A stretch of DNA of 31,363 bases from a virus: the IMG/VR virus record IMGVR_UViG_3300016667_000055, positions 1 to 31,363 of that record; one strand, given 5' to 3'. This document shows positions 1 to 31,363 of this stretch, one piece after another. A program made the position numbers and the translations under genes. Numbering within the stretch: position 1 is the first letter of the stretch; every line of letters starts with the position of its first letter. The notes under the pieces were generated by a model. That model was not told the origin of the DNA and searched no databases. It was given only the letters and a program-made list of their open reading frames with translations.

Positions 1-22
1 TAAAGATAAAGAAGTAATTAAT
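1..22. repeat. Terminal overlap: nt 1-22 are identical to nt 31342-31363 (circular closure or permuted-assembly overlap)
   Basis: TAAAGATAAAGAAGTAATTAAT is read at both window ends. An ORF is continuous and in frame across the junction. Confidence 0.9.
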
Positions 23-304
23 TATCAAGCGTTGCTTGAATTTATGAATCAATCTTTTAATAGAAAATTTGAGGTTATTAACGATAAAGTTAAACGTAAA
101 TTCAATTCTTTAATTAAACAAGGTTATACAAAGACTCAAATAACCAATGCTATTTTAAATTGTAAAAATAGTAAATTTCATATTGAAAGTAGTTTTCAGT
201 ATTGCACTCCAGAGTTTTTTACTAGAACAGATATAATTGATAAATACGGATTTGATATTAAAGACGAATCAAAAGTTTACACACCTAATATAATTCACGA
301 GTAA
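2..304 (+). CDS. Replication-associated protein, C-terminal part (Phg_2220_C-like conserved phage C-terminus); continuation of ORF 31010..31363
   Basis: The frame is open from nt 2. Codons KDKEVIN repeat the last 7 codons of the window. The C-terminal pattern GYTKTQITNAILNCKNSKFH...YCTPEFFTR...DKY resembles Phg_2220_C. There is a TAATG overlap with the helicase gene. Confidence 0.65.
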   Translation, partial: KDKEVINYQALLEFMNQSFNRKFEVINDKVKRKFNSLIKQGYTKTQITNAILNCKNSKFHIESSFQYCTPEFFTRTDIIDKYGFDIKDESKVYTPNIIHE

Positions 305-1329
305 TGTATAAACGACTACAAGAAGTTTCAAGCGAATTATTCGAAATAAGAAACGAATTAAATACTAAAGGTAAATCGGTAGGGTGGGATTGGAATATGT
401 TACCATACACAATAAAAGAGGGTTGCACAACGTACATAGGCGCAGCTCCTGCAAGTGGTAAAACAGAACTTTGGTTTGAGTTTTTAATAAATCTAAGTTG
501 TTTACACGGTTGGAATCATGTTGTATTTTCACCTGAAACTGGAAGCTCCGCAGAAATATTTTCAGAACTATGTTACAAGTATATCGGTAAACCTTATGCA
601 AAGCATGAAAATACAATGAGTTTATCTGAACAAGTAAGGGCAGAAAATTTTGTTAATGAACATTTTATAGTTATTGACCCAATAGATGAGGATTTAACAC
701 TTGAAAAGTTTTACGATTTAGTAGATGAGATTGAACGAAAACACGAAATAACAATTCACACAACTACGATTGACCCTTGGAATGAATTAACTGAAAACTA
801 TATACATTCAGATTTAGGACGTGAGGATAAATACTTGAGTAGAATTTTAGGATTAGCACGTAAAAACGCACGTAAAACAAACCGACATAATTGCATTATA
901 AACCACGTTCGAGACCAAGCACCTATAACAAAAGACGGACATACTTTTTACCCAATGCCAACAGCTAGAGATTTTGCAGGTGGCCAAGTATGGTTTAGAA
1001 AGGGATTAGCTGTATTGATACCTTGGAGACCACCGACTGGATTAACAGATAACAACGGAAACACGTTTGAAGAAACGGAAGTGCATTTAAAAGTTGCTAA
1101 AAGTAAACCGAAAGGCGTATCAAAAAACGGAACTTATAAATTATATTTGGACGTAGAAAAATACCAATATTACATGATTGATAGTTTTGGACGCAAAGTT
1201 TATGCACAACGAACTAAAGAAACAAAATCAAACAGCTTTCCAACTAAACTACCAAAACAAGAACCCGATATTGTAAACGGAAAAGAACTACTATCTTTTA
1301 GCGAAAAAATGAAACAAACACCTTTTTAA
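304..1329 (+). CDS. DnaB-like replicative helicase (RecA-type ATPase domain)
   Basis: Walker A GAAPASGKT and Walker B-like TTIDPWNEL are present. It lies next to the replication protein. Confidence 0.6.
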   Translation: MYKRLQEVSSELFEIRNELNTKGKSVGWDWNMLPYTIKEGCTTYIGAAPASGKTELWFEFLINLSCLHGWNHVVFSPETGSSAEIFSELCYKYIGKPYAKHENTMSLSEQVRAENFVNEHFIVIDPIDEDLTLEKFYDLVDEIERKHEITIHTTTIDPWNELTENYIHSDLGREDKYLSRILGLARKNARKTNRHNCIINHVRDQAPITKDGHTFYPMPTARDFAGGQVWFRKGLAVLIPWRPPTGLTDNNGNTFEETEVHLKVAKSKPKGVSKNGTYKLYLDVEKYQYYMIDSFGRKVYAQRTKETKSNSFPTKLPKQEPDIVNGKELLSFSEKMKQTPF

Positions 1330-1397
1330 AATTATATTATGCATTTACTGGTGAAAAATGAATATTTGATAATTAAACTAAGCAAAAACAAGAATAA

Positions 1398-1691
1398 ATG
1401 GACGAACTAAATTTAATCTCAGCGAGTGTTAAGCTGAACAACGTTTTTCTAAAGTTGAAACTATCTTTAGATGAAATCAAAGAAAAACACGGACAAAGAA
1501 CTGACTTAATAGATTCAATGGAAAGAACTTTAGTTGATATAATGGAAGTTAAAGCAACTTATTCAACACTAGAAAAAGAGTTTCGTTCTGCGGTTTCAAG
1601 TCAATATAGATTAGAACATCAAAACATGGATTTAAAATTTAAAATCAAAGACTTAGAAAGTCAACTAAAATATAAAGATGTCACGCTGTAA
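1398..1691 (+). CDS. Hypothetical coiled-coil protein
   Basis: ORF track; heptad-like charged sequence. Confidence 0.5.
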   Translation: MDELNLISASVKLNNVFLKLKLSLDEIKEKHGQRTDLIDSMERTLVDIMEVKATYSTLEKEFRSAVSSQYRLEHQNMDLKFKIKDLESQLKYKDVTL

Positions 1692-1702
1692 AAACTAATT
1701 TG

Positions 1703-1710
1703 TATATTTG
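1703..1710 (+). promoter_or_regulatory. Bacteroidota-type -7 box TATATTTG
   Basis: Matches the TAnnTTTG consensus. It lies in the intergenic region upstream of HNH gene 1. Confidence 0.5.
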
Positions 1711-1711
1711 T

Positions 1712-1798
1712 ATTGTAGAATTGCGGCTACAATTAAAAACTTATTTAAGACCTTAGTGTGAGTAGAGTCCGCAATCTCGAAAGCACTAAGGCTTTTTT
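1712..1798 (+). promoter_or_regulatory. Structured leader: hairpin 1 plus terminator hairpin with complementary loops
   Basis: Hairpin 1 is 1712-1718/1727-1733 with loop AATTGCGG. Hairpin 2 is 1751-1758/1784-1791, and its loop contains CCGCAAT (1769-1775), which is complementary to the loop of hairpin 1. Confidence 0.55.
1751..1798 (+). terminator. Intrinsic terminator-like hairpin plus T6 tract
   Basis: CCTTAGTG...CACTAAGG stem (8 bp) followed by TTTTTT at 1793-1798. Confidence 0.55.
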
Positions 1799-1803
1799 AT
1801 TTT

Positions 1804-2277
1804 ATGACAACTGAAATTTGGAAAGATGTAATTGGATATGAAGGACATTATCAAGTTAGTGATTACGGTAATGTAAAATCATTAAAAAATAAAAATGAAA
1901 AAATATTAAAACCAATAAAAGATGGATTTGGATATTCAATGTATTTTTTATCAAAAAATGGAATAGTAAAAAATTTTAGAGGTCATGTATTGGTTGCTCA
2001 ATCTTTTTTAAATCATAAACCATTAGGATTAAAATTTGTAATTGACCATATAGATGAGAATCCAGCAAATAATAATTTAAAAAATTTGCAAATAATATCA
2101 CACAGAGAAAATGTATCTAAAGGATATAAAAATAAATCATCAAAATATAGAGGTGTTTGTTGGCATAAAGAAAGAAAAATGTGGATGGCAACGGCAATAA
2201 ATAGAAAATATATTGGATATTTTAATACTGAATTAGAAGCTAAAAATGCAATAACAAATTATGAAGAAAAAATGTAA
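1804..2277 (+). CDS. HNH homing endonuclease (NUMOD4 / HNH_3 / AP2-like C-terminus)
   Basis: N-terminus EIWKDVIGYEGHYQVSDYGNVKS (NUMOD4-like). HNH core IDHIDENPANNNLKNLQIISHRENV. C-terminal YRGVCWHKERKMWMA...YIGYF is AP2-like. Confidence 0.85.
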   Translation: MTTEIWKDVIGYEGHYQVSDYGNVKSLKNKNEKILKPIKDGFGYSMYFLSKNGIVKNFRGHVLVAQSFLNHKPLGLKFVIDHIDENPANNNLKNLQIISHRENVSKGYKNKSSKYRGVCWHKERKMWMATAINRKYIGYFNTELEAKNAITNYEEKM

Positions 2278-2800
2278 AAATTGCAAAAAAGAATTTATGC
2301 CATTACGTTCTACACTTCAAAAATACTGCTTAGAATCGGAGTGCGTCCGTGTTTGGGTAGAATCCGAAAAAGCGAAACAATGGAAAAAAAAGAAAGCTAA
2401 AGCAAAGTTAGAATTAATGACTTTAAGCGACTACCTTAAATTAGCGCAAATAACTTTTAATAAATACATAAACCTACGAGATAAGGATAAACTATGTATA
2501 AGCTGTGATAAACCTATTACAGGGCGTGTAAACGCTTCGCATTTTTGGAATGCAAACAACCATTATAATGTAAGATTTAATGAAGATAACGTTCATAGTT
2601 CCTGCATTACGTGCAATCAGTTTTTATCAGGCAACCTTTTAGAATATAGAACACGACTTATTTTAAAGATAGGCATTGAAAGATTTAACACCTTAGAAGC
2701 TGAAAGTAAGCAAACACGGAAGTTTACAAAGGATGAGCTAAAAGAAACAATTAACATTTATAAATTAAAGATTAAACAATTAGAAAATGAAACCAACTAA
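2261..2800 (+). CDS. ninG: NinG/Rap-like recombination endonuclease
   Basis: N-terminal CKNCKKEF...YCLESEC; FNKYINLRDKDKLCISC; NVHSSCITCNQFLSGNLLEYR. This is the typical lambda NinG family pattern. Confidence 0.8.
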   Translation: MKKKCKNCKKEFMPLRSTLQKYCLESECVRVWVESEKAKQWKKKKAKAKLELMTLSDYLKLAQITFNKYINLRDKDKLCISCDKPITGRVNASHFWNANNHYNVRFNEDNVHSSCITCNQFLSGNLLEYRTRLILKIGIERFNTLEAESKQTRKFTKDELKETINIYKLKIKQLENETN

Positions 2801-3041
2801 AGAAACAGAAAAGAAACTACTAGCATTGTGCGGAGTGTTACCTGTACTCGCGGATTTTATCGAAGATTTAAACATGGAACACGTATTTACTAAGAATATC
2901 AAACGAAAAGCTAATTTATTACTAGAAGAAATCAGAAAGACGGACGAAGGTATTTTAAAACACACAGATATACAAAGCCAAACACAACAAATAAACATTC
3001 AGATAGCATTTAGGCAGTGGGTAAAAGAAAATTTTAATTAA
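2787..3041 (+). CDS. Hypothetical protein
   Basis: ORF track; its start overlaps the end of ninG. Confidence 0.5.
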   Translation: MKPTKETEKKLLALCGVLPVLADFIEDLNMEHVFTKNIKRKANLLLEEIRKTDEGILKHTDIQSQTQQINIQIAFRQWVKENFN

Positions 3042-3059
3042 AAAAAAGTTAAAAAGCTA

Positions 3060-3103
3060 TTGTTATTCAAAAAAGAATAGTTATATTTGTCAAACAATTA
3101 AAC
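3060..3103 (+). promoter_or_regulatory. Early promoter with spacer inverted repeat
   Basis: TTGTTATTCAAAAAAGAATA (3060-3079, containing TATTC-N6-GAATA), -7 box TATATTTG (3082-3089), then AAACAATTAAAC (3092-3103). It is nearly identical to 29801-29845. Confidence 0.6.
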
Positions 3104-3111
3104 TTTATATT

Positions 3112-3627
3112 ATGAAAAACTTATTTAAAGCATTGGCAGCATTTCAGCAAGAAGTGCCTGTTATTCACAAAGGAACGCAAGGCTACGGTTATTCGTACGC
3201 TGACTTACCTAAAATCTTTGAAGTGATTAACCCACTACTGCAAAAACACGGATTAGGATTCACCCAACTAATCAACGGGCAGCAAATAGTTACTATCTTA
3301 TTCCATTGTGAAAGTGGTGAAAGTATCGAAAGTAAAACCGATATACCAATGATTCAATTAAAAGGAATGAACGATTATCAGTCTTTTGGTTCGGGAATCA
3401 CTTATTATCGTAGATACTGCCTTTCAACTATTTTAGGAATCGTAACCGATAAAGACACGGACGCTGCAGGTGAGCAAGTAAAAAACGAAACAAAGAAACC
3501 TAAGATTGAAGGTGAACGCTTCTTAAAAGCCATTGAAGCTATCCGAGCAGGTGAATATACTGCTGAACAGCTACAAGAAAAGTTTGATTTAAACGAAGTA
3601 CAAAAGAAATCATTGTTATTAGTATGA
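3112..3627 (+). CDS. erf: ERF-family single-strand annealing protein
   Basis: FQQEVPVIHKGTQGYGYSYADLPKI...QSFGSGITYYRRYCLSTILGIVTDKDTDA matches the ERF family pattern. Confidence 0.8.
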   Translation: MKNLFKALAAFQQEVPVIHKGTQGYGYSYADLPKIFEVINPLLQKHGLGFTQLINGQQIVTILFHCESGESIESKTDIPMIQLKGMNDYQSFGSGITYYRRYCLSTILGIVTDKDTDAAGEQVKNETKKPKIEGERFLKAIEAIRAGEYTAEQLQEKFDLNEVQKKSLLLV

Positions 3628-4394
3628 ATTCAAAAGTAATTTTATTTGATGCTGATAGTCTTCTTTATCAATCAGTTTATAAAGTAATTACGTTTTCTGA
3701 AATTCGTGAAATGATTGAAGAAGGTAGATTAAGATTTGAAATAGAAATGGAGATACTTCAACGTGCTTATGATAGATTTGAGAAAATAACATTTGATATT
3801 CTAAATGAAATTGAAGAACATTTTACAATAAATAAGACAATGTTTTTCTTTACTAAGTGTAAAAACAATTTCAGAAAAGAAATATATCATTTGTATAAAG
3901 CCAATAGAAAAACACGAAATAAATGGGTAAATGAACTTCGTAACTATATGCTTCAATTTTTAGAAAATTCTTTTGCTCACGATGTTTATGAAGCTGATGA
4001 CTTAATTTATTACAACGCTCAATTATTAAACGTAGAAGATTATATTATTTGCTCAATTGATAAAGATTTAAAACAAATAGAAGGTTTACACTTTGATTAT
4101 TATCAGGAAAAAAAATACGATGATAATGGAGAAGAATATAAAGTTCGCAAAGGTTTTAAATATATGACTAAAACGGATTGTGAAAATTTACTTTGTGAAT
4201 TGCTTTTAGTTGGTGACACAAGCGATAATATCAAAGGGGTAAAAGGAATTGGAGAAATAAAGGCAAAGAAGATTATTTACTCAAAAAATTCTACTTACGG
4301 AAAGTTTAAAGCCATTTGTGAAGCATATAAAAGCGAATCTGAAATATGGAAGGAAAAGTTAAGAATGAATTATAAACTATTAAAATTTCAATAA
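3624..4394 (+). CDS. 5'-3' exonuclease / flap endonuclease (FEN, RNase H-like)
   Basis: FDADSLLY, YKANRK, EADDLI, IDKDL and the H3TH-like GDTSDNIKGVKGIGEIKAKK motif are present. Confidence 0.8.
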   Translation: MNSKVILFDADSLLYQSVYKVITFSEIREMIEEGRLRFEIEMEILQRAYDRFEKITFDILNEIEEHFTINKTMFFFTKCKNNFRKEIYHLYKANRKTRNKWVNELRNYMLQFLENSFAHDVYEADDLIYYNAQLLNVEDYIICSIDKDLKQIEGLHFDYYQEKKYDDNGEEYKVRKGFKYMTKTDCENLLCELLLVGDTSDNIKGVKGIGEIKAKKIIYSKNSTYGKFKAICEAYKSESEIWKEKLRMNYKLLKFQ

Positions 4395-4492
4395 TGAATA
4401 AAATGGCAAAAGACGAAGAAATAATCGAAAAGATTAAACAACGAGTTGAAGAATGTAGAGAGTATTATAACGATTTAATAAAAAACTTATGA
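4394..4492 (+). CDS. Small hypothetical protein (32 aa), hand-found
   Basis: ATG overlaps the upstream stop (TAATG) and its TGA overlaps the next ATG (ATGA). It exactly fills the gap between neighbouring genes. Confidence 0.4.
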   Translation: MNKMAKDEEIIEKIKQRVEECREYYNDLIKNL

Positions 4493-4701
4493 AACAGACA
4501 GCAGTAGAATGGTTAATTGAGCAACTTACGGAAATACATCCAAAGGCATTTGAACAAGCCAAAGCAATGGAGAAGGAGCAGATAATGTCTGCAAGAGAAG
4601 ATGGTCATTTATCTACCTATGCAGAATATGGTTCAACTCCTAAATGTTACTTAGATGGAGGACATGAACAATACTACAACGAAACCTTTAAATCAGAATA
4701 A
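4489..4701 (+). CDS. Hypothetical protein (paralog of 30163..30399)
   Basis: AVEWLIEQL...QAKAMEKEQI...YYNETF pattern is shared with the 30163 ORF. Confidence 0.55.
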   Translation: MKQTAVEWLIEQLTEIHPKAFEQAKAMEKEQIMSAREDGHLSTYAEYGSTPKCYLDGGHEQYYNETFKSE

Positions 4702-4702
4702 G

Positions 4703-4864
4703 ATGAAAACTATAATAAGCAGATTAACAATGAAGGTCAAACGACATTTATTTTGTGACCATATAAGCGGTGAAGGAGTCTTTTTGTATGAAGACAAATA
4801 TGGGCAAGAATGGATGGCAAACTACCCATTTAGGATTTGGTCTTTTAGAGTAAAAAGTAATTAA
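4703..4864 (+). CDS. Small hypothetical protein (53 aa)
   Basis: The ATG at 4703 follows junction repeat copy 1. The track start at 4655 would overlap the upstream gene by 47 nt. Confidence 0.5.
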   Translation: MKTIISRLTMKVKRHLFCDHISGEGVFLYEDKYGQEWMANYPFRIWSFRVKSN

Positions 4865-4882
4865 CATTTAAATCAGAATAAG

Positions 4883-5002
4883 ATGGAAACAACTTTAATT
4901 ATTGAAGCAAAAATGACAGATGAACAATTAGAAGTTCTTGTATCTGAAATAAAAAAAATTTCAGAAATAATTGGAATTGAATTAACCTTTAAATCAGAAT
5001 AA
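4883..5002 (+). CDS. Small hypothetical protein (39 aa), hand-found
   Basis: The ATG is supplied by junction repeat copy 2. It ends TFKSE-TAA inside copy 3, the same C-terminus as ORF 4489..4701. Confidence 0.45.
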   Translation: METTLIIEAKMTDEQLEVLVSEIKKISEIIGIELTFKSE

Positions 5003-5003
5003 G

Positions 5004-5189
5004 ATGAATGAACTAAAACTAATGGGTTACTATATTAATTGCACCCGAACTGACCAAGTCGTACAAATTAAAGACTTACAACGTGGGCGCGTATGGTACG
5101 AAGTAATCAGGCAACACGACAGAAACACGATTACAGATTTTTGCTGTACGGAACAAAGATTTAAGAACCTATATATTCAAAAGAAATGA
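5004..5189 (+). CDS. Hypothetical protein
   Basis: ORF track; the ATG is supplied by junction repeat copy 3. Confidence 0.5.
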   Translation: MNELKLMGYYINCTRTDQVVQIKDLQRGRVWYEVIRQHDRNTITDFCCTEQRFKNLYIQKK

Positions 5190-5371
5190 AAGATAGCATC
5201 GTTGAATCAGTGATAAACAAGTTTAAAGACCGTTCTAACGTAGGAATACAGAAATACGGAACAACACTAGACAGAAATGATTTAACGCACTTAGAATGGA
5301 TAAATCACGCACAAGAAGAAGCAATGGATTTTATCCTGTATTTAGAAAAATTAAAACAAATAAATAAATAA
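5186..5371 (+). CDS. Hypothetical protein (possibly like a small MazG/dNTP-pyrophosphohydrolase N-domain)
   Basis: KYGTTLDRNDL..W..HAQEEAMDFILYL pattern; weak recognition only. Confidence 0.4.
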   Translation: MKDSIVESVINKFKDRSNVGIQKYGTTLDRNDLTHLEWINHAQEEAMDFILYLEKLKQINK

Positions 5372-5373
5372 AA

Positions 5374-5604
5374 ATGGAAAAGAGAGACAACAGCGGTGTA
5401 TTGTTCACTAACGACAAAAGACAAAAAGAAACACACGCACACTATCAAGGTAAGGCAACAATCAATGGAGTTGAGTATTACGTTTCAAGTTGGGTAAAAG
5501 ACGGAGCAAAAGGTAAATATCAAAGTCTAAGTTTCAAACCAGTTCAAGAAACAGCGAAACAACCTCAAAAGAGCGGATTTGATGACTTTTTAAATGGCTT
5601 ATGA
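5374..5604 (+). CDS. Hypothetical protein
   Basis: ORF track; tightly coupled to its neighbours. Confidence 0.5.
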   Translation: MEKRDNSGVLFTNDKRQKETHAHYQGKATINGVEYYVSSWVKDGAKGKYQSLSFKPVQETAKQPQKSGFDDFLNGL

Positions 5605-5804
5605 TAGAATCACACGTATTAAGCAATATAAACGATATAACGCGGAATTTAATTAATGTATATATTCAAAAACACGGAATAACATTAAACGCATTTTCTA
5701 AGTTAGTCGGAATTAGACAACCTATATTATTCAAGTTTATGAACTACCAAAATAATATGAGTACAAAAACGATTGAAAAAATAGGTAAATTTTTTAACAA
5801 TTAA
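5601..5804 (+). CDS. Small HTH DNA-binding protein (XRE-like)
   Basis: ITLNAFSKLVGIRQPILFKFMN...STKTIEKIGKFF resembles helix-turn-helix. Confidence 0.45.
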   Translation: MIESHVLSNINDITRNLINVYIQKHGITLNAFSKLVGIRQPILFKFMNYQNNMSTKTIEKIGKFFNN

Positions 5805-5883
5805 GGCTCTGGTAAACCAACAGAAAGATCGCTATGGTTAAAGGATTGTAAAACACGGTCGCCCACACTTAGCGGTTATTTTC

Positions 5884-5915
5884 AGAGGGAACGTAAAAAA
5901 TTCCCTCTTTTTTTT
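5884..5915 (+). terminator. Intrinsic terminator
   Basis: AGAGGGA (5884-5890) pairs with TCCCTCT (5902-5908), followed by a T8 run. Confidence 0.7.
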
Positions 5916-5944
5916 GTTATATATTATTCTTTTTAGTATATTTG
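5914..5944 (+). promoter_or_regulatory. Promoter (TTG -33-like element plus TATATTTG -7 box at 5937-5944)
   Basis: TTGTTAT...TATTC...TATATTTGT...AAATTAAAC. Same family as the promoters at 3060 and 29801. Confidence 0.55.
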
Positions 5945-5966
5945 TATAAAATTAAACTTAGAAATT

Positions 5967-6305
5967 ATGAAAGATTTATTTTACAGCTGCCCTGAATGCG
6001 ATGGGTGGGGATTCGTAACTATTGATTTGAACGATACGATTATTCCGTACGAACAAAACCCTATTGACTATGAATGCATGGCATGTAGTGGCAAAGGAAA
6101 GGTACTACATGAAGACGAATACCAAATGAAACTAGATGGTGTTACAGAAATGATTGAGGGAATGAAAACACGGATTGAAGGACTTTCACGAATAGTAATG
6201 AAGAGTGAAAACCCTGATTTATACATTGAGCGATTAAAAACTTTATCCTGTGGTTTATACCGATTAGAACAATATAAACGAAAATTGCTTAAATTAGCAT
6301 GGTGA
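5967..6305 (+). CDS. Zinc-finger protein (DnaJ-type CxxCxGxG motifs)
   Basis: CPECDGWG and CMACSGKG motifs. Confidence 0.5.
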   Translation: MKDLFYSCPECDGWGFVTIDLNDTIIPYEQNPIDYECMACSGKGKVLHEDEYQMKLDGVTEMIEGMKTRIEGLSRIVMKSENPDLYIERLKTLSCGLYRLEQYKRKLLKLAW

Positions 6306-6381
6306 AACTAAAGAAAGTAGATGAGGTTGCAATCGGAATAAGCTATAAAAAAAGCGGTGTTATCGGTTTGTTCTTTTATAA

Positions 6382-6933
6382 ATGGGTTTTAGAGATATAT
6401 CTATGAACTGGATTGAAAAGGTATCTAAGCACCACAAAGAATATATAAAGACGATACACAAATTCGGTGAGTACTTCTACGCTGAGGATTTAGTTCAAGA
6501 AATGTACCTAAGATTAATTACTAAGAATAAAGAAGCGCAGGTTATAGTAAACAATAAAGTAAACAAATACTATATTTATTTAACCTTAAGGTCTTTATTT
6601 GTAGACTTTTACAGACAAAAGAAAAAGATTATAAAGGTAGGATTAGAAAATGTATTAACATTGCAGCAAATAGATGAGCTACAAGAACACGAAGCCTTTT
6701 ATAATTTAACACAAAAAGTAAATGAAGAAATTAATAACTGGCACTTGTACGACAAGTTATTATTTGAATTATACCGTGATAGTGGTAAGTCAATGCGAGA
6801 TATTGAAAGCGATACGGGTATAAGTTTAAGGTCAATATTTTGTACTATAAAGCATTGCAAATTAAAGCTAAAGGAAAACGTATATGAACATTATGAGGAT
6901 TACGTTAACCAAGATTACGAATTAATAAAATGA
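6382..6933 (+). CDS. Sigma-70 family (ECF-like) RNA polymerase sigma factor
   Basis: Region 2-like AEDLVQEMYLRL and C-terminal region 4-like HTH KSMRDIESDTGISLRSIFCTIKHCKLKLKE. The start could instead be the ATG at 6405. Confidence 0.5.
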   Translation: MGFRDISMNWIEKVSKHHKEYIKTIHKFGEYFYAEDLVQEMYLRLITKNKEAQVIVNNKVNKYYIYLTLRSLFVDFYRQKKKIIKVGLENVLTLQQIDELQEHEAFYNLTQKVNEEINNWHLYDKLLFELYRDSGKSMRDIESDTGISLRSIFCTIKHCKLKLKENVYEHYEDYVNQDYELIK

Positions 6934-6937
6934 AATT

Positions 6938-7111
6938 ATGAAATACGTTCTAAAAGCATTAAACAAAGAATTAAAAGACATTGAAATAAGAGCTAATGAA
7001 TGGTACGATAGATATCAAAAATTATATGAAGAATACCACGATTTACAAGAAGAAAACAAAATGCTACGAAAAGACCTACAAGAATTAAGTAAGGAACATT
7101 TTAAAAAATAA
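6938..7111 (+). CDS. Small coiled-coil protein (57 aa), hand-found
   Basis: Open frame from ATG 6938 to TAA 7109-7111. It fills the gap between the sigma factor gene and 7114. Confidence 0.45.
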   Translation: MKYVLKALNKELKDIEIRANEWYDRYQKLYEEYHDLQEENKMLRKDLQELSKEHFKK

Positions 7112-7113
7112 AC

Positions 7114-7509
7114 ATGGCAAGGAAAAGACGAACGAAAGCTGAAATACTAGCAGCTAAAAGCGAAGGATTAGGAGATACAGTAGAAAAGGTTTTAGAAGTT
7201 ACTGGAATATCAAAAGTAGCTAAATGGTTATTAGGTGAAGATTGTGGATGTGATGAACGCAAAGCAAAGTTAAATGAGTTATTTCCGTATAAGAAACCTT
7301 TATGTTTAGAAGAAACTGAATTTAGTTACTTAGATGAATGGTTTAACAGAAACACGGACAAAGTAACACCTATTGAACAAATTGAACTATTTAAAATTCA
7401 TTCTAGAGTATTTCAAGTAAGAAACGAACCTACAAGCTGCCCAAGTTGTGTGAAAACACGAATCGAAGACTTAAGAAAGGTTTACAAGCAGTACCAAGAT
7501 GAACAATAA
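7114..7509 (+). CDS. Hypothetical Cys-containing protein
   Basis: ORF track; CGCDE and CPSC motifs. Confidence 0.5.
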   Translation: MARKRRTKAEILAAKSEGLGDTVEKVLEVTGISKVAKWLLGEDCGCDERKAKLNELFPYKKPLCLEETEFSYLDEWFNRNTDKVTPIEQIELFKIHSRVFQVRNEPTSCPSCVKTRIEDLRKVYKQYQDEQ

Positions 7510-7639
7510 AGAACAAAAAGTTATAGACTTTATTAATTCTATAATGACAAAAAAACGAACCAAAACAAAGTTAGAAGTCTCAATCACAGATTACTACATG
7601 ATGTTACAAGGAATACGTCAACTAATAAAAGAAAACTAA
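7499..7639 (+). CDS. Small hypothetical protein (46 aa), hand-found
   Basis: ATG 7499 overlaps the upstream gene end. TAA 7637-7639 abuts the ATG at 7640. Confidence 0.4.
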   Translation: MNNKEQKVIDFINSIMTKKRTKTKLEVSITDYYMMLQGIRQLIKEN

Positions 7640-8074
7640 ATGCCAATACCTACACCAACAAAAGGAGAACATAAAAAAGATTTTGTTCAAAGATGCGTAA
7701 CAGATGAAAAAATGAAGTCTGAATATGAAGATATAGACCAACGTTTAGCAGTTTGTAGTTCAGCATTCGAAGAACGTTTAGCATCCGAAAAGATTAGTTT
7801 TGATTACGATGAAACTTTAACAACTGACAAAGGGATGAAACTTGCAAATAAGTTTATTTCAGAGGGTGCGGATGTTTATATTATTTCAGCAAGGCAACAA
7901 AAAGACGAAATGTTAAACCGTGCTAAAGAGTTAGGTATTCCTGAAAGTAGAGTATATGCAACTGGAAGTAACAAAGCTAAAATTCAAAAAGTTAAAGATT
8001 TAGGAATCACTAAACACTACGACAACAACACGGATGTAATTAAAGAACTTGGAGAAATAGGTAAATTAATTTAA
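7640..8074 (+). CDS. HAD-superfamily phosphatase-like protein
   Basis: DxDxT motif FDYDETLT; IISARQ; C-terminal YDNNTD. Confidence 0.55.
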   Translation: MPIPTPTKGEHKKDFVQRCVTDEKMKSEYEDIDQRLAVCSSAFEERLASEKISFDYDETLTTDKGMKLANKFISEGADVYIISARQQKDEMLNRAKELGIPESRVYATGSNKAKIQKVKDLGITKHYDNNTDVIKELGEIGKLI

Positions 8075-8093
8075 CTAAAACACAAATTGAGTT

Positions 8094-8252
8094 ATGGCTA
8101 GATTAAGTCAAACAATAGCCTATTTAAACGTAAATACAAGCGATTTAACAAATGATTGGATAAAAACCAATTTAACACACGTTACATTAAACGAAAGCCT
8201 TAAAGAATTAAGAAAAAAAATACTTAAAGAAAAACGCGAAATAAAAAAATAA
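8094..8252 (+). CDS. Small hypothetical protein (52 aa), hand-found
   Basis: Open frame from ATG 8094 to TAA 8250-8252. It is the last gene before the long non-coding region. Confidence 0.4.
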   Translation: MARLSQTIAYLNVNTSDLTNDWIKTNLTHVTLNESLKELRKKILKEKREIKK

Positions 8253-8256
8253 TTTA

Positions 8257-8264
8257 TATATTTG
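8257..8264 (+). promoter_or_regulatory. -7 box TATATTTG (candidate late-operon promoter)
   Basis: TAnnTTTG match with no obvious TTG -33 element. It lies upstream of the terS/structural gene block. Confidence 0.5.
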
Positions 8265-8266
8265 TG

Positions 8267-8354
8267 TACCTAAGTCAGAATAGGTAAGCGTTAATAAAAA
8301 GGTTTTTTCATAGATTATAAATCCCGCTCTTTCTGACATTAGGCGGGGTTTTTT
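8267..8354 (+). promoter_or_regulatory. Structured leader: hairpin 1 plus terminator hairpin with complementary loops
   Basis: Hairpin 1 is TACCTA/TAGGTA (8267-8272/8281-8286) with loop AGTCAGAA. Hairpin 2 is CCCGC/GCGGG (8323-8327/8343-8347), and its loop contains TTCTGAC (8331-8337). Confidence 0.55.
8323..8354 (+). terminator. Intrinsic terminator-like hairpin plus T6 tract
   Basis: GC stem followed by TTTTTT at 8349-8354. Confidence 0.55.
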
Positions 8355-8676
8355 ATTTTTCCCTAACTTACATAGAAGTTGTATAAGGTTGAACTTCACA
8401 AAAACAACCGCTCGAAATAAATGCTTGTTATAAAATCCCGCAATGTTTTTGCTTAACAACGGGTACTGCATACCGAAAGGTTATAAAAACAAGTGAACCA
8501 AAATGCCAAGTGTGAAAACACGAATAAATAAGAAGTGGTCGCAGAGGGAAGTGTTATTATCGGGCTAACCTTATATTAGGTTAAAATACTGCAAGTTGGT
8601 ATATGCAGTATAAAAGCGAAGCTATAACCAAGAATAAAAAAAAAGGTTTAAATTTACCAAAAACACGAATTAAATC

Positions 8677-9105
8677 ATGGCAAAAAGAGGTAGACCAAGA
8701 AATTTAGATAGTCCAGAACAATTATACGAACTATTTGAAAAATATAAAGCCAACGTAAAGGCGAATCCAAGACTAAAAATAATACACGGGGGTAAAGACT
8801 TCGAAGAAAGAGTAGAACCATTAGAATGCCCTCTAACTATGGAGGGTTTTGAAATTTATTGCTGGGATGAGGTAGGTGAAGTAGAACAATATTTTAAAAA
8901 CGTTGATAAAAGATATTCAGAATATATCCCTATCTGTTCACGTATACGCAAAGAAATACGTCAAGACCAAATAACAGGCGGTATGGTAGGACAGTATAAC
9001 GCAAGTATTACACAACGCTTAAACAACCTAAAAGAACAAGTGGAACAAACGAATATTGAACAACCGTTATTTAAACTAGATGATAATAACGACAGCAATT
9101 CGTAA
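8677..9105 (+). CDS. terS: Terminase small subunit
   Basis: N-terminus MAKRGRPRNLDSPEQLYELFEKYK is typical of terS. It lies immediately upstream of terL sequences. Confidence 0.7.
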   Translation: MAKRGRPRNLDSPEQLYELFEKYKANVKANPRLKIIHGGKDFEERVEPLECPLTMEGFEIYCWDEVGEVEQYFKNVDKRYSEYIPICSRIRKEIRQDQITGGMVGQYNASITQRLNNLKEQVEQTNIEQPLFKLDDNNDSNS

Positions 9106-9157
9106 AATAAACGCTTTAAAAAAACGAATCAAAATAATACAACAAGGGTGTTGTTAA
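9080..9157 (+). pseudogene. Truncated 5' remnant of terL (copy 1; 25 codons then stop)
   Basis: Encodes MIITTAIRKINALKKRIKIIQQGCC-stop. The first 23 residues are nearly identical to the peptide encoded from 9726, and the copy is truncated where the P-loop should start. Confidence 0.7.
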
Positions 9158-9184
9158 TATAAAAAACTTTCGTATATTTGTGTT

Positions 9185-9757
9185 ATGGAAATATGGCAAC
9201 AAATAAAAGGATTTGAAAACTTATATAAGATTTCTACCTACGGAAGAATTAAAAGTTTGGGAAATGGTAAAAGCACTAATTCTAAAACAAAATTTGAAAG
9301 GATTTTGAAAAGCAATTATTCTTCAACTGGATATGAAAAGATAAAACTTTTCAAAGACGGCAAAAGATATTATTTTTCAGTTCATAGATTAGTAGCTCAA
9401 ACTTTTTTATCAAACGATAAAAACAAAAAAGAAGTTAATCATAAAGACGGAAATAAAGCAAATAATAATGTGTCTAATTTGGAATGGGTAACTTCAAGTG
9501 AAAATCAATTACACGCTTTTAAAAACGGATTGCAAAAGAGCAAAATGGGTAAAGACCATATTCAGTCTAAAAGTGTAAGGCAATTAGATTTAAATGGAAA
9601 TGTAATTCGTACATTTGAAAGCATTAAACAAGTTCAAAGAGAATTAGGATTTAATACATTTGGAATAATTAAGTGTTGTAAAAAAGTAAAAAAATACAAT
9701 ACTGCGTATAAATTTAAATGGGAATATGATAATAACAAGTGCTATACGGAAGATTAA
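9185..9757 (+). CDS. HNH homing endonuclease (NUMOD4 / HNH_3 / C-terminal DNA-binding module, I-HmuI-like)
   Basis: EIWQQIKGFENLYKISTYGRIKS; HRLVAQTFL...VNHKDGNKANNNVSNLEWVTSSENQLHA. It is inserted within terL sequence. Confidence 0.85.
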   Translation: MEIWQQIKGFENLYKISTYGRIKSLGNGKSTNSKTKFERILKSNYSSTGYEKIKLFKDGKRYYFSVHRLVAQTFLSNDKNKKEVNHKDGNKANNNVSNLEWVTSSENQLHAFKNGLQKSKMGKDHIQSKSVRQLDLNGNVIRTFESIKQVQRELGFNTFGIIKCCKKVKKYNTAYKFKWEYDNNKCYTED

Positions 9758-10925
9758 CGCCTTAAAGAAACGGATTAAGATAATCCAAGGCGGTACTTCC
9801 GCTATTTAACCCCCTATGAATTAAGTAGTAGGGGGTGACAATGCAGGAAAAACTTATGGTATACTTCCTATACTAATCACAAAGGCTGCTACATATCCAC
9901 GAATGGAAATAAGCGTAGTTGCTGAATCAATACCTCATTTGCGTAGAGGTGCGTTAAAAGACTTTCTAAAAATAATGAAAGAAACGGGGCGCTACTTTGA
10001 TGAACGGTTTAATAAGTCACTTTTAAGATATGAGTTTGCAAATGGTTCTGTAATAGAGTTTTTTAGTGCTGATGACAGTTCTAAATTAAGGGGTGCAAGG
10101 CGTGATGTACTGTACATAAACGAATGTAACAACGTAACCTTTGAATCTTACAACGAACTTGCAATACGTACAAAGAAAGAAGTCTATTTAGACTTTAACC
10201 CAGCAAATGAATTTTGGGTGCATACGGAACTAAAAGACGAACCCGATAGCGACTTTCTTATTTTAACCTATAAAGACAATGAAGCTTTAGATAATAGTAT
10301 TGTTCAACAAATAGAAAAAAATCGCTTAAAAGCCGAAACAAGCGCATACTGGAGTAACTGGTGGCGTGTTTATGGATTAGGTGAAATAGGAATGCTTGAG
10401 GGCGTTATATTCAGCAACTGGAAAATAATTGACAAGCTACCAACCGAAGCTAAGTTAATAGGAATCGGTTTAGACTTCGGATATACAAATGACCCGACTG
10501 CAATAATTGAAGTTTACAATTATAACGGAACACGGATACTCAATGAATTAAAGTATCAAACAGGAATGTTAAATTCAGACATCGCAAAAATACTACCAAA
10601 AAACGTGGTGGTATATGCAGATAGTTCCGAGCCTAAATCAATAGATGAAATAAGACGCTATGGAATAACGATTAAAGGCGTTACAAAGGGCAAAGACAGT
10701 ATTAATTATGGAATTGATGTAATACAACAACAAGAATATTTAGTAACCTCACAAAGCGTTAATTTTATTAAAGAACTTAGAGCATACTGTTGGGATGTAG
10801 ATAAACACGGAACACGCTTAAACAAACCTATCGACAATAATAACCACGGAATAGACGCATGGCGTTATCATGAAATGGAAACACTAGGTTTAAAACGCAA
10901 TTACGGAACATATAATATACGTTAA
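9726..10925 (+). CDS. terL: Terminase large subunit, reading frame interrupted by two in-frame TAA codons (9807, 9822) inside the Walker A region
   Basis: The same frame encodes MIITSAIRKINALKKRIKIIQGGTSAI*PPMN*VVGGDNAGKTYGILPIL...GARRDVLYINECNN...NPANEFWV, which follows the PBSX/Terminase_3-like pattern. No start codon lies between the second stop and the GKT codons. Confidence 0.75.
9795..9836 (+). other. 42-nt intervening cassette in the terL P-loop (hairpin plus two stops); exact boundaries ambiguous within the flanking GGN GGT repeat
   Basis: Hairpin CCCCCTA (9810-9816) / TAGGGGG (9829-9835). It is flanked by GGCGGT (9789-9794) and GGGGGT (9831-9836), which are 42 nt apart. Confidence 0.6.
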
Positions 10926-11092
10926 TGACAGACGACACAGCGGTAATGACCAAAGAAGTTGAGTATTATGTGTATATTCGTACAGGAAAACGAATTAAAA
11001 TAGTTTTCAATGATTCAATGAACCTGAGAAAGCATTTAGTAATGCTAGGTGAAGCATATAATATCGCTTATAACTACAATAAATCAAAATAA
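10925..11092 (+). CDS. Small hypothetical protein (55 aa), hand-found
   Basis: TAATG overlap with the terL stop; open to TAA 11090-11092. Confidence 0.4.
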   Translation: MTDDTAVMTKEVEYYVYIRTGKRIKIVFNDSMNLRKHLVMLGEAYNIAYNYNKSK

Positions 11093-11105
11093 ACGTTTAA
11101 ATAAT

Positions 11106-11828
11106 ATGAAGTTAGAATTAGTTATTCCAACAACGCTTAGTGAAATACCATTAAAGCACTATCAAAAGTTTTTAGCAATAGCCGAAAAGACGAATGATGA
11201 AGTATTTTTAGCAGAAAAAATGATTGAATGTTTTTGCGGTATTGAATTAAAACAAGTCGTAAAACTACCTTACAAAGAAATTGAAAACCTAAGCGTTCAT
11301 TTTGGCACGTTATTCGAGAAAAAGACGAACTTCAAAAACAGATTTACAATAGCAGGAAAAGAATTTGGATTTATTCCTAATCTAGAAGAAATAAGCTGGG
11401 GTGAATACATAGACTTAGAAGCTAATATAAGCGATTTAAAGACGTTTCACAAAGCAATGGCGGTTATGTATCGACCTATCGTAGAAAAACACGGAGACAA
11501 ATATAAAATAGAACCTTACGAAAGTTCTGTTAACTATGCTGAAGTAATGGAATATGCACCTTTAGATATTTGTTTAGCAGCAAAGCTTTTTTTTTGGAAT
11601 TTAGAAAAAGAGTTATTACAGGCTACCCTACATTATTTGGAGAGGGAGATAATGAAAAGCAAGAAATTGAAAACGAGTTTAGCGAAAGAACTCAATTTAG
11701 CAAGCAATGGGGATGGTATCAATCAATATATGCAGTCGCTAAGGGAGACGTCACTAGATTTGATGACGTTACCAAGCTTCAACTTACAACAGCACTTACC
11801 TTCCTTACTTTCGAAAAACAAAAATTAG
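11106..11828 (+). CDS. Tail assembly chaperone-like protein (zero-frame product)
   Basis: ATG 11106 is preferred over the alternative GTG start at 11049. An internal T9 slippery tract and an overlapping -1 ORF resemble the G/GT arrangement. The family call is weak. Confidence 0.45.
   Translation: MKLELVIPTTLSEIPLKHYQKFLAIAEKTNDEVFLAEKMIECFCGIELKQVVKLPYKEIENLSVHFGTLFEKKTNFKNRFTIAGKEFGFIPNLEEISWGEYIDLEANISDLKTFHKAMAVMYRPIVEKHGDKYKIEPYESSVNYAEVMEYAPLDICLAAKLFFWNLEKELLQATLHYLEREIMKSKKLKTSLAKELNLASNGDGINQYMQSLRETSLDLMTLPSFNLQQHLPSLLSKNKN
11588..11594 (+). promoter_or_regulatory. Candidate -1 frameshift heptamer T TTT TTT
   Basis: X XXY YYZ in the zero frame of 11106..11828, within the T9 run at 11587-11595. 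Confidence 0.45.
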
Positions 11829-11875
11829 AAATTGAACAACGCGAATTTAAACGCCAAATAAATAAAACGATATGA
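11594..11875 (+). CDS. -1 frame extension (C-terminus of the putative frameshift product)
   Basis: The -1 frame is open to TGA 11873-11875 and overlaps the next ATG as ATGA. It has no ATG of its own; the track used TTG 11570. Confidence 0.45.
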   Translation: MEFRKRVITGYPTLFGEGDNEKQEIENEFSERTQFSKQWGWYQSIYAVAKGDVTRFDDVTKLQLTTALTFLTFEKQKLEIEQREFKRQINKTI

Positions 11876-12330
11876 GTTACTACGGAATACTAAATATAAT
11901 CAAATCAGAATTAGAATCTACAAACTTGGTAAATACCGTTACAGAGGGCGATATATTTAGAGTTGATTTATCTAAACAAACGATTTTCCCTTTAGCTCAT
12001 ATACTTGTAAACACTGCAACTTTTGAAAGTAATGTTATAAGGTATAATATTTCTATTATCGCTATGGACGTAGTAGATATATCAAAAGACGAAACAACGG
12101 ATATTTTCATAGGCAACGACAATGAACAAGACGTGTTGAATACACAAATAACAATGTTAAACCGTGTTTATGAAAAACTAATTAGGGGCGATTACTTTTT
12201 GAATTTAGGAATTATAGACGGTAACCCAACGTGTGAACCATTTATAGAACGATTTGAGAATAATTTAGCAGGTTGGACAATGACCTTTGATTATTTAGTC
12301 AACAACGATATGACAGTTTGCAATGAATAG
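11872..12330 (+). CDS. Hypothetical structural protein
   Basis: ORF track; located in the structural block. Confidence 0.5.
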   Translation: MSYYGILNIIKSELESTNLVNTVTEGDIFRVDLSKQTIFPLAHILVNTATFESNVIRYNISIIAMDVVDISKDETTDIFIGNDNEQDVLNTQITMLNRVYEKLIRGDYFLNLGIIDGNPTCEPFIERFENNLAGWTMTFDYLVNNDMTVCNE

Positions 12331-12883
12331 ACAAGAGGTTTTAAATAGGTTTATTAAGCACGTTGTAAGTCAAGCCAAAAGAAACTTAACTACAAGCGGT
12401 AAAAACGCATCTAAGAAGCTTTATAATTCAATTAAAGGCGAAGCAAAAGCATTTCCCAATTCGATAGGTGTTTACTTCGATATGGAAGAATACGGATTTT
12501 ACCAAGACCAAGGGGTTAAGGGTGCAAATCCAAACGGATTACCAAATGGAAGTAAATGGAAGGGTGTTCAGAAAGCTCCGAATTCAAGATTTAAATTTGG
12601 AACTGGTTCAGGTCAAAAAGGCGGATTAACAAAAAGCCTTGATAAGTGGATAATAAGAAGAGGTATTGCACCAAGAAGTAGTGAAGGAGAATTCTTAACT
12701 AGAAAATCTTTAAAGTTTTTGATAGCTAGAAGTATTTATATGAGTGGAATTAAACCTAGTTTTTTCTTCACAAAGCCTTTTGAAGCAGCGTTTAAAAACT
12801 TACCTGATGAATTAATAGATAATTACGGATTAGAAGTAGAGAAATTATTTGACAGCATATTAAGAGAAAACTTTAAAAAATGA
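12323..12883 (+). CDS. Hypothetical structural protein (possibly HK97 gp10-like tail completion)
   Basis: C-terminal IKPSFFFTKPFEAAF is weakly reminiscent of the gp10 family. Confidence 0.4.
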   Translation: MNRQEVLNRFIKHVVSQAKRNLTTSGKNASKKLYNSIKGEAKAFPNSIGVYFDMEEYGFYQDQGVKGANPNGLPNGSKWKGVQKAPNSRFKFGTGSGQKGGLTKSLDKWIIRRGIAPRSSEGEFLTRKSLKFLIARSIYMSGIKPSFFFTKPFEAAFKNLPDELIDNYGLEVEKLFDSILRENFKK

Positions 12884-13971
12884 TATTAGCACGTTCACCC
12901 CATATTGTAACAATAGACGAAGCAACACAAACAGAAACCAAAATAGAATTGTTTATCTGGAATGGTACAGGCGCAGCTCCTGTAATACCTACTTACGTGT
13001 TAAGTAAAAAAATACCTAGCACTAATCAAAGAACTGCATATTACGATATAGCACCGTATTTAAGAGAATATTTTAAATTCTATGAAAGTGTAGCATATAC
13101 GACTAATTTTAACGAACTCCCTAACCAATATTCATACTGCAACGTTCAGTATAAAACGTATTATTACGAGGGTGCATCTAGCACGTTATTAGATACGGTT
13201 ACAGATATTGCTTTAGATGGATACGGATATTACGAAGACGGATATAATCCAAACGAAAATAGTTTAAGTCCATTTTTATTAAGTCAATCCCCAAACACAT
13301 ACTACTATAATAGTTGTTCTGAAATATATTTTCAAGGGAGTTTTACGATGTTAGGAACTGATAGCTTTCCAGAGTACGACAGTTTAGCAATTGAATATTT
13401 ACCTTTAGATTTTGTTGACCCTGCAATTCAAATTACAATTACACAACCAACAATAGCAAATTTCACAACTGTACACCCTGATTTTATAGCAGTAGGCAAC
13501 AGACTTAGAATTATAGGAACTGCAGAAGAAGCTGAAACAGTCTTATGTACTTATTATTTTGTTCCTCAATGTGAATGTAAATACGAACCCGTAACTGTGG
13601 ATTTTATAAATAGGTTTGGAGCATGGCAGCGTGAATTCTTTTTTAAGGCTTCAACTGAAAATATAGAAATGACAAATACAGCTTACAAAACTAATCCTAG
13701 TCAATTTCCAGTCTATAATGCTTTTCAAGGTCAAGTAGGTGTTTATAATACAAATGCAAAACGAACTATCAAAGCTAACACTGGTTGGGTTGAAGAAGCA
13801 TACAAAAACACGATGCAAGAATTATTACTCAGCGAAACAATACGCGTAAACAACGAACCTGCAACTTTAAAAACAAAGTCTCTAGACAAACAAAAAGCAA
13901 TCAATAACAAAACCATTAATTATACAATGGAATTTGAAATGGCTTACGATGTAATTAATTCTGTTAACTGA
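12880..13971 (+). CDS. Tail or baseplate structural protein
   Basis: 363-aa ORF coupled to the following large structural gene. Confidence 0.45.
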   Translation: MILARSPHIVTIDEATQTETKIELFIWNGTGAAPVIPTYVLSKKIPSTNQRTAYYDIAPYLREYFKFYESVAYTTNFNELPNQYSYCNVQYKTYYYEGASSTLLDTVTDIALDGYGYYEDGYNPNENSLSPFLLSQSPNTYYYNSCSEIYFQGSFTMLGTDSFPEYDSLAIEYLPLDFVDPAIQITITQPTIANFTTVHPDFIAVGNRLRIIGTAEEAETVLCTYYFVPQCECKYEPVTVDFINRFGAWQREFFFKASTENIEMTNTAYKTNPSQFPVYNAFQGQVGVYNTNAKRTIKANTGWVEEAYKNTMQELLLSETIRVNNEPATLKTKSLDKQKAINNKTINYTMEFEMAYDVINSVN

Positions 13972-16307
13972 TGAGAAAAGTACATATATACATAGCACGT
14001 GAAGCGATTGATTACGACTGCGTAAATGTTTACTTTATTATTGATGGAGTTAAGTATAATTATGCGTGCCAAAAAAATGGAACTTTCGGAGGTAAAGACC
14101 AATTTAGTTATACGGATGCTAGTTGGGATATTCAAATTAAATATTACACTACGGAATGGCGAATAGAAATTTACGATATAGCAGCGTCCGAACCTCATAT
14201 ATATTATAATACTCAAGATACTGATTTGCCAGTTTACAAAAAAGGCTGGACGTTTAAAACAGGAATAGAAAATTATGAGATTGATTACGTTTGGAGCGAT
14301 TACTGTTATACTGAAGTTTACAACAGGTTAGAATTATTTGACGATGAGAAAATAAACGTAACACTAACCGTTCAAAATTTACAGGATATTTCAAAAACGT
14401 TCACTGATTTTAGCCAAAGTTTTACAGTACCTGCAAGCGTAAACAATAATCAAATATTTGAACACTTTTACCAAAACGATATTGACGGAACTATCGACCC
14501 TAACCTAAGGAGAAAGGCTTTTATAGAATTGGATTTCATGCCATTTAGAAAAGGTTTAATTTCTTTGGAAAAGGCGAATATAAAAAATGGAAAAGTAGAT
14601 AATTATTCAATTAGTTTTTATGGGCAGTTAGTAAACCTAAAAGATATATTTGGCGAAGACAAGCTAAATCAATTAGACCTTTCGAGTTTACAATTTGTAT
14701 TTAATGGAACTAATGTTTATAATAGAATTACTGACCTTGCAACTGATTTTGATGTTAGATACCCTTTAATAGCTCATGATAGGCTGTGGACGTACAACGA
14801 TAGCGGAAGCGAGGATATTACTCAGAATGCTCATGCAATTGCATATAACGAATTATTTCCTGCGGTTAAAGTAGCACGTTTATTTGAAGCTATTGAATCG
14901 CGTTACGGATTAGATTTTCAAGGTAGTTTTTTTAGCGATGACAGATTTACAGAATTGTTTTTACTAGCAAAGAATGCCACTACTTATTCATTTTTAACTG
15001 AGTTAAACGATATTGATTTTAGAAGTGAAGCAGCAGCAATTACAGGTTTAAATCCTTACGACCCAGGAGAGTATGTTAATTTAGCAAATAATTCAATTAC
15101 GTTTAGAGAATTAAACGATGCTAATTTGCACACTATACAAATGCAAGTTGCCACAATTAGTGGTCCAGGTACTTATTACATAGAATCGTATTGTAATGGA
15201 ATTTATGAGCAAACATTTGAAAACACGGGAACAGGTTATCCATTAAAAATACAGATAGCAAATTTTACAGGTGCTGACAGAGTTTATACATTTAAGATAA
15301 AGGCAAATGCTCCTATGACTATGACTGTAGTTTTTACTTATTCAATAAGAACTACAATAGATGACCCAATTACAGGAATACCAACAACTAATACAAACAC
15401 TTCAGTAATTCAATGCAATTCAGTTGTATTAAGTGGAAATGTAGATATAACAAACACTTTGCCTGATATGAAAGTGGCGGATTTCTTTTCTGGAATCTTA
15501 AAACAATTTAACATGACGTGTGTAGGAATAGACCAAAACACGTTTGAAATATTACCTTTAGACATTTGGTATAACAACGGAATAACATACGATATAACAA
15601 ACTATGTAGATATTGAAAGCGTTGACGTTGCAAGAATGCCAATTTACAAAAAGATAGCTTTTAACTATGAACAATCTGAAAGTTTTGTAAATAGAAATTA
15701 CTTTGCGATTAGTAATTCAGAATACGGAAATACGGAAAACAATTTTAGTTACGATGGCGGCGAGTTTGTAGTTCAAGCACCTTTTGAAAACTTACAATTT
15801 GCACGTGCTGAAGATAACGATACTCCAGTTCATTATGCAATTTTAGGATATAACCTAGACAAAAACTACCAAGCATACATTCCAAAACCTACATTACTTT
15901 ATTTGTACGGAACTTCAGGAACTTTAACGCATCCTATTAAATTTTACAACGGAACTACTCATGTTAATATTTCTAGTTATGCTTTATTCGGACAAGATTT
16001 AACAGTTAATACAGTGAAGTATTCTTTGAATTGGGGTGCTGATAATTCTGTAATACACGGAGAAACAATTCAAGACGGTTTATTCGCAACTTATTATTTT
16101 AACTACCTATCAAATTTATATAATTTAAAACAACGATTAGTAAGTGTTAAGGCACAATTACCAGTTAGCTTAGTAACTTACCTTAAATTAAACGATAGGT
16201 TGATTATACGCGATAAAAGATATATAATAAACGATTTAAAATTAGAGTTAACAACAGGCGAAGCTCAAATAAGTATGTACAGTGATTTTATAGAAGTAAC
16301 GGAATGA
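13971..16307 (+). CDS. Large tail-tip or baseplate structural protein
   Basis: 778 aa, with a 1-nt overlap (TGATG) with the upstream gene. No catalytic motif recognised. Confidence 0.5.
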   Translation: MRKVHIYIAREAIDYDCVNVYFIIDGVKYNYACQKNGTFGGKDQFSYTDASWDIQIKYYTTEWRIEIYDIAASEPHIYYNTQDTDLPVYKKGWTFKTGIENYEIDYVWSDYCYTEVYNRLELFDDEKINVTLTVQNLQDISKTFTDFSQSFTVPASVNNNQIFEHFYQNDIDGTIDPNLRRKAFIELDFMPFRKGLISLEKANIKNGKVDNYSISFYGQLVNLKDIFGEDKLNQLDLSSLQFVFNGTNVYNRITDLATDFDVRYPLIAHDRLWTYNDSGSEDITQNAHAIAYNELFPAVKVARLFEAIESRYGLDFQGSFFSDDRFTELFLLAKNATTYSFLTELNDIDFRSEAAAITGLNPYDPGEYVNLANNSITFRELNDANLHTIQMQVATISGPGTYYIESYCNGIYEQTFENTGTGYPLKIQIANFTGADRVYTFKIKANAPMTMTVVFTYSIRTTIDDPITGIPTTNTNTSVIQCNSVVLSGNVDITNTLPDMKVADFFSGILKQFNMTCVGIDQNTFEILPLDIWYNNGITYDITNYVDIESVDVARMPIYKKIAFNYEQSESFVNRNYFAISNSEYGNTENNFSYDGGEFVVQAPFENLQFARAEDNDTPVHYAILGYNLDKNYQAYIPKPTLLYLYGTSGTLTHPIKFYNGTTHVNISSYALFGQDLTVNTVKYSLNWGADNSVIHGETIQDGLFATYYFNYLSNLYNLKQRLVSVKAQLPVSLVTYLKLNDRLIIRDKRYIINDLKLELTTGEAQISMYSDFIEVTE

Positions 16308-16474
16308 TAAAGAATATAATTGAAATGTTGAAGCTAGATAGCTTTAGTGGTGTTTCTGAAAATATAGAAATAGCAAAGGGAAAATACGACTTAAAGACGG
16401 ATGTAAAAGGAATCTGGAACCAAGCAATGCGCGAATTTAAACTAAAAAGAAATGGCAGAAAAAAGGGTAATTGA
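16304..16474 (+). CDS. Small hypothetical protein (56 aa), hand-found
   Basis: ATGA overlap with the upstream stop. It overlaps the next gene by 23 nt. Confidence 0.35.
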   Translation: MIKNIIEMLKLDSFSGVSENIEIAKGKYDLKTDVKGIWNQAMREFKLKRNGRKKGN

Positions 16475-18563
16475 ACTAGAAATTCAAGACAACAGCAAAA
16501 ACTTAAAATCACAATTAAGGGAAGCGCAAGCTGAAGTATCTAGGTTAGCTGAAAAGTACGGTGCTACAAGTAGAGAAGCTATTGCAGCTGCTAAACGTGC
16601 ATCTGAATTAAAAGATGCTATTGCAGATGCTAAAGACTTAACAGATGCATTCAACCCTGACGCTAAATTTAATGCAGCATCTAAAGCAATAGGTGGTGTG
16701 TTAAATGGTTTTCAAGCATACGAGGGAGCGCTAGGTTTGATTGGTGTAGAAAGTGAAGAGCTACAAAAAACCATGCTTAAAGTTCAAAGTGCTATGGCTT
16801 TAACGCAAGGTATTCAAGGTGTTTTTGAGGCTAAAGATAGTTTTATTCAGTTAGGTGCTGTTATAAAAGATGTTGCTATAAAGCTTGGAATTTTAACTGT
16901 TATCGAAGAGGAAAATGTAGTCGCAACAGAAGCTCAAGCAGTTGCAAATGAATCAGTAGCAGTAAGTTTTGATAAAGCAGGTAAATCAGGAAAAACAGCA
17001 TTAAATGGAATTAAAGGCGCATTAGTAGCAACTGGAATAGGTTTACTAGTAGTTGCGCTTGGTTCTATTGTTCAATATTGGGATGATATTAAAAATGCAA
17101 TTAATGGAGTTAGTGATGAACAAGCAAAACTAAACAAACTTTCACATGATAAATTTGAGGTATCAAAAGCTGAACTTTCGAATTTAGATGCACAAGATAA
17201 TATTTTAAAATTACAAGGGAAAAGTGAACGTGAAATATTAAACTTAAAAATAGCAAAAGTTAATACAGCTATTGAGTTAGGTAAAATCGAACTTGAAAAT
17301 GTTATTCGCACAAATAAAGCTGAAGAAAAAGCAGCTATTAAGAATTACAACCTTACAAAAAAGGTAGTTGACTTAATAGTAAATTCAGCTTTGTTCTTAC
17401 CTAAGTTAATGATGATGCCTATTGACTTAGCTATTAAGGGTGCTAATAAAATATCTGAAGCTTTAGGTATGGGTAAACTAGTTGCATTCGATATGGGTAA
17501 AACTATTGAAGATATGCAAGATAAGTTTAGTGGGTTTATTGCAGGTTCGTTATTTAATGTTGAAGAAACAAAAGCTGAAGGTAAAAAAGAAGAAGAAGAA
17601 CTTCGTAAACAATTACGCGATTTAGAAAACCAAAAAGCAGGGTTTCAACTTTCTATTAAAGAAATGAACAAACAAGGTTCAAACGATGCAATCGAAAACA
17701 AAAAGGCGGAATTAGATGCATTAATTGAACTTGAAATAAGAAAGGCAAACACGGATAAAGAAGTATTAGAAAAATTACTTGATGACCGTTTAAAATTAGA
17801 AGAACTAAAAGGTGCACAATTATTAGTTGCTCAACAAGATAATGCTGAAAAAGTACGCAAAGCTATCGAAGAAGATAACAGCGAAATATTTAAACTAGAA
17901 ACAAAGAAACTTGAAAAACTTAAGATATTAGGTGATTCACGTTTACAAACATTACAAGGCGGTTTAGATGCTGAATATGAAGCTAAAAAAGCAGCTGCGG
18001 AAAAAGAACAATTAATTTTAGAAGTACAAGCAACAAGGGCAAGACAAGCAGAAGAAAAAGCGCAGTCATTCAAAGTAAACGCAGTTAAACAAGGGTTAGA
18101 AACTATTGCTAGTATTACGGAATTATTTGGTAAGAAATCCGAAAAGGCAGCACGTAAAGCTTTTCAAGTTCAGAAAGCTGCACAAATAGCAACAGCATTA
18201 ATTACAACGTATCAAAATGCAACGAGTGCCTATGCTTCGCAGTTCCTACCTATTCCAGACCCAAGTTCACCAGTTCGAGGTGGTATTGCAGCAGGTATAG
18301 CAGTTGCAGCAGGTTTAACTAACGTTGCAAAAATAGCTTCTCAAAAATTTGAGGGCGGTGGTTCAATGGGTGGCAGTTCAGCACCAAGTGGTGGTGGTGG
18401 TGGCGGTGAAATGAAAGCGCCTAACTTTAGCGTAATCGGAAGTTCTGGAGTTAATCAATTAGCGCAATTACAACAAAAACCAACGAGGGCGTATGTAGTT
18501 AGTGGAGACGTGGCAAACGGATTAAGCCTCGAAAGAAATAGGTTACAAAATGCAAGTTTATAA
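16452..18563 (+). CDS. Tape measure-like protein
   Basis: 703 aa. Long Ala/Lys/Glu coiled coils, an internal hydrophobic segment ALVATGIGLLVVALGSIV, and a Gly-rich C-terminal tract GGGSMGGSSAPSGGGGGG. Confidence 0.55.
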   Translation: MAEKRVIELEIQDNSKNLKSQLREAQAEVSRLAEKYGATSREAIAAAKRASELKDAIADAKDLTDAFNPDAKFNAASKAIGGVLNGFQAYEGALGLIGVESEELQKTMLKVQSAMALTQGIQGVFEAKDSFIQLGAVIKDVAIKLGILTVIEEENVVATEAQAVANESVAVSFDKAGKSGKTALNGIKGALVATGIGLLVVALGSIVQYWDDIKNAINGVSDEQAKLNKLSHDKFEVSKAELSNLDAQDNILKLQGKSEREILNLKIAKVNTAIELGKIELENVIRTNKAEEKAAIKNYNLTKKVVDLIVNSALFLPKLMMMPIDLAIKGANKISEALGMGKLVAFDMGKTIEDMQDKFSGFIAGSLFNVEETKAEGKKEEEELRKQLRDLENQKAGFQLSIKEMNKQGSNDAIENKKAELDALIELEIRKANTDKEVLEKLLDDRLKLEELKGAQLLVAQQDNAEKVRKAIEEDNSEIFKLETKKLEKLKILGDSRLQTLQGGLDAEYEAKKAAAEKEQLILEVQATRARQAEEKAQSFKVNAVKQGLETIASITELFGKKSEKAARKAFQVQKAAQIATALITTYQNATSAYASQFLPIPDPSSPVRGGIAAGIAVAAGLTNVAKIASQKFEGGGSMGGSSAPSGGGGGGEMKAPNFSVIGSSGVNQLAQLQQKPTRAYVVSGDVANGLSLERNRLQNASL

Positions 18564-18575
18564 CGTTTAGAAAAC

Positions 18576-19157
18576 ATGGAAAAGAAAATAATCGAGCTAA
18601 TTATAGATGAGAATGATTTACAAACTGGAATTCATGCAGTATCGGTAGTTCATTCACCTGCAATAGAGGAAAATTTTATTGCGTTATCAAAACACGAAGT
18701 AGAACTAAAAGAAGTTGACGCAGAGAAAAAGATTTTAATGGGTGCCGCTTTAGTTCCTAACAAACAGATTTTACGTGCTGACAAAGACGGAAAAGGATAT
18801 TACATATATTTCAGTGAGGACACTATCAAAAAGGCATCAGAGTTGTTCTTAATGCGCTCAAATCAAAACAATGCTACCTATGAACACAAAGAAAAATTAA
18901 ACGGTATGTCAGTTGTTGAAAGTTGGGTAATTGATAACCCCGAAATGGATAAATCTAAAGAATACGGATTTAGCTTACCTAAAGGAACTTGGATGATTTC
19001 AATGAAAGTAAACAACGAGGATATTTGGAAAGACGTAAAACTAGGTAAGGTTAAAGGCTTTTCAATCGAAGGTTATTTTGCTGATAAATACGAAATGAGC
19101 CAAGAGAAAAACGAACGCGAAGAAATAATTAATAAATTAAAAGATTTGCTTAAATAA
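18576..19157 (+). CDS. XkdF-like putative prohead serine protease
   Basis: ILMGAALVPNKQI...YEHKEKLNGMSVVESWV...GTWMISMKV...GFSIEGYF resembles the PBSX XkdF family. Confidence 0.55.
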   Translation: MEKKIIELIIDENDLQTGIHAVSVVHSPAIEENFIALSKHEVELKEVDAEKKILMGAALVPNKQILRADKDGKGYYIYFSEDTIKKASELFLMRSNQNNATYEHKEKLNGMSVVESWVIDNPEMDKSKEYGFSLPKGTWMISMKVNNEDIWKDVKLGKVKGFSIEGYFADKYEMSQEKNEREEIINKLKDLLK

Positions 19158-19348
19158 TGGCTAATAAGATTCCATATTATATAAGGAGAATTGAAAAAGC
19201 AACGGTTGAAAACACGGATGTATTCATACTAGACAATAATAGCGTAACAGCTCAAAGTATAACATACGATAATTTATTAATTCAACTTCAAGAACAAATA
19301 CAAGTCCCAACAGATTTTAAACCTTTATTTTTATTGCAAGGATGTTAG
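19157..19348 (+). CDS. Hypothetical protein
   Basis: ORF track. Confidence 0.45.
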   Translation: MANKIPYYIRRIEKATVENTDVFILDNNSVTAQSITYDNLLIQLQEQIQVPTDFKPLFLLQGC

Positions 19349-19647
19349 GAAACGCGAGAATAAAACCAAGTGCGACAACACTTACAACACTATATACAGC
19401 TTCAGCGGATTGCGTGATTAGTTCTATTTCTATTTGTAACTTAGGAGCAACAGCAACTACTTTTAGAATGGCAATAAGACCTTTAGGAGCAGAAATAAAT
19501 GATGCTCATTATTTGTATTATGATTTACCAATAGACGGTAACGATACGTTTATTTTAACTGGTGGTGTTGTACTCAAAAACACGGATGTAGTTTCTGTAT
19601 ATTCAGGAAATGCAAACTTATCTTATAACATATTTTATACGACATAA
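19342..19647 (+). CDS. Hypothetical structural protein
   Basis: ORF track; coupled to the fibre gene by an ATAATG junction. Confidence 0.45.
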   Translation: MLGNARIKPSATTLTTLYTASADCVISSISICNLGATATTFRMAIRPLGAEINDAHYLYYDLPIDGNDTFILTGGVVLKNTDVVSVYSGNANLSYNIFYTT

Positions 19648-21056
19648 TGGCTCAGAATAGCGCAAAAGGAAGTTCATATATAACACCAAGTTTAGATAAC
19701 CTAACCGATGTTACTATTGCAAGTGCAACTACTAACCAAGTATTAACTTATAACGGTTCTCAATGGGTTAATTCAGCTACGCAAGGCGATATGTTAAAAT
19801 CTGTTTATGATTCAGATAACGACGGTGTTGTAGATAGCGCAGCAAAAGAAGTTTTACTTGTAAGAAACAATACAGGTTCAACTATTCCAAAAGGTTCAGC
19901 TGTTTATGTTAACGGAGCGACAGGGCAACTACCTACTATCGCACTTGCCGACGCAGACACGGAAGCTACAAGCTCAAAAACAATAGGTTTAACTTTAACG
20001 TCAATCAGTAATAATTCAAACGCATATATTATTATATCTGGATTATTCGAAAACGTAGATACAAGTGCTTTTACAGACGGTGTTACATTGTGGTTAAGTT
20101 CAACAGCTGGTCAAATGGTTGCGACTACACCACCTGCAAAACCTGCTAATTCTGTATTTATTGGTTATGTAGCTCACGCTCACCCAACAACTGGAAAAAT
20201 AGTAGTTGCGATTCAAAACGGATATGAATTAGATGAACTACATAATATAAGTATTACTTCACCTTTGAATAACGATGTATTAACTTATAATTCAACAAGT
20301 GGACTTTGGGAAAACGTTCCAAGTGGCGGTTTAATGCCACCTGTCACAGCACATGAAACATTTAGGGGAGTAACATATTCAAACAATTCAACAACAGATA
20401 CAACTTCGGGTGGTGTAACGCTAGGTACAACAGCATCAACGATAGCGCGTTCCGTAGCTTCAACAAACTTTGCTACTAAACAAATTCGAAAAGGTTATTA
20501 TGGTTCGGTAGTTTCAGCTGGTCGTTATACAGGGGTTCGAGGTTCAACATTACTTTGGTATTTAGGTGGTGGGTTTCGATATGTTTGTGAAGTTTATATT
20601 TCAGATACTGCATACGGAAGTGGTTGTAGGCAGTTTTACGGAATGATAGGACAAACAACGGATTTAACTTATTCGGATTCTGTAACGGTTGCGTCAATGC
20701 TTAATGTAATTGGAGTAGGTTCAGATGCTGCGGATACTAATTTGCAAGTATTCCATAATGATGGTTCAGGAACTTGTACAAAAATAGACTTAGGAGTTAA
20801 TTTTCCTGCAAATAGAACGGCAGGAGCAGCGTTAACTACAACTTATTCAATAGAACTTTATAACGGTAACGCATCAAGTCAAATAATTTACAAGGTAACA
20901 AATAACGAAACTGGAAGTGTTGCTGATGGAACGTTAACAACGAATTTACCTTTAGATACGCAAGGGTTAAATTTTTGTGCGTCGCGTTGTATGGGAGTAG
21001 GAATTACAAATACAGGGCAGTTTGATTTATCATTATTAGGGGTTTATAGTTTATAA
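19647..21056 (+). CDS. Tail fibre / receptor-binding protein
   Basis: Repeated L-D-x-L-x-[DN]-[VI] ... VLTYN...W motif near aa 16 and aa 195. Ser/Thr/Gly-rich beta-type sequence. Confidence 0.5.
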   Translation: MAQNSAKGSSYITPSLDNLTDVTIASATTNQVLTYNGSQWVNSATQGDMLKSVYDSDNDGVVDSAAKEVLLVRNNTGSTIPKGSAVYVNGATGQLPTIALADADTEATSSKTIGLTLTSISNNSNAYIIISGLFENVDTSAFTDGVTLWLSSTAGQMVATTPPAKPANSVFIGYVAHAHPTTGKIVVAIQNGYELDELHNISITSPLNNDVLTYNSTSGLWENVPSGGLMPPVTAHETFRGVTYSNNSTTDTTSGGVTLGTTASTIARSVASTNFATKQIRKGYYGSVVSAGRYTGVRGSTLLWYLGGGFRYVCEVYISDTAYGSGCRQFYGMIGQTTDLTYSDSVTVASMLNVIGVGSDAADTNLQVFHNDGSGTCTKIDLGVNFPANRTAGAALTTTYSIELYNGNASSQIIYKVTNNETGSVADGTLTTNLPLDTQGLNFCASRCMGVGITNTGQFDLSLLGVYSL

Positions 21057-21057
21057 A

Positions 21058-21297
21058 ATGGAATTTATATTAGAATGCATACAAGAACAATTAGACTTTG
21101 AGCAATCAAATTTAATTCTTCGACCTTTAGAATTAGAAATAAGAAACTATGTAGGTAGTTGTAAAATAGTCAACACTATTGATATAACGCCTACAGTAAT
21201 AAATGATTTTATAACGGAACAAAGACCGTTATTATTTTGGGTTTTTCAATCTATGGAAAATATCCCTATTGAAATACGTAACAAATATAATTTATAA
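21058..21297 (+). CDS. Hypothetical protein
   Basis: ORF track. Confidence 0.45.
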   Translation: MEFILECIQEQLDFEQSNLILRPLELEIRNYVGSCKIVNTIDITPTVINDFITEQRPLLFWVFQSMENIPIEIRNKYNL

Positions 21298-21299
21298 CT

Positions 21300-21491
21300 A
21301 TGGCGAATAAAGTACTAAGTCCCAAAGGTGGGCGTAGGGGTTGTCTATGTAAAGACGGAACTTACTCAAAGAAATGTTGTGACGGAACACTAGAAGCACA
21401 AGGAATCGGTAAAACAGCTGGTACAGGAACAGATAACGTAACAGTGACAGAAAACGACGGTGTAAGAACAATAGTGCGTCAGAACTCATAA
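21300..21491 (+). CDS. Small Cys-rich protein
   Basis: GCLCKDGTYSKKCCDG motif. Confidence 0.45.
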   Translation: MANKVLSPKGGRRGCLCKDGTYSKKCCDGTLEAQGIGKTAGTGTDNVTVTENDGVRTIVRQNS

Positions 21492-21529
21492 AAAAGGTAA
21501 CACGTAAAAATTTAAAACGTTTAAAAGAC

Positions 21530-21910
21530 ATGAACACAAGAAAAACAGTTTACAATAAGTTATTTACTGAAAAGACGGAGTTAGCAAAACACGAAGTTGA
21601 GTTAGGTGCTGCACAGGATTTAGAAAAAGAATTAGTTAATATAGTTAATTTACAAAACCCAATAGCACAAAATATAGATAGACTTACAAATTTAGATGCT
21701 TCATTAAAAGCAGAAAAAAAATTAGCTAATGATAATTTAAATAAATTAAATTCATCTTATTCAAGTGCAGTTGCTTTACACGATAAACTTAAAAAAATGC
21801 AAAATGAATTAGGTGTTAATTTACCAATAGTTGAAACTGCATTTAATAGATTAAAAGGTGCTGAAAGTGATTTTAACGATTTAAAAACTTTATTAAATCA
21901 AATTAAATAA
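21530..21910 (+). CDS. Coiled-coil hypothetical protein
   Basis: ORF track. Confidence 0.5.
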   Translation: MNTRKTVYNKLFTEKTELAKHEVELGAAQDLEKELVNIVNLQNPIAQNIDRLTNLDASLKAEKKLANDNLNKLNSSYSSAVALHDKLKKMQNELGVNLPIVETAFNRLKGAESDFNDLKTLLNQIK

Positions 21911-21918
21911 AAACAAAA

Positions 21919-22509
21919 ATGAATACAAATCAAATATTAAACAAAGTTCGTGTTTTACTTGGATTGGAAGTAAAATTAGAACAAATGAAGTTAGCGGATG
22001 GTGTAACAGTTTTAGAAGCTGAAGCATTCGAGCCTGAAATGGAAGTTTTCGTAGTTACGGAAGACAACCAAAAGATACCAGTTCCTGTTGGTGAATACGA
22101 ACTAGAAGACGGACGTATCTTAGTAGTTGAGGTTGAGGGTATCGTTAAAGAAGTTAAAGAAGCACCAAGCGAAGAAGAAGTAGCACCTATGGAACAAGAA
22201 GCGCCTGAAGTTCCTGTTGAAGCAAAAGAAGTTACAACACCAACTCCAAAGAAAACTATCGAAAGCGTAGTTAAAGAATCTTTCTTTTCAGAAATCGAAG
22301 CATTGAAAAAAGAAAACGAAACATTGAAAGCTGAACTTTCTGCATTGAAAACACCAGTTGTCGAGGAAAACACGGTAACTGAATTAAGCGAAGAGCCGAA
22401 ACCTATTTCTTTTAATCCAGAGAATACAAACCCAGTTGAAACTATTAAATACGCTACAAAAAGAGAGCGTTCAATAATGGATTCAGTATTGGAAAAATTA
22501 AACAAGTAA
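21919..22509 (+). CDS. Scaffolding-like protein
   Basis: Acidic, Glu/Pro/Val-rich with a coiled-coil C-terminus. It lies immediately upstream of the capsid gene. Confidence 0.5.
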   Translation: MNTNQILNKVRVLLGLEVKLEQMKLADGVTVLEAEAFEPEMEVFVVTEDNQKIPVPVGEYELEDGRILVVEVEGIVKEVKEAPSEEEVAPMEQEAPEVPVEAKEVTTPTPKKTIESVVKESFFSEIEALKKENETLKAELSALKTPVVEENTVTELSEEPKPISFNPENTNPVETIKYATKRERSIMDSVLEKLNK

Positions 22510-22528
22510 TCAATAAAAATTAAATAAA

Positions 22529-23500
22529 ATGAGTTTACACAAAACAAATCTTGCCACTACAACGAGCATAACTACTTCCTATGCTGGAGAATTTGCAGGT
22601 AAGTACATTGCTGCAGCTTTATTGTCTGCACCAACTTTAGAAAAAGGCGGAATTACTATCATGCCTAATGTTAAGTACAAACAAGTAATCAAAAGAGTAG
22701 CTACAGACGGAATCGTTAAAAATGCTACTTGCGACTTCGACCCTACGTCAACAATTACTTTAACTGAAAGAGTACTTGCTCCTGAGTCTTTCCAAGTTAA
22801 TTTACAACTTTGTAAATCAGATTTTCGTTCAGATTGGGATGCTATCCAAATGGGTTACAGTGCATTCGACGTTTTGCCCAAATCTTTCGCTGACTTCTTA
22901 ATCGCACACGCTGCTGAAAAAGTTGCTCAACAAATGGAGCAAGTTATTTGGGACGGTAACAACGCAAGTGCTGGTGAATTCGCTGGAATCATGAGACAGT
23001 TAACTACAGATGCTGCTTTACCTGCTGCACAAGAAGTTGCTGGAACATCAGTTACTGCTTCAAACGTTATCGCTGAATTAGGTAAAATCGTTGATGCTTG
23101 TCCTGCTGCATTGTACGGAAAAGAAGATTTGAAAATCTATGTTTCATCAAACATTTATAGAGCTTATGTTCGTGCTTTAGGTGGATTCGCTGCTTCAGGT
23201 GTAGGTGCAAATGGTTACGACAACAAAGGAACTAATCAATCATTGAATGATTTGTACTTTGACGGTGTTAAAATTTTCTTAGCTCCTGGTCTTGCTTCAA
23301 ATACTGCATTACTTGCTCAAACTTCAAACTTGTTCTTTGCGACAGGATTAATGAATGACCTAAATGAGTGCAAAGTTTTGGACATGAGTGATTTGGACGG
23401 AAGTCAAAATTGCCGCGTAATCATGCGATTTACTGCAGACGCTAAATACGGATTTGCGTCTGACTTAGTTACTTACGGAATTACAAACTCTGCTAACTAA
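22529..23500 (+). CDS. Major capsid protein
   Basis: 323 aa. It follows the scaffold, has Ala/Gly-rich codon usage distinct from its neighbours, and is followed by a strong terminator. The pattern FQVNLQLCKSDFRSDWD...VIWDGN is capsid-like. Confidence 0.7.
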   Translation: MSLHKTNLATTTSITTSYAGEFAGKYIAAALLSAPTLEKGGITIMPNVKYKQVIKRVATDGIVKNATCDFDPTSTITLTERVLAPESFQVNLQLCKSDFRSDWDAIQMGYSAFDVLPKSFADFLIAHAAEKVAQQMEQVIWDGNNASAGEFAGIMRQLTTDAALPAAQEVAGTSVTASNVIAELGKIVDACPAALYGKEDLKIYVSSNIYRAYVRALGGFAASGVGANGYDNKGTNQSLNDLYFDGVKIFLAPGLASNTALLAQTSNLFFATGLMNDLNECKVLDMSDLDGSQNCRVIMRFTADAKYGFASDLVTYGITNSAN

Positions 23501-23519
23501 TCATAAATTAAAGGTTTAA

Positions 23520-23551
23520 GGGTGGTGCAATAAACACCGCCCTTTTTTTTT
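23520..23551 (+). terminator. Intrinsic terminator
   Basis: GGGTGGTG/CACCGCCC stem (one G-U pair) plus a T9 run. Confidence 0.75.
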
Positions 23552-23575
23552 ACAAATAATATAAAAATATAAGAT

Positions 23576-24154
23576 ATGAGCTGTGATATTTCTAAAGGTA
23601 GATTAGAAGCGTGTAAATCGGGAGTTTCTGGATTAGATGCAATCTATATTATTAACTATGGGGATTACAACCCAGATTCAGCTGCTTTAGGTGGCGATGT
23701 AACATATTCCGCAACTGCAGGACTAGAAGACGTAATTACAGAAATTGCAAACGTAGCAACTGTATATAAATACGAATTGAAAGGTGCAAACTCTTTTGAG
23801 CAAACTATTCAATCAAGCCGTGATAACGGAACTACTTTTTTTGAGCAAACGTTGACAGTACAACTTAAAAAACAAGATGCATATACGCATAAAACAGTTA
23901 AGTTATTAGCTTACGGACGCCCTCACATTATTGTAAGAACACGCGGTAACGATTTCTTTATTGCAGGTCTACAAAGAGGTTGTGATGTAACTGCTGGAAC
24001 TGTTTCTTCAGGAACTGCAATGGGTGACTTCAACGGATATTCTTTGACGTTTACAGGTATGGAAAATGTACCTGCCAATTTCTTGAATTGTACCTCTGAA
24101 GATGGTTTATTGACAACTATTTTAAATGGTGCTGTATTGGGTGCGAATGCATAG
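23576..24154 (+). CDS. Major tail (tube)-like protein
   Basis: 192 aa, bracketed by two terminators next to the capsid gene. The call is weak and based on position and composition. Confidence 0.45.
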   Translation: MSCDISKGRLEACKSGVSGLDAIYIINYGDYNPDSAALGGDVTYSATAGLEDVITEIANVATVYKYELKGANSFEQTIQSSRDNGTTFFEQTLTVQLKKQDAYTHKTVKLLAYGRPHIIVRTRGNDFFIAGLQRGCDVTAGTVSSGTAMGDFNGYSLTFTGMENVPANFLNCTSEDGLLTTILNGAVLGANA

Positions 24155-24180
24155 GTTTCTTTGTTTCTCAATAATTAGAA

Positions 24181-24206
24181 CCCTGCCTTAATCGGTGGGG
24201 TTTTTT
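24181..24206 (+). terminator. Intrinsic terminator
   Basis: CCCTGCC/GGTGGGG stem (two G-U pairs) plus a T6 run. Confidence 0.6.
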
Positions 24207-24245
24207 CATTTAGAAACACAAACACGGATTGAACGTTTAATTAAT

Positions 24246-24578
24246 ATGAACGTATTAACTACTTCACTAGAACCTCAGAATTTAAACATAGTACCTCGTT
24301 CGGTAACTTTTGATGAATTGATATTTACAGACGATAGTACAAACACACCTGAAACTATCACTATTAATTCAGTAACTGATAAAGGGTATTATCAACAAAT
24401 CGAAATTGAATGCGCATTAATAGAAAATCATTACTATAATGTAGAATTGTTTAATAATGGCGATTTAGTGTTTAGAGGTAAGGTTTTTTGTACTGACCAA
24501 CCTGTGGTTAGTTTCTCGGTTAATAACGGACAATATACAAGCCATTCAACGGCAAATGAATTTATAGTTTATGAATAA
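24246..24578 (+). CDS. Hypothetical structural protein (110 aa)
   Basis: ATG 24246 is preferred. The track's GTG start at 24195 lies inside the terminator hairpin. Confidence 0.5.
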   Translation: MNVLTTSLEPQNLNIVPRSVTFDELIFTDDSTNTPETITINSVTDKGYYQQIEIECALIENHYYNVELFNNGDLVFRGKVFCTDQPVVSFSVNNGQYTSHSTANEFIVYE

Positions 24579-26334
24579 CTTACATATATTAAATTTAGTA
24601 AAATACGAAGCTCCTACAATTTCTGAAAACAAAAGAAATGACTGGGTAACGTATGGAGAAAATAACGAATATTTCAATTTCCTTATTGAACGCTATAAAA
24701 ATTCTACGACAAATAACGCGATTATAAACAATATAAGCCGTTTAATTTATGGTCGTGGACTATTTGCTATTGACGCAAATAAAAAGCCGAATGAGTACGC
24801 TCAAATGATGGCGTTATTTAACCAAGACTGTTTGAGAAAATTAGCGTTTGAATTAAAAGCTTTAGGTCAGTGTGCTATTCAAGTTCACTATGATAAAAAC
24901 CATAAAAAGATTTTAAAAGCTTATCATATTCCTGTACAACTTTTAGCTCCTGAAAAGTGCAATAAAGACGGTGAAATTGAAGCTTATTATTATTCTGATA
25001 ATTGGGAAGACGTCAAGAAATATGCACCTAAAAGAATAAGCGCATTTGGTTATTCAAATAACGAGGTTGAAATACTTTATATTAAGCCTTATAGCTTAGG
25101 AATGAAATATTTTAGTTATGTTGATTATCAAGGCGCAATTAGCTATGCATTACTAGAAGAAGAGGTAGCAAATTATTTGATTAACGAGGTTCAAAATTCT
25201 TTTTCAGGAACTAAAATTGTAAACTTTAATAACGGAGTCCCAACGCCTGAACAACAAGACCAAATTACAAGTCAAGTTTTAGGTAAGTTAACAGGTTCAA
25301 ATGGGCGAAAGGTTATCGTTTCATTTAACGACAATGTAGAAACACGAACAAGCGTTGAGGATATACCTTTAAACGATGCACCTGACCACTATACATATTT
25401 AAGCGAAGAGTGTTTACGCAAAATTATGCTAGGTCACAATGTAACTTCACCTTTGCTTTTTGGAATTGCTTCAAGTAATGGGTTTAGTTCGAATGCAGAT
25501 GAGTTAAAGAACTCTACTATATTATTCGATAACATGGTTATAAAGCCATTTCAAGACCTTTTGATAAGTGGGTTAGACAGAATATTAGCTTTTAACGGAA
25601 TATCGCTTAAATTGGCGTTTAGAACGTTACAGCCTTTAGAATTTACTGACTTAGAAAACACGCAAAACGAAGAACAAATTGCTGAAGAAACAGGAACGAT
25701 GTTAAGCAAAGATTCTGTAATTGCACAAGCTTTAATTGATTTAGGCGAAGACGAACCCGAAAACGCTATTTTAATAGACGAAAGCGCAGTTGACTATGAT
25801 AACGATGACAAAGAGAATGAAACGCTTTCTAAAGAGCTAAAACCGTCTTTATTTAGCAAACTAGTTAACTTAGTTTCAACAGGTGATAACCGTCCGAATA
25901 TTAGAAGTAACCAAGATGAGGTTATTGAAGGTATTAAATTCTTAACTCGATATGTTTACGCAGGACATACTACGGAAAAAAGCCGTGAATTCTGCAAACG
26001 AATGATTGACGCTAAAAAAATATATCGTAAAGAAGATATAATTAAAATGGGTACTCAATCAGTCAATGAAGGTTGGGGTCCAAATGGTACAGATACATAT
26101 TCAATTTGGTTATACAAAGGCGGAGGTAATTGCAATCATCGTTGGAATAAACGTGTTTATGCAACATTTAGCGGTAAGGCTATTGACGTAAACAGCAAAG
26201 AATTAAAACAAGTTGCGGTTCGTAAAGCTGAGAAATTAGGTTATGTAGTTAAGAATGCCCCAAAGGTAAGCACACTACCAAAGGATATGCCTTACAACGG
26301 ATTTTTACCTACAAATAAAATATACGGGAAATAA
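24571..26334 (+). CDS. Portal protein fused to a MuF/SPP1 gp7-like minor head domain
   Basis: N-terminal WVTYGENNEYFNFLIERYKNSTTNNAIINNISRLIYGRGL is portal-like. C-terminal TEKSREFCKRM...GGGNCNHRW is MuF-like. Confidence 0.6.
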   Translation: MNNLHILNLVKYEAPTISENKRNDWVTYGENNEYFNFLIERYKNSTTNNAIINNISRLIYGRGLFAIDANKKPNEYAQMMALFNQDCLRKLAFELKALGQCAIQVHYDKNHKKILKAYHIPVQLLAPEKCNKDGEIEAYYYSDNWEDVKKYAPKRISAFGYSNNEVEILYIKPYSLGMKYFSYVDYQGAISYALLEEEVANYLINEVQNSFSGTKIVNFNNGVPTPEQQDQITSQVLGKLTGSNGRKVIVSFNDNVETRTSVEDIPLNDAPDHYTYLSEECLRKIMLGHNVTSPLLFGIASSNGFSSNADELKNSTILFDNMVIKPFQDLLISGLDRILAFNGISLKLAFRTLQPLEFTDLENTQNEEQIAEETGTMLSKDSVIAQALIDLGEDEPENAILIDESAVDYDNDDKENETLSKELKPSLFSKLVNLVSTGDNRPNIRSNQDEVIEGIKFLTRYVYAGHTTEKSREFCKRMIDAKKIYRKEDIIKMGTQSVNEGWGPNGTDTYSIWLYKGGGNCNHRWNKRVYATFSGKAIDVNSKELKQVAVRKAEKLGYVVKNAPKVSTLPKDMPYNGFLPTNKIYGK

Positions 26335-26876
26335 TGGCTGAAGCACTACTCATAACGCGAAATGACTTAGTACGTTTAACAGCGTTGAACGGAAACACGG
26401 ACACGGATAAATTTATTCAGTTTATCAAAATAGCGCAAGATATACACGTTGAGAATTATCTAGGCACTCAATTAATTACTAAGATTAAAGATTTAATTCT
26501 AAGTAACGATATTGAACTCCCTGAATTTTCTGAATATAAAGACTTATTAGAGCTTCATGTTAAACCAATGGTTATCTATTGGGCAATGGTTGAATATTTA
26601 CCGAATGCAGCATATACAATCGCAAATAAAGGTATTTACAAGCATAGTTCCGAAAACGCGGAAAATGTAGATAAGTTAGAAGTTGATTTTTTAACTAACA
26701 AATATTCTAATATTGCAAAGGAATATACTGAAAGATGCATTGATTATATAATTTATAGACAGGATTTATTTCCAGAATACAACACAAATTCAAACGGGGA
26801 TACGTTTCCAAGTGATATTAATAATTACGGAGGCTGGGTTTTAATTTTGTTAAGTATTTTTAATTTATATATATAA
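26334..26876 (+). CDS. Hypothetical head-tail connector-like protein
   Basis: Positioned after the portal. The pattern call is weak. Confidence 0.4.
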   Translation: MAEALLITRNDLVRLTALNGNTDTDKFIQFIKIAQDIHVENYLGTQLITKIKDLILSNDIELPEFSEYKDLLELHVKPMVIYWAMVEYLPNAAYTIANKGIYKHSSENAENVDKLEVDFLTNKYSNIAKEYTERCIDYIIYRQDLFPEYNTNSNGDTFPSDINNYGGWVLILLSIFNLYI

Positions 26877-26888
26877 GCATAAGCAAAT

Positions 26889-26984
26889 ATGAAAGAAGTT
26901 AAAACATACAAACCAAAAGACGAAAACGTCAAGAAGCTACTAATTTATTTGAATAAATTAAAAGAAAATAACAATGACAAATGA
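26889..26984 (+). CDS. Small hypothetical protein (31 aa), hand-found
   Basis: Open frame that fills the gap and overlaps the next ATG by 11 nt. Confidence 0.3.
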   Translation: MKEVKTYKPKDENVKKLLIYLNKLKENNNDK

Positions 26985-28095
26985 AAACGGTTGGGGCGAT
27001 GGTTCTGTAAACAACGCAATAGGTTGGGGACAAGGGGCAAATAATGCTATTAGTTGGGGTAAATCGCATTTAGATTCATGGAGTGGAGCAACTGATATAG
27101 ACGGTGGTAATGCGCCTGTAAACACAGTTGCACCTGCATTGAGTGGAACAGCACAAGAAGGACAAACTTTAACTTGTTCAACAGGCACTTGGACTGGAAA
27201 CCCAACGCCTACATATACCTATCAATGGAAACGAAATAATAGTAATATCGGAAGTGCAACTAATTCAACTTACACACTAGTAACTGCAGACGTAGGTCAA
27301 TCAATTAAATGTACGGTTACAGCTACAAATGCAATAAGCGCGGTTAATGCGGATTCAAACACGGTAACACCAACAAGCTCAGTTGATGCAGATGCACAAG
27401 CATTCATAACAGCGGCAGGAATAACAGATAATACTCAAAAAAGTGCTCTTAATCAATTAGTAGTTGACTTAAAAGGCTATTCAATTTGGACAAAGTGCAA
27501 AGCGATATATCCAATAATAGGTGGCACATCTTCGGCTCATGCGGTTAATCTTAAGACTCCAGGCACTTATAATTTGACTTTTGGTACTGGATGGACGCAT
27601 AGTTCTAATGGGATGACTTCATTGAATACTTATGCTCAAACTGGAATACAACCTTCAACAGTACTTGGATTAGATAATTCGCATTTAAGTTATTTTACAA
27701 CTGGTGGTATTGATGCAACTGCAGTGTGTATGATAGGAGCGTATAATGCACCTAACAGGCTTGCTCTTTATGCTCAAGGTCTTTATGGTGTAAATAGTGG
27801 ATCATGGTCAAGTTATACCTATTCAGGAACTGGAGTAAAATTTAGGGTAATTAGTAGGCTTTCTTCAACAGTTCATAAATTTGCAAATAACGGAACAATT
27901 CAAAGTGCTACATTAAGTTCAAGTGCAAGACCAACAGCAAACATAGAACTTGCAAGATTAGGTGGTTTTGGAAGTGATTATTTTAATGGGATATGTAAAT
28001 TTGCATCTGTTGGAGATGGTTTAACAGATACTGATATAGCCAATTTTAATACTGCCGTTACAACTTACCAAACAGCATTAAGTAGATATAATTAA
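26974..28095 (+). CDS. Fibre or adhesin-like protein with an Ig-like repeat
   Basis: NNAIGWGQGANNAISWG repeats. GQTLTCSTGTWTGNPTPTYTYQWKRN motif typical of Ig-like surface repeats. Confidence 0.45.
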   Translation: MTNENGWGDGSVNNAIGWGQGANNAISWGKSHLDSWSGATDIDGGNAPVNTVAPALSGTAQEGQTLTCSTGTWTGNPTPTYTYQWKRNNSNIGSATNSTYTLVTADVGQSIKCTVTATNAISAVNADSNTVTPTSSVDADAQAFITAAGITDNTQKSALNQLVVDLKGYSIWTKCKAIYPIIGGTSSAHAVNLKTPGTYNLTFGTGWTHSSNGMTSLNTYAQTGIQPSTVLGLDNSHLSYFTTGGIDATAVCMIGAYNAPNRLALYAQGLYGVNSGSWSSYTYSGTGVKFRVISRLSSTVHKFANNGTIQSATLSSSARPTANIELARLGGFGSDYFNGICKFASVGDGLTDTDIANFNTAVTTYQTALSRYN

Positions 28096-28096
28096 C

Positions 28097-28318
28097 ATGG
28101 AAGGAAGAATAGTAACTAATCAAACAGCACAAGAATTACAAGGAGTATTCTTTGATAGCGATACATTTTTTAATTTCGTTCAAGATATTAACGATGCATA
28201 TTTTTTATTTTTAAGCGCACAAGATGAAGTTGATATTAGCTCAACTGAATACGCTTATTTATTAGAAATACCATTAAGTCCTTTTGAAACTAAACCAACA
28301 CCACCACCATTCGAATGA
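28097..28318 (+). CDS. Hypothetical acidic protein
   Basis: ORF track. Confidence 0.45.
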   Translation: MEGRIVTNQTAQELQGVFFDSDTFFNFVQDINDAYFLFLSAQDEVDISSTEYAYLLEIPLSPFETKPTPPPFE

Positions 28319-28623
28319 AACATATATTACAAGAAATAGGGTTTAACATAGGAATAAGCGTAGCAGGATTTTTCGGCTCGTTAATTCTTATCGGAAAAAA
28401 ACAAAAAAGCAATCTTAAAACTACGTTCTTTGCTATTATTACAGGAGTTGCAAGTGCGAACTACATAACTCCTATAATCATAGATATTATTCGCTTAGAC
28501 AACAAATATGAAATGAGTGTTGCGTTTATACTTGGATTCTTAGGCGTAAAAGGTGTTGAGTTTGTGAGTGATTATTTAATAGAAAAAGCTCAAAAAAATG
28601 GAAGCAATAAAAATAATCAATAA
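28315..28623 (+). CDS. Holin-like membrane protein
   Basis: Two to three hydrophobic helices. It lies upstream of the endolysin. Confidence 0.5.
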   Translation: MKHILQEIGFNIGISVAGFFGSLILIGKKQKSNLKTTFFAIITGVASANYITPIIIDIIRLDNKYEMSVAFILGFLGVKGVEFVSDYLIEKAQKNGSNKNNQ

Positions 28624-28876
28624 CATTTCGGACTTAATCATTGCGATTAGTCTGGTATTTTTCTTGTATTTTGTATATCAAGAAAACGGTACTATTCAAA
28701 AGCTTAGTTACTTAGAACGAGGATTCGTAAGGGTAGCACTTTCTTTGGGTGCTTCGGGCGCTTTATTTGATGCTTTGACTTGCACTAATAACGCGTCTGT
28801 TTTAATTCACGTAAGCTTTGCAATGATTTTCTGCTGGGCAGCATGGTTTCACTATAAATACTTTGTAAAAAAATGA
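28598..28876 (+). CDS. Membrane protein (second holin or antiholin-like)
   Basis: Three hydrophobic segments and an ATGA overlap with the endolysin gene. Confidence 0.45.
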   Translation: MEAIKIINNISDLIIAISLVFFLYFVYQENGTIQKLSYLERGFVRVALSLGASGALFDALTCTNNASVLIHVSFAMIFCWAAWFHYKYFVKK

Positions 28877-29391
28877 GTTACGACTGGTTATACAATGAGG
28901 GTGCGCCTAGAATATTAGTACAGGCTATTAAACATATCGGGTTAAAAGAGATTGAAGGTAAACAACACAACCCTACTATCTTAGGTTGGGCGCGTGAATT
29001 ATCTTTAGACCGTGTTTACAATGCTGATGAGATTCCTTGGTGCGGTTTATATATCGCTTATGTTTGCAAAATGGCTGGATTAGACGTAGTTCCAAAACCT
29101 TTATGGGCGTTATCATGGGCAACGTGGGGAAACGATGTTACAGAGCCTATGCTTGGGGATATATTGACGTTTAAAAGAGACGGTGGTGGTCACGTAGGAA
29201 TTTATGTAGGCGAAGACGAAACTCACTATCACGTATTAGGTGGCAACCAAGGTAATTCGGTAAGTGTTTCACGCATTGCAAAGAATAGATTATATAAAGC
29301 TAGACGTACTGCTTGGAAAATTGCACAACCTGCAAACGTCCGAAAAATACATTTAGAACCTAAGGGAGTAATAACAACAAACGAAAAATAA
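28873..29391 (+). CDS. Endolysin, NlpC/P60-CHAP-like (TIGR02594-type)
   Basis: KEIEGKQHNPTILGWA...WCGLYIAYV...GDILTFKRDGGGHVGIYVGED...LGGNQGNSVSVS. Confidence 0.75.
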   Translation: MSYDWLYNEGAPRILVQAIKHIGLKEIEGKQHNPTILGWARELSLDRVYNADEIPWCGLYIAYVCKMAGLDVVPKPLWALSWATWGNDVTEPMLGDILTFKRDGGGHVGIYVGEDETHYHVLGGNQGNSVSVSRIAKNRLYKARRTAWKIAQPANVRKIHLEPKGVITTNEK

Positions 29392-29393
29392 AA

Positions 29394-29618
29394 ATGGCAA
29401 AGAAAAAGAAAATCGATGTTGACGTACAAGTGAACGATACGCACGTTGAAGTAAAAAGAGACGAGAAAGAATCAAAGGTTTTACTAGATTCTAATAAATT
29501 AGATATTGAAGTCACAAAGACGGATGACAGCTTAGAGGTGAAAGTTGAGGCTCAAAATCCGTTTTTGGGCTTCGCAGGTAAAATTCTTGGTAAAGTAATA
29601 TCTAAGAAACTAAAATAA
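29394..29618 (+). CDS. Hypothetical Lys/Glu-rich protein
   Basis: ORF track. It is the last gene of the long rightward block. Confidence 0.45.
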   Translation: MAKKKKIDVDVQVNDTHVEVKRDEKESKVLLDSNKLDIEVTKTDDSLEVKVEAQNPFLGFAGKILGKVISKKLK

Positions 29619-29669
29619 TTGTATATTTGAAAAGATTTTTTCATAATTAGTTTAATTGACCGAGAGAAA

Positions 29670-29693
29670 CCCTTACTTATGTAGGGGTTTTTT
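29670..29693 (+). terminator. Intrinsic terminator
   Basis: CCCTTAC/GTAGGGG stem with loop TTAT and a T6 run. Confidence 0.65.
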
Positions 29694-29745
29694 GTTATAT
29701 TTGGGCATTATTAATAACGATTAATAGTCTTAATGTAACATTAAA

Positions 29746-29769
29746 CCCTAGTATTTGCTGGGGTTTTTT
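29746..29769 (+). terminator. Intrinsic terminator
   Basis: CCCTAG/CTGGGG stem with loop TATTTG and a T6 run. Confidence 0.65.
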
Positions 29770-29800
29770 GTTTTCTAAAAAAAAATATTTAAAAAAATAG

Positions 29801-29845
29801 TTGTTATTCAAAAAAGAATATATATATTTGTTGAAACAATTAAAC
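29801..29845 (+). promoter_or_regulatory. Early promoter with spacer inverted repeat (twin of 3060-3103)
   Basis: TTGTTATTCAAAAAAGAATA (29801-29820), -7 box TATATTTG (29823-29830), then AAACAATTAAAC (29834-29845). Confidence 0.6.
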
Positions 29846-29853
29846 AAAACAAC

Positions 29854-30000
29854 ATGAAAAATTATCTACACAACTTGTTAGACCAAGTTACACCAGCGAA
29901 CGATGAGCAGAAAGAGTTTTTAAAGACGATTTTAGGCTTCTGGGCGTTCTTATTTGCATTCATTGGTATATCTTATTCACTTTTAAATTTAATGCCATGA
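29854..30000 (+). CDS. Small membrane protein (48 aa), hand-found
   Basis: Hydrophobic segment ILGFWAFLFAFIGISYSLL and an ATGA overlap with the next gene. Confidence 0.45.
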   Translation: MKNYLHNLLDQVTPANDEQKEFLKTILGFWAFLFAFIGISYSLLNLMP

Positions 30001-30179
30001 GAAACGCTAAAAAGAGCAATCCAACATTAATAGAAATAATTAACTATTGGTTGGAACAGGAAAAGAAAAATGTAGGCAGAATGAATATAGCGCATTATAT
30101 GAAAGTATGTAGCGCAAAAGCTTATAATTTAAGATGGAATGAAGAATCTAAATCTTGGAGTTATGAAAACAGCTATTGA
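29997..30179 (+). CDS. Hypothetical protein
   Basis: ORF track. Confidence 0.5.
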   Translation: MRNAKKSNPTLIEIINYWLEQEKKNVGRMNIAHYMKVCSAKAYNLRWNEESKSWSYENSY

Positions 30180-30399
30180 TTATTTATATGAGCAACTGGT
30201 TACAAGTGATAAAAACGAATTTTCACTAGATGAATTAACTAGTATTTACGACCAAGCTAAATTGATTGAGAAAGAACAAATTATAGAATCACACAGGTAC
30301 GCTTATTTGATTTGTGGATTTGAACACTCAGCTGAGGATTGTAGTAATGAATATTATTTTGAAACTTATGAAGACCAAAGAAGTAACACTAACCATTGA
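30163..30399 (+). CDS. Hypothetical protein (paralog of 4489..4701)
   Basis: MKTAIDYLYEQL...QAKLIEKEQI...YYFETY. The start may instead be 30139. Confidence 0.5.
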   Translation: MKTAIDYLYEQLVTSDKNEFSLDELTSIYDQAKLIEKEQIIESHRYAYLICGFEHSAEDCSNEYYFETYEDQRSNTNH

Positions 30400-30595
30400 A
30401 TATAGTACGTTTGATGACTTGAAAGAAGTGTTAGACCGTGTTTACGCAGAACTTACACAAGGCAAAGAATACTTTGAAGACGTAATTCACACGGATAACG
30501 GTAAGCGGTTAATTCACTTCATGCAAAAATATAAGTCGTTAAGAACATTTAAAGTTGTAAATTCGGATTCAGTAATTGTAAAAAGTAAAATATGA
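30368..30595 (+). CDS. Hypothetical protein
   Basis: ATG 30368 minimises overlap. The track start is 30314. Confidence 0.45.
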   Translation: MKTKEVTLTIEYSTFDDLKEVLDRVYAELTQGKEYFEDVIHTDNGKRLIHFMQKYKSLRTFKVVNSDSVIVKSKI

Positions 30596-30774
30596 CAGCA
30601 AAAGACAAAGCTTTGACTATAATGGATGATATCTATGTAGGATTAGAAATTAAACACCAACAAACAGCTAAAAAGGTAGCTATATATTTAGCGCATTCGC
30701 ACGTATGGGATACCTTAGAATTAGAGAAAATCGTGTTTTGGAAAGAAGTAGTAAGAGAATTAGAAAAGCTATGA
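30592..30774 (+). CDS. Hypothetical protein
   Basis: ORF track; ATGA coupling. Confidence 0.5.
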   Translation: MTAKDKALTIMDDIYVGLEIKHQQTAKKVAIYLAHSHVWDTLELEKIVFWKEVVRELEKL

Positions 30775-30878
30775 AACTATATTACCCACGACAAAAATAC
30801 GAATATCGTAGGCTAAGGAACTGGAAAAGAAGAGTAAACATTTCTAATAATTTCTACAAGAATTTTGAATTTGATTAA
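30771..30878 (+). CDS. Small basic protein (35 aa), hand-found
   Basis: ATGA overlap with the upstream stop. Confidence 0.35.
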   Translation: MKLYYPRQKYEYRRLRNWKRRVNISNNFYKNFEFD

Positions 30879-30889
30879 GTAATTATTGT

Positions 30890-30897
30890 TATATTTG
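30890..30897 (+). promoter_or_regulatory. -7 box TATATTTG
   Basis: TAnnTTTG match upstream of the replication gene leader. Confidence 0.5.
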
Positions 30898-30901
30898 TCT
30901 A

Positions 30902-30991
30902 TCTGAAATTACAACCACATGAATCAGAAGACTTTTTTATTAACCCTCGTATTCAAAATGCCTCGTGGTTGTGGCTATTGGTACGGGGGTT
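30902..30991 (+). promoter_or_regulatory. Structured leader: two hairpins with complementary loops (pseudoknot)
   Basis: Hairpin 1 is 30902-30906/30924-30928, and its loop contains ACAACCAC (30911-30918). Hairpin 2 is 30942-30951/30982-30991 (10 bp, one G-U pair), and its loop contains GTGGTTGT (30965-30972). Confidence 0.5.
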
Positions 30992-31009
30992 ATTCATTAA
31001 ATTACAACC

Positions 31010-31363
31010 ATGACTCAAAAAAAACCTTTCGTAAAAATCAACATCGAAGACCTTGAATATGCCAAGGAATTTTTCGATAATATAGCCGATTATTCTATTT
31101 GGTTATATGCTGTTACTGAATATTATTGCGGTAATGAAGTTCAAATAAAAAAGAAAATCGTAAAAAAATATTTCGATAATTACAAAAAGACGATGAATAT
31201 CGTTCTTGAAGCTAAAGAGTTTGGAAAAAAAGGTGCATTGAAACGCATTGAAAAACAACAAGTTAACATTGATACCCTTGAAGACCCCCTACAATACCCC
31301 CTTAAAGAGACCCTTACAGTAAATAATAAAGTTATAAATAATAAAGATAAAGAAGTAATTAAT
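31010..31363 (+). CDS. Replication-associated protein, N-terminal part (continues at nt 23 after removing the 22-nt overlap; about 211 aa in total)
   Basis: From ATG 31010 there are 118 codons open to the window end with no stop. The last 7 codons equal codons at nt 2-22. Confidence 0.65.
   Translation, partial: MTQKKPFVKINIEDLEYAKEFFDNIADYSIWLYAVTEYYCGNEVQIKKKIVKKYFDNYKKTMNIVLEAKEFGKKGALKRIEKQQVNIDTLEDPLQYPLKETLTVNNKVINNKDKEVIN

Follow-up and report, generated by a model that had tools for sequence, protein, structure and literature searches.

What keeps a nine-nucleotide word, AAACACGRA, recurring on one strand of a phage genome, mostly inside genes and in any reading phase? The window, by which we mean the whole 31,363 nt stretch of DNA that was analysed, contains 13 exact copies of AAACACGGA on the + strand and a single copy on the - strand (2346-2354), and on these counts our recount agrees with the first-pass annotation. 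The AAACACGGA coordinates given there are correct except 17746, whose true start is 17747; its AAACACGA list overlooked 18690 and 21587; and the AAACACGG[T/G], AACACGGA and longer shared words that it reported were all found. Allowing R at position 8 (AAACACGRA) raises the totals for the whole window to 21 on the + strand and two on the - strand, a core density of 0.7 per kb. It is a discrete, asymmetric 9-nt word, and its copies have dissimilar flanks without conservation, so it is not a repeat element. Enrichment and strand bias extend to AAAGACGRA, AGACACGGA and AAATACGGA, which gives a broader pattern, A[AG]A[CG]ACG[AG]A, with 41 + strand matches in the window. The sites are as follows.

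739..747, + strand, core AAACACGAA: helicase gene, phase K-H-E
1485..1493, + strand, core AAACACGGA: K-H-G; retained in 15 of 20 aligned relatives
2712..2720, + strand, core AAACACGGA: T-R with rare CGG codon, NinG; AAACACGRA in 29 of 30 relatives, with G/A swap
3244..3252, + strand, core AAACACGGA: K-H-G, ERF; 17 of 18 relatives identical
3910..3918, + strand, core AAACACGAA: T-R, FEN gene
5670..5678, + strand, core AAACACGGA: K-H-G; relatives mostly AAACACGAA (K-H-E), word retained in 10 of 11
6166..6174, + strand, core AAACACGGA: T-R, CGG
7350..7358, + strand, core AAACACGGA: N-T-D
7454..7462, + strand, core AAACACGAA: T-R
8516..8524, + strand, core AAACACGAA: non-coding
8661..8669, + strand, core AAACACGAA: non-coding; terS ATG (8677) 7 nt downstream
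10803..10811, + strand, core AAACACGGA: K-H-G, terL
11487..11495, + strand, core AAACACGGA: K-H-G
17747..17755, + strand, core AAACACGGA: N-T-D
18690..18698, + strand, core AAACACGAA: K-H-E; 46 of 60 relatives identical, 99th percentile of 9-mer conservation
19210..19218, + strand, core AAACACGGA: N-T-D
19578..19586, + strand, core AAACACGGA: N-T-D
21587..21595, + strand, core AAACACGAA: K-H-E; 26 of 42 relatives identical, 97th percentile
24220..24228, + strand, core AAACACGGA: shortly 5' of ATG 24246; T-R if GTG 24195 is the start
25340..25348, + strand, core AAACACGAA: T-R, portal gene
26393..26401, + strand, core AAACACGGA: N-T-D
931..939, + strand: variant AAAGACGGA
2936..2944, + strand: variant AAAGACGGA
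3453..3461, + strand: variant AGACACGGA
5497..5505, + strand: variant AAAGACGGA
9443..9451, + strand: variant AAAGACGGA
16393..16401, + strand: variant AAAGACGGA
18783..18791, + strand: variant AAAGACGGA
19955..19963, + strand: variant AGACACGGA
21351..21359, + strand: variant AAAGACGGA
21571..21579, + strand: variant AAAGACGGA
29516..29524, + strand: variant AAAGACGGA
260..268, + strand: variant AAAGACGAA, fits A[AG]A[CG]ACG[AG]A
4409..4417, + strand: variant, fits the same pattern
7124..7132, + strand: variant, fits the same pattern
7901..7909, + strand: variant, fits the same pattern
10233..10241, + strand: variant, fits the same pattern
11186..11194, + strand: variant, fits the same pattern
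11321..11329, + strand: variant, fits the same pattern
12085..12093, + strand: variant, fits the same pattern
26916..26924, + strand: variant, fits the same pattern
2346..2354, - strand: sole - strand AAACACGGA, antisense to conserved NinG peptide ECVRVWVES; same place in relatives
21947..21955, - strand: isolated AAACACGAA

Because the - strand AAACACGGA lies antisense to a conserved NinG peptide and recurs in relatives, it is held in place by the protein and probably lies outside the signal; the - strand AAACACGAA is probably a chance occurrence.

The word is far above chance, as had been claimed from a rough estimate. Dinucleotide-preserving shuffles predict 0.46 copies of AAACACGGA and 1.16 of the GRA form, both strands summed. 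We also counted + strand copies under four codon-aware nulls, in which synonymous codons were shuffled within genes, synonymous codons were shuffled genome-wide, third positions were shuffled with protein and dinucleotides preserved, or codon order was shuffled. Their means were 0.3-2.1 and their maximum was 6, versus 13 copies observed, and 13 was reached in 0 of 1000 runs whichever null was used. Thus, the codon-shuffled background that the first-pass annotation had named as a possible refutation does not refute the observation. In a family-wise calibrated 7-mer scan, AAACACG has z = 7.4 versus a null maximum of 4.0. The word was also said to use all three reading phases as well as non-coding DNA, and it does (8 : 6 : 5, plus 2 non-coding copies): 19 of the 21 + strand core copies lie inside ORFs, and AAACACGRA contains three of the seven CGG codons in the genome. 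Spacing between sites is irregular and Poisson-like (coefficient of variation about 1), and orientation is constant across the window and all contigs, with no strand switch.

The phages marked by the word form a huge, uncultured, Flavobacteriia-type group, with more than 7900 portal homologues. The nearest cultured relatives of the window phage are Nonlabens and Flavobacterium phages, and no DNA similarity to any deposited phage was found. In 12 diverse relatives the word is the most over-represented, and its sub-words rank top at K = 4-7. The strand ratio is 355 : 30 in 80 portal-linked contigs. Helicase-linked contigs (303 kb) hold 300 + strand and 81 - strand copies, the latter recurring at identical, protein-constrained positions. 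Contigs of a divergent sister lineage each carry 5 to 19 copies on the + strand versus 0 to 3 on the - strand, the per-contig figures for relatives are 8-19 : 0-3, and the overall ratio in the window and its relatives is about 10-20 : 1. Density is uneven, at about 1-1.3 per kb for early regions (1.27) versus about 0.45-0.5 for late ones (0.48), and some contigs reach 1.5. Word-bearing lineages range from 31 to 41% GC. Every word-rich genome is transcribed unidirectionally with the word always on the sense strand, so that DNA-strand and mRNA polarity are inseparable in these phages.

Individual sites are under purifying selection, with positions 8 (R) and 4 (S) degenerate. Conservation exceeds that of the median 9-mer in 10 of 10 testable sites (mean percentile 0.81, p = 0.002), alongside turnover of sites among relatives. 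A G/A swap at position 8 is tolerated even with a Gly to Glu change: at 5670, where relatives mostly carry AAACACGAA, the word is retained while the amino acid changes. Since the word is kept whatever protein overlaps it, something reads it as DNA or RNA. AAACACGRA (loosely A-R-A-S-ACG-R-A) is thus a selected, strand-specific, sense-strand signal of this uncultured phage family, and its enrichment is real, robust, one-stranded, frame-independent and family-wide. The earlier proposal of a DNA- or RNA-level signal, rather than a protein or codon by-product, is borne out by the nulls, the top words of the 12 genomes, site conservation and the use of all phases, and the word is conserved and enriched in related phages, where the first-pass annotation had suggested looking.

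Its distribution has clear limits. The word is not enriched in the cultured relatives Nonlabens P12024S, Flavobacterium Fpv5 and hattifnatt9-1; one-direction AT-rich Flavobacterium phages carry 4 copies versus 3.7 expected and 1 versus 1.2; and it is absent from some sister lineages (L446, L463, L497/L498). We also scanned the genomes of 185,579 bacterial and archaeal species for two copies 150-180 nt apart. The matches were taxonomically scattered, and among the 120 listed we found no dispersed enrichment: each locus had its copies in at most two separate places, and every multi-copy case was a local repeat. Of the matches listed, about 11 were Flavobacteriales loci, and these showed just the two seed copies, a local cluster or a single stray copy. 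The word is not carried by the sampled bacterial DNA.

What reads the word? The annotated recombination functions of the phage are ERF, NinG and FEN; word-rich lineages have in common an O-like initiator and a DnaB/gp4-like helicase, and their annotation revealed no primase gene. We compared the detectable early and packaging genes common to two word-rich lineages, or to L421 and word-free sisters. No candidate nickase tracked the trait, and each shared early or packaging gene was matched by a homologue in one or more word-free relatives: L446 has homologues of the helicase, NinG, orf 2787-3041 and ERF, and L497 of TerL and neighbouring genes. A host-encoded reader and a small unrecognised gene fit this result equally well.

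Localized single-strand interruptions occur in T5/BF23 and phiKMV-like phages. In the reading that we tentatively prefer, at a probability of roughly 0.3, AAACACGRA may be what a strand-specific DNA enzyme recognises on the phage chromosome, and its closest counterparts would be the nick-associated 9-mers of phages tf and Rembedalsseter. The enzyme would most probably be a site-specific nickase, and one strand would then carry localized interruptions like those of T5, the phiKMV-like phages, tf and Rembedalsseter. More speculatively, such nicks could supply 3'-OH ends and flap entry points for a recombination and replication set made up of the ERF annealase, the FEN 5'-3' exonuclease, the NinG junction nuclease and the DnaB/gp4-like helicase; alternatively, they could serve packaging.

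The tf motif TACTRTGMC, from a P. putida phage, and the Rembedalsseter motif WACTRTGAC, from a Pseudomonas phage, are 9-mers with one or two degenerate positions, present in 13-14 copies per 45 kb on a single strand, 88% of them within CDS at any position (PMC3517423, PMC11780129). They are unevenly distributed along the genome, and their enrichment is conserved in 61 related phages with little nucleotide similarity and in none outside the cluster (PMC3517423, PMC11780129). AAACACGRA is likewise a 9-nt, asymmetric, degenerate word on one strand, mostly in CDS at any position, with partly conserved sites and an uneven distribution, and it is enriched by lineage rather than in cultured outgroups or sampled bacteria. 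However, it occurs at 2-5 times the density of the motif in tf-like phages, it tolerates C/G/T at position 4 and A/G at position 2, and some close sister lineages lack it. Its sequence is unrelated to any known nick consensus, differing from TACTRTGMC and from CGACNNNNNCCTACTCCGG (PMC3517423), and its carriers are Flavobacteriia-type phages unrelated to T5, phiKMV and tf, which infect Pseudomonas or E. coli. Contig ends lay no closer to sites than random positions did in 237 family contigs, a weak, low-power test for nicks. Contig ends, density, the different consensus, the lack of a tracking gene, the unidirectional carriers and a slight RNA accessibility all count against a nickase. These nick-associated motifs, the closest described precedent (PMC3517423, PMC11780129), were not among the candidates first put forward.

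The word could instead work at the mRNA level: an RNA-binding protein or a ribonuclease, encoded by the phage or its host, would bind or process the long sense transcripts at the word, and the greater density in early genes would serve temporal control. We regard this as rather unlikely. Copy-rich genomes are all unidirectional with the word in sense, early regions are denser than late ones, sites are slightly more unpaired in RNA folds than composition-matched controls (0.689 versus 0.647, p = 0.02), and a linear word without flanking structure would suit a single-strand binder. However, Rfam 15 covariance models gave 0 matches in the window at gathering score and no conserved structure was seen, there is neither phase preference nor a tie to starts or stops, no candidate RNA-binding protein or RNase was found, and cleavage within ORFs about every kb would ruin the phage's own messages. 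No phage has, to our knowledge, been described with a 9-nt RNA word so dense within its genes. A search for tRNA and tmRNA in the window found none.

A wider reading, which we hold to be similarly improbable, is neither a nick site nor a Chi site: AAACACGRA would serve as a polar self mark throughout the genome, with its 9 nt read either on RNA or on the sense strand of DNA in single-stranded form. The host might encode the reading factor, and the lack of a tracking phage gene would then be explained. If so, the word would mark the nucleic acid of very abundant uncultured Flavobacteriia-type phages, for example so that it evades a nuclease or a defence system of the host or enlists one of the host's machines, and lineages that change host would lose it completely.

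A polar Chi-like site was among the candidates first put forward; it would be a signal for a host AddAB/RecBCD-type helicase-nuclease, or else another host self marker, and we consider this unlikely. Known Chi sites are G-rich 5-8-mers. Host Chi can accumulate in phages (PMC3784561), and the Chi sequence of Bacteroidota (Bacteroides) AddAB is unknown (PMC2887965). The word would keep phage DNA, linear or rolling-circle, from being degraded and direct it into recombination. Like Chi, AAACACGRA is a short, polar word selected for density rather than position, with site turnover and uniform orientation along the replicon, and it would be plausible in a recombination-dependent phage; this one leans on ERF, NinG and FEN, and annotation searches named no anti-RecBCD gene. 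On the assumption that packaging starts at terS and proceeds towards the structural genes, the strand with the word has its 3' end where packaging would finish, which is the orientation active with such enzymes. Its patchiness among close relatives, with no tracking phage gene, also fits a host-encoded reader. Yet what defines Chi is over-representation with strand skew in the chromosome of the host, and none of the sampled bacterial loci shows this; at Chi-like density in a host order, its genomes should have dominated the scan list. The word is also A-rich, 9 nt long and present about once per kb, a single form spans lineages of 31-41% GC, and the cultured Flavobacterium and Nonlabens phages lack it. 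These observations weaken the Chi-like candidate and stop short of refuting it.

Both sigma region 2 and RfaH recognise the non-template strand as single-stranded DNA. The window encodes a small sigma-70 region-2-like protein (6382-6933) that is conserved across word-rich contigs. The word sits on the non-template strand of all genes; an elongation factor or this protein might read it in the transcription bubble, and the long operons would then be subject to sigma-dependent pausing or ops-like antitermination. This seems quite improbable: ops-like elements are usually scarce and located in leaders, whereas this word recurs within ORFs about once per kb, the sites have no positional tie to operon starts, and a word-free Nonlabens phage also has a sigma-like homologue.

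Less probable still is a lagging-strand-template signal, a preferred priming or helicase-primase loading site in unidirectional or rolling-circle replication co-directional with transcription. One-strand polarity, roughly kilobase spacing near the Okazaki-fragment scale and the initiator and helicase without a primase gene would suit it, but known primase recognition sites are 3-5 nt, the spacing is Poisson-like and word-free relatives have homologous helicases.

Other known systems resemble the word in part. Phage promoter words such as the T4 late promoter TATAAATA, read by gp55, lie at a fixed short distance upstream of genes. Like them, AAACACGRA is short and strand-specific, such words may overlap an upstream gene end in any phase, and the window phage, like T4, encodes a small sigma-like protein. 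A promoter or operator is nevertheless disfavoured, and with it the suggested binding site of a phage regulator: sites are spread uniformly through ORFs, and their distance to the next start codon matches random expectation (Kolmogorov-Smirnov p = 0.29). KOPS/SRS are chromosomal 8-mers, strand-skewed like AAACACGRA, that an FtsK/SpoIIIE-family motor reads directionally and that switch strand at the terminus; AAACACGRA shows no terminus switch, and the annotation contains no FtsK-like gene or motor. Neisseria DUS and Pasteurellaceae USS are 9-12-nt words of competent bacteria, kept by DNA-level drive at about 1 per kb, in genes and in all phases as here, but they use both strands about equally, unlike the 10-20 : 1 bias of this phage word.

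Finally, the + strand is 39% A, xAC-GGA codon pairs account for part of the ACGGA excess, and a maximal-order Markov model trivially absorbs the excess. However, the idea that there is no signal, and that the word merely follows from the amino-acid, codon or dinucleotide make-up of an A-rich genome coding in one direction or from a dispersed repeat, is effectively refuted by the nulls, the z scan, the 12-genome top words, site conservation, the use of every phase and of non-coding DNA, and one-direction AT-rich Flavobacterium phages without excess. The word CAGGAAC, which unlike AAACACGRA is phase-locked, illustrates the appearance of an artefact at the protein level.

The word AAACACGGA occurs 13 times on the + strand of the window and once on the - strand, and these counts rise to 21 and 2 when either purine is allowed at position 8 (AAACACGRA, the core word). 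With both strands summed, a dinucleotide shuffle predicts 0.46 copies for the GGA word and 1.16 for GRA. Our recount reproduces the 13 and 1 exact copies reported in the first-pass annotation, and also their coordinates, except that the copy placed at 17746 begins at 17747. The near-variants and longer shared words listed there are all present, but the copies at 18690 and 21587 had been overlooked. Since all genes of the window lie on the + strand, whose A content is 39%, we ran four codon-aware null models, which the annotation had proposed as the decisive test: synonymous-codon shuffling within genes, the same shuffling pooled across the genome, a third-position shuffle under which proteins and every dinucleotide are preserved, and shuffling of codon order. 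The means under these models lie between 0.3 and 2.1 copies, with a maximum of 6 versus 13 observed, and 0 of 1000 runs reached 13 under any of them. Thus, the claim that protein or codon preference cannot explain the word holds. When all 7-mers were scanned and calibrated by the maximum z in shuffled genomes, AAACACG scored z = 7.4; the maximum under the null was 4.0.

The 21 core copies are spread over the reading phases (8 : 6 : 5, plus 2 non-coding) and are translated as K-H-G/E, x-T-R or N-T-D/E; the whole genome contains 7 CGG codons, 3 of them within the word. A second repeated word, CAGGAAC, always stands in a single reading phase and encodes S/T-G-T:

15916, 20767, 21424, 24009, 25205, 25691 and 27824, + strand: CAGGAAC (often TTCAGGAACT), 7 copies on +, 3 on -

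The + copies fall in genes for structural proteins, in one shared phase. CAGGAAC is a protein- or codon-level repeat rather than a DNA signal, and provides a contrast for AAACACGRA.

A logo built from 397 non-redundant AACACG contexts in the family, the uncultured Flavobacteriia-type phages related to the window, has information at A-AACACG-R-A alone and none in the 20 nt on each side. The feature is thus a bare 9-nt linear word, neither a repeat element nor a hairpin, and the lack of conservation past 9 nt rules out a dispersed repeat or mobile element. AAAGACGRA, AGACACGGA and AAATACGGA are likewise enriched and strand-biased, and the loose form A[AG]A[CG]ACG[AG]A has 41 + strand matches in the window. 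Spacing is Poisson-like, with a coefficient of variation of about 1, which excludes regular spacing. The word occurs at 1.27 per kb in the early region (1-8676) versus 0.48 per kb in the packaging/structural/lysis region, and the tail-fibre and receptor-binding genes include long stretches without the word. Distances from the word to the following start codon are indistinguishable from random, so a promoter or operator is ruled out by position; a known RNA family or tRNA is ruled out as well, as no Rfam family or tRNA was found in the window.

Relatives that share about 70-80% nucleotide identity retain the word at orthologous positions far more often than they retain ordinary 9-mers: all 10 testable sites lie above the median 9-mer conservation (mean percentile 0.81, Wilcoxon p = 0.002). 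Four sites illustrate this:

2712: AAACACGRA retained in 29/30 relatives, with a synonymous CGG/CGA swap
3244: identical in 17/18 relatives
5670: word retained in 10/11 relatives, where G to A at position 8 turns Gly to Glu
18690: identical in 46/60 relatives

The remaining sites are gained and lost between relatives. Retention at some sites and turnover elsewhere point to selection on particular sites and on density, with the word and not the protein as its target. AAACACGRA is thus a real, lineage- and strand-specific 9-nt signal maintained by selection at the nucleic-acid level.

The family's two most conserved copies are those of AAACACGAA inside the peptide (S/A)KHEVEL, which is found in two different late genes (18678-18705 and 21575-21602):

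18576-19157: S78-type prohead protease gene
21530-21910: second (S/A)KHEVEL gene

The two genes may share a common N-terminal module, or both peptides may have been shaped by the word.

The first-pass annotation had made its proposal depend on enrichment in relatives, and this is present. Among 80 portal-linked IMG/VR contigs (788 kb; portal identity 66-92%), AAACACGRA occurs 355 times on + and 30 times on -, with the GAA form dominating. The 37 helicase-linked contigs contain 300 + copies in a total of 303 kb, and their - copies are a few sites fixed by conserved peptides and counted repeatedly. An apparent word-free subclade proved to be an artefact of short contigs covering a locally depleted region, the depletion being confined to an interval around the portal gene (about -2.5 to +7 kb). 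When all viral contigs were scanned with a pair pattern, dispersed enrichment appeared almost exclusively in relatives of the window, including the contig L143, which represents a divergent lineage (portal 24%, NinG 52% identity) with unchanged early gene order. Across 80 contigs of the L143 lineage (31-41% GC), nearly all of those above 9 kb have 5-19 + versus 0-3 - copies, and the top 7-mer is often AAACACG or AAAGACG. When 12 diverse genomes were compared with a synonymous shuffle, the top over-represented words at K = 4, 5, 6 and 7 were all sub-words of the motif.

Other relatives have no such excess. Three cultured phages with genes in common with the window carry 0 copies (Nonlabens P12024S), 4 versus 3.7 expected (Fpv5) and 1 versus 1.2 expected (hattifnatt9-1). 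Fpv5 is one-directional and AT-rich yet shows no excess, which again rules out a composition effect. The sister lineages L446, L463 and L497/L498 have 0-2 copies. The NinG of L446 is 81% identical to that of L143, its helicase-region matches to L421 (like L425, a word-rich neighbour) are about 60-70%, and TerL stands at 66% for L497/L498. No replacement word in the word-free relatives beats the null; ACTCAGR (L446, 10 : 0) and AAAGCAY (L497) are not family-wise significant. In the early region of L497, AAAGCAY recurs every 11-12 nt at 4361-4554, directly upstream of a helicase-like match, and this run looks like origin iterons.

Among described phenomena, the nearest is the nick-associated 9-mer found in the Pseudomonas phages tf (TACTRTGMC, with 14 copies, all on the top strand) and Rembedalsseter (WACTRTGAC, with 13); this 9-mer is one-stranded, lies within CDS at any position in 88% of cases, is unevenly distributed, and is enriched in 61 related phages and not beyond them (PMC3517423, PMC11780129). 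The phenotype of AAACACGRA is alike in every respect visible from sequence, whereas it differs as a word, sits in unrelated phages at several-fold higher density, and would mark nicks as a prediction. Led by this likeness, we rank first the possibility that the word is the recognition site of a strand-specific DNA enzyme, probably a nickase, and give it a probability of roughly 30%. Contig ends, taken as a proxy for nicks, do not cluster at word sites. No phage-encoded reader tracks the word among genes common to the two word-rich lineages, or to L421 and the word-free sisters: the detectable early and packaging genes all have a homologue in at least one word-free relative, which removes NinG, the helicase, ERF and orf 2787 as candidates.

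Next, and more tentatively, the word could be a signal at the mRNA level. The predicted RNA accessibility of the sites is marginally higher than that of composition-matched controls (0.689 versus 0.647, p = 0.02). Word-rich genomes are all transcribed in one direction, and minor-strand genes, which could separate DNA from RNA polarity, are essentially absent from carriers; hattifnatt9-1, a cultured phage with a minor-strand gene block, is without the word. The contig L162 (IMGVR_UViG_3300020043_001641, 1-9230) is self-mirrored, with divergent ORF blocks and duplicated word spacings (+ 732, 1055, 1279; - 7909, 7586, 7362), and is a palindromic assembly artefact rather than a genuine two-directional genome.

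A Chi-like or other host-read polar signal is somewhat less probable again. The patchy phylogeny of the word keeps it alive, as does the fact that the Chi of Bacteroidota is unknown (PMC2887965), but it is weakened by a scan of prokaryotic genomes (one per species, 185,579 species) for two copies 150-180 nt apart. The scan gave at least 120 loci, with scattered taxa among the matches listed. Among those matches, loci with three or more copies were all local repeat clusters, no locus had copies at more than 2 separate places, and about 11 Flavobacteriales loci had the seed pair alone, a local cluster or one stray copy. Host-wide enrichment thus has no support among the matches listed, which comprise scattered taxa and local tandem repeats alone. 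MAG loci such as L249, L285, L297, L307, L276 and L272 have tight tandem or clustered repeats that contain AAACACGRA by chance, with periods of about 33-42 or 165 nt and taxa including Saprospiraceae, Crocinitomicaceae, Niabella and Nostoc; by tblastx they are unrelated to the phage. Such repeats account for all multi-copy loci among the matches listed.

A transcription signal on the non-template strand is unlikely and a priming signal slightly more so, with explanations outside those listed taking the remaining probability. An artefact of composition, codon usage or protein sequence is scarcely credible, given the four codon-aware nulls, the unbiased word ranking, the family-wise null and the CAGGAAC contrast.

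AAACACGRA belongs with polar words selected across whole phage genomes, a known kind of feature, and we found no description of it, nor of other polar words in phages of Bacteroidota type, in literature searches that included the sequence string. Strand-specific words selected genome-wide are rare, and Chi, KOPS, uptake sequences and phage nick motifs each exposed a directional DNA-reading machine. The present word is unusually dense (about 1 per kb), forces amino-acid choices (K-H-G/E, N-T-D/E, and T-R with rare CGG/CGA codons), and is a hallmark of an uncultured phage group that numbers thousands of variants in public metagenomes. Should it mark nicks, the occurrence of nicked genomes, which still lacks an explanation, would extend to Bacteroidota-type phages, with far more sites than before for comparative analysis; should its reader be a host factor, the word may expose the unknown Chi of Flavobacteriia or another polar system. 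On the practical side, the word offers an inexpensive sequence signature of group members, and local gaps in its density are a pointer to recently imported modules.

The window represents a phage genome, roughly 31 kb long, with all genes co-directional, annotated as follows:

O-like initiator fragment; gp4/DnaB-like helicase without primase domain; NinG; ERF; SSB
FEN-type 5'-3' exonuclease; small sigma-70 region-2-like protein; terS, terL
two HNH homing endonucleases; portal, capsid and lysis genes

It has no DNA-level match among deposited phages. By protein, the nearest cultured relatives are Nonlabens phages P12024S/L (portal 36%, capsid 31%), Flavobacterium psychrophilum phages (TerL 54%), and Flavobacterium columnare and Riemerella phages (helicase about 32%), which makes a Flavobacteriales host likely. 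Public metagenomes hold more than 7900 portal homologues at E < 1e-30, on contigs of up to 30-32 kb, all metagenomic. The sequencing run SRR6423793 contains an exact copy of the window's portal gene. PDB sequence searches with NinG, orf 7114 and orf 7640 gave no informative match.

The last stretch of about 500 nt (30880-31363) is AT-rich, lacks a convincing ORF, and may be an early control region or origin. It lies directly upstream of the O-like/helicase replication genes at the window start, which suggests that the window covers an entire genome in circularly permuted form. The sole sizeable - strand ORF in the non-coding gap upstream of terS (8075-8676) spans 8208-8471 (87 aa); if real, it is the single leftward gene, and it lacks the word in either orientation.

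Three interruptions mark the 5' end of terL (9080-9903; also L499, 3530-3760):

9080-9142: decayed duplicate of terL's first 63 nt, flanking the homing-endonuclease gene
9185-9757: HNH/NUMOD homing-endonuclease gene
9726: real terL start
about 9799-9840: in-frame 42-nt insert with two stop codons and a 9-bp GC-rich hairpin

The insert splits the P-loop/Walker-A coding sequence (GGTSA / insert / GKT), which is uninterrupted (GGTSAGKT) in two relatives without it, L194 and L483. In an independent contig the 30-nt core of the insert is identical and the remainder one base off, with different flanks. Exactly GGTSAGKT would result if ribosomes took off at GCU and landed at GCA. The insert is a candidate for programmed translational bypass linked to the homing endonuclease, with a split TerL, a tiny intron or a pseudogene as alternatives. 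The bypass cassette of T4 gene 60 has the mobA homing-endonuclease gene as its neighbour, an arrangement that the terL insert and HNH gene resemble.

Follow-up and report, generated by a model that had tools for sequence, protein, structure and literature searches.

The stretch of DNA under study (31,363 nt; the window) is the ~31.4-kb genome of a phage, with all genes located on the + strand. The genome is probably complete and circularly permuted, because relatives join the end of the window to its start. No close match to the phage was found among isolated phages. Its large terminase shares 54% identity with the terminases of Flavobacterium psychrophilum phages, and the phage is of Flavobacterium type. 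In most relatives a gene for a 97-amino-acid protein overlaps the start of ninG, and in relatives that are free of inserts this junction reads ...GATGTCACGCTGTAAGCATTGTAG... at the ninG start. The window retains a remnant of 21 nt from the 5′ end of ninG, after which come an element designated E1 and a gene for an HNH homing endonuclease, and the functional ninG restarts at 2261 where it is overlapped by the 3′ end of the HNH gene (Table 1). The order of remnant, E1, HNH gene and new ninG start indicates that E1 and the HNH gene together are a cassette that was inserted into the 5′ end of ninG, with the remnant as its scar. Genes devoid of any leader also are inserted frequently at the junction between the gene for the 97-amino-acid protein and ninG, which thus is an insertion hot spot.

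Table 1. Coordinates of E1 and its cassette, and of elements E2 and E3, in the window.
Feature	Position	Strand	Details
Remnant of ninG 5′ end, ATGTCACGCTGTAAAAACTAA	1679-1699	+	Overlaps stop codon of the 97-amino-acid protein gene
E1 sigma-A -7 box, TATATTTG (TAnnTTTG)	1703-1710	+	-33 TTG absent at usual spacing
E1 hairpin 1 (H1)	1712-1733	+	Stem 1712-1718 ATTGTAG / 1727-1733 CTACAAT; MFE fold
E1 leader, predicted +1	1715	+	Inferred from box spacing: fifth nt past the G of the box
E1 linker, TAAAAACTTATTTAAGA	1734-1750	+	A/U-rich, single-stranded, 17 nt; unpaired in MFE fold
E1 hairpin 2 (H2), terminator-type	1751-1791	+	MFE -23.5 kcal/mol, z = -3.2
E1 U-tract, T6 then ATTTT	1793-1798	+	Presumed termination point; read from sequence
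HNH homing-endonuclease gene	1804-2277	+	Pfam NUMOD4, HNH_3; PHROG HNH endonuclease
E2 element	8257-8354	+	Box 8257-8264; H1 8267-8286; linker; H2 8320-8350; U-tract 8349-8354
E3 element (divergent X-type)	30890-30992	+	Box 30890-30897; H1 30898-30931; H2 30941-30992
Third copy of E3 loop-1 sequence, ACAACCA	31004-31012	+	Abuts ATG 31010 of the downstream gene

The loop of H1 in E1 (1719-1726, AATTGCGG) includes the heptamer ATTGCGG (L1, 1720-1726), which is exactly complementary to CCGCAAT (L2, 1769-1775) in H2. The lower stem of H2 is formed by CCTTAGTG(T) at 1751-1759 and (G)CACTAAGG at 1783-1791, and an apical stem (1765-1767/1776-1778) closes the 8-nt apical loop (1768-1775) with GAG/CUC in the MFE fold and thereby presents L2. 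The initial annotation described E1 as a two-hairpin leader with complementary loops and placed elements of the same layout at two further sites, E2 and E3. The coordinates given for all three elements were correct, and MFE folding returned the two expected hairpins in each. In E2, L1 (GTCAGAA, 8274-8280) is complementary to L2 (TTCTGAC, 8331-8337), and in E3 the complementary loops are ACAACCAC (L1, 30911-30918) and GTGGTTGT (L2, 30965-30972). The proposal of a common layout holds for E1 and E2, but not entirely for E3 in which the T6 run is situated after H1. Hairpin H2 of E3 instead is followed by GGGGGTTATTCATT, which is not a clean T-run (GGGGGUUAUUCAUU).

The sequence TATATTTG occurs 13 times in the window compared to an expectation of 3.9, and 11 of these copies are on the + strand. 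Copies at 3082, 5937, 9173, and 29823 possess a TTG motif 19-20 nt upstream and are followed by a short leader. Copies at 1703, 8257, 29622, 29696, and 30890 have no -33 element; each is located directly past a stop codon and precedes hairpins and a terminator. The two tandem units of box and terminator at 29622-29775 include no kissing loops and have no gene directly downstream; they look more like stand-alone units. A -33 TTTG motif was sought 19-21 nt upstream of the -7 box: it was absent at E1, E2, and E3 and was unconserved in 108 upstream regions of X-type elements (the family to which E3 belongs), but some orthologues of E2 do have a -33 element. The boxes of the E2 orthologues differ at the nn positions only (TATATTTG, TATTTTTG, TAGATTTG), which is the behavior expected of a real TAnnTTTG sigma-A box. 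Accordingly, E1, E2, and E3 each possess a genuine -7 box of the Bacteroidota sigma-A type.

The sigma-A box of F. psychrophilum is located at -12 to -5 (PMC9723704). With this spacing +1 is predicted at G1715 in E1 and at ~8268/8269 in E2, and in X-type elements it coincides with the nucleotide that opens the H1 stem. In each of the three families the conserved part of H1 has the predicted +1 as its first or second nucleotide. As the predicted start is at the base of H1, this hairpin would be 5′-terminal in locally initiated RNA. The location of H1 immediately after the box had led to the suggestion that transcripts initiated locally and those reading through from upstream would fold differently. 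This is not borne out for E1. Initiation at G1715 leaves the GUAG/CUAC stem and retains both H1 and L1. Moreover, the inner 4-5 bp of H1 are invariant in the alignment of E1-type sequences, and the outer stem pairs that are available solely to read-through transcripts are unconserved, with pair 11-30 broken in three of seven sequences.

When the loops were shuffled, the observed complement was reached with P = 0.0015 for E1, 0.0049 for E2, and 0.0092 for E3, the product of which is 7e-8. The perfect match of ATTGCGG with CCGCAAT that was noted initially is confirmed, and the loop complementarity of E1, E2, and E3 is not due to chance. The energies of the kissing duplexes range from -7.6 to -10.4 kcal/mol. 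In a generic scan, any pair of hairpins qualified if their loops were complementary over at least 7 nt; the minus and plus strands yielded about equal numbers of matches, as chance would in AT-rich DNA, and the scan was rejected. Noise also affected a looser scan anchored on the box, unless a GC filter and a T-run were imposed. As the loose scan is unspecific in an AT-rich genome, the argument against chance is founded on the anchored architecture and, more than anything, on the relatives. Certain alternative pairings also were discarded. Extended pairings in E1 (CTAC/GTAG) and E2 (CCTAA/TTAGG) were unconserved in relatives and were dropped from the mechanism, and a nested long-range L1:L2 stem in place of the kissing helix was less stable than H1 plus H2, the stems of which both covary.

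The initial annotation viewed the three unrelated loop pairs of the window as covariation-like support for an RNA fold. E1, E2, and E3 cannot be aligned with each other and therefore do not provide strict covariation; instead, true covariation was evident among the relatives of each type. Searches with blastn of E1 and E2 against 117 related loci gave no match because the sequences are too divergent, and relatives were found only by position and architecture. A pattern in which only the box and the H1 stem were fixed identified E1-type elements in 12 IMG/VR loci. Searches with the HNH protein added only one further copy of E1, which has identical loops and is on a metagenome contig. The E1-type loop pairs comprise at least five versions: ATTGCGG/CCGCAAT, GGTTGCGG/CCGCAACC, GTTACGG/CCGTAAC, GGTTACGG/CCGTAACC, and GTCGAGG/CCTCGAC. 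The seven loop-loop positions are paired in seven of seven distinct sequences with double changes at four positions, and the lower stem of H2 is 100% paired with five covarying pairs. The CTTATTTAAGA portion of the linker is kept among E1-type relatives, all of which possess the U-tract. A homing-endonuclease gene begins 3-5 nt past the U-tract in every E1-type element that was found. These genes are of the NUMOD4-HNH type, a second HNH type, or GIY-YIG, and occupy at least three genomic sites. E1-type elements are, accordingly, the 5′ module (promoter plus proposed attenuator) of mobile HNH and GIY-YIG cassettes.

The site orthologous to E2 was searched in the 117 related IMG/VR loci, which were fetched with the helicase and small terminase proteins. 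The same architecture recurred with other loops (GTCGCA/TGCGAC, GTTCAGG/CCTGAAC, and GTAGCAG/CTGCTAC), giving four versions including that of the window. E2-type elements are characterized by a linker of 28-36 nt and a short H2. The site is bounded on one side by the stop codon with which the upstream gene ends and on the other by a conserved non-coding stretch of 310 nt that precedes terS; E2 adjoins a probable cos/pac region. From the E2 terminator to terS, the + strand contains no TAnnTTTG box.

Four loci carry E3 at 86-89% conservation, and the H2 stem displays a single compensatory change among them. In most relatives the equivalent position, which is the start of the replication module, is occupied by a related X-type element. 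The X-type family was searched in IMG/VR using a pattern that specified scaffold positions only and left both loops free. The pattern matched at least 120 contigs, and at least 110 distinct elements were recognized among the matches listed. In 104 of these elements the loops are perfectly complementary over at least 8 nt. The X/E3-type loop pairs exist in ~28 versions among the matches listed, all X-type loops having the form L1 = NNNNNNAC and L2 = GTNNNNNN. The elements have a linker of 13-14 nt and a long H2, and nucleotides outside the stems also are conserved, specifically ACAnnATA in the H1 loop, a UGAA/GGAU internal loop, and GUUAUUA in the linker. One X-type element precedes an HNH-like start (MEEIWKD).

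Nine distinct X-type sequences displayed eight loop-loop pairs that were 100% paired, six with double changes and none with one-sided changes or breaks. None of 500 shuffles matched this pattern, and pairing dropped to 15-40% in slid controls. RNAalifold, which was unprompted and is unable to draw pseudoknots, returned the X-type loop-loop helix as the only consensus structure. Covariation extends to the stems of H1 and H2 in both X-type and E1-type elements. A scan of bacterial genome contigs with the X-type scaffold pattern was used as a negative control: most of the 120 matches were random, and a loop complement was present in five. Four of these five are genuine members of the family, one of which was binned as Flavobacterium. 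There is no evidence of prophage integration as these four copies are on small MAG contigs. Overall, elements of the family are spread over more than 130 IMG/VR contigs, and the relatives retain loop complementarity in dozens of sequence versions. Judged by these covariation patterns, the RNA fold that comprises H1, H2, and the loop-loop helix is real.

The arrangement of the elements relative to the downstream genes is compatible with transcription termination. A terminator-type hairpin and U-tract are located ~85 nt past the E1 box, and a gene starts directly afterwards. A GC-containing stem followed by U6-U8 is present in E1, in E2, and in at least 103 of 110 X-type elements among the matches listed. 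A simple terminator scanner accepts loops of no more than 8 nt and for this reason misses all of the elements. An ATG is located 3-35 nt past the U-tract of E1- and X-type elements with no intervening sigma-A-type box, and therefore expression of the downstream genes is expected to depend on read-through. A resemblance to the gating of certain T4 homing-endonuclease genes had been suggested for E1, but sequestration of the start region as in T4 is not supported, as H2 ends 13 nt before the ATG of the HNH gene. The accompanying link to homing endonucleases applies to every E1-type element, but is not general as E2 and E3/X-type elements are found at module boundaries in front of packaging and replication genes, respectively.

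Considered together, a box, a terminator-type hairpin, a U-tract, and a gene without another box would be explained most economically by the cis-acting attenuator or antitermination module that was suggested initially. We propose that E1, E2, and E3 are promoter-proximal leader RNAs that act in cis as transcription attenuators in which the kissing helix tunes the terminator, a reading that we give an even chance of being correct. The host sigma-A promoter, recognized by its -7 box only, would start transcription at the base of the 5′-terminal H1. The A/U-rich linker, the long terminator-type H2, and the U-tract would be transcribed in turn, and the kissing helix of 6-8 Watson-Crick base pairs that is shown by covariation joins the H1 loop to the apical loop of H2. 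Most transcripts would end at the U-tract to yield an RNA of ~85-100 nt, and the gene or genes immediately downstream would be expressed through read-through, the kissing helix setting or switching the efficiency of the terminator. E1-type elements would keep endonuclease expression low and independent of genomic context, X-type elements including E3 would gate the replication module, and E2 would gate the leader of the packaging and late genes.

The direction in which the kissing helix acts may be suggested by analogy. If the helix forms ahead of synthesis of the 3′ arm of H2, it would hinder closure of the lower stem and favor read-through, as has been proposed for the guanidine-IV riboswitch, and this antitermination direction is preferred with modest confidence. 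However, steric exclusion between the kissing helix and the full H2 stem cannot be the general rule: the two should coexist in E2-type elements because the linker is 28-36 nt and H2 is short. The proposal therefore is limited to the kissing helix tuning the terminator. The helix is strong, its loop nucleotides are not conserved in the manner of a ligand-binding site, and no regulating signal is evident; hence no ligand is implied. A kissing helix that forms constitutively would produce a constitutive attenuator and not a switchable one. Further observations that weigh against the attenuator reading are the lack of a clean U-tract in E3, the tandem units at 29622-29775 without kissing loops or gene, and the absence of the -33 element.

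The multiplicity of loop versions raises the alternative that the loops are recognized in trans. The short terminated leader would accumulate, and its free loops would kiss the loops of nascent leaders of the same version, produced by the same or by a co-infecting phage, and shift their termination. The outcome would be feedback that senses gene dosage, or a specificity code that resembles immunity or incompatibility, in which both partners derive from the sense strand. The many interchangeable loop versions on similar scaffolds are in agreement with this possibility, as is the mutual orthogonality of copies within one genome, which is observed for E1, E2, and E3 of the window and for the two X-type copies of locus L069. 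Additionally, the per-site rate of change at the six variable loop positions of X-type elements is ~1.5-2 times that of the scaffold when scaffolds are 80-90% identical, and the members of one X-type pair with an identical scaffold differ solely by two compensated loop pairs. Phage P4 CI RNA and IsrK are precedents (PMC4825925). Nevertheless, loops are nearly always identical at scaffold identities of 90% or more, and faster loop change is no proof of positive selection as the scaffold itself is constrained. A claim of strong loop hypervariability would go too far in view of this 1.5-2-fold rate and of the identities among the nine X-type sequences, which are 63% in loop columns compared to 71% in the scaffold. 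Moreover, an intramolecular kissing helix should outcompete an intermolecular one where it is sterically allowed, as it clearly is in E2-type elements. Recognition in trans is unlikely, but is the most probable of the alternatives.

Next in rank, and likewise improbable, is the possibility that the short RNAs are themselves the products. The kissing helix then would lock a compact, nuclease-resistant fold, and the downstream genes would be incidental or expressed by leak-through. A promoter, ~85-100 nt of RNA, and a terminator are the classic layout of an sRNA gene in which the 5′-terminal hairpin and the 3′ terminator hairpin both would be stabilizing. The box and terminator units at 29622-29775 that no gene follows fit this description, and the conserved non-stem nucleotides of X-type elements suggest a binding partner. 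The close spacing of U-tract and ATG in E1- and X-type elements with no promoter between them argues otherwise, as the genes would require read-through. Similarly, loop k-mers recurred only at chance level in a window-wide search, and no standout target complementarity was apparent.

A translational switch is very unlikely as an explanation for the elements in general. In this scheme L2 would mask a copy of L1 that coincides with the start of the gene downstream, and H1 would be a decoy that frees the start region. The notion derives from two unrelated element types that have a third copy of L1 at an ATG. In E3, L2 could pair with the ACAACCA copy at 31004-31010; elements of the unrelated L011/L101 type include GGGCAG in L1 and repeat it 1-5 nt before the ATG. 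The poor U-tract of E3 also is in accord with a role other than termination. These copies suggest a translational variant in which L2 masks the start unless H1 occupies L2. However, no ATG-proximal copy of L1 was found for E1, E2, or the other X-type elements that were checked, and its absence for E1 means that a translational switch cannot explain either the element at 1703-1803 or the general architecture. Finally, a DNA-level feature (a cruciform, or a recognition site for endonuclease or terminase) might be entertained as E1-type elements always adjoin homing-endonuclease genes and E2 adjoins the probable cos/pac region, but this reading and coincidence can be discounted almost completely: the elements are strand-specific and in fixed register with promoter box and U-tract, compensatory changes in three helices of which one is pseudoknotted are the signature of a single-stranded transcript, and coincidence is excluded by the shuffles, the complements in relatives, and the bacterial control.

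If the attenuator reading is correct, the elements constitute a cis-regulatory RNA family that is widespread in phages of Flavobacteria, a group in which gene regulation is almost unknown. A search of Rfam with the elements recovered no family, guanidine-IV included, either at the gathering score or at E < 5, and the family therefore would be new to that collection. Literature searches yielded no description of this leader element, and a kissing-loop leader attenuator with re-codable pairing and a link to mobile endonucleases apparently is undescribed. The elements would be a natural case of a terminator whose own apical loop is the site of a controlling kiss. On a conserved scaffold, dozens of different pairing sequences have arisen, providing a natural library of orthogonal kissing-loop attenuators of value for RNA folding studies and synthetic biology. 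In the case of E1-type elements, free-standing endonuclease genes of different families would travel with a dedicated promoter-plus-attenuator module, which is a new way for selfish genes to limit their own expression and the cost to the host phage. Should the kissing loops instead be an intermolecular specificity code by which terminated leaders titrate nascent leaders of the same version, an outcome that we do not expect, each gate would sense the copy number of the genome, and related phages that co-infect or superinfect would cross-regulate only when a version is shared. This would amount to an RNA-only, sense-strand system of incompatibility or immunity that also is carried by mobile endonuclease cassettes.

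Aspects of the proposed attenuators are shared with several known systems. In the lambda PR′-6S RNA-tR′ region, a gene module is entered through a constitutive promoter with a terminator close behind it, and the put RNA of phage HK022 is promoter-proximal, forms two stem-loops, and acts in cis on the polymerase, but contains no terminator. Neither involves the loop-loop pairing that typifies the phage leaders described here. Lambda Q requires a DNA site and a sigma-dependent pause. A zinc-finger protein encoded at 5967-6305 in the window has a weak Q-like PHROG match (E = 0.003) and sub-threshold Pfam matches; no Q-type binding site was identified. In plasmids pT181 and pIP501, loop-loop kissing between an antisense RNA and the nascent leader decides whether a terminator forms, with a specificity that resides in few loop nucleotides and can be re-coded. 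The partner in the plasmids is a countertranscript from the opposite strand, whereas both loops of the phage leaders are on the same sense RNA.

Phage RNAs derived from leaders provide a further parallel. The CI RNA of satellite phage P4, which confers immunity, decides premature termination with seqA/seqC, and IsrK of Gifsy-1 activates a read-through isoform (PMC4825925). In these cases, as in the leaders examined here, pairing occurs between complementary segments that belong to one transcription unit. The effector in P4, however, is a processed antisense-like RNA that is flanked by its targets, and neither a two-hairpin kiss nor a 5′-terminal hairpin has been described. In T4, terminators, RNA structures, and dedicated promoters restrict how strongly homing-endonuclease genes are expressed (PMC2988022). 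Whether the start region is sequestered in T4 depends on the promoter from which the RNA originates, whereas the start region of the E1 cassette is free and the predicted start site preserves H1; a kissing-loop terminator design is not described for T4.

The guanidine-IV riboswitch (mepA motif) is the closest precedent. It also consists of two leader hairpins with kissing loops, the second of which has an extended stem that forms a terminator together with a U-tract, and the kiss between the first loop and the terminator loop competes with completion of the terminator stem and so leads to read-through (PMC11611296). The riboswitch has conserved loop nucleotides and a weak kiss that is stabilized by ligand, whereas the phage leaders possess 6-8 canonical base pairs that vary freely and no conserved pocket. 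The genes controlled by guanidine-IV are concerned with guanidine export or detoxification, whereas the phage leaders precede HNH endonuclease genes, replication genes, and terS.

The non-coding stretch that separates the terminator of the leader element E2 from the terS start codon (see the table) is better conserved than the DNA on either side, with a mean identity of 86% among seven relatives and long invariant blocks within it. RNAalifold folded the stretch into a multi-helix structure of 66 pairs, six of which showed double compensatory changes, and comparison with Rfam gave no match. The stretch is confined to the subgroup of relatives that also carries an E2-type element. A structured leader RNA and a cos/pac DNA site are both possible identities for it, singly or in combination.

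Features of the window and of one related genome
Feature	Coordinates	Context
Non-coding stretch, ~310 nt	8368-8676	Between E2 terminator and terS ATG
CXXCXGXG zinc-finger protein gene	5967-6305	Downstream of promoter at 5937
ECF-type sigma-factor-like protein gene, 183 aa	6382-6933	Downstream of promoter at 5937
AAA[CG]ACG[AG]A motif, example positions	739, 3910, 7454, 8516, 8661, 18690, 21587, 25340	
ninG junction segments	1679-1699 and 2261-2277	
Four promoters, TTG-N19/20-TATATTTG	3060-3089, 5914-5944, 9151-9180, 29801-29830	
45-aa ORF call	30919-31056	Runs across E3, start within hairpin 1 loop
Two tandem units	29622-29775	Each: TATATTTG, short 5' segment, canonical short-loop terminator
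X-type elements, two copies	L069 1207-1310 and 2931-3036	One related genome

Eight nucleotides upstream of the terS ATG lies a copy of the motif AAA[CG]ACG[AG]A, and nearly all relatives have a copy directly upstream of this start codon. The motif is strongly polar across the whole window, with 39 copies on the + strand and two on the - strand, and occurs in intergenic DNA and in all three reading frames. Over the same span, AAACACGAA with at most one mismatch was observed 59 times versus 19.7 expected.

The boundary between the 97-aa gene and ninG is a hot spot for insertions in the window and in the related phage loci L001, L002, L010, L019, L030, L031, L035 and L036. The inserts differ by relative, comprising HNH endonuclease genes, probable methyltransferase genes or unknown genes, and those of the relatives are tightly packed and lack a leader. 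The original ninG start survives in the window as a 21-nt scar, the first of the two junction segments. A second HNH gene (9185-9757) is an insert between terS and terL and is served by the promoter at 9173. The promoters at 3082 and 29823 have in common a nearly identical block of ~45 nt. Immediately upstream of the latter, an early promoter, the two tandem units are placed where the late genes end; loop-loop complementarity is absent from these units.

The related phage genome L069 carries two elements of the X-type family, to which E3 belongs, ~1.7 kb apart and with unlike loop pairs (GTCTTCAC/GTGAAGAC versus CGTCTGAC/GTCAGACG). Because the conservation of E3 is of the RNA type, the 45-aa ORF called across this element is probably spurious.

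The two protein genes downstream of the 5937 promoter are candidates for a regulatory role in late transcription or antitermination: the zinc-finger protein has weak Q-like and anti-TRAP matches, and the sigma-factor-like matches of the second product in NCBIfam and Pfam are full-length yet sub-threshold.

Follow-up and report, generated by a model that had tools for sequence, protein, structure and literature searches.

The large terminase gene (terL) of a virus genome from IMG/VR (record IMGVR_UViG_3300016667_000055) carries a 42-nt non-coding insert in the codons of its Walker A motif (P-loop), and this insert is the most unusual feature of a locus in which an HNH homing endonuclease gene lies between two copies of the terL 5' end. 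Judging from the sequences compared, we consider it probable that the locus is a mobile homing cassette of the mobA/gene-60 type residing in terL, and that its insert would be skipped by translational bypassing. We also lean, with less assurance, toward the view that the insert belongs to an undescribed and fairly widespread family of self-contained bypass elements ("hops") of Bacteroidota phages, which would need no dedicated nascent peptide, spread with homing endonucleases and outlive them as a target-site immunity device. No description of such a hairpin-gap insert family was found in the literature that we searched. Positions refer to the window, the whole stretch of DNA analyzed (31,363 nt), which is an assembly that closes as a circle of ~31.3 kb.

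Layout of the locus and origin of the two terL starts

The features of the locus are the following.

8677..9105, +, terS, small terminase, 142 aa (Pfam GP3_package; PHROG 606)
9080..9142, +, copy 1, resident terL 5' remnant, codons 1-21 (direct repeat; 61/63 nt as in naive allele L001)
9080-9157, +, copy 1 ORF, 25 aa, MIITTAIRKINALKKRIKIIQQGCC and stop, overlapping the terS end
9143..9184, +, cassette 5' block, degenerate non-coding Walker A remnant beginning CAAGGGTGTTGTTAATATAAAAAAC (homologous block in relatives)
9173-9180, +, promoter-like box TATATTTG, Bacteroidota-type -7, 4 nt upstream of the HNH ATG
9185..9757, +, free-standing HNH homing endonuclease gene, I-HmuI-like, 190 aa (Pfam; PHROG 59)
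9726..9803, +, copy 2, cassette-borne terL segment 1, codons 1-26, MIITSAIRKINALKKRIKIIQGGTSA (closest to the 5' ends of other gap-bearing alleles)
9801..9803, +, proposed take-off codon GCT (Ala26), synonymous with the last gap codon in 17/18 variants
9804..9845, +, 42-nt coding gap splitting Walker A as GGTSA/GKT: ATT TAA, hairpin, TGA CAAT GCA (absent from naive alleles)
9809..9836, +, hairpin, 9-bp GC stem ACCCCCUAU/GUAGGGGGU (9809-9817 with 9828-9836), 10-nt loop
9830..9838, +, Shine-Dalgarno (SD)-like AGGGGGTGA, made of the hairpin 3' arm together with TGA, 7 nt ahead of the landing codon
9843..9845, +, proposed landing codon GCA (Ala), after which translation would continue from GGA 9846 (Gly27)
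9846..10925, +, terL coding segment 2, codons 27-385 and stop, beginning GKTYGILPILI

Each of the two terL starts overlaps the end of the gene before it, as the sequence-only reading had noted: the 3'-most 26 nt of terS are shared with the resident terL start, an arrangement also present in L001, and the 5'-most 32 nt of copy 2 are shared with the 3' end of the HNH gene. The promoter-like box, likewise found where that reading had placed it, recurs on the + strand of the window, with about 12 occurrences that mostly lie between genes and ahead of ORFs. In a repeat search of the window, the two terL starts form a direct repeat of 63 nt (9080-9142 versus 9726-9788) that is 78% identical and has a spacing of 646. 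Their divergence is mostly synonymous, as had been claimed. Once the extra CAA (Gln) codon of copy 1, which sits at the cassette junction, is dropped, the 22 codons consist of 8 that are identical, 13 with synonymous third-position changes and 1 non-synonymous difference, ACA (Thr) to AGT (Ser). Because both copies encode the N terminus of more than 100 homologous TerL proteins, the repeat is not a product of chance.

More than 100 close TerL homologues are exactly 385 aa long and have a contiguous GGTSAGKT. HNH-minus alleles, which the earlier reading had proposed to seek in relatives, turn out to be the usual state: in L001-L003, terS overlaps an uninterrupted terL and there is no HNH gene, and 75 of 80 related viral loci are of this kind. 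In a DNA alignment with these naive alleles, the HNH block and the 42-nt block both stand out as clean insertions. Copy 2 matches L001 at 51/63 nt and is 87% identical to the gap-bearing allele L004. On this comparison of alleles, copy 1 is the resident terL start, while copy 2 is foreign and arrived with the cassette, which bears out the suspicion that the cassette had brought along the terL 5' end of a diverged lineage. The same comparison of the two copies with naive alleles supports entry of the cassette in the Walker A coding region.

Other parts of the sequence-only reading have to be revised. The tail of copy 1 (9143-9184) had been taken for terL sequence that decayed in place; it is the conserved 5' end of the cassette, because the same block precedes HNH genes in other terL lineages. 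This block, CAAGG[GT][TG]G...TATATTTG-N3-4-ATGGAAA, lies upstream of the HNH genes of L570, L571, L018 and L572, which are themselves 47-88% identical. The full order of copy 1, CAAGG block, HNH gene, copy 2 and gap is also found in L570 and L571, which represent other terL sublineages, and copy 1 is lost in the L010/L018 group. The synonymous divergence of the repeats, which was thought to suppress loss of the cassette, is real but does not block loss fully: L055 and L056 resemble recombinants between copy 1 and copy 2 that lack the HNH gene, and L004 retains a scar of the HNH 3' end. The gap-linked segment is more similar between carriers than the gene body is. Finally, copy 2 does not run into an intact terL, as had been assumed; its ORF from ATG 9726 ends after 27 aa at TAA 9807-9809, and the 42-nt non-coding insert splits the Walker A codons.

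The HNH protein matches Pfam HNH_3 (3.3e-11), NUMOD4 (1.3e-9) and NUMOD1 (1.7e-5), weakly I-HmuI_NUMOD-like, and, in PHROGs, PHROG 59 HNH endonuclease (4e-46). Homologues with 53-88% identity adjoin gap-bearing terL genes at the same position in other lineages, and in further gap-bearing lineages an HNH_3 gene of another type or a NUMOD3/GIY-YIG-like ORF occupies this place; some gap-bearing alleles have no endonuclease and retain the gap. A paralogue lies elsewhere in the window genome (1804-2277). The combination of HNH and NUMOD modules, sporadic presence, endonuclease-minus alleles and co-conversion of the flanks is that of a free-standing homing endonuclease.

The 42-nt insert and its recurrence

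The gap contains two in-frame stops, and stops in all three frames. The first in-frame start codon after it is ATG 9903, so that none precedes the Walker A GKT. Without the gap, the two coding segments give a TerL of 385 aa that is 97% identical to P0001 over 100% of the length; Pfam assigns Terminase_3 and Terminase_3C domains, and the joined protein matches Terminase_3 across the junction. Since stops occur in three frames, no start lies before GKT and the joined protein matches Terminase_3, the gap must be skipped, and TerL can probably be made only by ribosomes that jump the insert. The dN/dS of the terL body against relatives is ~0.05, and gap-bearing alleles have dN/dS values of 0.05-0.08 at a body dS of 0.9-1.7, with the 42-nt gap 90-98% identical. 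By these values, the interrupted terL genes are functional and under purifying selection.

About 20 variants share this gap design. Their host genes are terL, represented by three or four lineages (families A, A' and B), and a DNA polymerase of family B (PolB), which is split as QLA/LKLVLNGSYG and has a hop-less counterpart in LR745206. The gap site always lies within a conserved motif, which the flanks restore exactly in every case, and in each gene the sites are within one codon of each other. Gap lengths are 37-44 nt, and 9/18 are not divisible by 3. In 17/18 variants, the last codon of the gap shares its first two bases with the codon that precedes the gap and is synonymous with it; apart from L532, nine take-off and landing pairs differ, and they do so at the wobble base only. 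The exception is L532 (GCT/GTA), where GTA rather than GCN occupies the landing position. In all variants a G-run stands 6-9 nt ahead of the landing codon, and the spacer is 67-89% A/U. The stop is the second codon after take-off in most variants (AUU UAA in the window) and follows immediately in L527 only; in L053-L056, L570 and L571 TAT/TTT stands in its place, and the hairpin partner has changed to compensate.

The window hairpin has a predicted energy of -21.9 kcal/mol (z = -3.9; RNAfold), begins 5 nt past the take-off codon and takes in only the last base of the stop; AGGGGG, within the SD-like element, has its sole + strand occurrence in the window there. The hairpin covaries: among 15 variants, paired cells make up 94%, versus 52-66% when the partners are slid, and 0/500 shuffles reach the observed level. 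The closing pair is AU in 9, GC in 4 and UA in 2, and folding z-scores of the gap variants range from -2.3 to -5.8. The hairpin core CCCCC/GGGGG is partly imposed by the search patterns and is also present in variants found via protein homology. Peptides upstream of the gap differ between the terL families and PolB, that of terL being its native Lys/Arg-rich N terminus, and we see no nascent-peptide signal that the different host genes have in common.

A covariance model (R1) was searched against the 577 loci L001-L577 and the window. It recovered every known case with 38.8-62.8 bits and revealed no new host genes in this set; one hit, L458 (41.9 bits), is a false positive without ORFs. A scan of genome and metagenome collections for TAACCCCCT...AGGGGGTGA gave L383 (terL) and L453 (PolB) alone among the matches listed, the others being mostly ordinary GC hairpins, and none of the matches listed pointed to a bacterial host. 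A scan for a TAG...C variant gave no new cases among the matches listed. As a negative control, a generic CCCCCT-N-AGGGGGTGA hairpin scan of viral contigs returned at least 120 loci and no convincing interrupted gene. The nearest cultured relatives are Flavobacterium and Cellulophaga phages, and the hosts are likely Bacteroidota; terL is uninterrupted in Flavobacterium phage 11b, Cellulophaga phi10:1 and FpV/FPSV phages, and our search for a cultured phage with the insert found none.

Proposed mechanism and alternative explanations

We propose that in mixed infections the HNH enzyme would cut naive terL alleles in the DNA that encodes Walker A and that repair templated on the cassette-bearing genome would copy the cassette. 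Copying from copy 1 into the terL body would transfer everything, and copying from copy 2 onward would transfer the insert alone. Carriers would presumably be immune to the enzyme, as both of their Walker A copies are disrupted, one by decay and the other by the insert. Translation of TerL would start at the ATG of copy 2. At GCU-26, the peptidyl-tRNA(Ala) would leave the mRNA, the ribosome would pass the hairpin, and the tRNA would re-pair at GCA 9843-9845, 7 nt past the G-rich SD-like arm. Decoding would then resume at GGA, and the bypass product would be a normal 385-aa TerL. The general layout that we tentatively favor for the hop runs from a take-off codon through a linker of 5 nt, a GC hairpin with an SD-like 3' arm and an A/U spacer to a landing codon that is synonymous with the take-off codon, and it seems somewhat better than an even bet that such elements would work in genes as unrelated as terL (Walker A) and PolB (motif B). 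Flavobacterium ribosomes make little use of Shine-Dalgarno pairing, and SD-guided landing is uncertain because the likely Bacteroidota hosts use such pairing little. We rejected the idea that take-off truly occurs at ATT, with TAA occupying the A site, as ATT has no matching landing codon, varies between variants (TAA in L527) and would add a residue to the P-loop. Internal re-initiation was discarded for want of an in-frame start ahead of the GKT codons.

The alternative that deserves most attention, although we regard it as unlikely, is that the insert is cut from the mRNA by cleavage and ligation or by splicing on the hairpin, so that a contiguous terL message is translated. Exact removal that restores the motif is what this process would also be expected to yield, the hairpin with its conserved flanks (UA before, G/A-A after) could be a recognition element for a protein or RNase, and in the RNAfold structure the sequences beside the take-off codon pair with those beside the landing codon, which draws the junctions together. 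Yet excision needs no synonymous duplicate of the junction codon, and 17/18 variants have one with changes at the wobble base only; it also leaves unexplained a G-run and an A/U spacer at start-like spacing. At 37-44 nt, moreover, the inserts are far below the size of group I and group II introns, and no Rfam family matches (a search of 8900-10100 with E up to 10 gave nothing relevant). We know of no bacterial system that splices mRNA in this way. A self-splicing intron or an intein was rejected outright, given 42 nt against a ribozyme core of at least ~200 nt, no Rfam match and no open frame for a Hint domain. Only a very faint chance attaches to extension of TerL by translation of the insert, through stop readthrough, reassignment or paired frameshifts. 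The gap of the window is in frame at 42 nt, but half of the variants are not multiples of 3 and there are stops in several frames; TAA is the main genuine stop of the window genome (22/31 long ORFs), and 14 added P-loop residues would destroy GxxxxGK[ST]. We prefer bypassing to readthrough or frameshifting because of the non-triplet gaps, the matched codons, the G-run spacing and the hairpin covariation.

It could also be argued that terL is simply broken, in a defective phage or as a pseudogene, and that endonuclease activity left the insert behind as a neutral scar, since two stops interrupt the frame and ORF callers return only a 340-aa ORF without the P-loop. This is highly improbable in our judgment: the 359 downstream codons are intact, with 97% protein identity and a dN/dS of ~0.05, and the insert persists between bodies that have diverged to a dS of 0.9-1.7 as well as in further genes and lineages, where the stem has undergone compensatory changes. 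The invariably exact restoration of the motif by the flanks and the circular assembly of the genome also speak against a broken gene. We assign an equally slim chance to the idea that the HNH protein is a packaging accessory nuclease similar to HK97 gp74, as in HK97-like cos phages, and that the duplication is incidental. HNH genes commonly adjoin terS and terL, and cos cleavage requires some of them (PMC3592412). Against such a role, the gene is missing from nearly all close relatives, where terS overlaps terL; NUMOD4, HNH_3 and NUMOD1 are domains of I-HmuI-type homing enzymes; and the gene is exchanged for other endonuclease types in other gap-bearing lineages, has a paralogue in the same genome and is flanked on both sides by the duplicated segment of its target gene.

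Relation to known elements and significance

To our knowledge, efficient bacterial bypassing of tens of nucleotides is essentially confined to one element, that of T4 gene 60 and its topoisomerase homologues. The T4 mobA element with the 50-nt translational bypass of gene 60 was reportedly described by Bonocora and colleagues in 2011, and our proposed homing cassette with a bypassed insert resembles it in many respects. In both, an HNH homing endonuclease resides in an essential gene, and the insert comes with its own diverged neighboring coding segment (in T4 the "homR" segment, with 67-81% identity to its parental counterpart), after which comes a short non-coding gap. Both have paired take-off and landing codons with wobble-only differences, an insertion site that shifts by about one codon, a stop near the gap start and a covarying stem-loop, in some cases with a GNRA loop. 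In gene 60, the SD-like triplet precedes the landing codon by 5-7 nt (6-9 nt here), and in both systems the spacer is rich in A/U. In T4 relatives, too, the gap outlives the endonuclease in some alleles and other endonuclease families substitute. The T4 mobA gene itself is a defective fragment.

The differences are equally clear. Here the insert resides in the Walker A region of terL and in motif B of PolB instead of topoisomerase II, and the carriers are likely Bacteroidota phages rather than gammaproteobacterial myoviruses; there is no sequence similarity between the gene 60 bypass and the hop family, as R1 gave no match on the T4 gene 60 locus (L575). The T4 stem contains GGA UAG, whereas the hairpin here begins 5 nt downstream of take-off, usually with one sense codon between take-off and the stop, and its 3' arm is itself the SD-like run, in a gap of 37-44 nt. 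Unlike gene 60, the gene here is not split into two subunits, as the cassette supplies a new N terminus and start and leaves a useless 25-aa upstream ORF, and a common nascent peptide is not apparent. Manning and Atkins (bioRxiv 10.1101/2022.08.31.505936) list paired codons, a stem-loop and an SD-like element as features of gene-60 homologues and report bypass cases in Topo2L only.

Several other systems share part of this design. The mobile "byp" elements of Magnusiomyces capitatus mitochondria, said to have been described by Lang and colleagues in 2014 as inserts of 27-55 nt, are also short, occur in several genes, have matched codons and a stem-loop, and seemingly need no gene-specific nascent peptide. 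They differ in that they belong to yeast mitochondria, occur in many copies per genome, originate from GC clusters and have no linked endonuclease or SD-like element, while the insert here is present once per phage genome and always within a conserved motif, the presumed target of an endonuclease. The byp elements are mentioned in PMC10732093, which also discusses the terminase of Streptomyces phage Hau3, where non-coding blocks at conserved large-terminase junctions are likewise proposed to be bypassed; these are 10 nt long, begin with the rare UUA, are proposed as a lysis/lysogeny sensor and lack a GC hairpin and an endonuclease cassette. Free-standing endonucleases of intronless homing (T4 seg/mob and the I-HmuI family) similarly lie in or beside conserved genes, are sporadic and co-convert their flanks, and the split-intein "fractured genes" described in PMC2677866 similarly carry, along with an endonuclease, an accessory device that restores the host protein. 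In comparison with both, the device here is a duplicated 5' segment with a skipped gap and not an intron, an intein or an intergenic placement.

These observations have a practical side, as gene callers split or truncate gap-bearing terL and polB genes, which affects the annotation of phages in metagenomes and terminase phylogenies. The origin and general requirements of gene-60-type bypassing are open questions in the field. A second, non-homologous family with ~20 natural variants, spanning different essential genes and hosts that differ in how their ribosomes handle Shine-Dalgarno sequences, would allow a comparative test of the roles of hairpin position, stop, SD-like run and nascent peptide. 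If our interpretation is true, gene-60-type hopping would be a solution to which evolution has returned repeatedly and no longer an isolated curiosity, and the idea that such inserts evolve as immunity devices serving homing endonucleases would be strengthened.

Two terL starts and an interrupted terL gene

The sequence-only reading had described two diverged terL starts around a homing-endonuclease gene, differing almost only synonymously, and this description is correct. A repeat search of the window found a 63-nt direct repeat of 78% identity that opens both short open reading frames (ORFs) of the region, and over 22 aligned codons copy 1 (9080-9142) and copy 2 (9726-9788) show 13 synonymous changes, 1 non-synonymous change and 8 identical codons, with one additional CAA in copy 1.

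8677-9105, +, terS (Pfam and PHROGs)
9080-9157, +, 25-aa ORF starting with copy 1
9185-9757, +, HNH ORF, I-HmuI-like, with NUMOD4, HNH_3 and NUMOD1 (Pfam and PHROGs)
9726-9809, +, 27-aa ORF starting with copy 2
9903-10925, +, 340-aa ORF, large terminase (Pfam and PHROGs)

The HNH C-terminal coding end (KWEYDNNKCYTED, then stop) shares 9726-9757, out of frame, with codons 1-10 of copy 2, so part of the "synonymous" differences is also under HNH-frame constraint; its out-of-frame stop GAAGATTAA is still present in L004 and L053, both gap-only alleles.

Copy 2 had been read as the start of an intact terL, which it is not, since TAA at 9807 ends its frame. At GGA 9846 the terL body picks up again without a change of frame, and the 42 nt separating the segments (9804-9845) contain a GC hairpin and two stops in frame, splitting Walker A as GGTSA/GKT. 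Joining 9726-9803 to 9846-10925 yields a 385-aa protein, and more than 100 database homologues of exactly 385 aa, with full-length identities of 88-97%, carry KRIKIIQGGTSAGKTYGILP unbroken.

HNH-minus alleles exist, for example on L001, the 30-kb contig encoding the closest TerL relative (P0001), where terS directly overlaps terL and there is no HNH gene. This naive allele is identical to copy 1 at 61/63 positions and to copy 2 at just 51/63, and the terL 5' ends of other insert-bearing alleles match copy 2 at 84-87%. Copy 1 is thus the resident terL start, and copy 2 came with the cassette; the earlier proposal that the cassette brought a diverged terL 5' end is thereby borne out. Aligned with naive alleles, the HNH segment and the 42-nt segment each stand out as a clean insertion.

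The tail of copy 1 (9143-9184) does resemble Walker A coding sequence, as had been suggested, but it did not decay in place, because the same block (CAAGG[GT][TG]G ... TATATTTG-N3-4-ATGGAAA) precedes HNH genes 47-88% identical in other terL lineages (L570, L571, L018 and L572). This recurrence marks it as the cassette's conserved 5' end. The full layout of resident copy 1, 5' block, HNH gene, copy 2 and gap recurs in L570 and L571, two further terL sublineages. The octamer TATATTTG, which fits the Bacteroidota -7 promoter consensus TAnnTTTG, occurs in exact form about 12 times on the window's + strand (1142, 1703, 3082, 5937, 8257, 9173, 14645, 29622, 29696, 29823, 30890), mostly intergenic and 20-30 nt ahead of an ORF; the window has no AGGAGG, and its 5 copies of GGAGG are all on the + strand. 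The boxes on the one hand and the lack of AGGAGG and scarcity of GGAGG on the other point to a Bacteroidota host, and since the box lies just 4 nt from the HNH ATG, the HNH mRNA may be leaderless.

A family of hairpin inserts

Pattern scans and protein-guided retrieval gathered about 20 distinct insert variants in terL and polymerase genes, and Pfam models align uninterrupted over the junction of the joined proteins.

Genes carrying the insert, with split point (slash) and loci
terL family A; GGTSA/GKT; window, L004/L073, L053-56, L383, L570, L571
terL family A'; GGTSAG/KT; L010 group, L019, L028, L021
terL family B; GGAA/GGGKS; L005, L008, L037, L500, L509, L527, L530, L532
Split family-B DNA polymerase; QLA/LKLVLNGSYG and QLAL/KLV...; L006, L453, L014 group

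Carriers make up about 6% of family A and about 8% of family B loci among the retrieved relatives, and a polymerase ORF counterpart without the gap is found in LR745206, a 635-kb phage genome. The polymerase is split in the large phages L576 (LR745206.1 129074-133492), L006, L014 and L453, where, with or without the gap, the separate ORF begins a mere 33 codons or so ahead of motif B.

The variants share one design: a sense codon before the gap (GCU, GGN or CUU) is followed by a 5-nt linker, usually NNU UA, with a stop as second codon, then by a hairpin whose core is C5/G5 and whose inner stem and loop vary (a GCAA tetraloop in one variant), and, after the G-run, by a 6-9-nt spacer of 67-89% A/U; the final gap codon is synonymous with the codon before the gap. 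Gaps are 37-44 nt long, not a multiple of 3 in 9/18, and every one holds at least one incoming-frame stop. Covariation supports the hairpin, with 94% of cells paired vs 52-66% for slid partners and 0/500 shuffles reaching the observed score. The closing pair (A-U in nine variants, G-C in four, U-A in two) joins the last base of the "stop" triplet to the base immediately past the stem, which is why TAA...TGA changes to TAT...AGA or TAG...CGA. Folding energies are -19 to -27 kcal/mol (z-scores -2.3 to -5.8). A covariance model built on 15 variants scored all known cases at 39-63 bits and almost nothing else in the 3.9 Mb scanned (L001-L577 and the window, with about 240 decoy hairpin loci among them; 120 further loci lay outside the scan).

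RNAfold also predicts an outer helix that pairs the take-off flank UUCCGC (9797-9802) with the landing flank GC-AGGAA (9843-9849), juxtaposing the junctions; comparable pairing is predicted in L053, L005 (2 bp) and L006 but not in Gly-type variants. The viral contigs L141 (851, 1384, 7546, 10808) and L160 (2814, 3347, 4992) carry 3-4 copies each of a 37-nt CCCCCT...AGGGGGTGA hairpin, which looks like a different, dispersed repeat element.

Function of the split genes and proposed crossing of the gap

The split genes are functional. Gap-bearing family A bodies stand at dS 0.9-1.7 from one another with dN/dS of just 0.05-0.08, while their 42-nt insert stays 90-98% identical. Moreover, the first 22 nt of the window (1-22) are exactly repeated at 31342-31363, which suggests a circularly closing assembly of about 31.3 kb and hence a genome complete at about 31,341 bp. 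Its main stop codon is TAA, and no tRNA genes were found in it. This makes a pseudogene or an artefact very unlikely.

Readthrough or frameshifting across the gap is excluded by gap lengths and stops, re-initiation would have no start codon for the terL body (window ORF analysis found none in frame upstream of ATG 9903), and an intron or intein is at odds with the 42-nt length, the lack of an Rfam match and the stops. The main rival to bypassing, in which the ribosome skips the gap, is excision of the insert at the RNA level, which would have no need of a duplicated synonymous junction codon. Take-off and landing codons (the codon before the gap and the last gap codon) share their first two bases in 17/18 variants, and all nine differing pairs, L532 aside, differ at the wobble base only (GCU/GCA/GCG, GGG/GGA, GGU/GGA, CUU/CUA), which a retained peptidyl-tRNA would need in order to re-pair. 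The duplicated codon is the strongest pointer to ribosomal bypassing. Given this codon, the G-rich arm and the A/U spacer, we propose GCU 9801-9803 as the take-off codon and GCA 9843-9845 as the landing codon. L532 (2079-2127) is the sole gap variant with GTA (Val), not GCN, as last gap codon; re-pairing of tRNA-Ala would need a middle-position G-U pair there, or else the allele is decayed or contains a sequencing error.

Endonucleases and relation to known bypass systems

Different endonucleases lie immediately upstream of the interrupted segment: related HNH genes (53-88% identical) in the window, L570, L571 and the L010 group, a second HNH_3 type in L005 and L509, and a NUMOD3, GIY-YIG-like ORF in L021. 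Many alleles have the gap without an endonuclease; L004 retains about 25 nt of the HNH 3' end, and L055/56 look like copy 1 x copy 2 recombinants of an L570-like genome. In three lineages, L089 and L108 (both 2026-2510) and L572 (1501-2022), a related HNH gene separates terS from terL at precisely this position, and both the gap and the duplicated 5' end are missing; their P-loops differ (GGTAASKT, GGTNAAKT), and immunity may come from sequence divergence. The HNH enzyme would target Walker A coding DNA, and carriers would be immune because one target copy is decayed and the other split by the insert. Recombination would shift to copy 1 on account of the foreign origin and synonymous divergence of copy 2, with co-transfer of the HNH gene as the result.

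The window has a second free-standing HNH gene in the replication module (1804-2277, +, 157 aa; NUMOD4, HNH_3, AP2-like), 39% identical to the terL-associated one, with a TATATTTG box at 1703, about 100 nt upstream. In L014, the split PolB gene with the gap is immediately preceded by a divergent 367-aa ORF on the opposite strand (4734-5837, + in the locus); this ORF has DUF7487 repeats (YGVDSYxKT) and a C-terminal motif resembling HNH, and it may represent another insert-linked endonuclease family.

The mobA element is described as combining an endonuclease, a diverged "homR" segment and a bypass; its insertions arose independently, and the endonuclease has at times been lost or replaced (Manning and Atkins, bioRxiv 10.1101/2022.08.31.505936). 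Like T4 mobA, the terL cassettes combine endonuclease, diverged segment and gap, with gap-only and swapped-endonuclease alleles, and the inserts' G-rich arm, A/U spacer and start-like distance to the landing codon parallel the internal Shine-Dalgarno sequence of gene 60 and its homologues (bioRxiv 10.1101/2022.08.31.505936). In contrast to T4 gene 60, the insert hairpin excludes the take-off codon and includes the Shine-Dalgarno-like run, one sense codon usually precedes the stop (which some variants lack), there is no common nascent peptide, and Bacteroidota are the probable hosts. Among cultured phages the closest relatives are Flavobacterium phages FpV/FPSV, Flavobacterium phage 11b and Cellulophaga phi10:1, and in each of them terL is uninterrupted. 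Shine-Dalgarno pairing is little used in Bacteroidota, and the role of the G-run is therefore uncertain.

Full-text literature searches turned up only three kinds of bypass case, namely gene 60 with its Topo2L homologues, the Hau3 10-nt UUA candidates and mitochondrial byps. None of these combines a GC hairpin with a site in Walker A of terL or motif B of PolB, and within the literature searched the GC-hairpin insert family appears undescribed. The terL/PolB family may give an independent second system for the study of long-range ribosomal bypassing.

Follow-up and report, generated by a model that had tools for sequence, protein, structure and literature searches.

Organization of the terL locus

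The window, that is, the whole 31,363-nt stretch of viral DNA that we analysed (IMG/VR record IMGVR_UViG_3300016667_000055), represents phage genomes of about 31 kb and 33% GC. A search of INPHARED revealed no close cultured relative; the best matches were Flavobacterium phages (67% over 14% of the query). The terminase region of the window includes the following features:

8677..9105, + strand: terS, small terminase gene (GP3_package; Pfam PF16677, E = 9e-8)
9080..9157, + strand: copy 1, a stranded native terL 5' fragment (MIITTAIRKINALKKRIKIIQQGCC, then a stop), recognized from repeat D1 and its translation
9185..9757, + strand: I-HmuI-like HNH homing endonuclease gene (NUMOD4, HNH_3, NUMOD1; PHROG 59)
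9726..9803, + strand: copy 2, terL ORF1 (codons 1–26, MIITSAIRKINALKKRIKIIQGGTSA), probably supplied by a cassette and ending in the take-off codon
9801..9803, + strand: proposed take-off codon GCT (Ala26), always exactly 6 nt ahead of the hairpin
9804..9845, + strand: coding gap of 42 nt, composed of the linker ATTTAA, a 26-nt hairpin, the spacer TGACAAT and the landing codon GCA
9807..9809, + strand: first in-frame stop TAA, not conserved
9810..9835, + strand: conserved hairpin CCCCCTA-TGAATTAAGTAG-TAGGGGG, recognized from folds and covariation
9831..9842, + strand: G-rich, Shine-Dalgarno (SD)-like 3' arm and purine-rich spacer (GGGGGTGACAAT), preceding the landing codon
9843..9845, + strand: proposed landing codon GCA (Ala), always directly followed by GGN or TCG and then AAR ACN or, in the second TerL family, by GGT GGT GGT AAA TCC
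9846..10925, + strand: terL ORF2 (GKTYGILP... to the stop; Terminase_3, Terminase_3C, Terminase_6N), including the nuclease domain

The last 26 nt of terS overlap the native terL start, and the same overlap exists in the closest intact genome (L130), a 97%-identical relative. Among the large ORFs of the window, no second terminase was detected beside terL, and no tRNA or suppressor gene was found in the window. A second terminase, a suppressor tRNA and an alternative genetic code, none of which was found, were rejected as explanations of the interrupted terL; the other genes end in TAA.

The terL reading frame is interrupted within the Walker A motif

Translation of positions 9726–10928 gave MIITSAIRKINALKKRIKIIQGGTSAI-stop-PPMN-stop-VVGGDNAGKTYGILP, with the frame open from there until TAA 10923–10925. 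That is to say, the frame starting at ATG 9726 reads MIITSAIRKINALKKRIKIIQGGTSA-I-stop-PPMN-stop-VVGGDNA-GKT, with the 2 stops at 9807–9809 and 9822–9824. No in-frame ATG, GTG or TTG lies from 9825 up to the GKT codons (9846–9854), and the sole nearby ATG (9841) is out of frame with GKT. The split frame, the 2 stops and the missing start had been reported in a preliminary description of this DNA and are borne out by the translation. A Walker B-like DVLYINEC is located at 10104–10127, within terL ORF2.

Deletion of the 42 nt (9804–9845) from the window terL yields a 385-aa protein with GGTSAGKT. The best 120 homologues of this joined TerL are 88–97% identical to it and nearly all exactly 385 aa long, and 110 of the 120 contain IIQGGTSAGKTYGI. 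More than 100 intact homologues of exactly 385 aa with IIQGGTSAGKT correspond to the window terL less 42 nt; the gap is missing from these genes and from the intact relative L130, whose terL allele reads ...CAAGGCGGAACTTCAGCTGGGAAAACTTAC.... In intact terL genes, the Ala26 codon is GCG, GCT or GCA.

Two joins had been offered in the preliminary description. The join from GCT 9801 to GCA 9843 gives the invariant GGTSAGKT and also holds in the out-of-frame variants described below. By contrast, the join from GGT 9792 to GGT 9834 gives GGDNAGKT, which occurs in no homologue, and fails in the out-of-frame variants. The segment GGDNA, previously read as a second first half of the P-loop, is not conserved as coding sequence, the other variants having a stop or a different frame there, and its resemblance to a P-loop is incidental.

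The gap recurs with constant geometry in 20 terL variants

The exact 26-mer of the hairpin was found in 14 IMG/VR contigs, every time at this position of terL, which rules out a chance origin of the hairpin. Altogether, 20 distinct terL variants, drawn from many metagenomes, carry the hairpin at this site in Walker A. Given the 14 exact matches and additional near-exact ones from independent collections, we rejected an assembly error or a one-off defective genome, which the preliminary description had kept as alternatives. Among natural phage genomes, the insert is widespread. One chromosomal contig match, in a Planctomycetales chromosome (L129), is located inside an ordinary ORF and was discarded as a chance match that gives no indication of the host.

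The 20 variants have a constant layout, namely an Ala codon, 6 nt, the hairpin, 7–10 nt, an Ala codon (GCN), and then G/S-K-T. The total shift is 42 nt in 14 variants, 43 nt in 3, 44 nt in 2 and 45 nt in 1. Comparison of the variants revealed that (i) the take-off codon is GCT in 19 of the 20 and GCC in the other; (ii) the landing codon is GCA in 13, GCT in 5 and GCG in 2, varying at the third base only; (iii) the 2 codons are synonymous in all 20 variants and identical in only 5, GCC being paired with GCA in L128; and (iv) the TAA in the hairpin loop is in frame in all variants. A single tRNA-Ala(UGC) could read all of these take-off and landing codons. The stop right after the Ile codon, which the preliminary description had noted in the window, is found in only 4 of the 20 variants. 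The codon 3' of the take-off codon is AUU, CUU, UUU, UAU, UCU, UGU or UAC, and is not a stop or rare codon; usage of AUU, CUU, UUU and UAU is 13–34 per 1000 in this phage, with AUU, UUU and UAU among its commonest codons and CUU in the mid-range.

Fourteen of the variants are on contigs that extend as far as the terL stop; in 12 of these, the ORF downstream of the landing codon is exactly 360 aa long, the exceptions being L021 (358 aa) and L003 (147 aa). In 5 lineages, the 2 halves of terL are in different frames, and thus only an exact Ala-to-Ala codon join gives the invariant Walker A motif. Some of the frame-shifted variants (L003 compared with L021, as well as L033) are set apart by a single G within a G-run and could be sequencing errors. 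The frame shifts in L009, L023 and L127, however, are beyond explanation by G-run errors, and in L009 and L127 the downstream 360-aa ORFs are still intact although out of frame.

One variant, L128, represents a second family of TerL proteins, whose identity to the first is only 21%. The motif GGAAGGGKS is present in 120 of 120 homologues of the second family, and L128 yields the same motif after the Ala-to-Ala join, with GGT GGT GGT AAA TCC directly following the landing codon. In both families, therefore, an exact join across a non-coding gap restores the conserved protein. The nascent peptides (26–28 aa) of the 2 families are unrelated, and have only the GG-x-x-A end in common. A peptide signal like that of gene 60 is therefore doubtful, and the basic nascent peptide, to which the preliminary description had pointed, is not common to the second family.

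The gap contains a conserved hairpin with an invariant loop

The CCCCCTA/TAGGGGG hairpin noted in the preliminary description is real, and its stem reaches 9 bp (9809–9817 with 9828–9836), counting the closing pair 9809/9836. Its loop holds the in-frame TAA 9822–9824. Folded by itself, the 26-mer gave -12.4 kcal/mol; the 91-nt fold, taken singly, is unexceptional (z = -1.84). Two stem pairs show compensatory changes among the variants (AU/GC/UG and UA/AU/CG/GC), and covariation as high as that observed was reached in 0 of 500 shuffles. The pattern ACTTCNGCTNNTTTNCCCCC, although not fitting the main clade, retrieved the variants with compensatory stem changes. The loop is unchanged even in matches from patterns that left it unspecified. 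Inspection of the flanks by eye for a pseudoknot partner of the invariant loop revealed nothing conserved.

The hairpin begins 6 nt 3' of the take-off codon and does not contain that codon. In L034, L119, L009 and L127, pairing is predicted to run through the U-rich linker and the purine-rich spacer to the GC of both Ala codons; such extended pairing is not predicted in the window's own clade. In most variants, GAG or GGNGA lies 5–6 nt 5' of the landing codon, and GGGGGAGA or GGGGGUGA ends 5–6 nt ahead of it. Only 2 of the 38 ORFs of the window have an SD-like leader, and the role of this SD-like element in landing is therefore uncertain. The SD-poor leaders suggest a Bacteroidota-type host, which probably does not use SD sites and in which an SD-like landing aid may be ineffective.

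In many variants, AAU or AAC precedes the landing codon, and a take-off from Asn (AAU) at the loop stop with landing on AAU/AAC was therefore considered. It was rejected because the window and 3 other variants have an earlier stop, the join would add 6–7 residues to Walker A, and the codon is missing in several variants.

The gap is linked to an HNH gene and a second copy of the terL 5' end

The ORF at 9185–9757, called an HNH endonuclease in the preliminary description, encodes a 190-aa protein whose domains confirm that assignment and which matches I-HmuI (PDB 1U3E) over its full length (E = 2.6e-17). The exact HNH protein of the window is not on record. The 3' end of the gene overlaps the terL start of the cassette in another frame. 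Of the 20 gap variants, 11 carry the HNH gene and 9 lack it. The gene was located by tblastn at a fixed offset (-625/-628 from the hairpin) in 8 variants and recognized from flanking sequence in L125 and L127, and L128 has a 176-aa HNH ORF abutting terL. Some gap genes without the HNH gene keep its 3' end, and the variants without it include near-complete contigs of about 30–31 kb. The gene is also absent from the 97%-identical relative L130. Both the NUMOD4/HNH/NUMOD architecture and this sporadic distribution are those of an I-HmuI-like homing endonuclease gene.

The terL 5' end is present twice, at 9080–9142 and 9726–9788, as the direct repeat D1 with 78% nucleotide identity; this duplication had not been noticed in the preliminary description. 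Compared with the intact terL of L130, copy 1 has only 2 mismatches in its first 62 nt; for copy 2, identity across the first 69 nt is 81%. Judged by these values, copy 1 is the native sequence and copy 2 is foreign. Homology to intact terL is lost in copy 1 at about 9141, and this position is the left junction of the cassette. Remnants equivalent to copy 1 exist in L012, L037, L034 and L125. The 78-nt segment of copy 2 has 91.3% identity among insert-bearing genes but only 75.8% to intact genes. For the 600 nt of terL that lie downstream, the value is about 80% for insert-bearing and intact genes alike. Therefore, the 5' 78 nt travels with the gap.

Since I-HmuI-type enzymes are classically intron-encoded, a group I intron with an HNH ORF had to be weighed, together with 2 conventional translational routes, that is, stop-codon readthrough and a split TerL with internal re-initiation; as a group, we regard these explanations as having next to no probability. 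A scan of 8500–10500 against Rfam (E <= 10) revealed no Intron_gpI and only 2 chance sRNA/snoRNA matches, what is left in the variants lacking the HNH gene is only about 42 nt, and copy 1 does not have the GGTSA codons, so that no working exon join could start from it. Readthrough could be entertained in the window, where the gap is a multiple of three, but 2 or 3 stops would have to be suppressed and Walker A would gain 14 residues. Both readthrough and a tolerated 14-aa insertion are rejected by the gaps of 43 and 44 nt and by additional stops (e.g., TGA in L034). The intron and readthrough are thus already refuted computationally. Re-initiation is opposed by the missing in-frame start before GKT, and a P-loop split over 2 chains would not function.

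Homing endonuclease cassettes are selfish elements, and the cassette might simply have inactivated terL, with the defective genomes kept by homing drive and by complementation from co-infecting intact relatives. Intact-terL relatives are indeed far commoner (65 of 70 sampled loci). This damage scenario is nevertheless very improbable, given 20 diverged variants, spread over many metagenomes and 2 TerL families, with downstream ORFs intact at their exact length, a precise Ala-to-Ala geometry despite changes in spacer length, and compensatory stem changes. Moreover, where the HNH gene is missing there is no drive, and such variants nonetheless persist.

Full-length TerL is probably produced by programmed translational bypassing

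We consider it likely that the region of about 9142–9845 is a mobile homing-endonuclease cassette inserted in the Walker A motif of terL, and that full-length TerL is made by programmed translational bypassing. The cassette would consist of 3 parts, namely the I-HmuI-like HNH gene, its own copy of terL codons 1–26, and the 42-nt non-coding gap built around the GC-clamped 26-nt hairpin. What remains of the native terL 5' end would be a dead ORF of 25 codons, which still provides terS with its 3' end. The 385-aa TerL would be initiated at the cassette start codon 9726; the ribosome would decode up to Ala26 (GCU 9801–9803) and resume at GGA AAA ACU (GKT), and ribosomes that do not hop would terminate at TAA 9807 or at the loop TAA 9822. 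The gap also splits the conserved P-loop DNA, which is the presumed endonuclease target. From this position and from the co-conversion of the 5' 78 nt, we infer that carriers of the cassette are immune and that intact alleles are cut and converted. Recombination between copies 1 and 2 could then delete the HNH gene and leave the gap.

The skipping may alternatively occur on the mRNA, in that the 42–45 nt could be excised, for example, by endonucleolytic cuts at the hairpin base with subsequent RtcB-type ligation, or by a small ribozyme of unknown kind, followed by ordinary translation. Such excision would account equally well for the exact join, for its independence of frame and for the conservation of the hairpin and its invariant loop, and would remove a difficulty that counts against bypassing, that is, the A site at take-off holds neither a stop nor a rare codon, unlike in gene 60 and the mitochondrial byp elements. 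We nonetheless regard excision as unlikely. The Rfam scan of 8500–10500 revealed no intron or ribozyme, and we know of no bacterial or phage mRNA intron of 42–45 nt. Excision also gives no reason why a 3' Ala codon is kept in every gap with its third base free: simple excision needs no redundant second Ala codon, whereas variation confined to its third base is as predicted by codon–anticodon re-pairing. Bypassing therefore agrees better with this codon. Gaps of 42, 43, 44 and 45 nt with in-frame stops are, for their part, consistent with frame-independent bypassing.

It is possible, and we propose it tentatively, that the invariant-loop hairpin (CCCCCUA-UGAAUUAAGUAG-UAGGGGG), which begins exactly 6 nt past an Ala codon, is a self-sufficient portable module that makes SD-independent (Bacteroidota-type) host ribosomes hop 42–45 nt without an A-site stop or hungry codon and without a dedicated nascent-peptide signal. 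The module would then be a mechanistically distinct second invention of high-efficiency bypassing, and an I-HmuI-like homing endonuclease would have carried it into Walker A in no fewer than 2 unrelated terminase families.

Comparison with known bypassing and homing systems

The 50-nt coding gap of T4 gene 60 reportedly forms a cassette with the HNH homing endonuclease MobA. The terL locus resembles gene 60 in that (i) the HNH gene lies directly upstream of a short ORF1 (26–28 codons here, 46 in T4) ending at take-off; (ii) the gap is of similar size (42–45 nt compared with 50 nt) and has a stable hairpin and in-frame stops; (iii) its 3' part is purine/AU-rich, with a GAG-like element 5–6 nt ahead of a synonymous landing codon; (iv) it splits the presumed endonuclease target; (v) the endonuclease is often lost and the gap kept; and (vi) the cassette brings a new N-terminal coding sequence for the downstream gene. 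The suggestion in the preliminary description of an endonuclease-plus-bypass cassette like gene 60/mobA in the terL P-loop is thus supported by the comparative evidence.

The 2 systems differ in many respects: (i) the interruption lies in Walker A of terL, whereas in T4 it lies in the topoisomerase II large subunit; (ii) the phages are different (about 31 kb, 33% GC, no SD leaders), as presumably are the hosts; (iii) the matched codons are for Ala rather than Gly; (iv) neither a stop nor a rare codon occupies the A site at take-off; (v) the hairpin lies 6 nt downstream of the take-off codon, which the T4 hairpin contains; (vi) the loop is an invariant 10–12 nt instead of a UUCG tetraloop; (vii) the cassette contains a second copy of the terL 5' end itself, whereas T4 has novel CTE/NTE peptides; (viii) the endonuclease is an I-HmuI-like protein of 190 aa compared with about 270 aa for MobA; and (ix) unlike in gene 60, the same module occurs in 2 unrelated N-terminal peptide contexts. 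The terL cassette is therefore functionally gene 60/MobA-like and not homologous to it, being set apart by its host gene, endonuclease type, gap length and codons. In the T4 lineage, the homologous 50-nt cassette is located at residues 466–473 of the topoisomerase II large subunit. Loss of the endonuclease with the bypass kept is frequent in that lineage (bioRxiv 10.1101/2022.08.31.505936).

The mitochondrial byp elements of Magnusiomyces capitatus are reportedly 27–55 nt inserts in essential genes of an AT-rich genome (Lang et al. 2014). They are like the terL gap in being short inserts in essential genes, akin to GC-cluster mobile elements, with an exact frame-independent join; they differ in being many per genome, without a linked endonuclease, and in a eukaryotic organelle rather than a phage. 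The terminase of Streptomyces phage Hau3 is likewise a candidate for bypassing in a phage large terminase, with flanks that match the contiguous sequence of relatives; its 2 inserts, however, are of 10 nt, initiated by the rare UUA and with a proposed regulatory role, and are located elsewhere in the gene with no hairpin module and no homing endonuclease (PMC10732093).

The window's enzyme has the same fold and domain set as I-HmuI and free-standing HNH enzymes, and like them is sporadic among near-identical genomes. I-HmuI, however, is protected by a self-splicing group I intron, a solution unavailable here. In phage Aeh1, insertion of MobE reportedly splits nrdA, and the 2 resulting polypeptides reassemble (Friedrich et al. 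2007). The terL insertion is similar in that it, too, is placed within an essential gene, in a catalytic motif that is highly conserved, but reassembly of the kind described for Aeh1 is unavailable to it.

Implications

To our knowledge, efficient viral bypassing has for more than 30 years been confined essentially to the T4 gene 60 lineage and its homologues, all in topoisomerase genes, with Hau3 as the only other phage candidate. We found no description of the present cassette in the literature, and ribosome hopping of the gene 60 kind has probably arisen a second time, independently, in this locus. Gene callers cut the split terL genes to products of 340–353 aa without the P-loop, and terL, the most-used marker of phage phylogeny and packaging, is therefore mis-annotated here. 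The 20 alleles, with 4 gap lengths, compensatory stem changes and 2 protein contexts, provide natural variation that could separate universal bypass signals, for which the matched codons, the hairpin and the purine-rich landing zone are candidates, from signals possibly specific to T4 (for example, a stop in the A site, the nascent peptide and SD pairing). If the bypassing interpretation is true, the combination of an endonuclease and a bypass gap would be a recurrent evolutionary solution, one that arose here in another essential gene, in other phages and probably in another bacterial phylum.

The interrupted terL gene

The terL region of the window carries the following features:

9080–9157, + strand: copy 1 of the terL 5′ end, a 25-codon ORF encoding MIITTAIRKINALKKRIKIIQQGCC followed by a stop, overlapping the end of terS
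9185–9757, + strand: HNH endonuclease gene with NUMOD4, HNH_3, and NUMOD1 domains
9726–10925, + strand: interrupted terL gene, with stops at 9807–9809 and 9822–9824 and a hairpin stem at 9809–9817/9828–9836

From ATG 9726, the terL frame encodes MIITSAIRKINALKKRIKIIQGGTSA, followed by Ile-TAA (9807–9809), PPMN, and TAA (9822–9824). After the second stop, the same frame continues as VVGGDNAGKTYGILP... and is open up to the stop at 10923–10925, with DVLYINEC at 10104–10127; no start codon was found in this frame of the window sequence between 9825 and GKT. Re-reading of the sequence bore out the preliminary description of this ORF in each of these respects. The region 9825–10925 corresponds to the Pfam families Terminase_3, Terminase_3C, and Terminase_6N, and a scan of ten other ORFs (the second HNH ORF and nine of the largest) revealed no second terminase, in agreement with the claim that this is the only terminase ATPase in the genome. 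No tRNA genes were found in the window.

The window TerL protein with 9804–9845 deleted was used as the query for a homologue search. The best 120 proteins are 88–97% identical to it and nearly all exactly 385 aa, and 110 of these 120 read IIQGGTSAGKTYGI. The comparison with insert-free terL that had been proposed earlier therefore gives intact homologues equal to the window gene minus 42 nt. The window terL is thus a 385-aa-type gene with 42 additional nt between Ala26 and Gly27. A group I intron as the explanation of the gap, re-initiation as the source of TerL, and a defective genome kept going by helper phages were each rejected on the evidence.

Recurrence and layout of the gap

The exact 26-mer hairpin occurred in 14 IMG/VR contigs, and relaxed patterns together with one metagenome scan yielded 20 distinct flank variants, in all of which the hairpin occupies one and the same position in the Walker A region of terL. 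Other matches to short sub-patterns, including one to a Planctomycetales chromosome inside a normal ORF, were due to chance. All 20 variants share one layout: an Ala codon (GCT in 19, GCC in one), exactly 6 U-rich nt, the 26-nt hairpin, 7–10 purine-rich nt, a second Ala codon (GCA in 13, GCT in 5, GCG in 2), and the second half of the P-loop.

Fourteen variants have a displacement of 42 nt. In the others it is larger: 43 nt for L009, L023, and L033 (L-numbers denote loci or contigs of related phages or search matches), 44 nt for L003 and L127, and 45 nt for L021. The sequences of L003 and L021 differ by a single G within a run of Gs, as do those of L033 and its relatives; the shifts in L003 and L033 could be sequencing errors, but such an error in a G-run cannot explain those in L009, L023, and L127. 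The two terL halves are in different frames in L009 and L003 (tblastn) and, according to the 44-nt count, in L127. Because L009 and L127 combine this frame difference with an intact downstream ORF (360 aa), readthrough is ruled out, and the conserved protein is obtained solely by an exact Ala-to-Ala join.

In L003 (IMGVR_UViG_3300020043_003628), the part of terL that follows the gap is open for 147 aa, and the C-terminal third of TerL is encoded in reverse orientation at the end of the contig; a rearrangement, a misassembly, or a second insertion could account for this split. At L005 (7715–8776) and similar loci, mechanical ORF calling cuts the gap-bearing terL to 340–353 aa lacking the P-loop. 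Such genes will therefore be under-represented in public annotations and protein databases.

In the variant L128, the module, here with U.G in its stem, is found in a TerL of the 433-aa type, which shares only 21% identity with the window TerL and has an unrelated N-terminal peptide (MQLLTKQEHATYYLNDSSTEEVLYGGAA). An HNH gene homologous to that of the window, 43% identical over the nuclease core, again lies directly 5′ of the module. Intact homologues of this TerL have LYGGAAGGGKS in 120 of 120 cases, and a GCC-to-GCA join in L128 gives exactly this sequence.

A duplicated terL 5′ end and a mobile endonuclease

The terL 5′ end is doubled in the window (9080–9142 versus 9726–9788, 78% nucleotide identity), and both copies begin with ATGATAATAAC. 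The gene terS (8677–9105) overlaps copy 1 in the same way that it overlaps the real terL start in intact relatives. Compared with L130, the closest intact genome (TerL 97% identical), copy 1 has 2 mismatches over the first 62 nt, with homology ending at ~9141, whereas copy 2 has 81% identity over the first 69 nt. Since copy 1, not copy 2, matches L130 closely, we designate copy 1 the resident terL 5′ end and copy 2 foreign. The inserted block spans ~9142–9845 and comprises a short leader, the HNH gene, replacement terL codons 1–26, and the 42-nt gap. The copy 1 ORF, in its original start context inside terS, may still yield a short basic peptide. The terS/terL junction is an insertion hot spot, because a gene for a 211–215-aa DNA methyltransferase with a DPPY motif is also inserted there in L005 (6933–7580) and L012 (1330–1965, upstream of the HNH cassette).

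The 9185–9757 product matches I-HmuI (PDB 1U3E) over its full length (E = 2.6e-17) which, with its domains, confirms the neighboring HNH endonuclease. The preliminary reading of an endonuclease-plus-bypass cassette is supported, with corrections such as the duplication, which it had missed. Of the 20 variants, 11 have the HNH gene, always at a constant offset (8 by tblastn, L125 and L127 by flanks, L128 by ORF), with copy 1 remnants 5′ of it in L012, L037, L034, and L125; it is absent from the remaining variants, in several of which terS and terL adjoin directly, as they do in intact phages. In MII-type gap genes, the 5′ 78 nt have 91.3% mutual identity and 75.8% identity to intact genes, whereas the next 600 nt have ~80% in all comparisons; thus, the terL 5′ segment travels with the gap. 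The codons overlapping the HNH C-terminus are still present in L004 and L007, which have no HNH gene, and L010, L005, and L001 have the appearance of copy 1/copy 2 recombinants, which fits endonuclease loss via recombination between the two repeats. The Ser25-Ala26 codons are always TCC-GCT in gap-bearing genes; intact genes have AGT or TCN, then GCG, GCT, or GCA.

In L076 and L095, an HNH gene with 40% identity, and so only distant kinship, occupies this same position (~2026–2508), just 5′ of a terL that has no interruption. These loci have an endonuclease but not the gap; the P-loop there, GGTAASKT, may be a naturally resistant target variant. A second homing-endonuclease-like gene of the window (1804–2277, + strand; NUMOD4, HNH_3, and AP2 domains) encodes a protein with 39% identity over 115 aa to the terL-associated HNH protein.

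Constraint on the hairpin

The hairpin is real, as first described, and its stem forms 9 bp (9809–9817 with 9828–9836). The inner A-U pair is G-C in L119, L125, and L127 and U.G in L128, and the closing pair outside the C5/G5 clamp is U-A, A-U, G-C, C-G, or U.G. In the stem alignment, 96% of cells are paired and two pairs have double changes; the observed covariation was reached by 0 of 500 shuffles, and slid controls collapsed. The stem substitutions are compensatory. The loop GAAUUAAGUA(G) is identical in all variants, and this is not fully due to ascertainment, because patterns with no loop specified also retrieved it.

Folding suggests two alternative contexts, both as hypotheses: a 5′ stem-loop formed by the P-loop codons themselves (GGGCGGAA/UUCCGCUC) with the take-off codon inside, and a lower helix between UUCCGC and GC(N)GGAA, to which pairing of the U-rich linker with the purine-rich spacer is added in the MFKRT clade. 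Formation of the lower helix would place the take-off codon close to the landing codon. In all variants, the constant 6-nt length of the linker means that the hairpin 5′ arm is read in the terL frame as CCC CCU (Pro-Pro), then Met/Val/Leu/Thr, Asn, and a stop (9810–9824 in the window); non-hopping ribosomes would encounter this diprolyl motif before reaching the loop UAA.

Probable programmed bypassing of the gap

The most economical reading, which we consider probable, is that the gap is skipped by programmed translational bypassing, with predicted take-off at GCU 9801–9803 and landing at GCA 9843–9845. Bypassing is favored by the second Ala codon that closes each gap, which is redundant and variable in its third base, by frame independence, by the conserved hairpin, by the purine-rich 3′ part with GAG or GGNGA 5–6 nt before the landing codon, and by the homing-endonuclease association. 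RNA-level excision of the gap would also account for most of these facts, but it leaves the retained second Ala codon without explanation and is, in our judgment, unlikely. By analogy, if GCU occupies the pretranslocation A site, a hairpin starting 6 nt past the take-off codon would have the spacing typical of frameshift stimulators.

Host and relation to known bypassing

An SD-like motif lies upstream of 2 of the 38 window ORFs, the leaders are A-rich, the GC content is 32.7%, and the only cultured relatives of the phage are Flavobacterium phages; therefore, the host is probably a member of the Bacteroidota (Flavobacterium-like) and may lack anti-SD pairing. All but one of the ORFs (37/38) are on one strand. 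A 1.5-kb stretch (4394–5967, + strand) contains only small, tightly packed ORFs (39–76 aa), in contrast to the large ORFs of the rest of the genome, and is probably an early-gene cluster.

Full-text literature searches returned no description of a hairpin-bearing gap within the Walker A motif of terL. The cassette of gene 60 and its dozens of homologues all lie in topoisomerase genes of myoviruses (bioRxiv 10.1101/2022.08.31.505936); the other bypassing cases that recent literature lists are the Magnusiomyces mitochondrial byps and the Streptomyces phage Hau3 terminase with 10-nt UUA inserts (PMC10732093). In its purine-rich 3′ part, with a GAG or GGNGA sequence 5–6 nt before landing in most variants, the terL gap resembles T4 gene 60. 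By contrast, its take-off A-site codon is a common sense codon, its hairpin lies 6 nt 3′ of the take-off codon, the phage genes lack SD leaders (2 of 38), so that anti-SD pairing may be absent, and two unrelated nascent peptides would serve it equally. The gene, endonuclease subfamily, codons, and signal layout all differ from those of the gene 60/MobA family; the terL element thus falls outside that family and, by analogy, would function like it.
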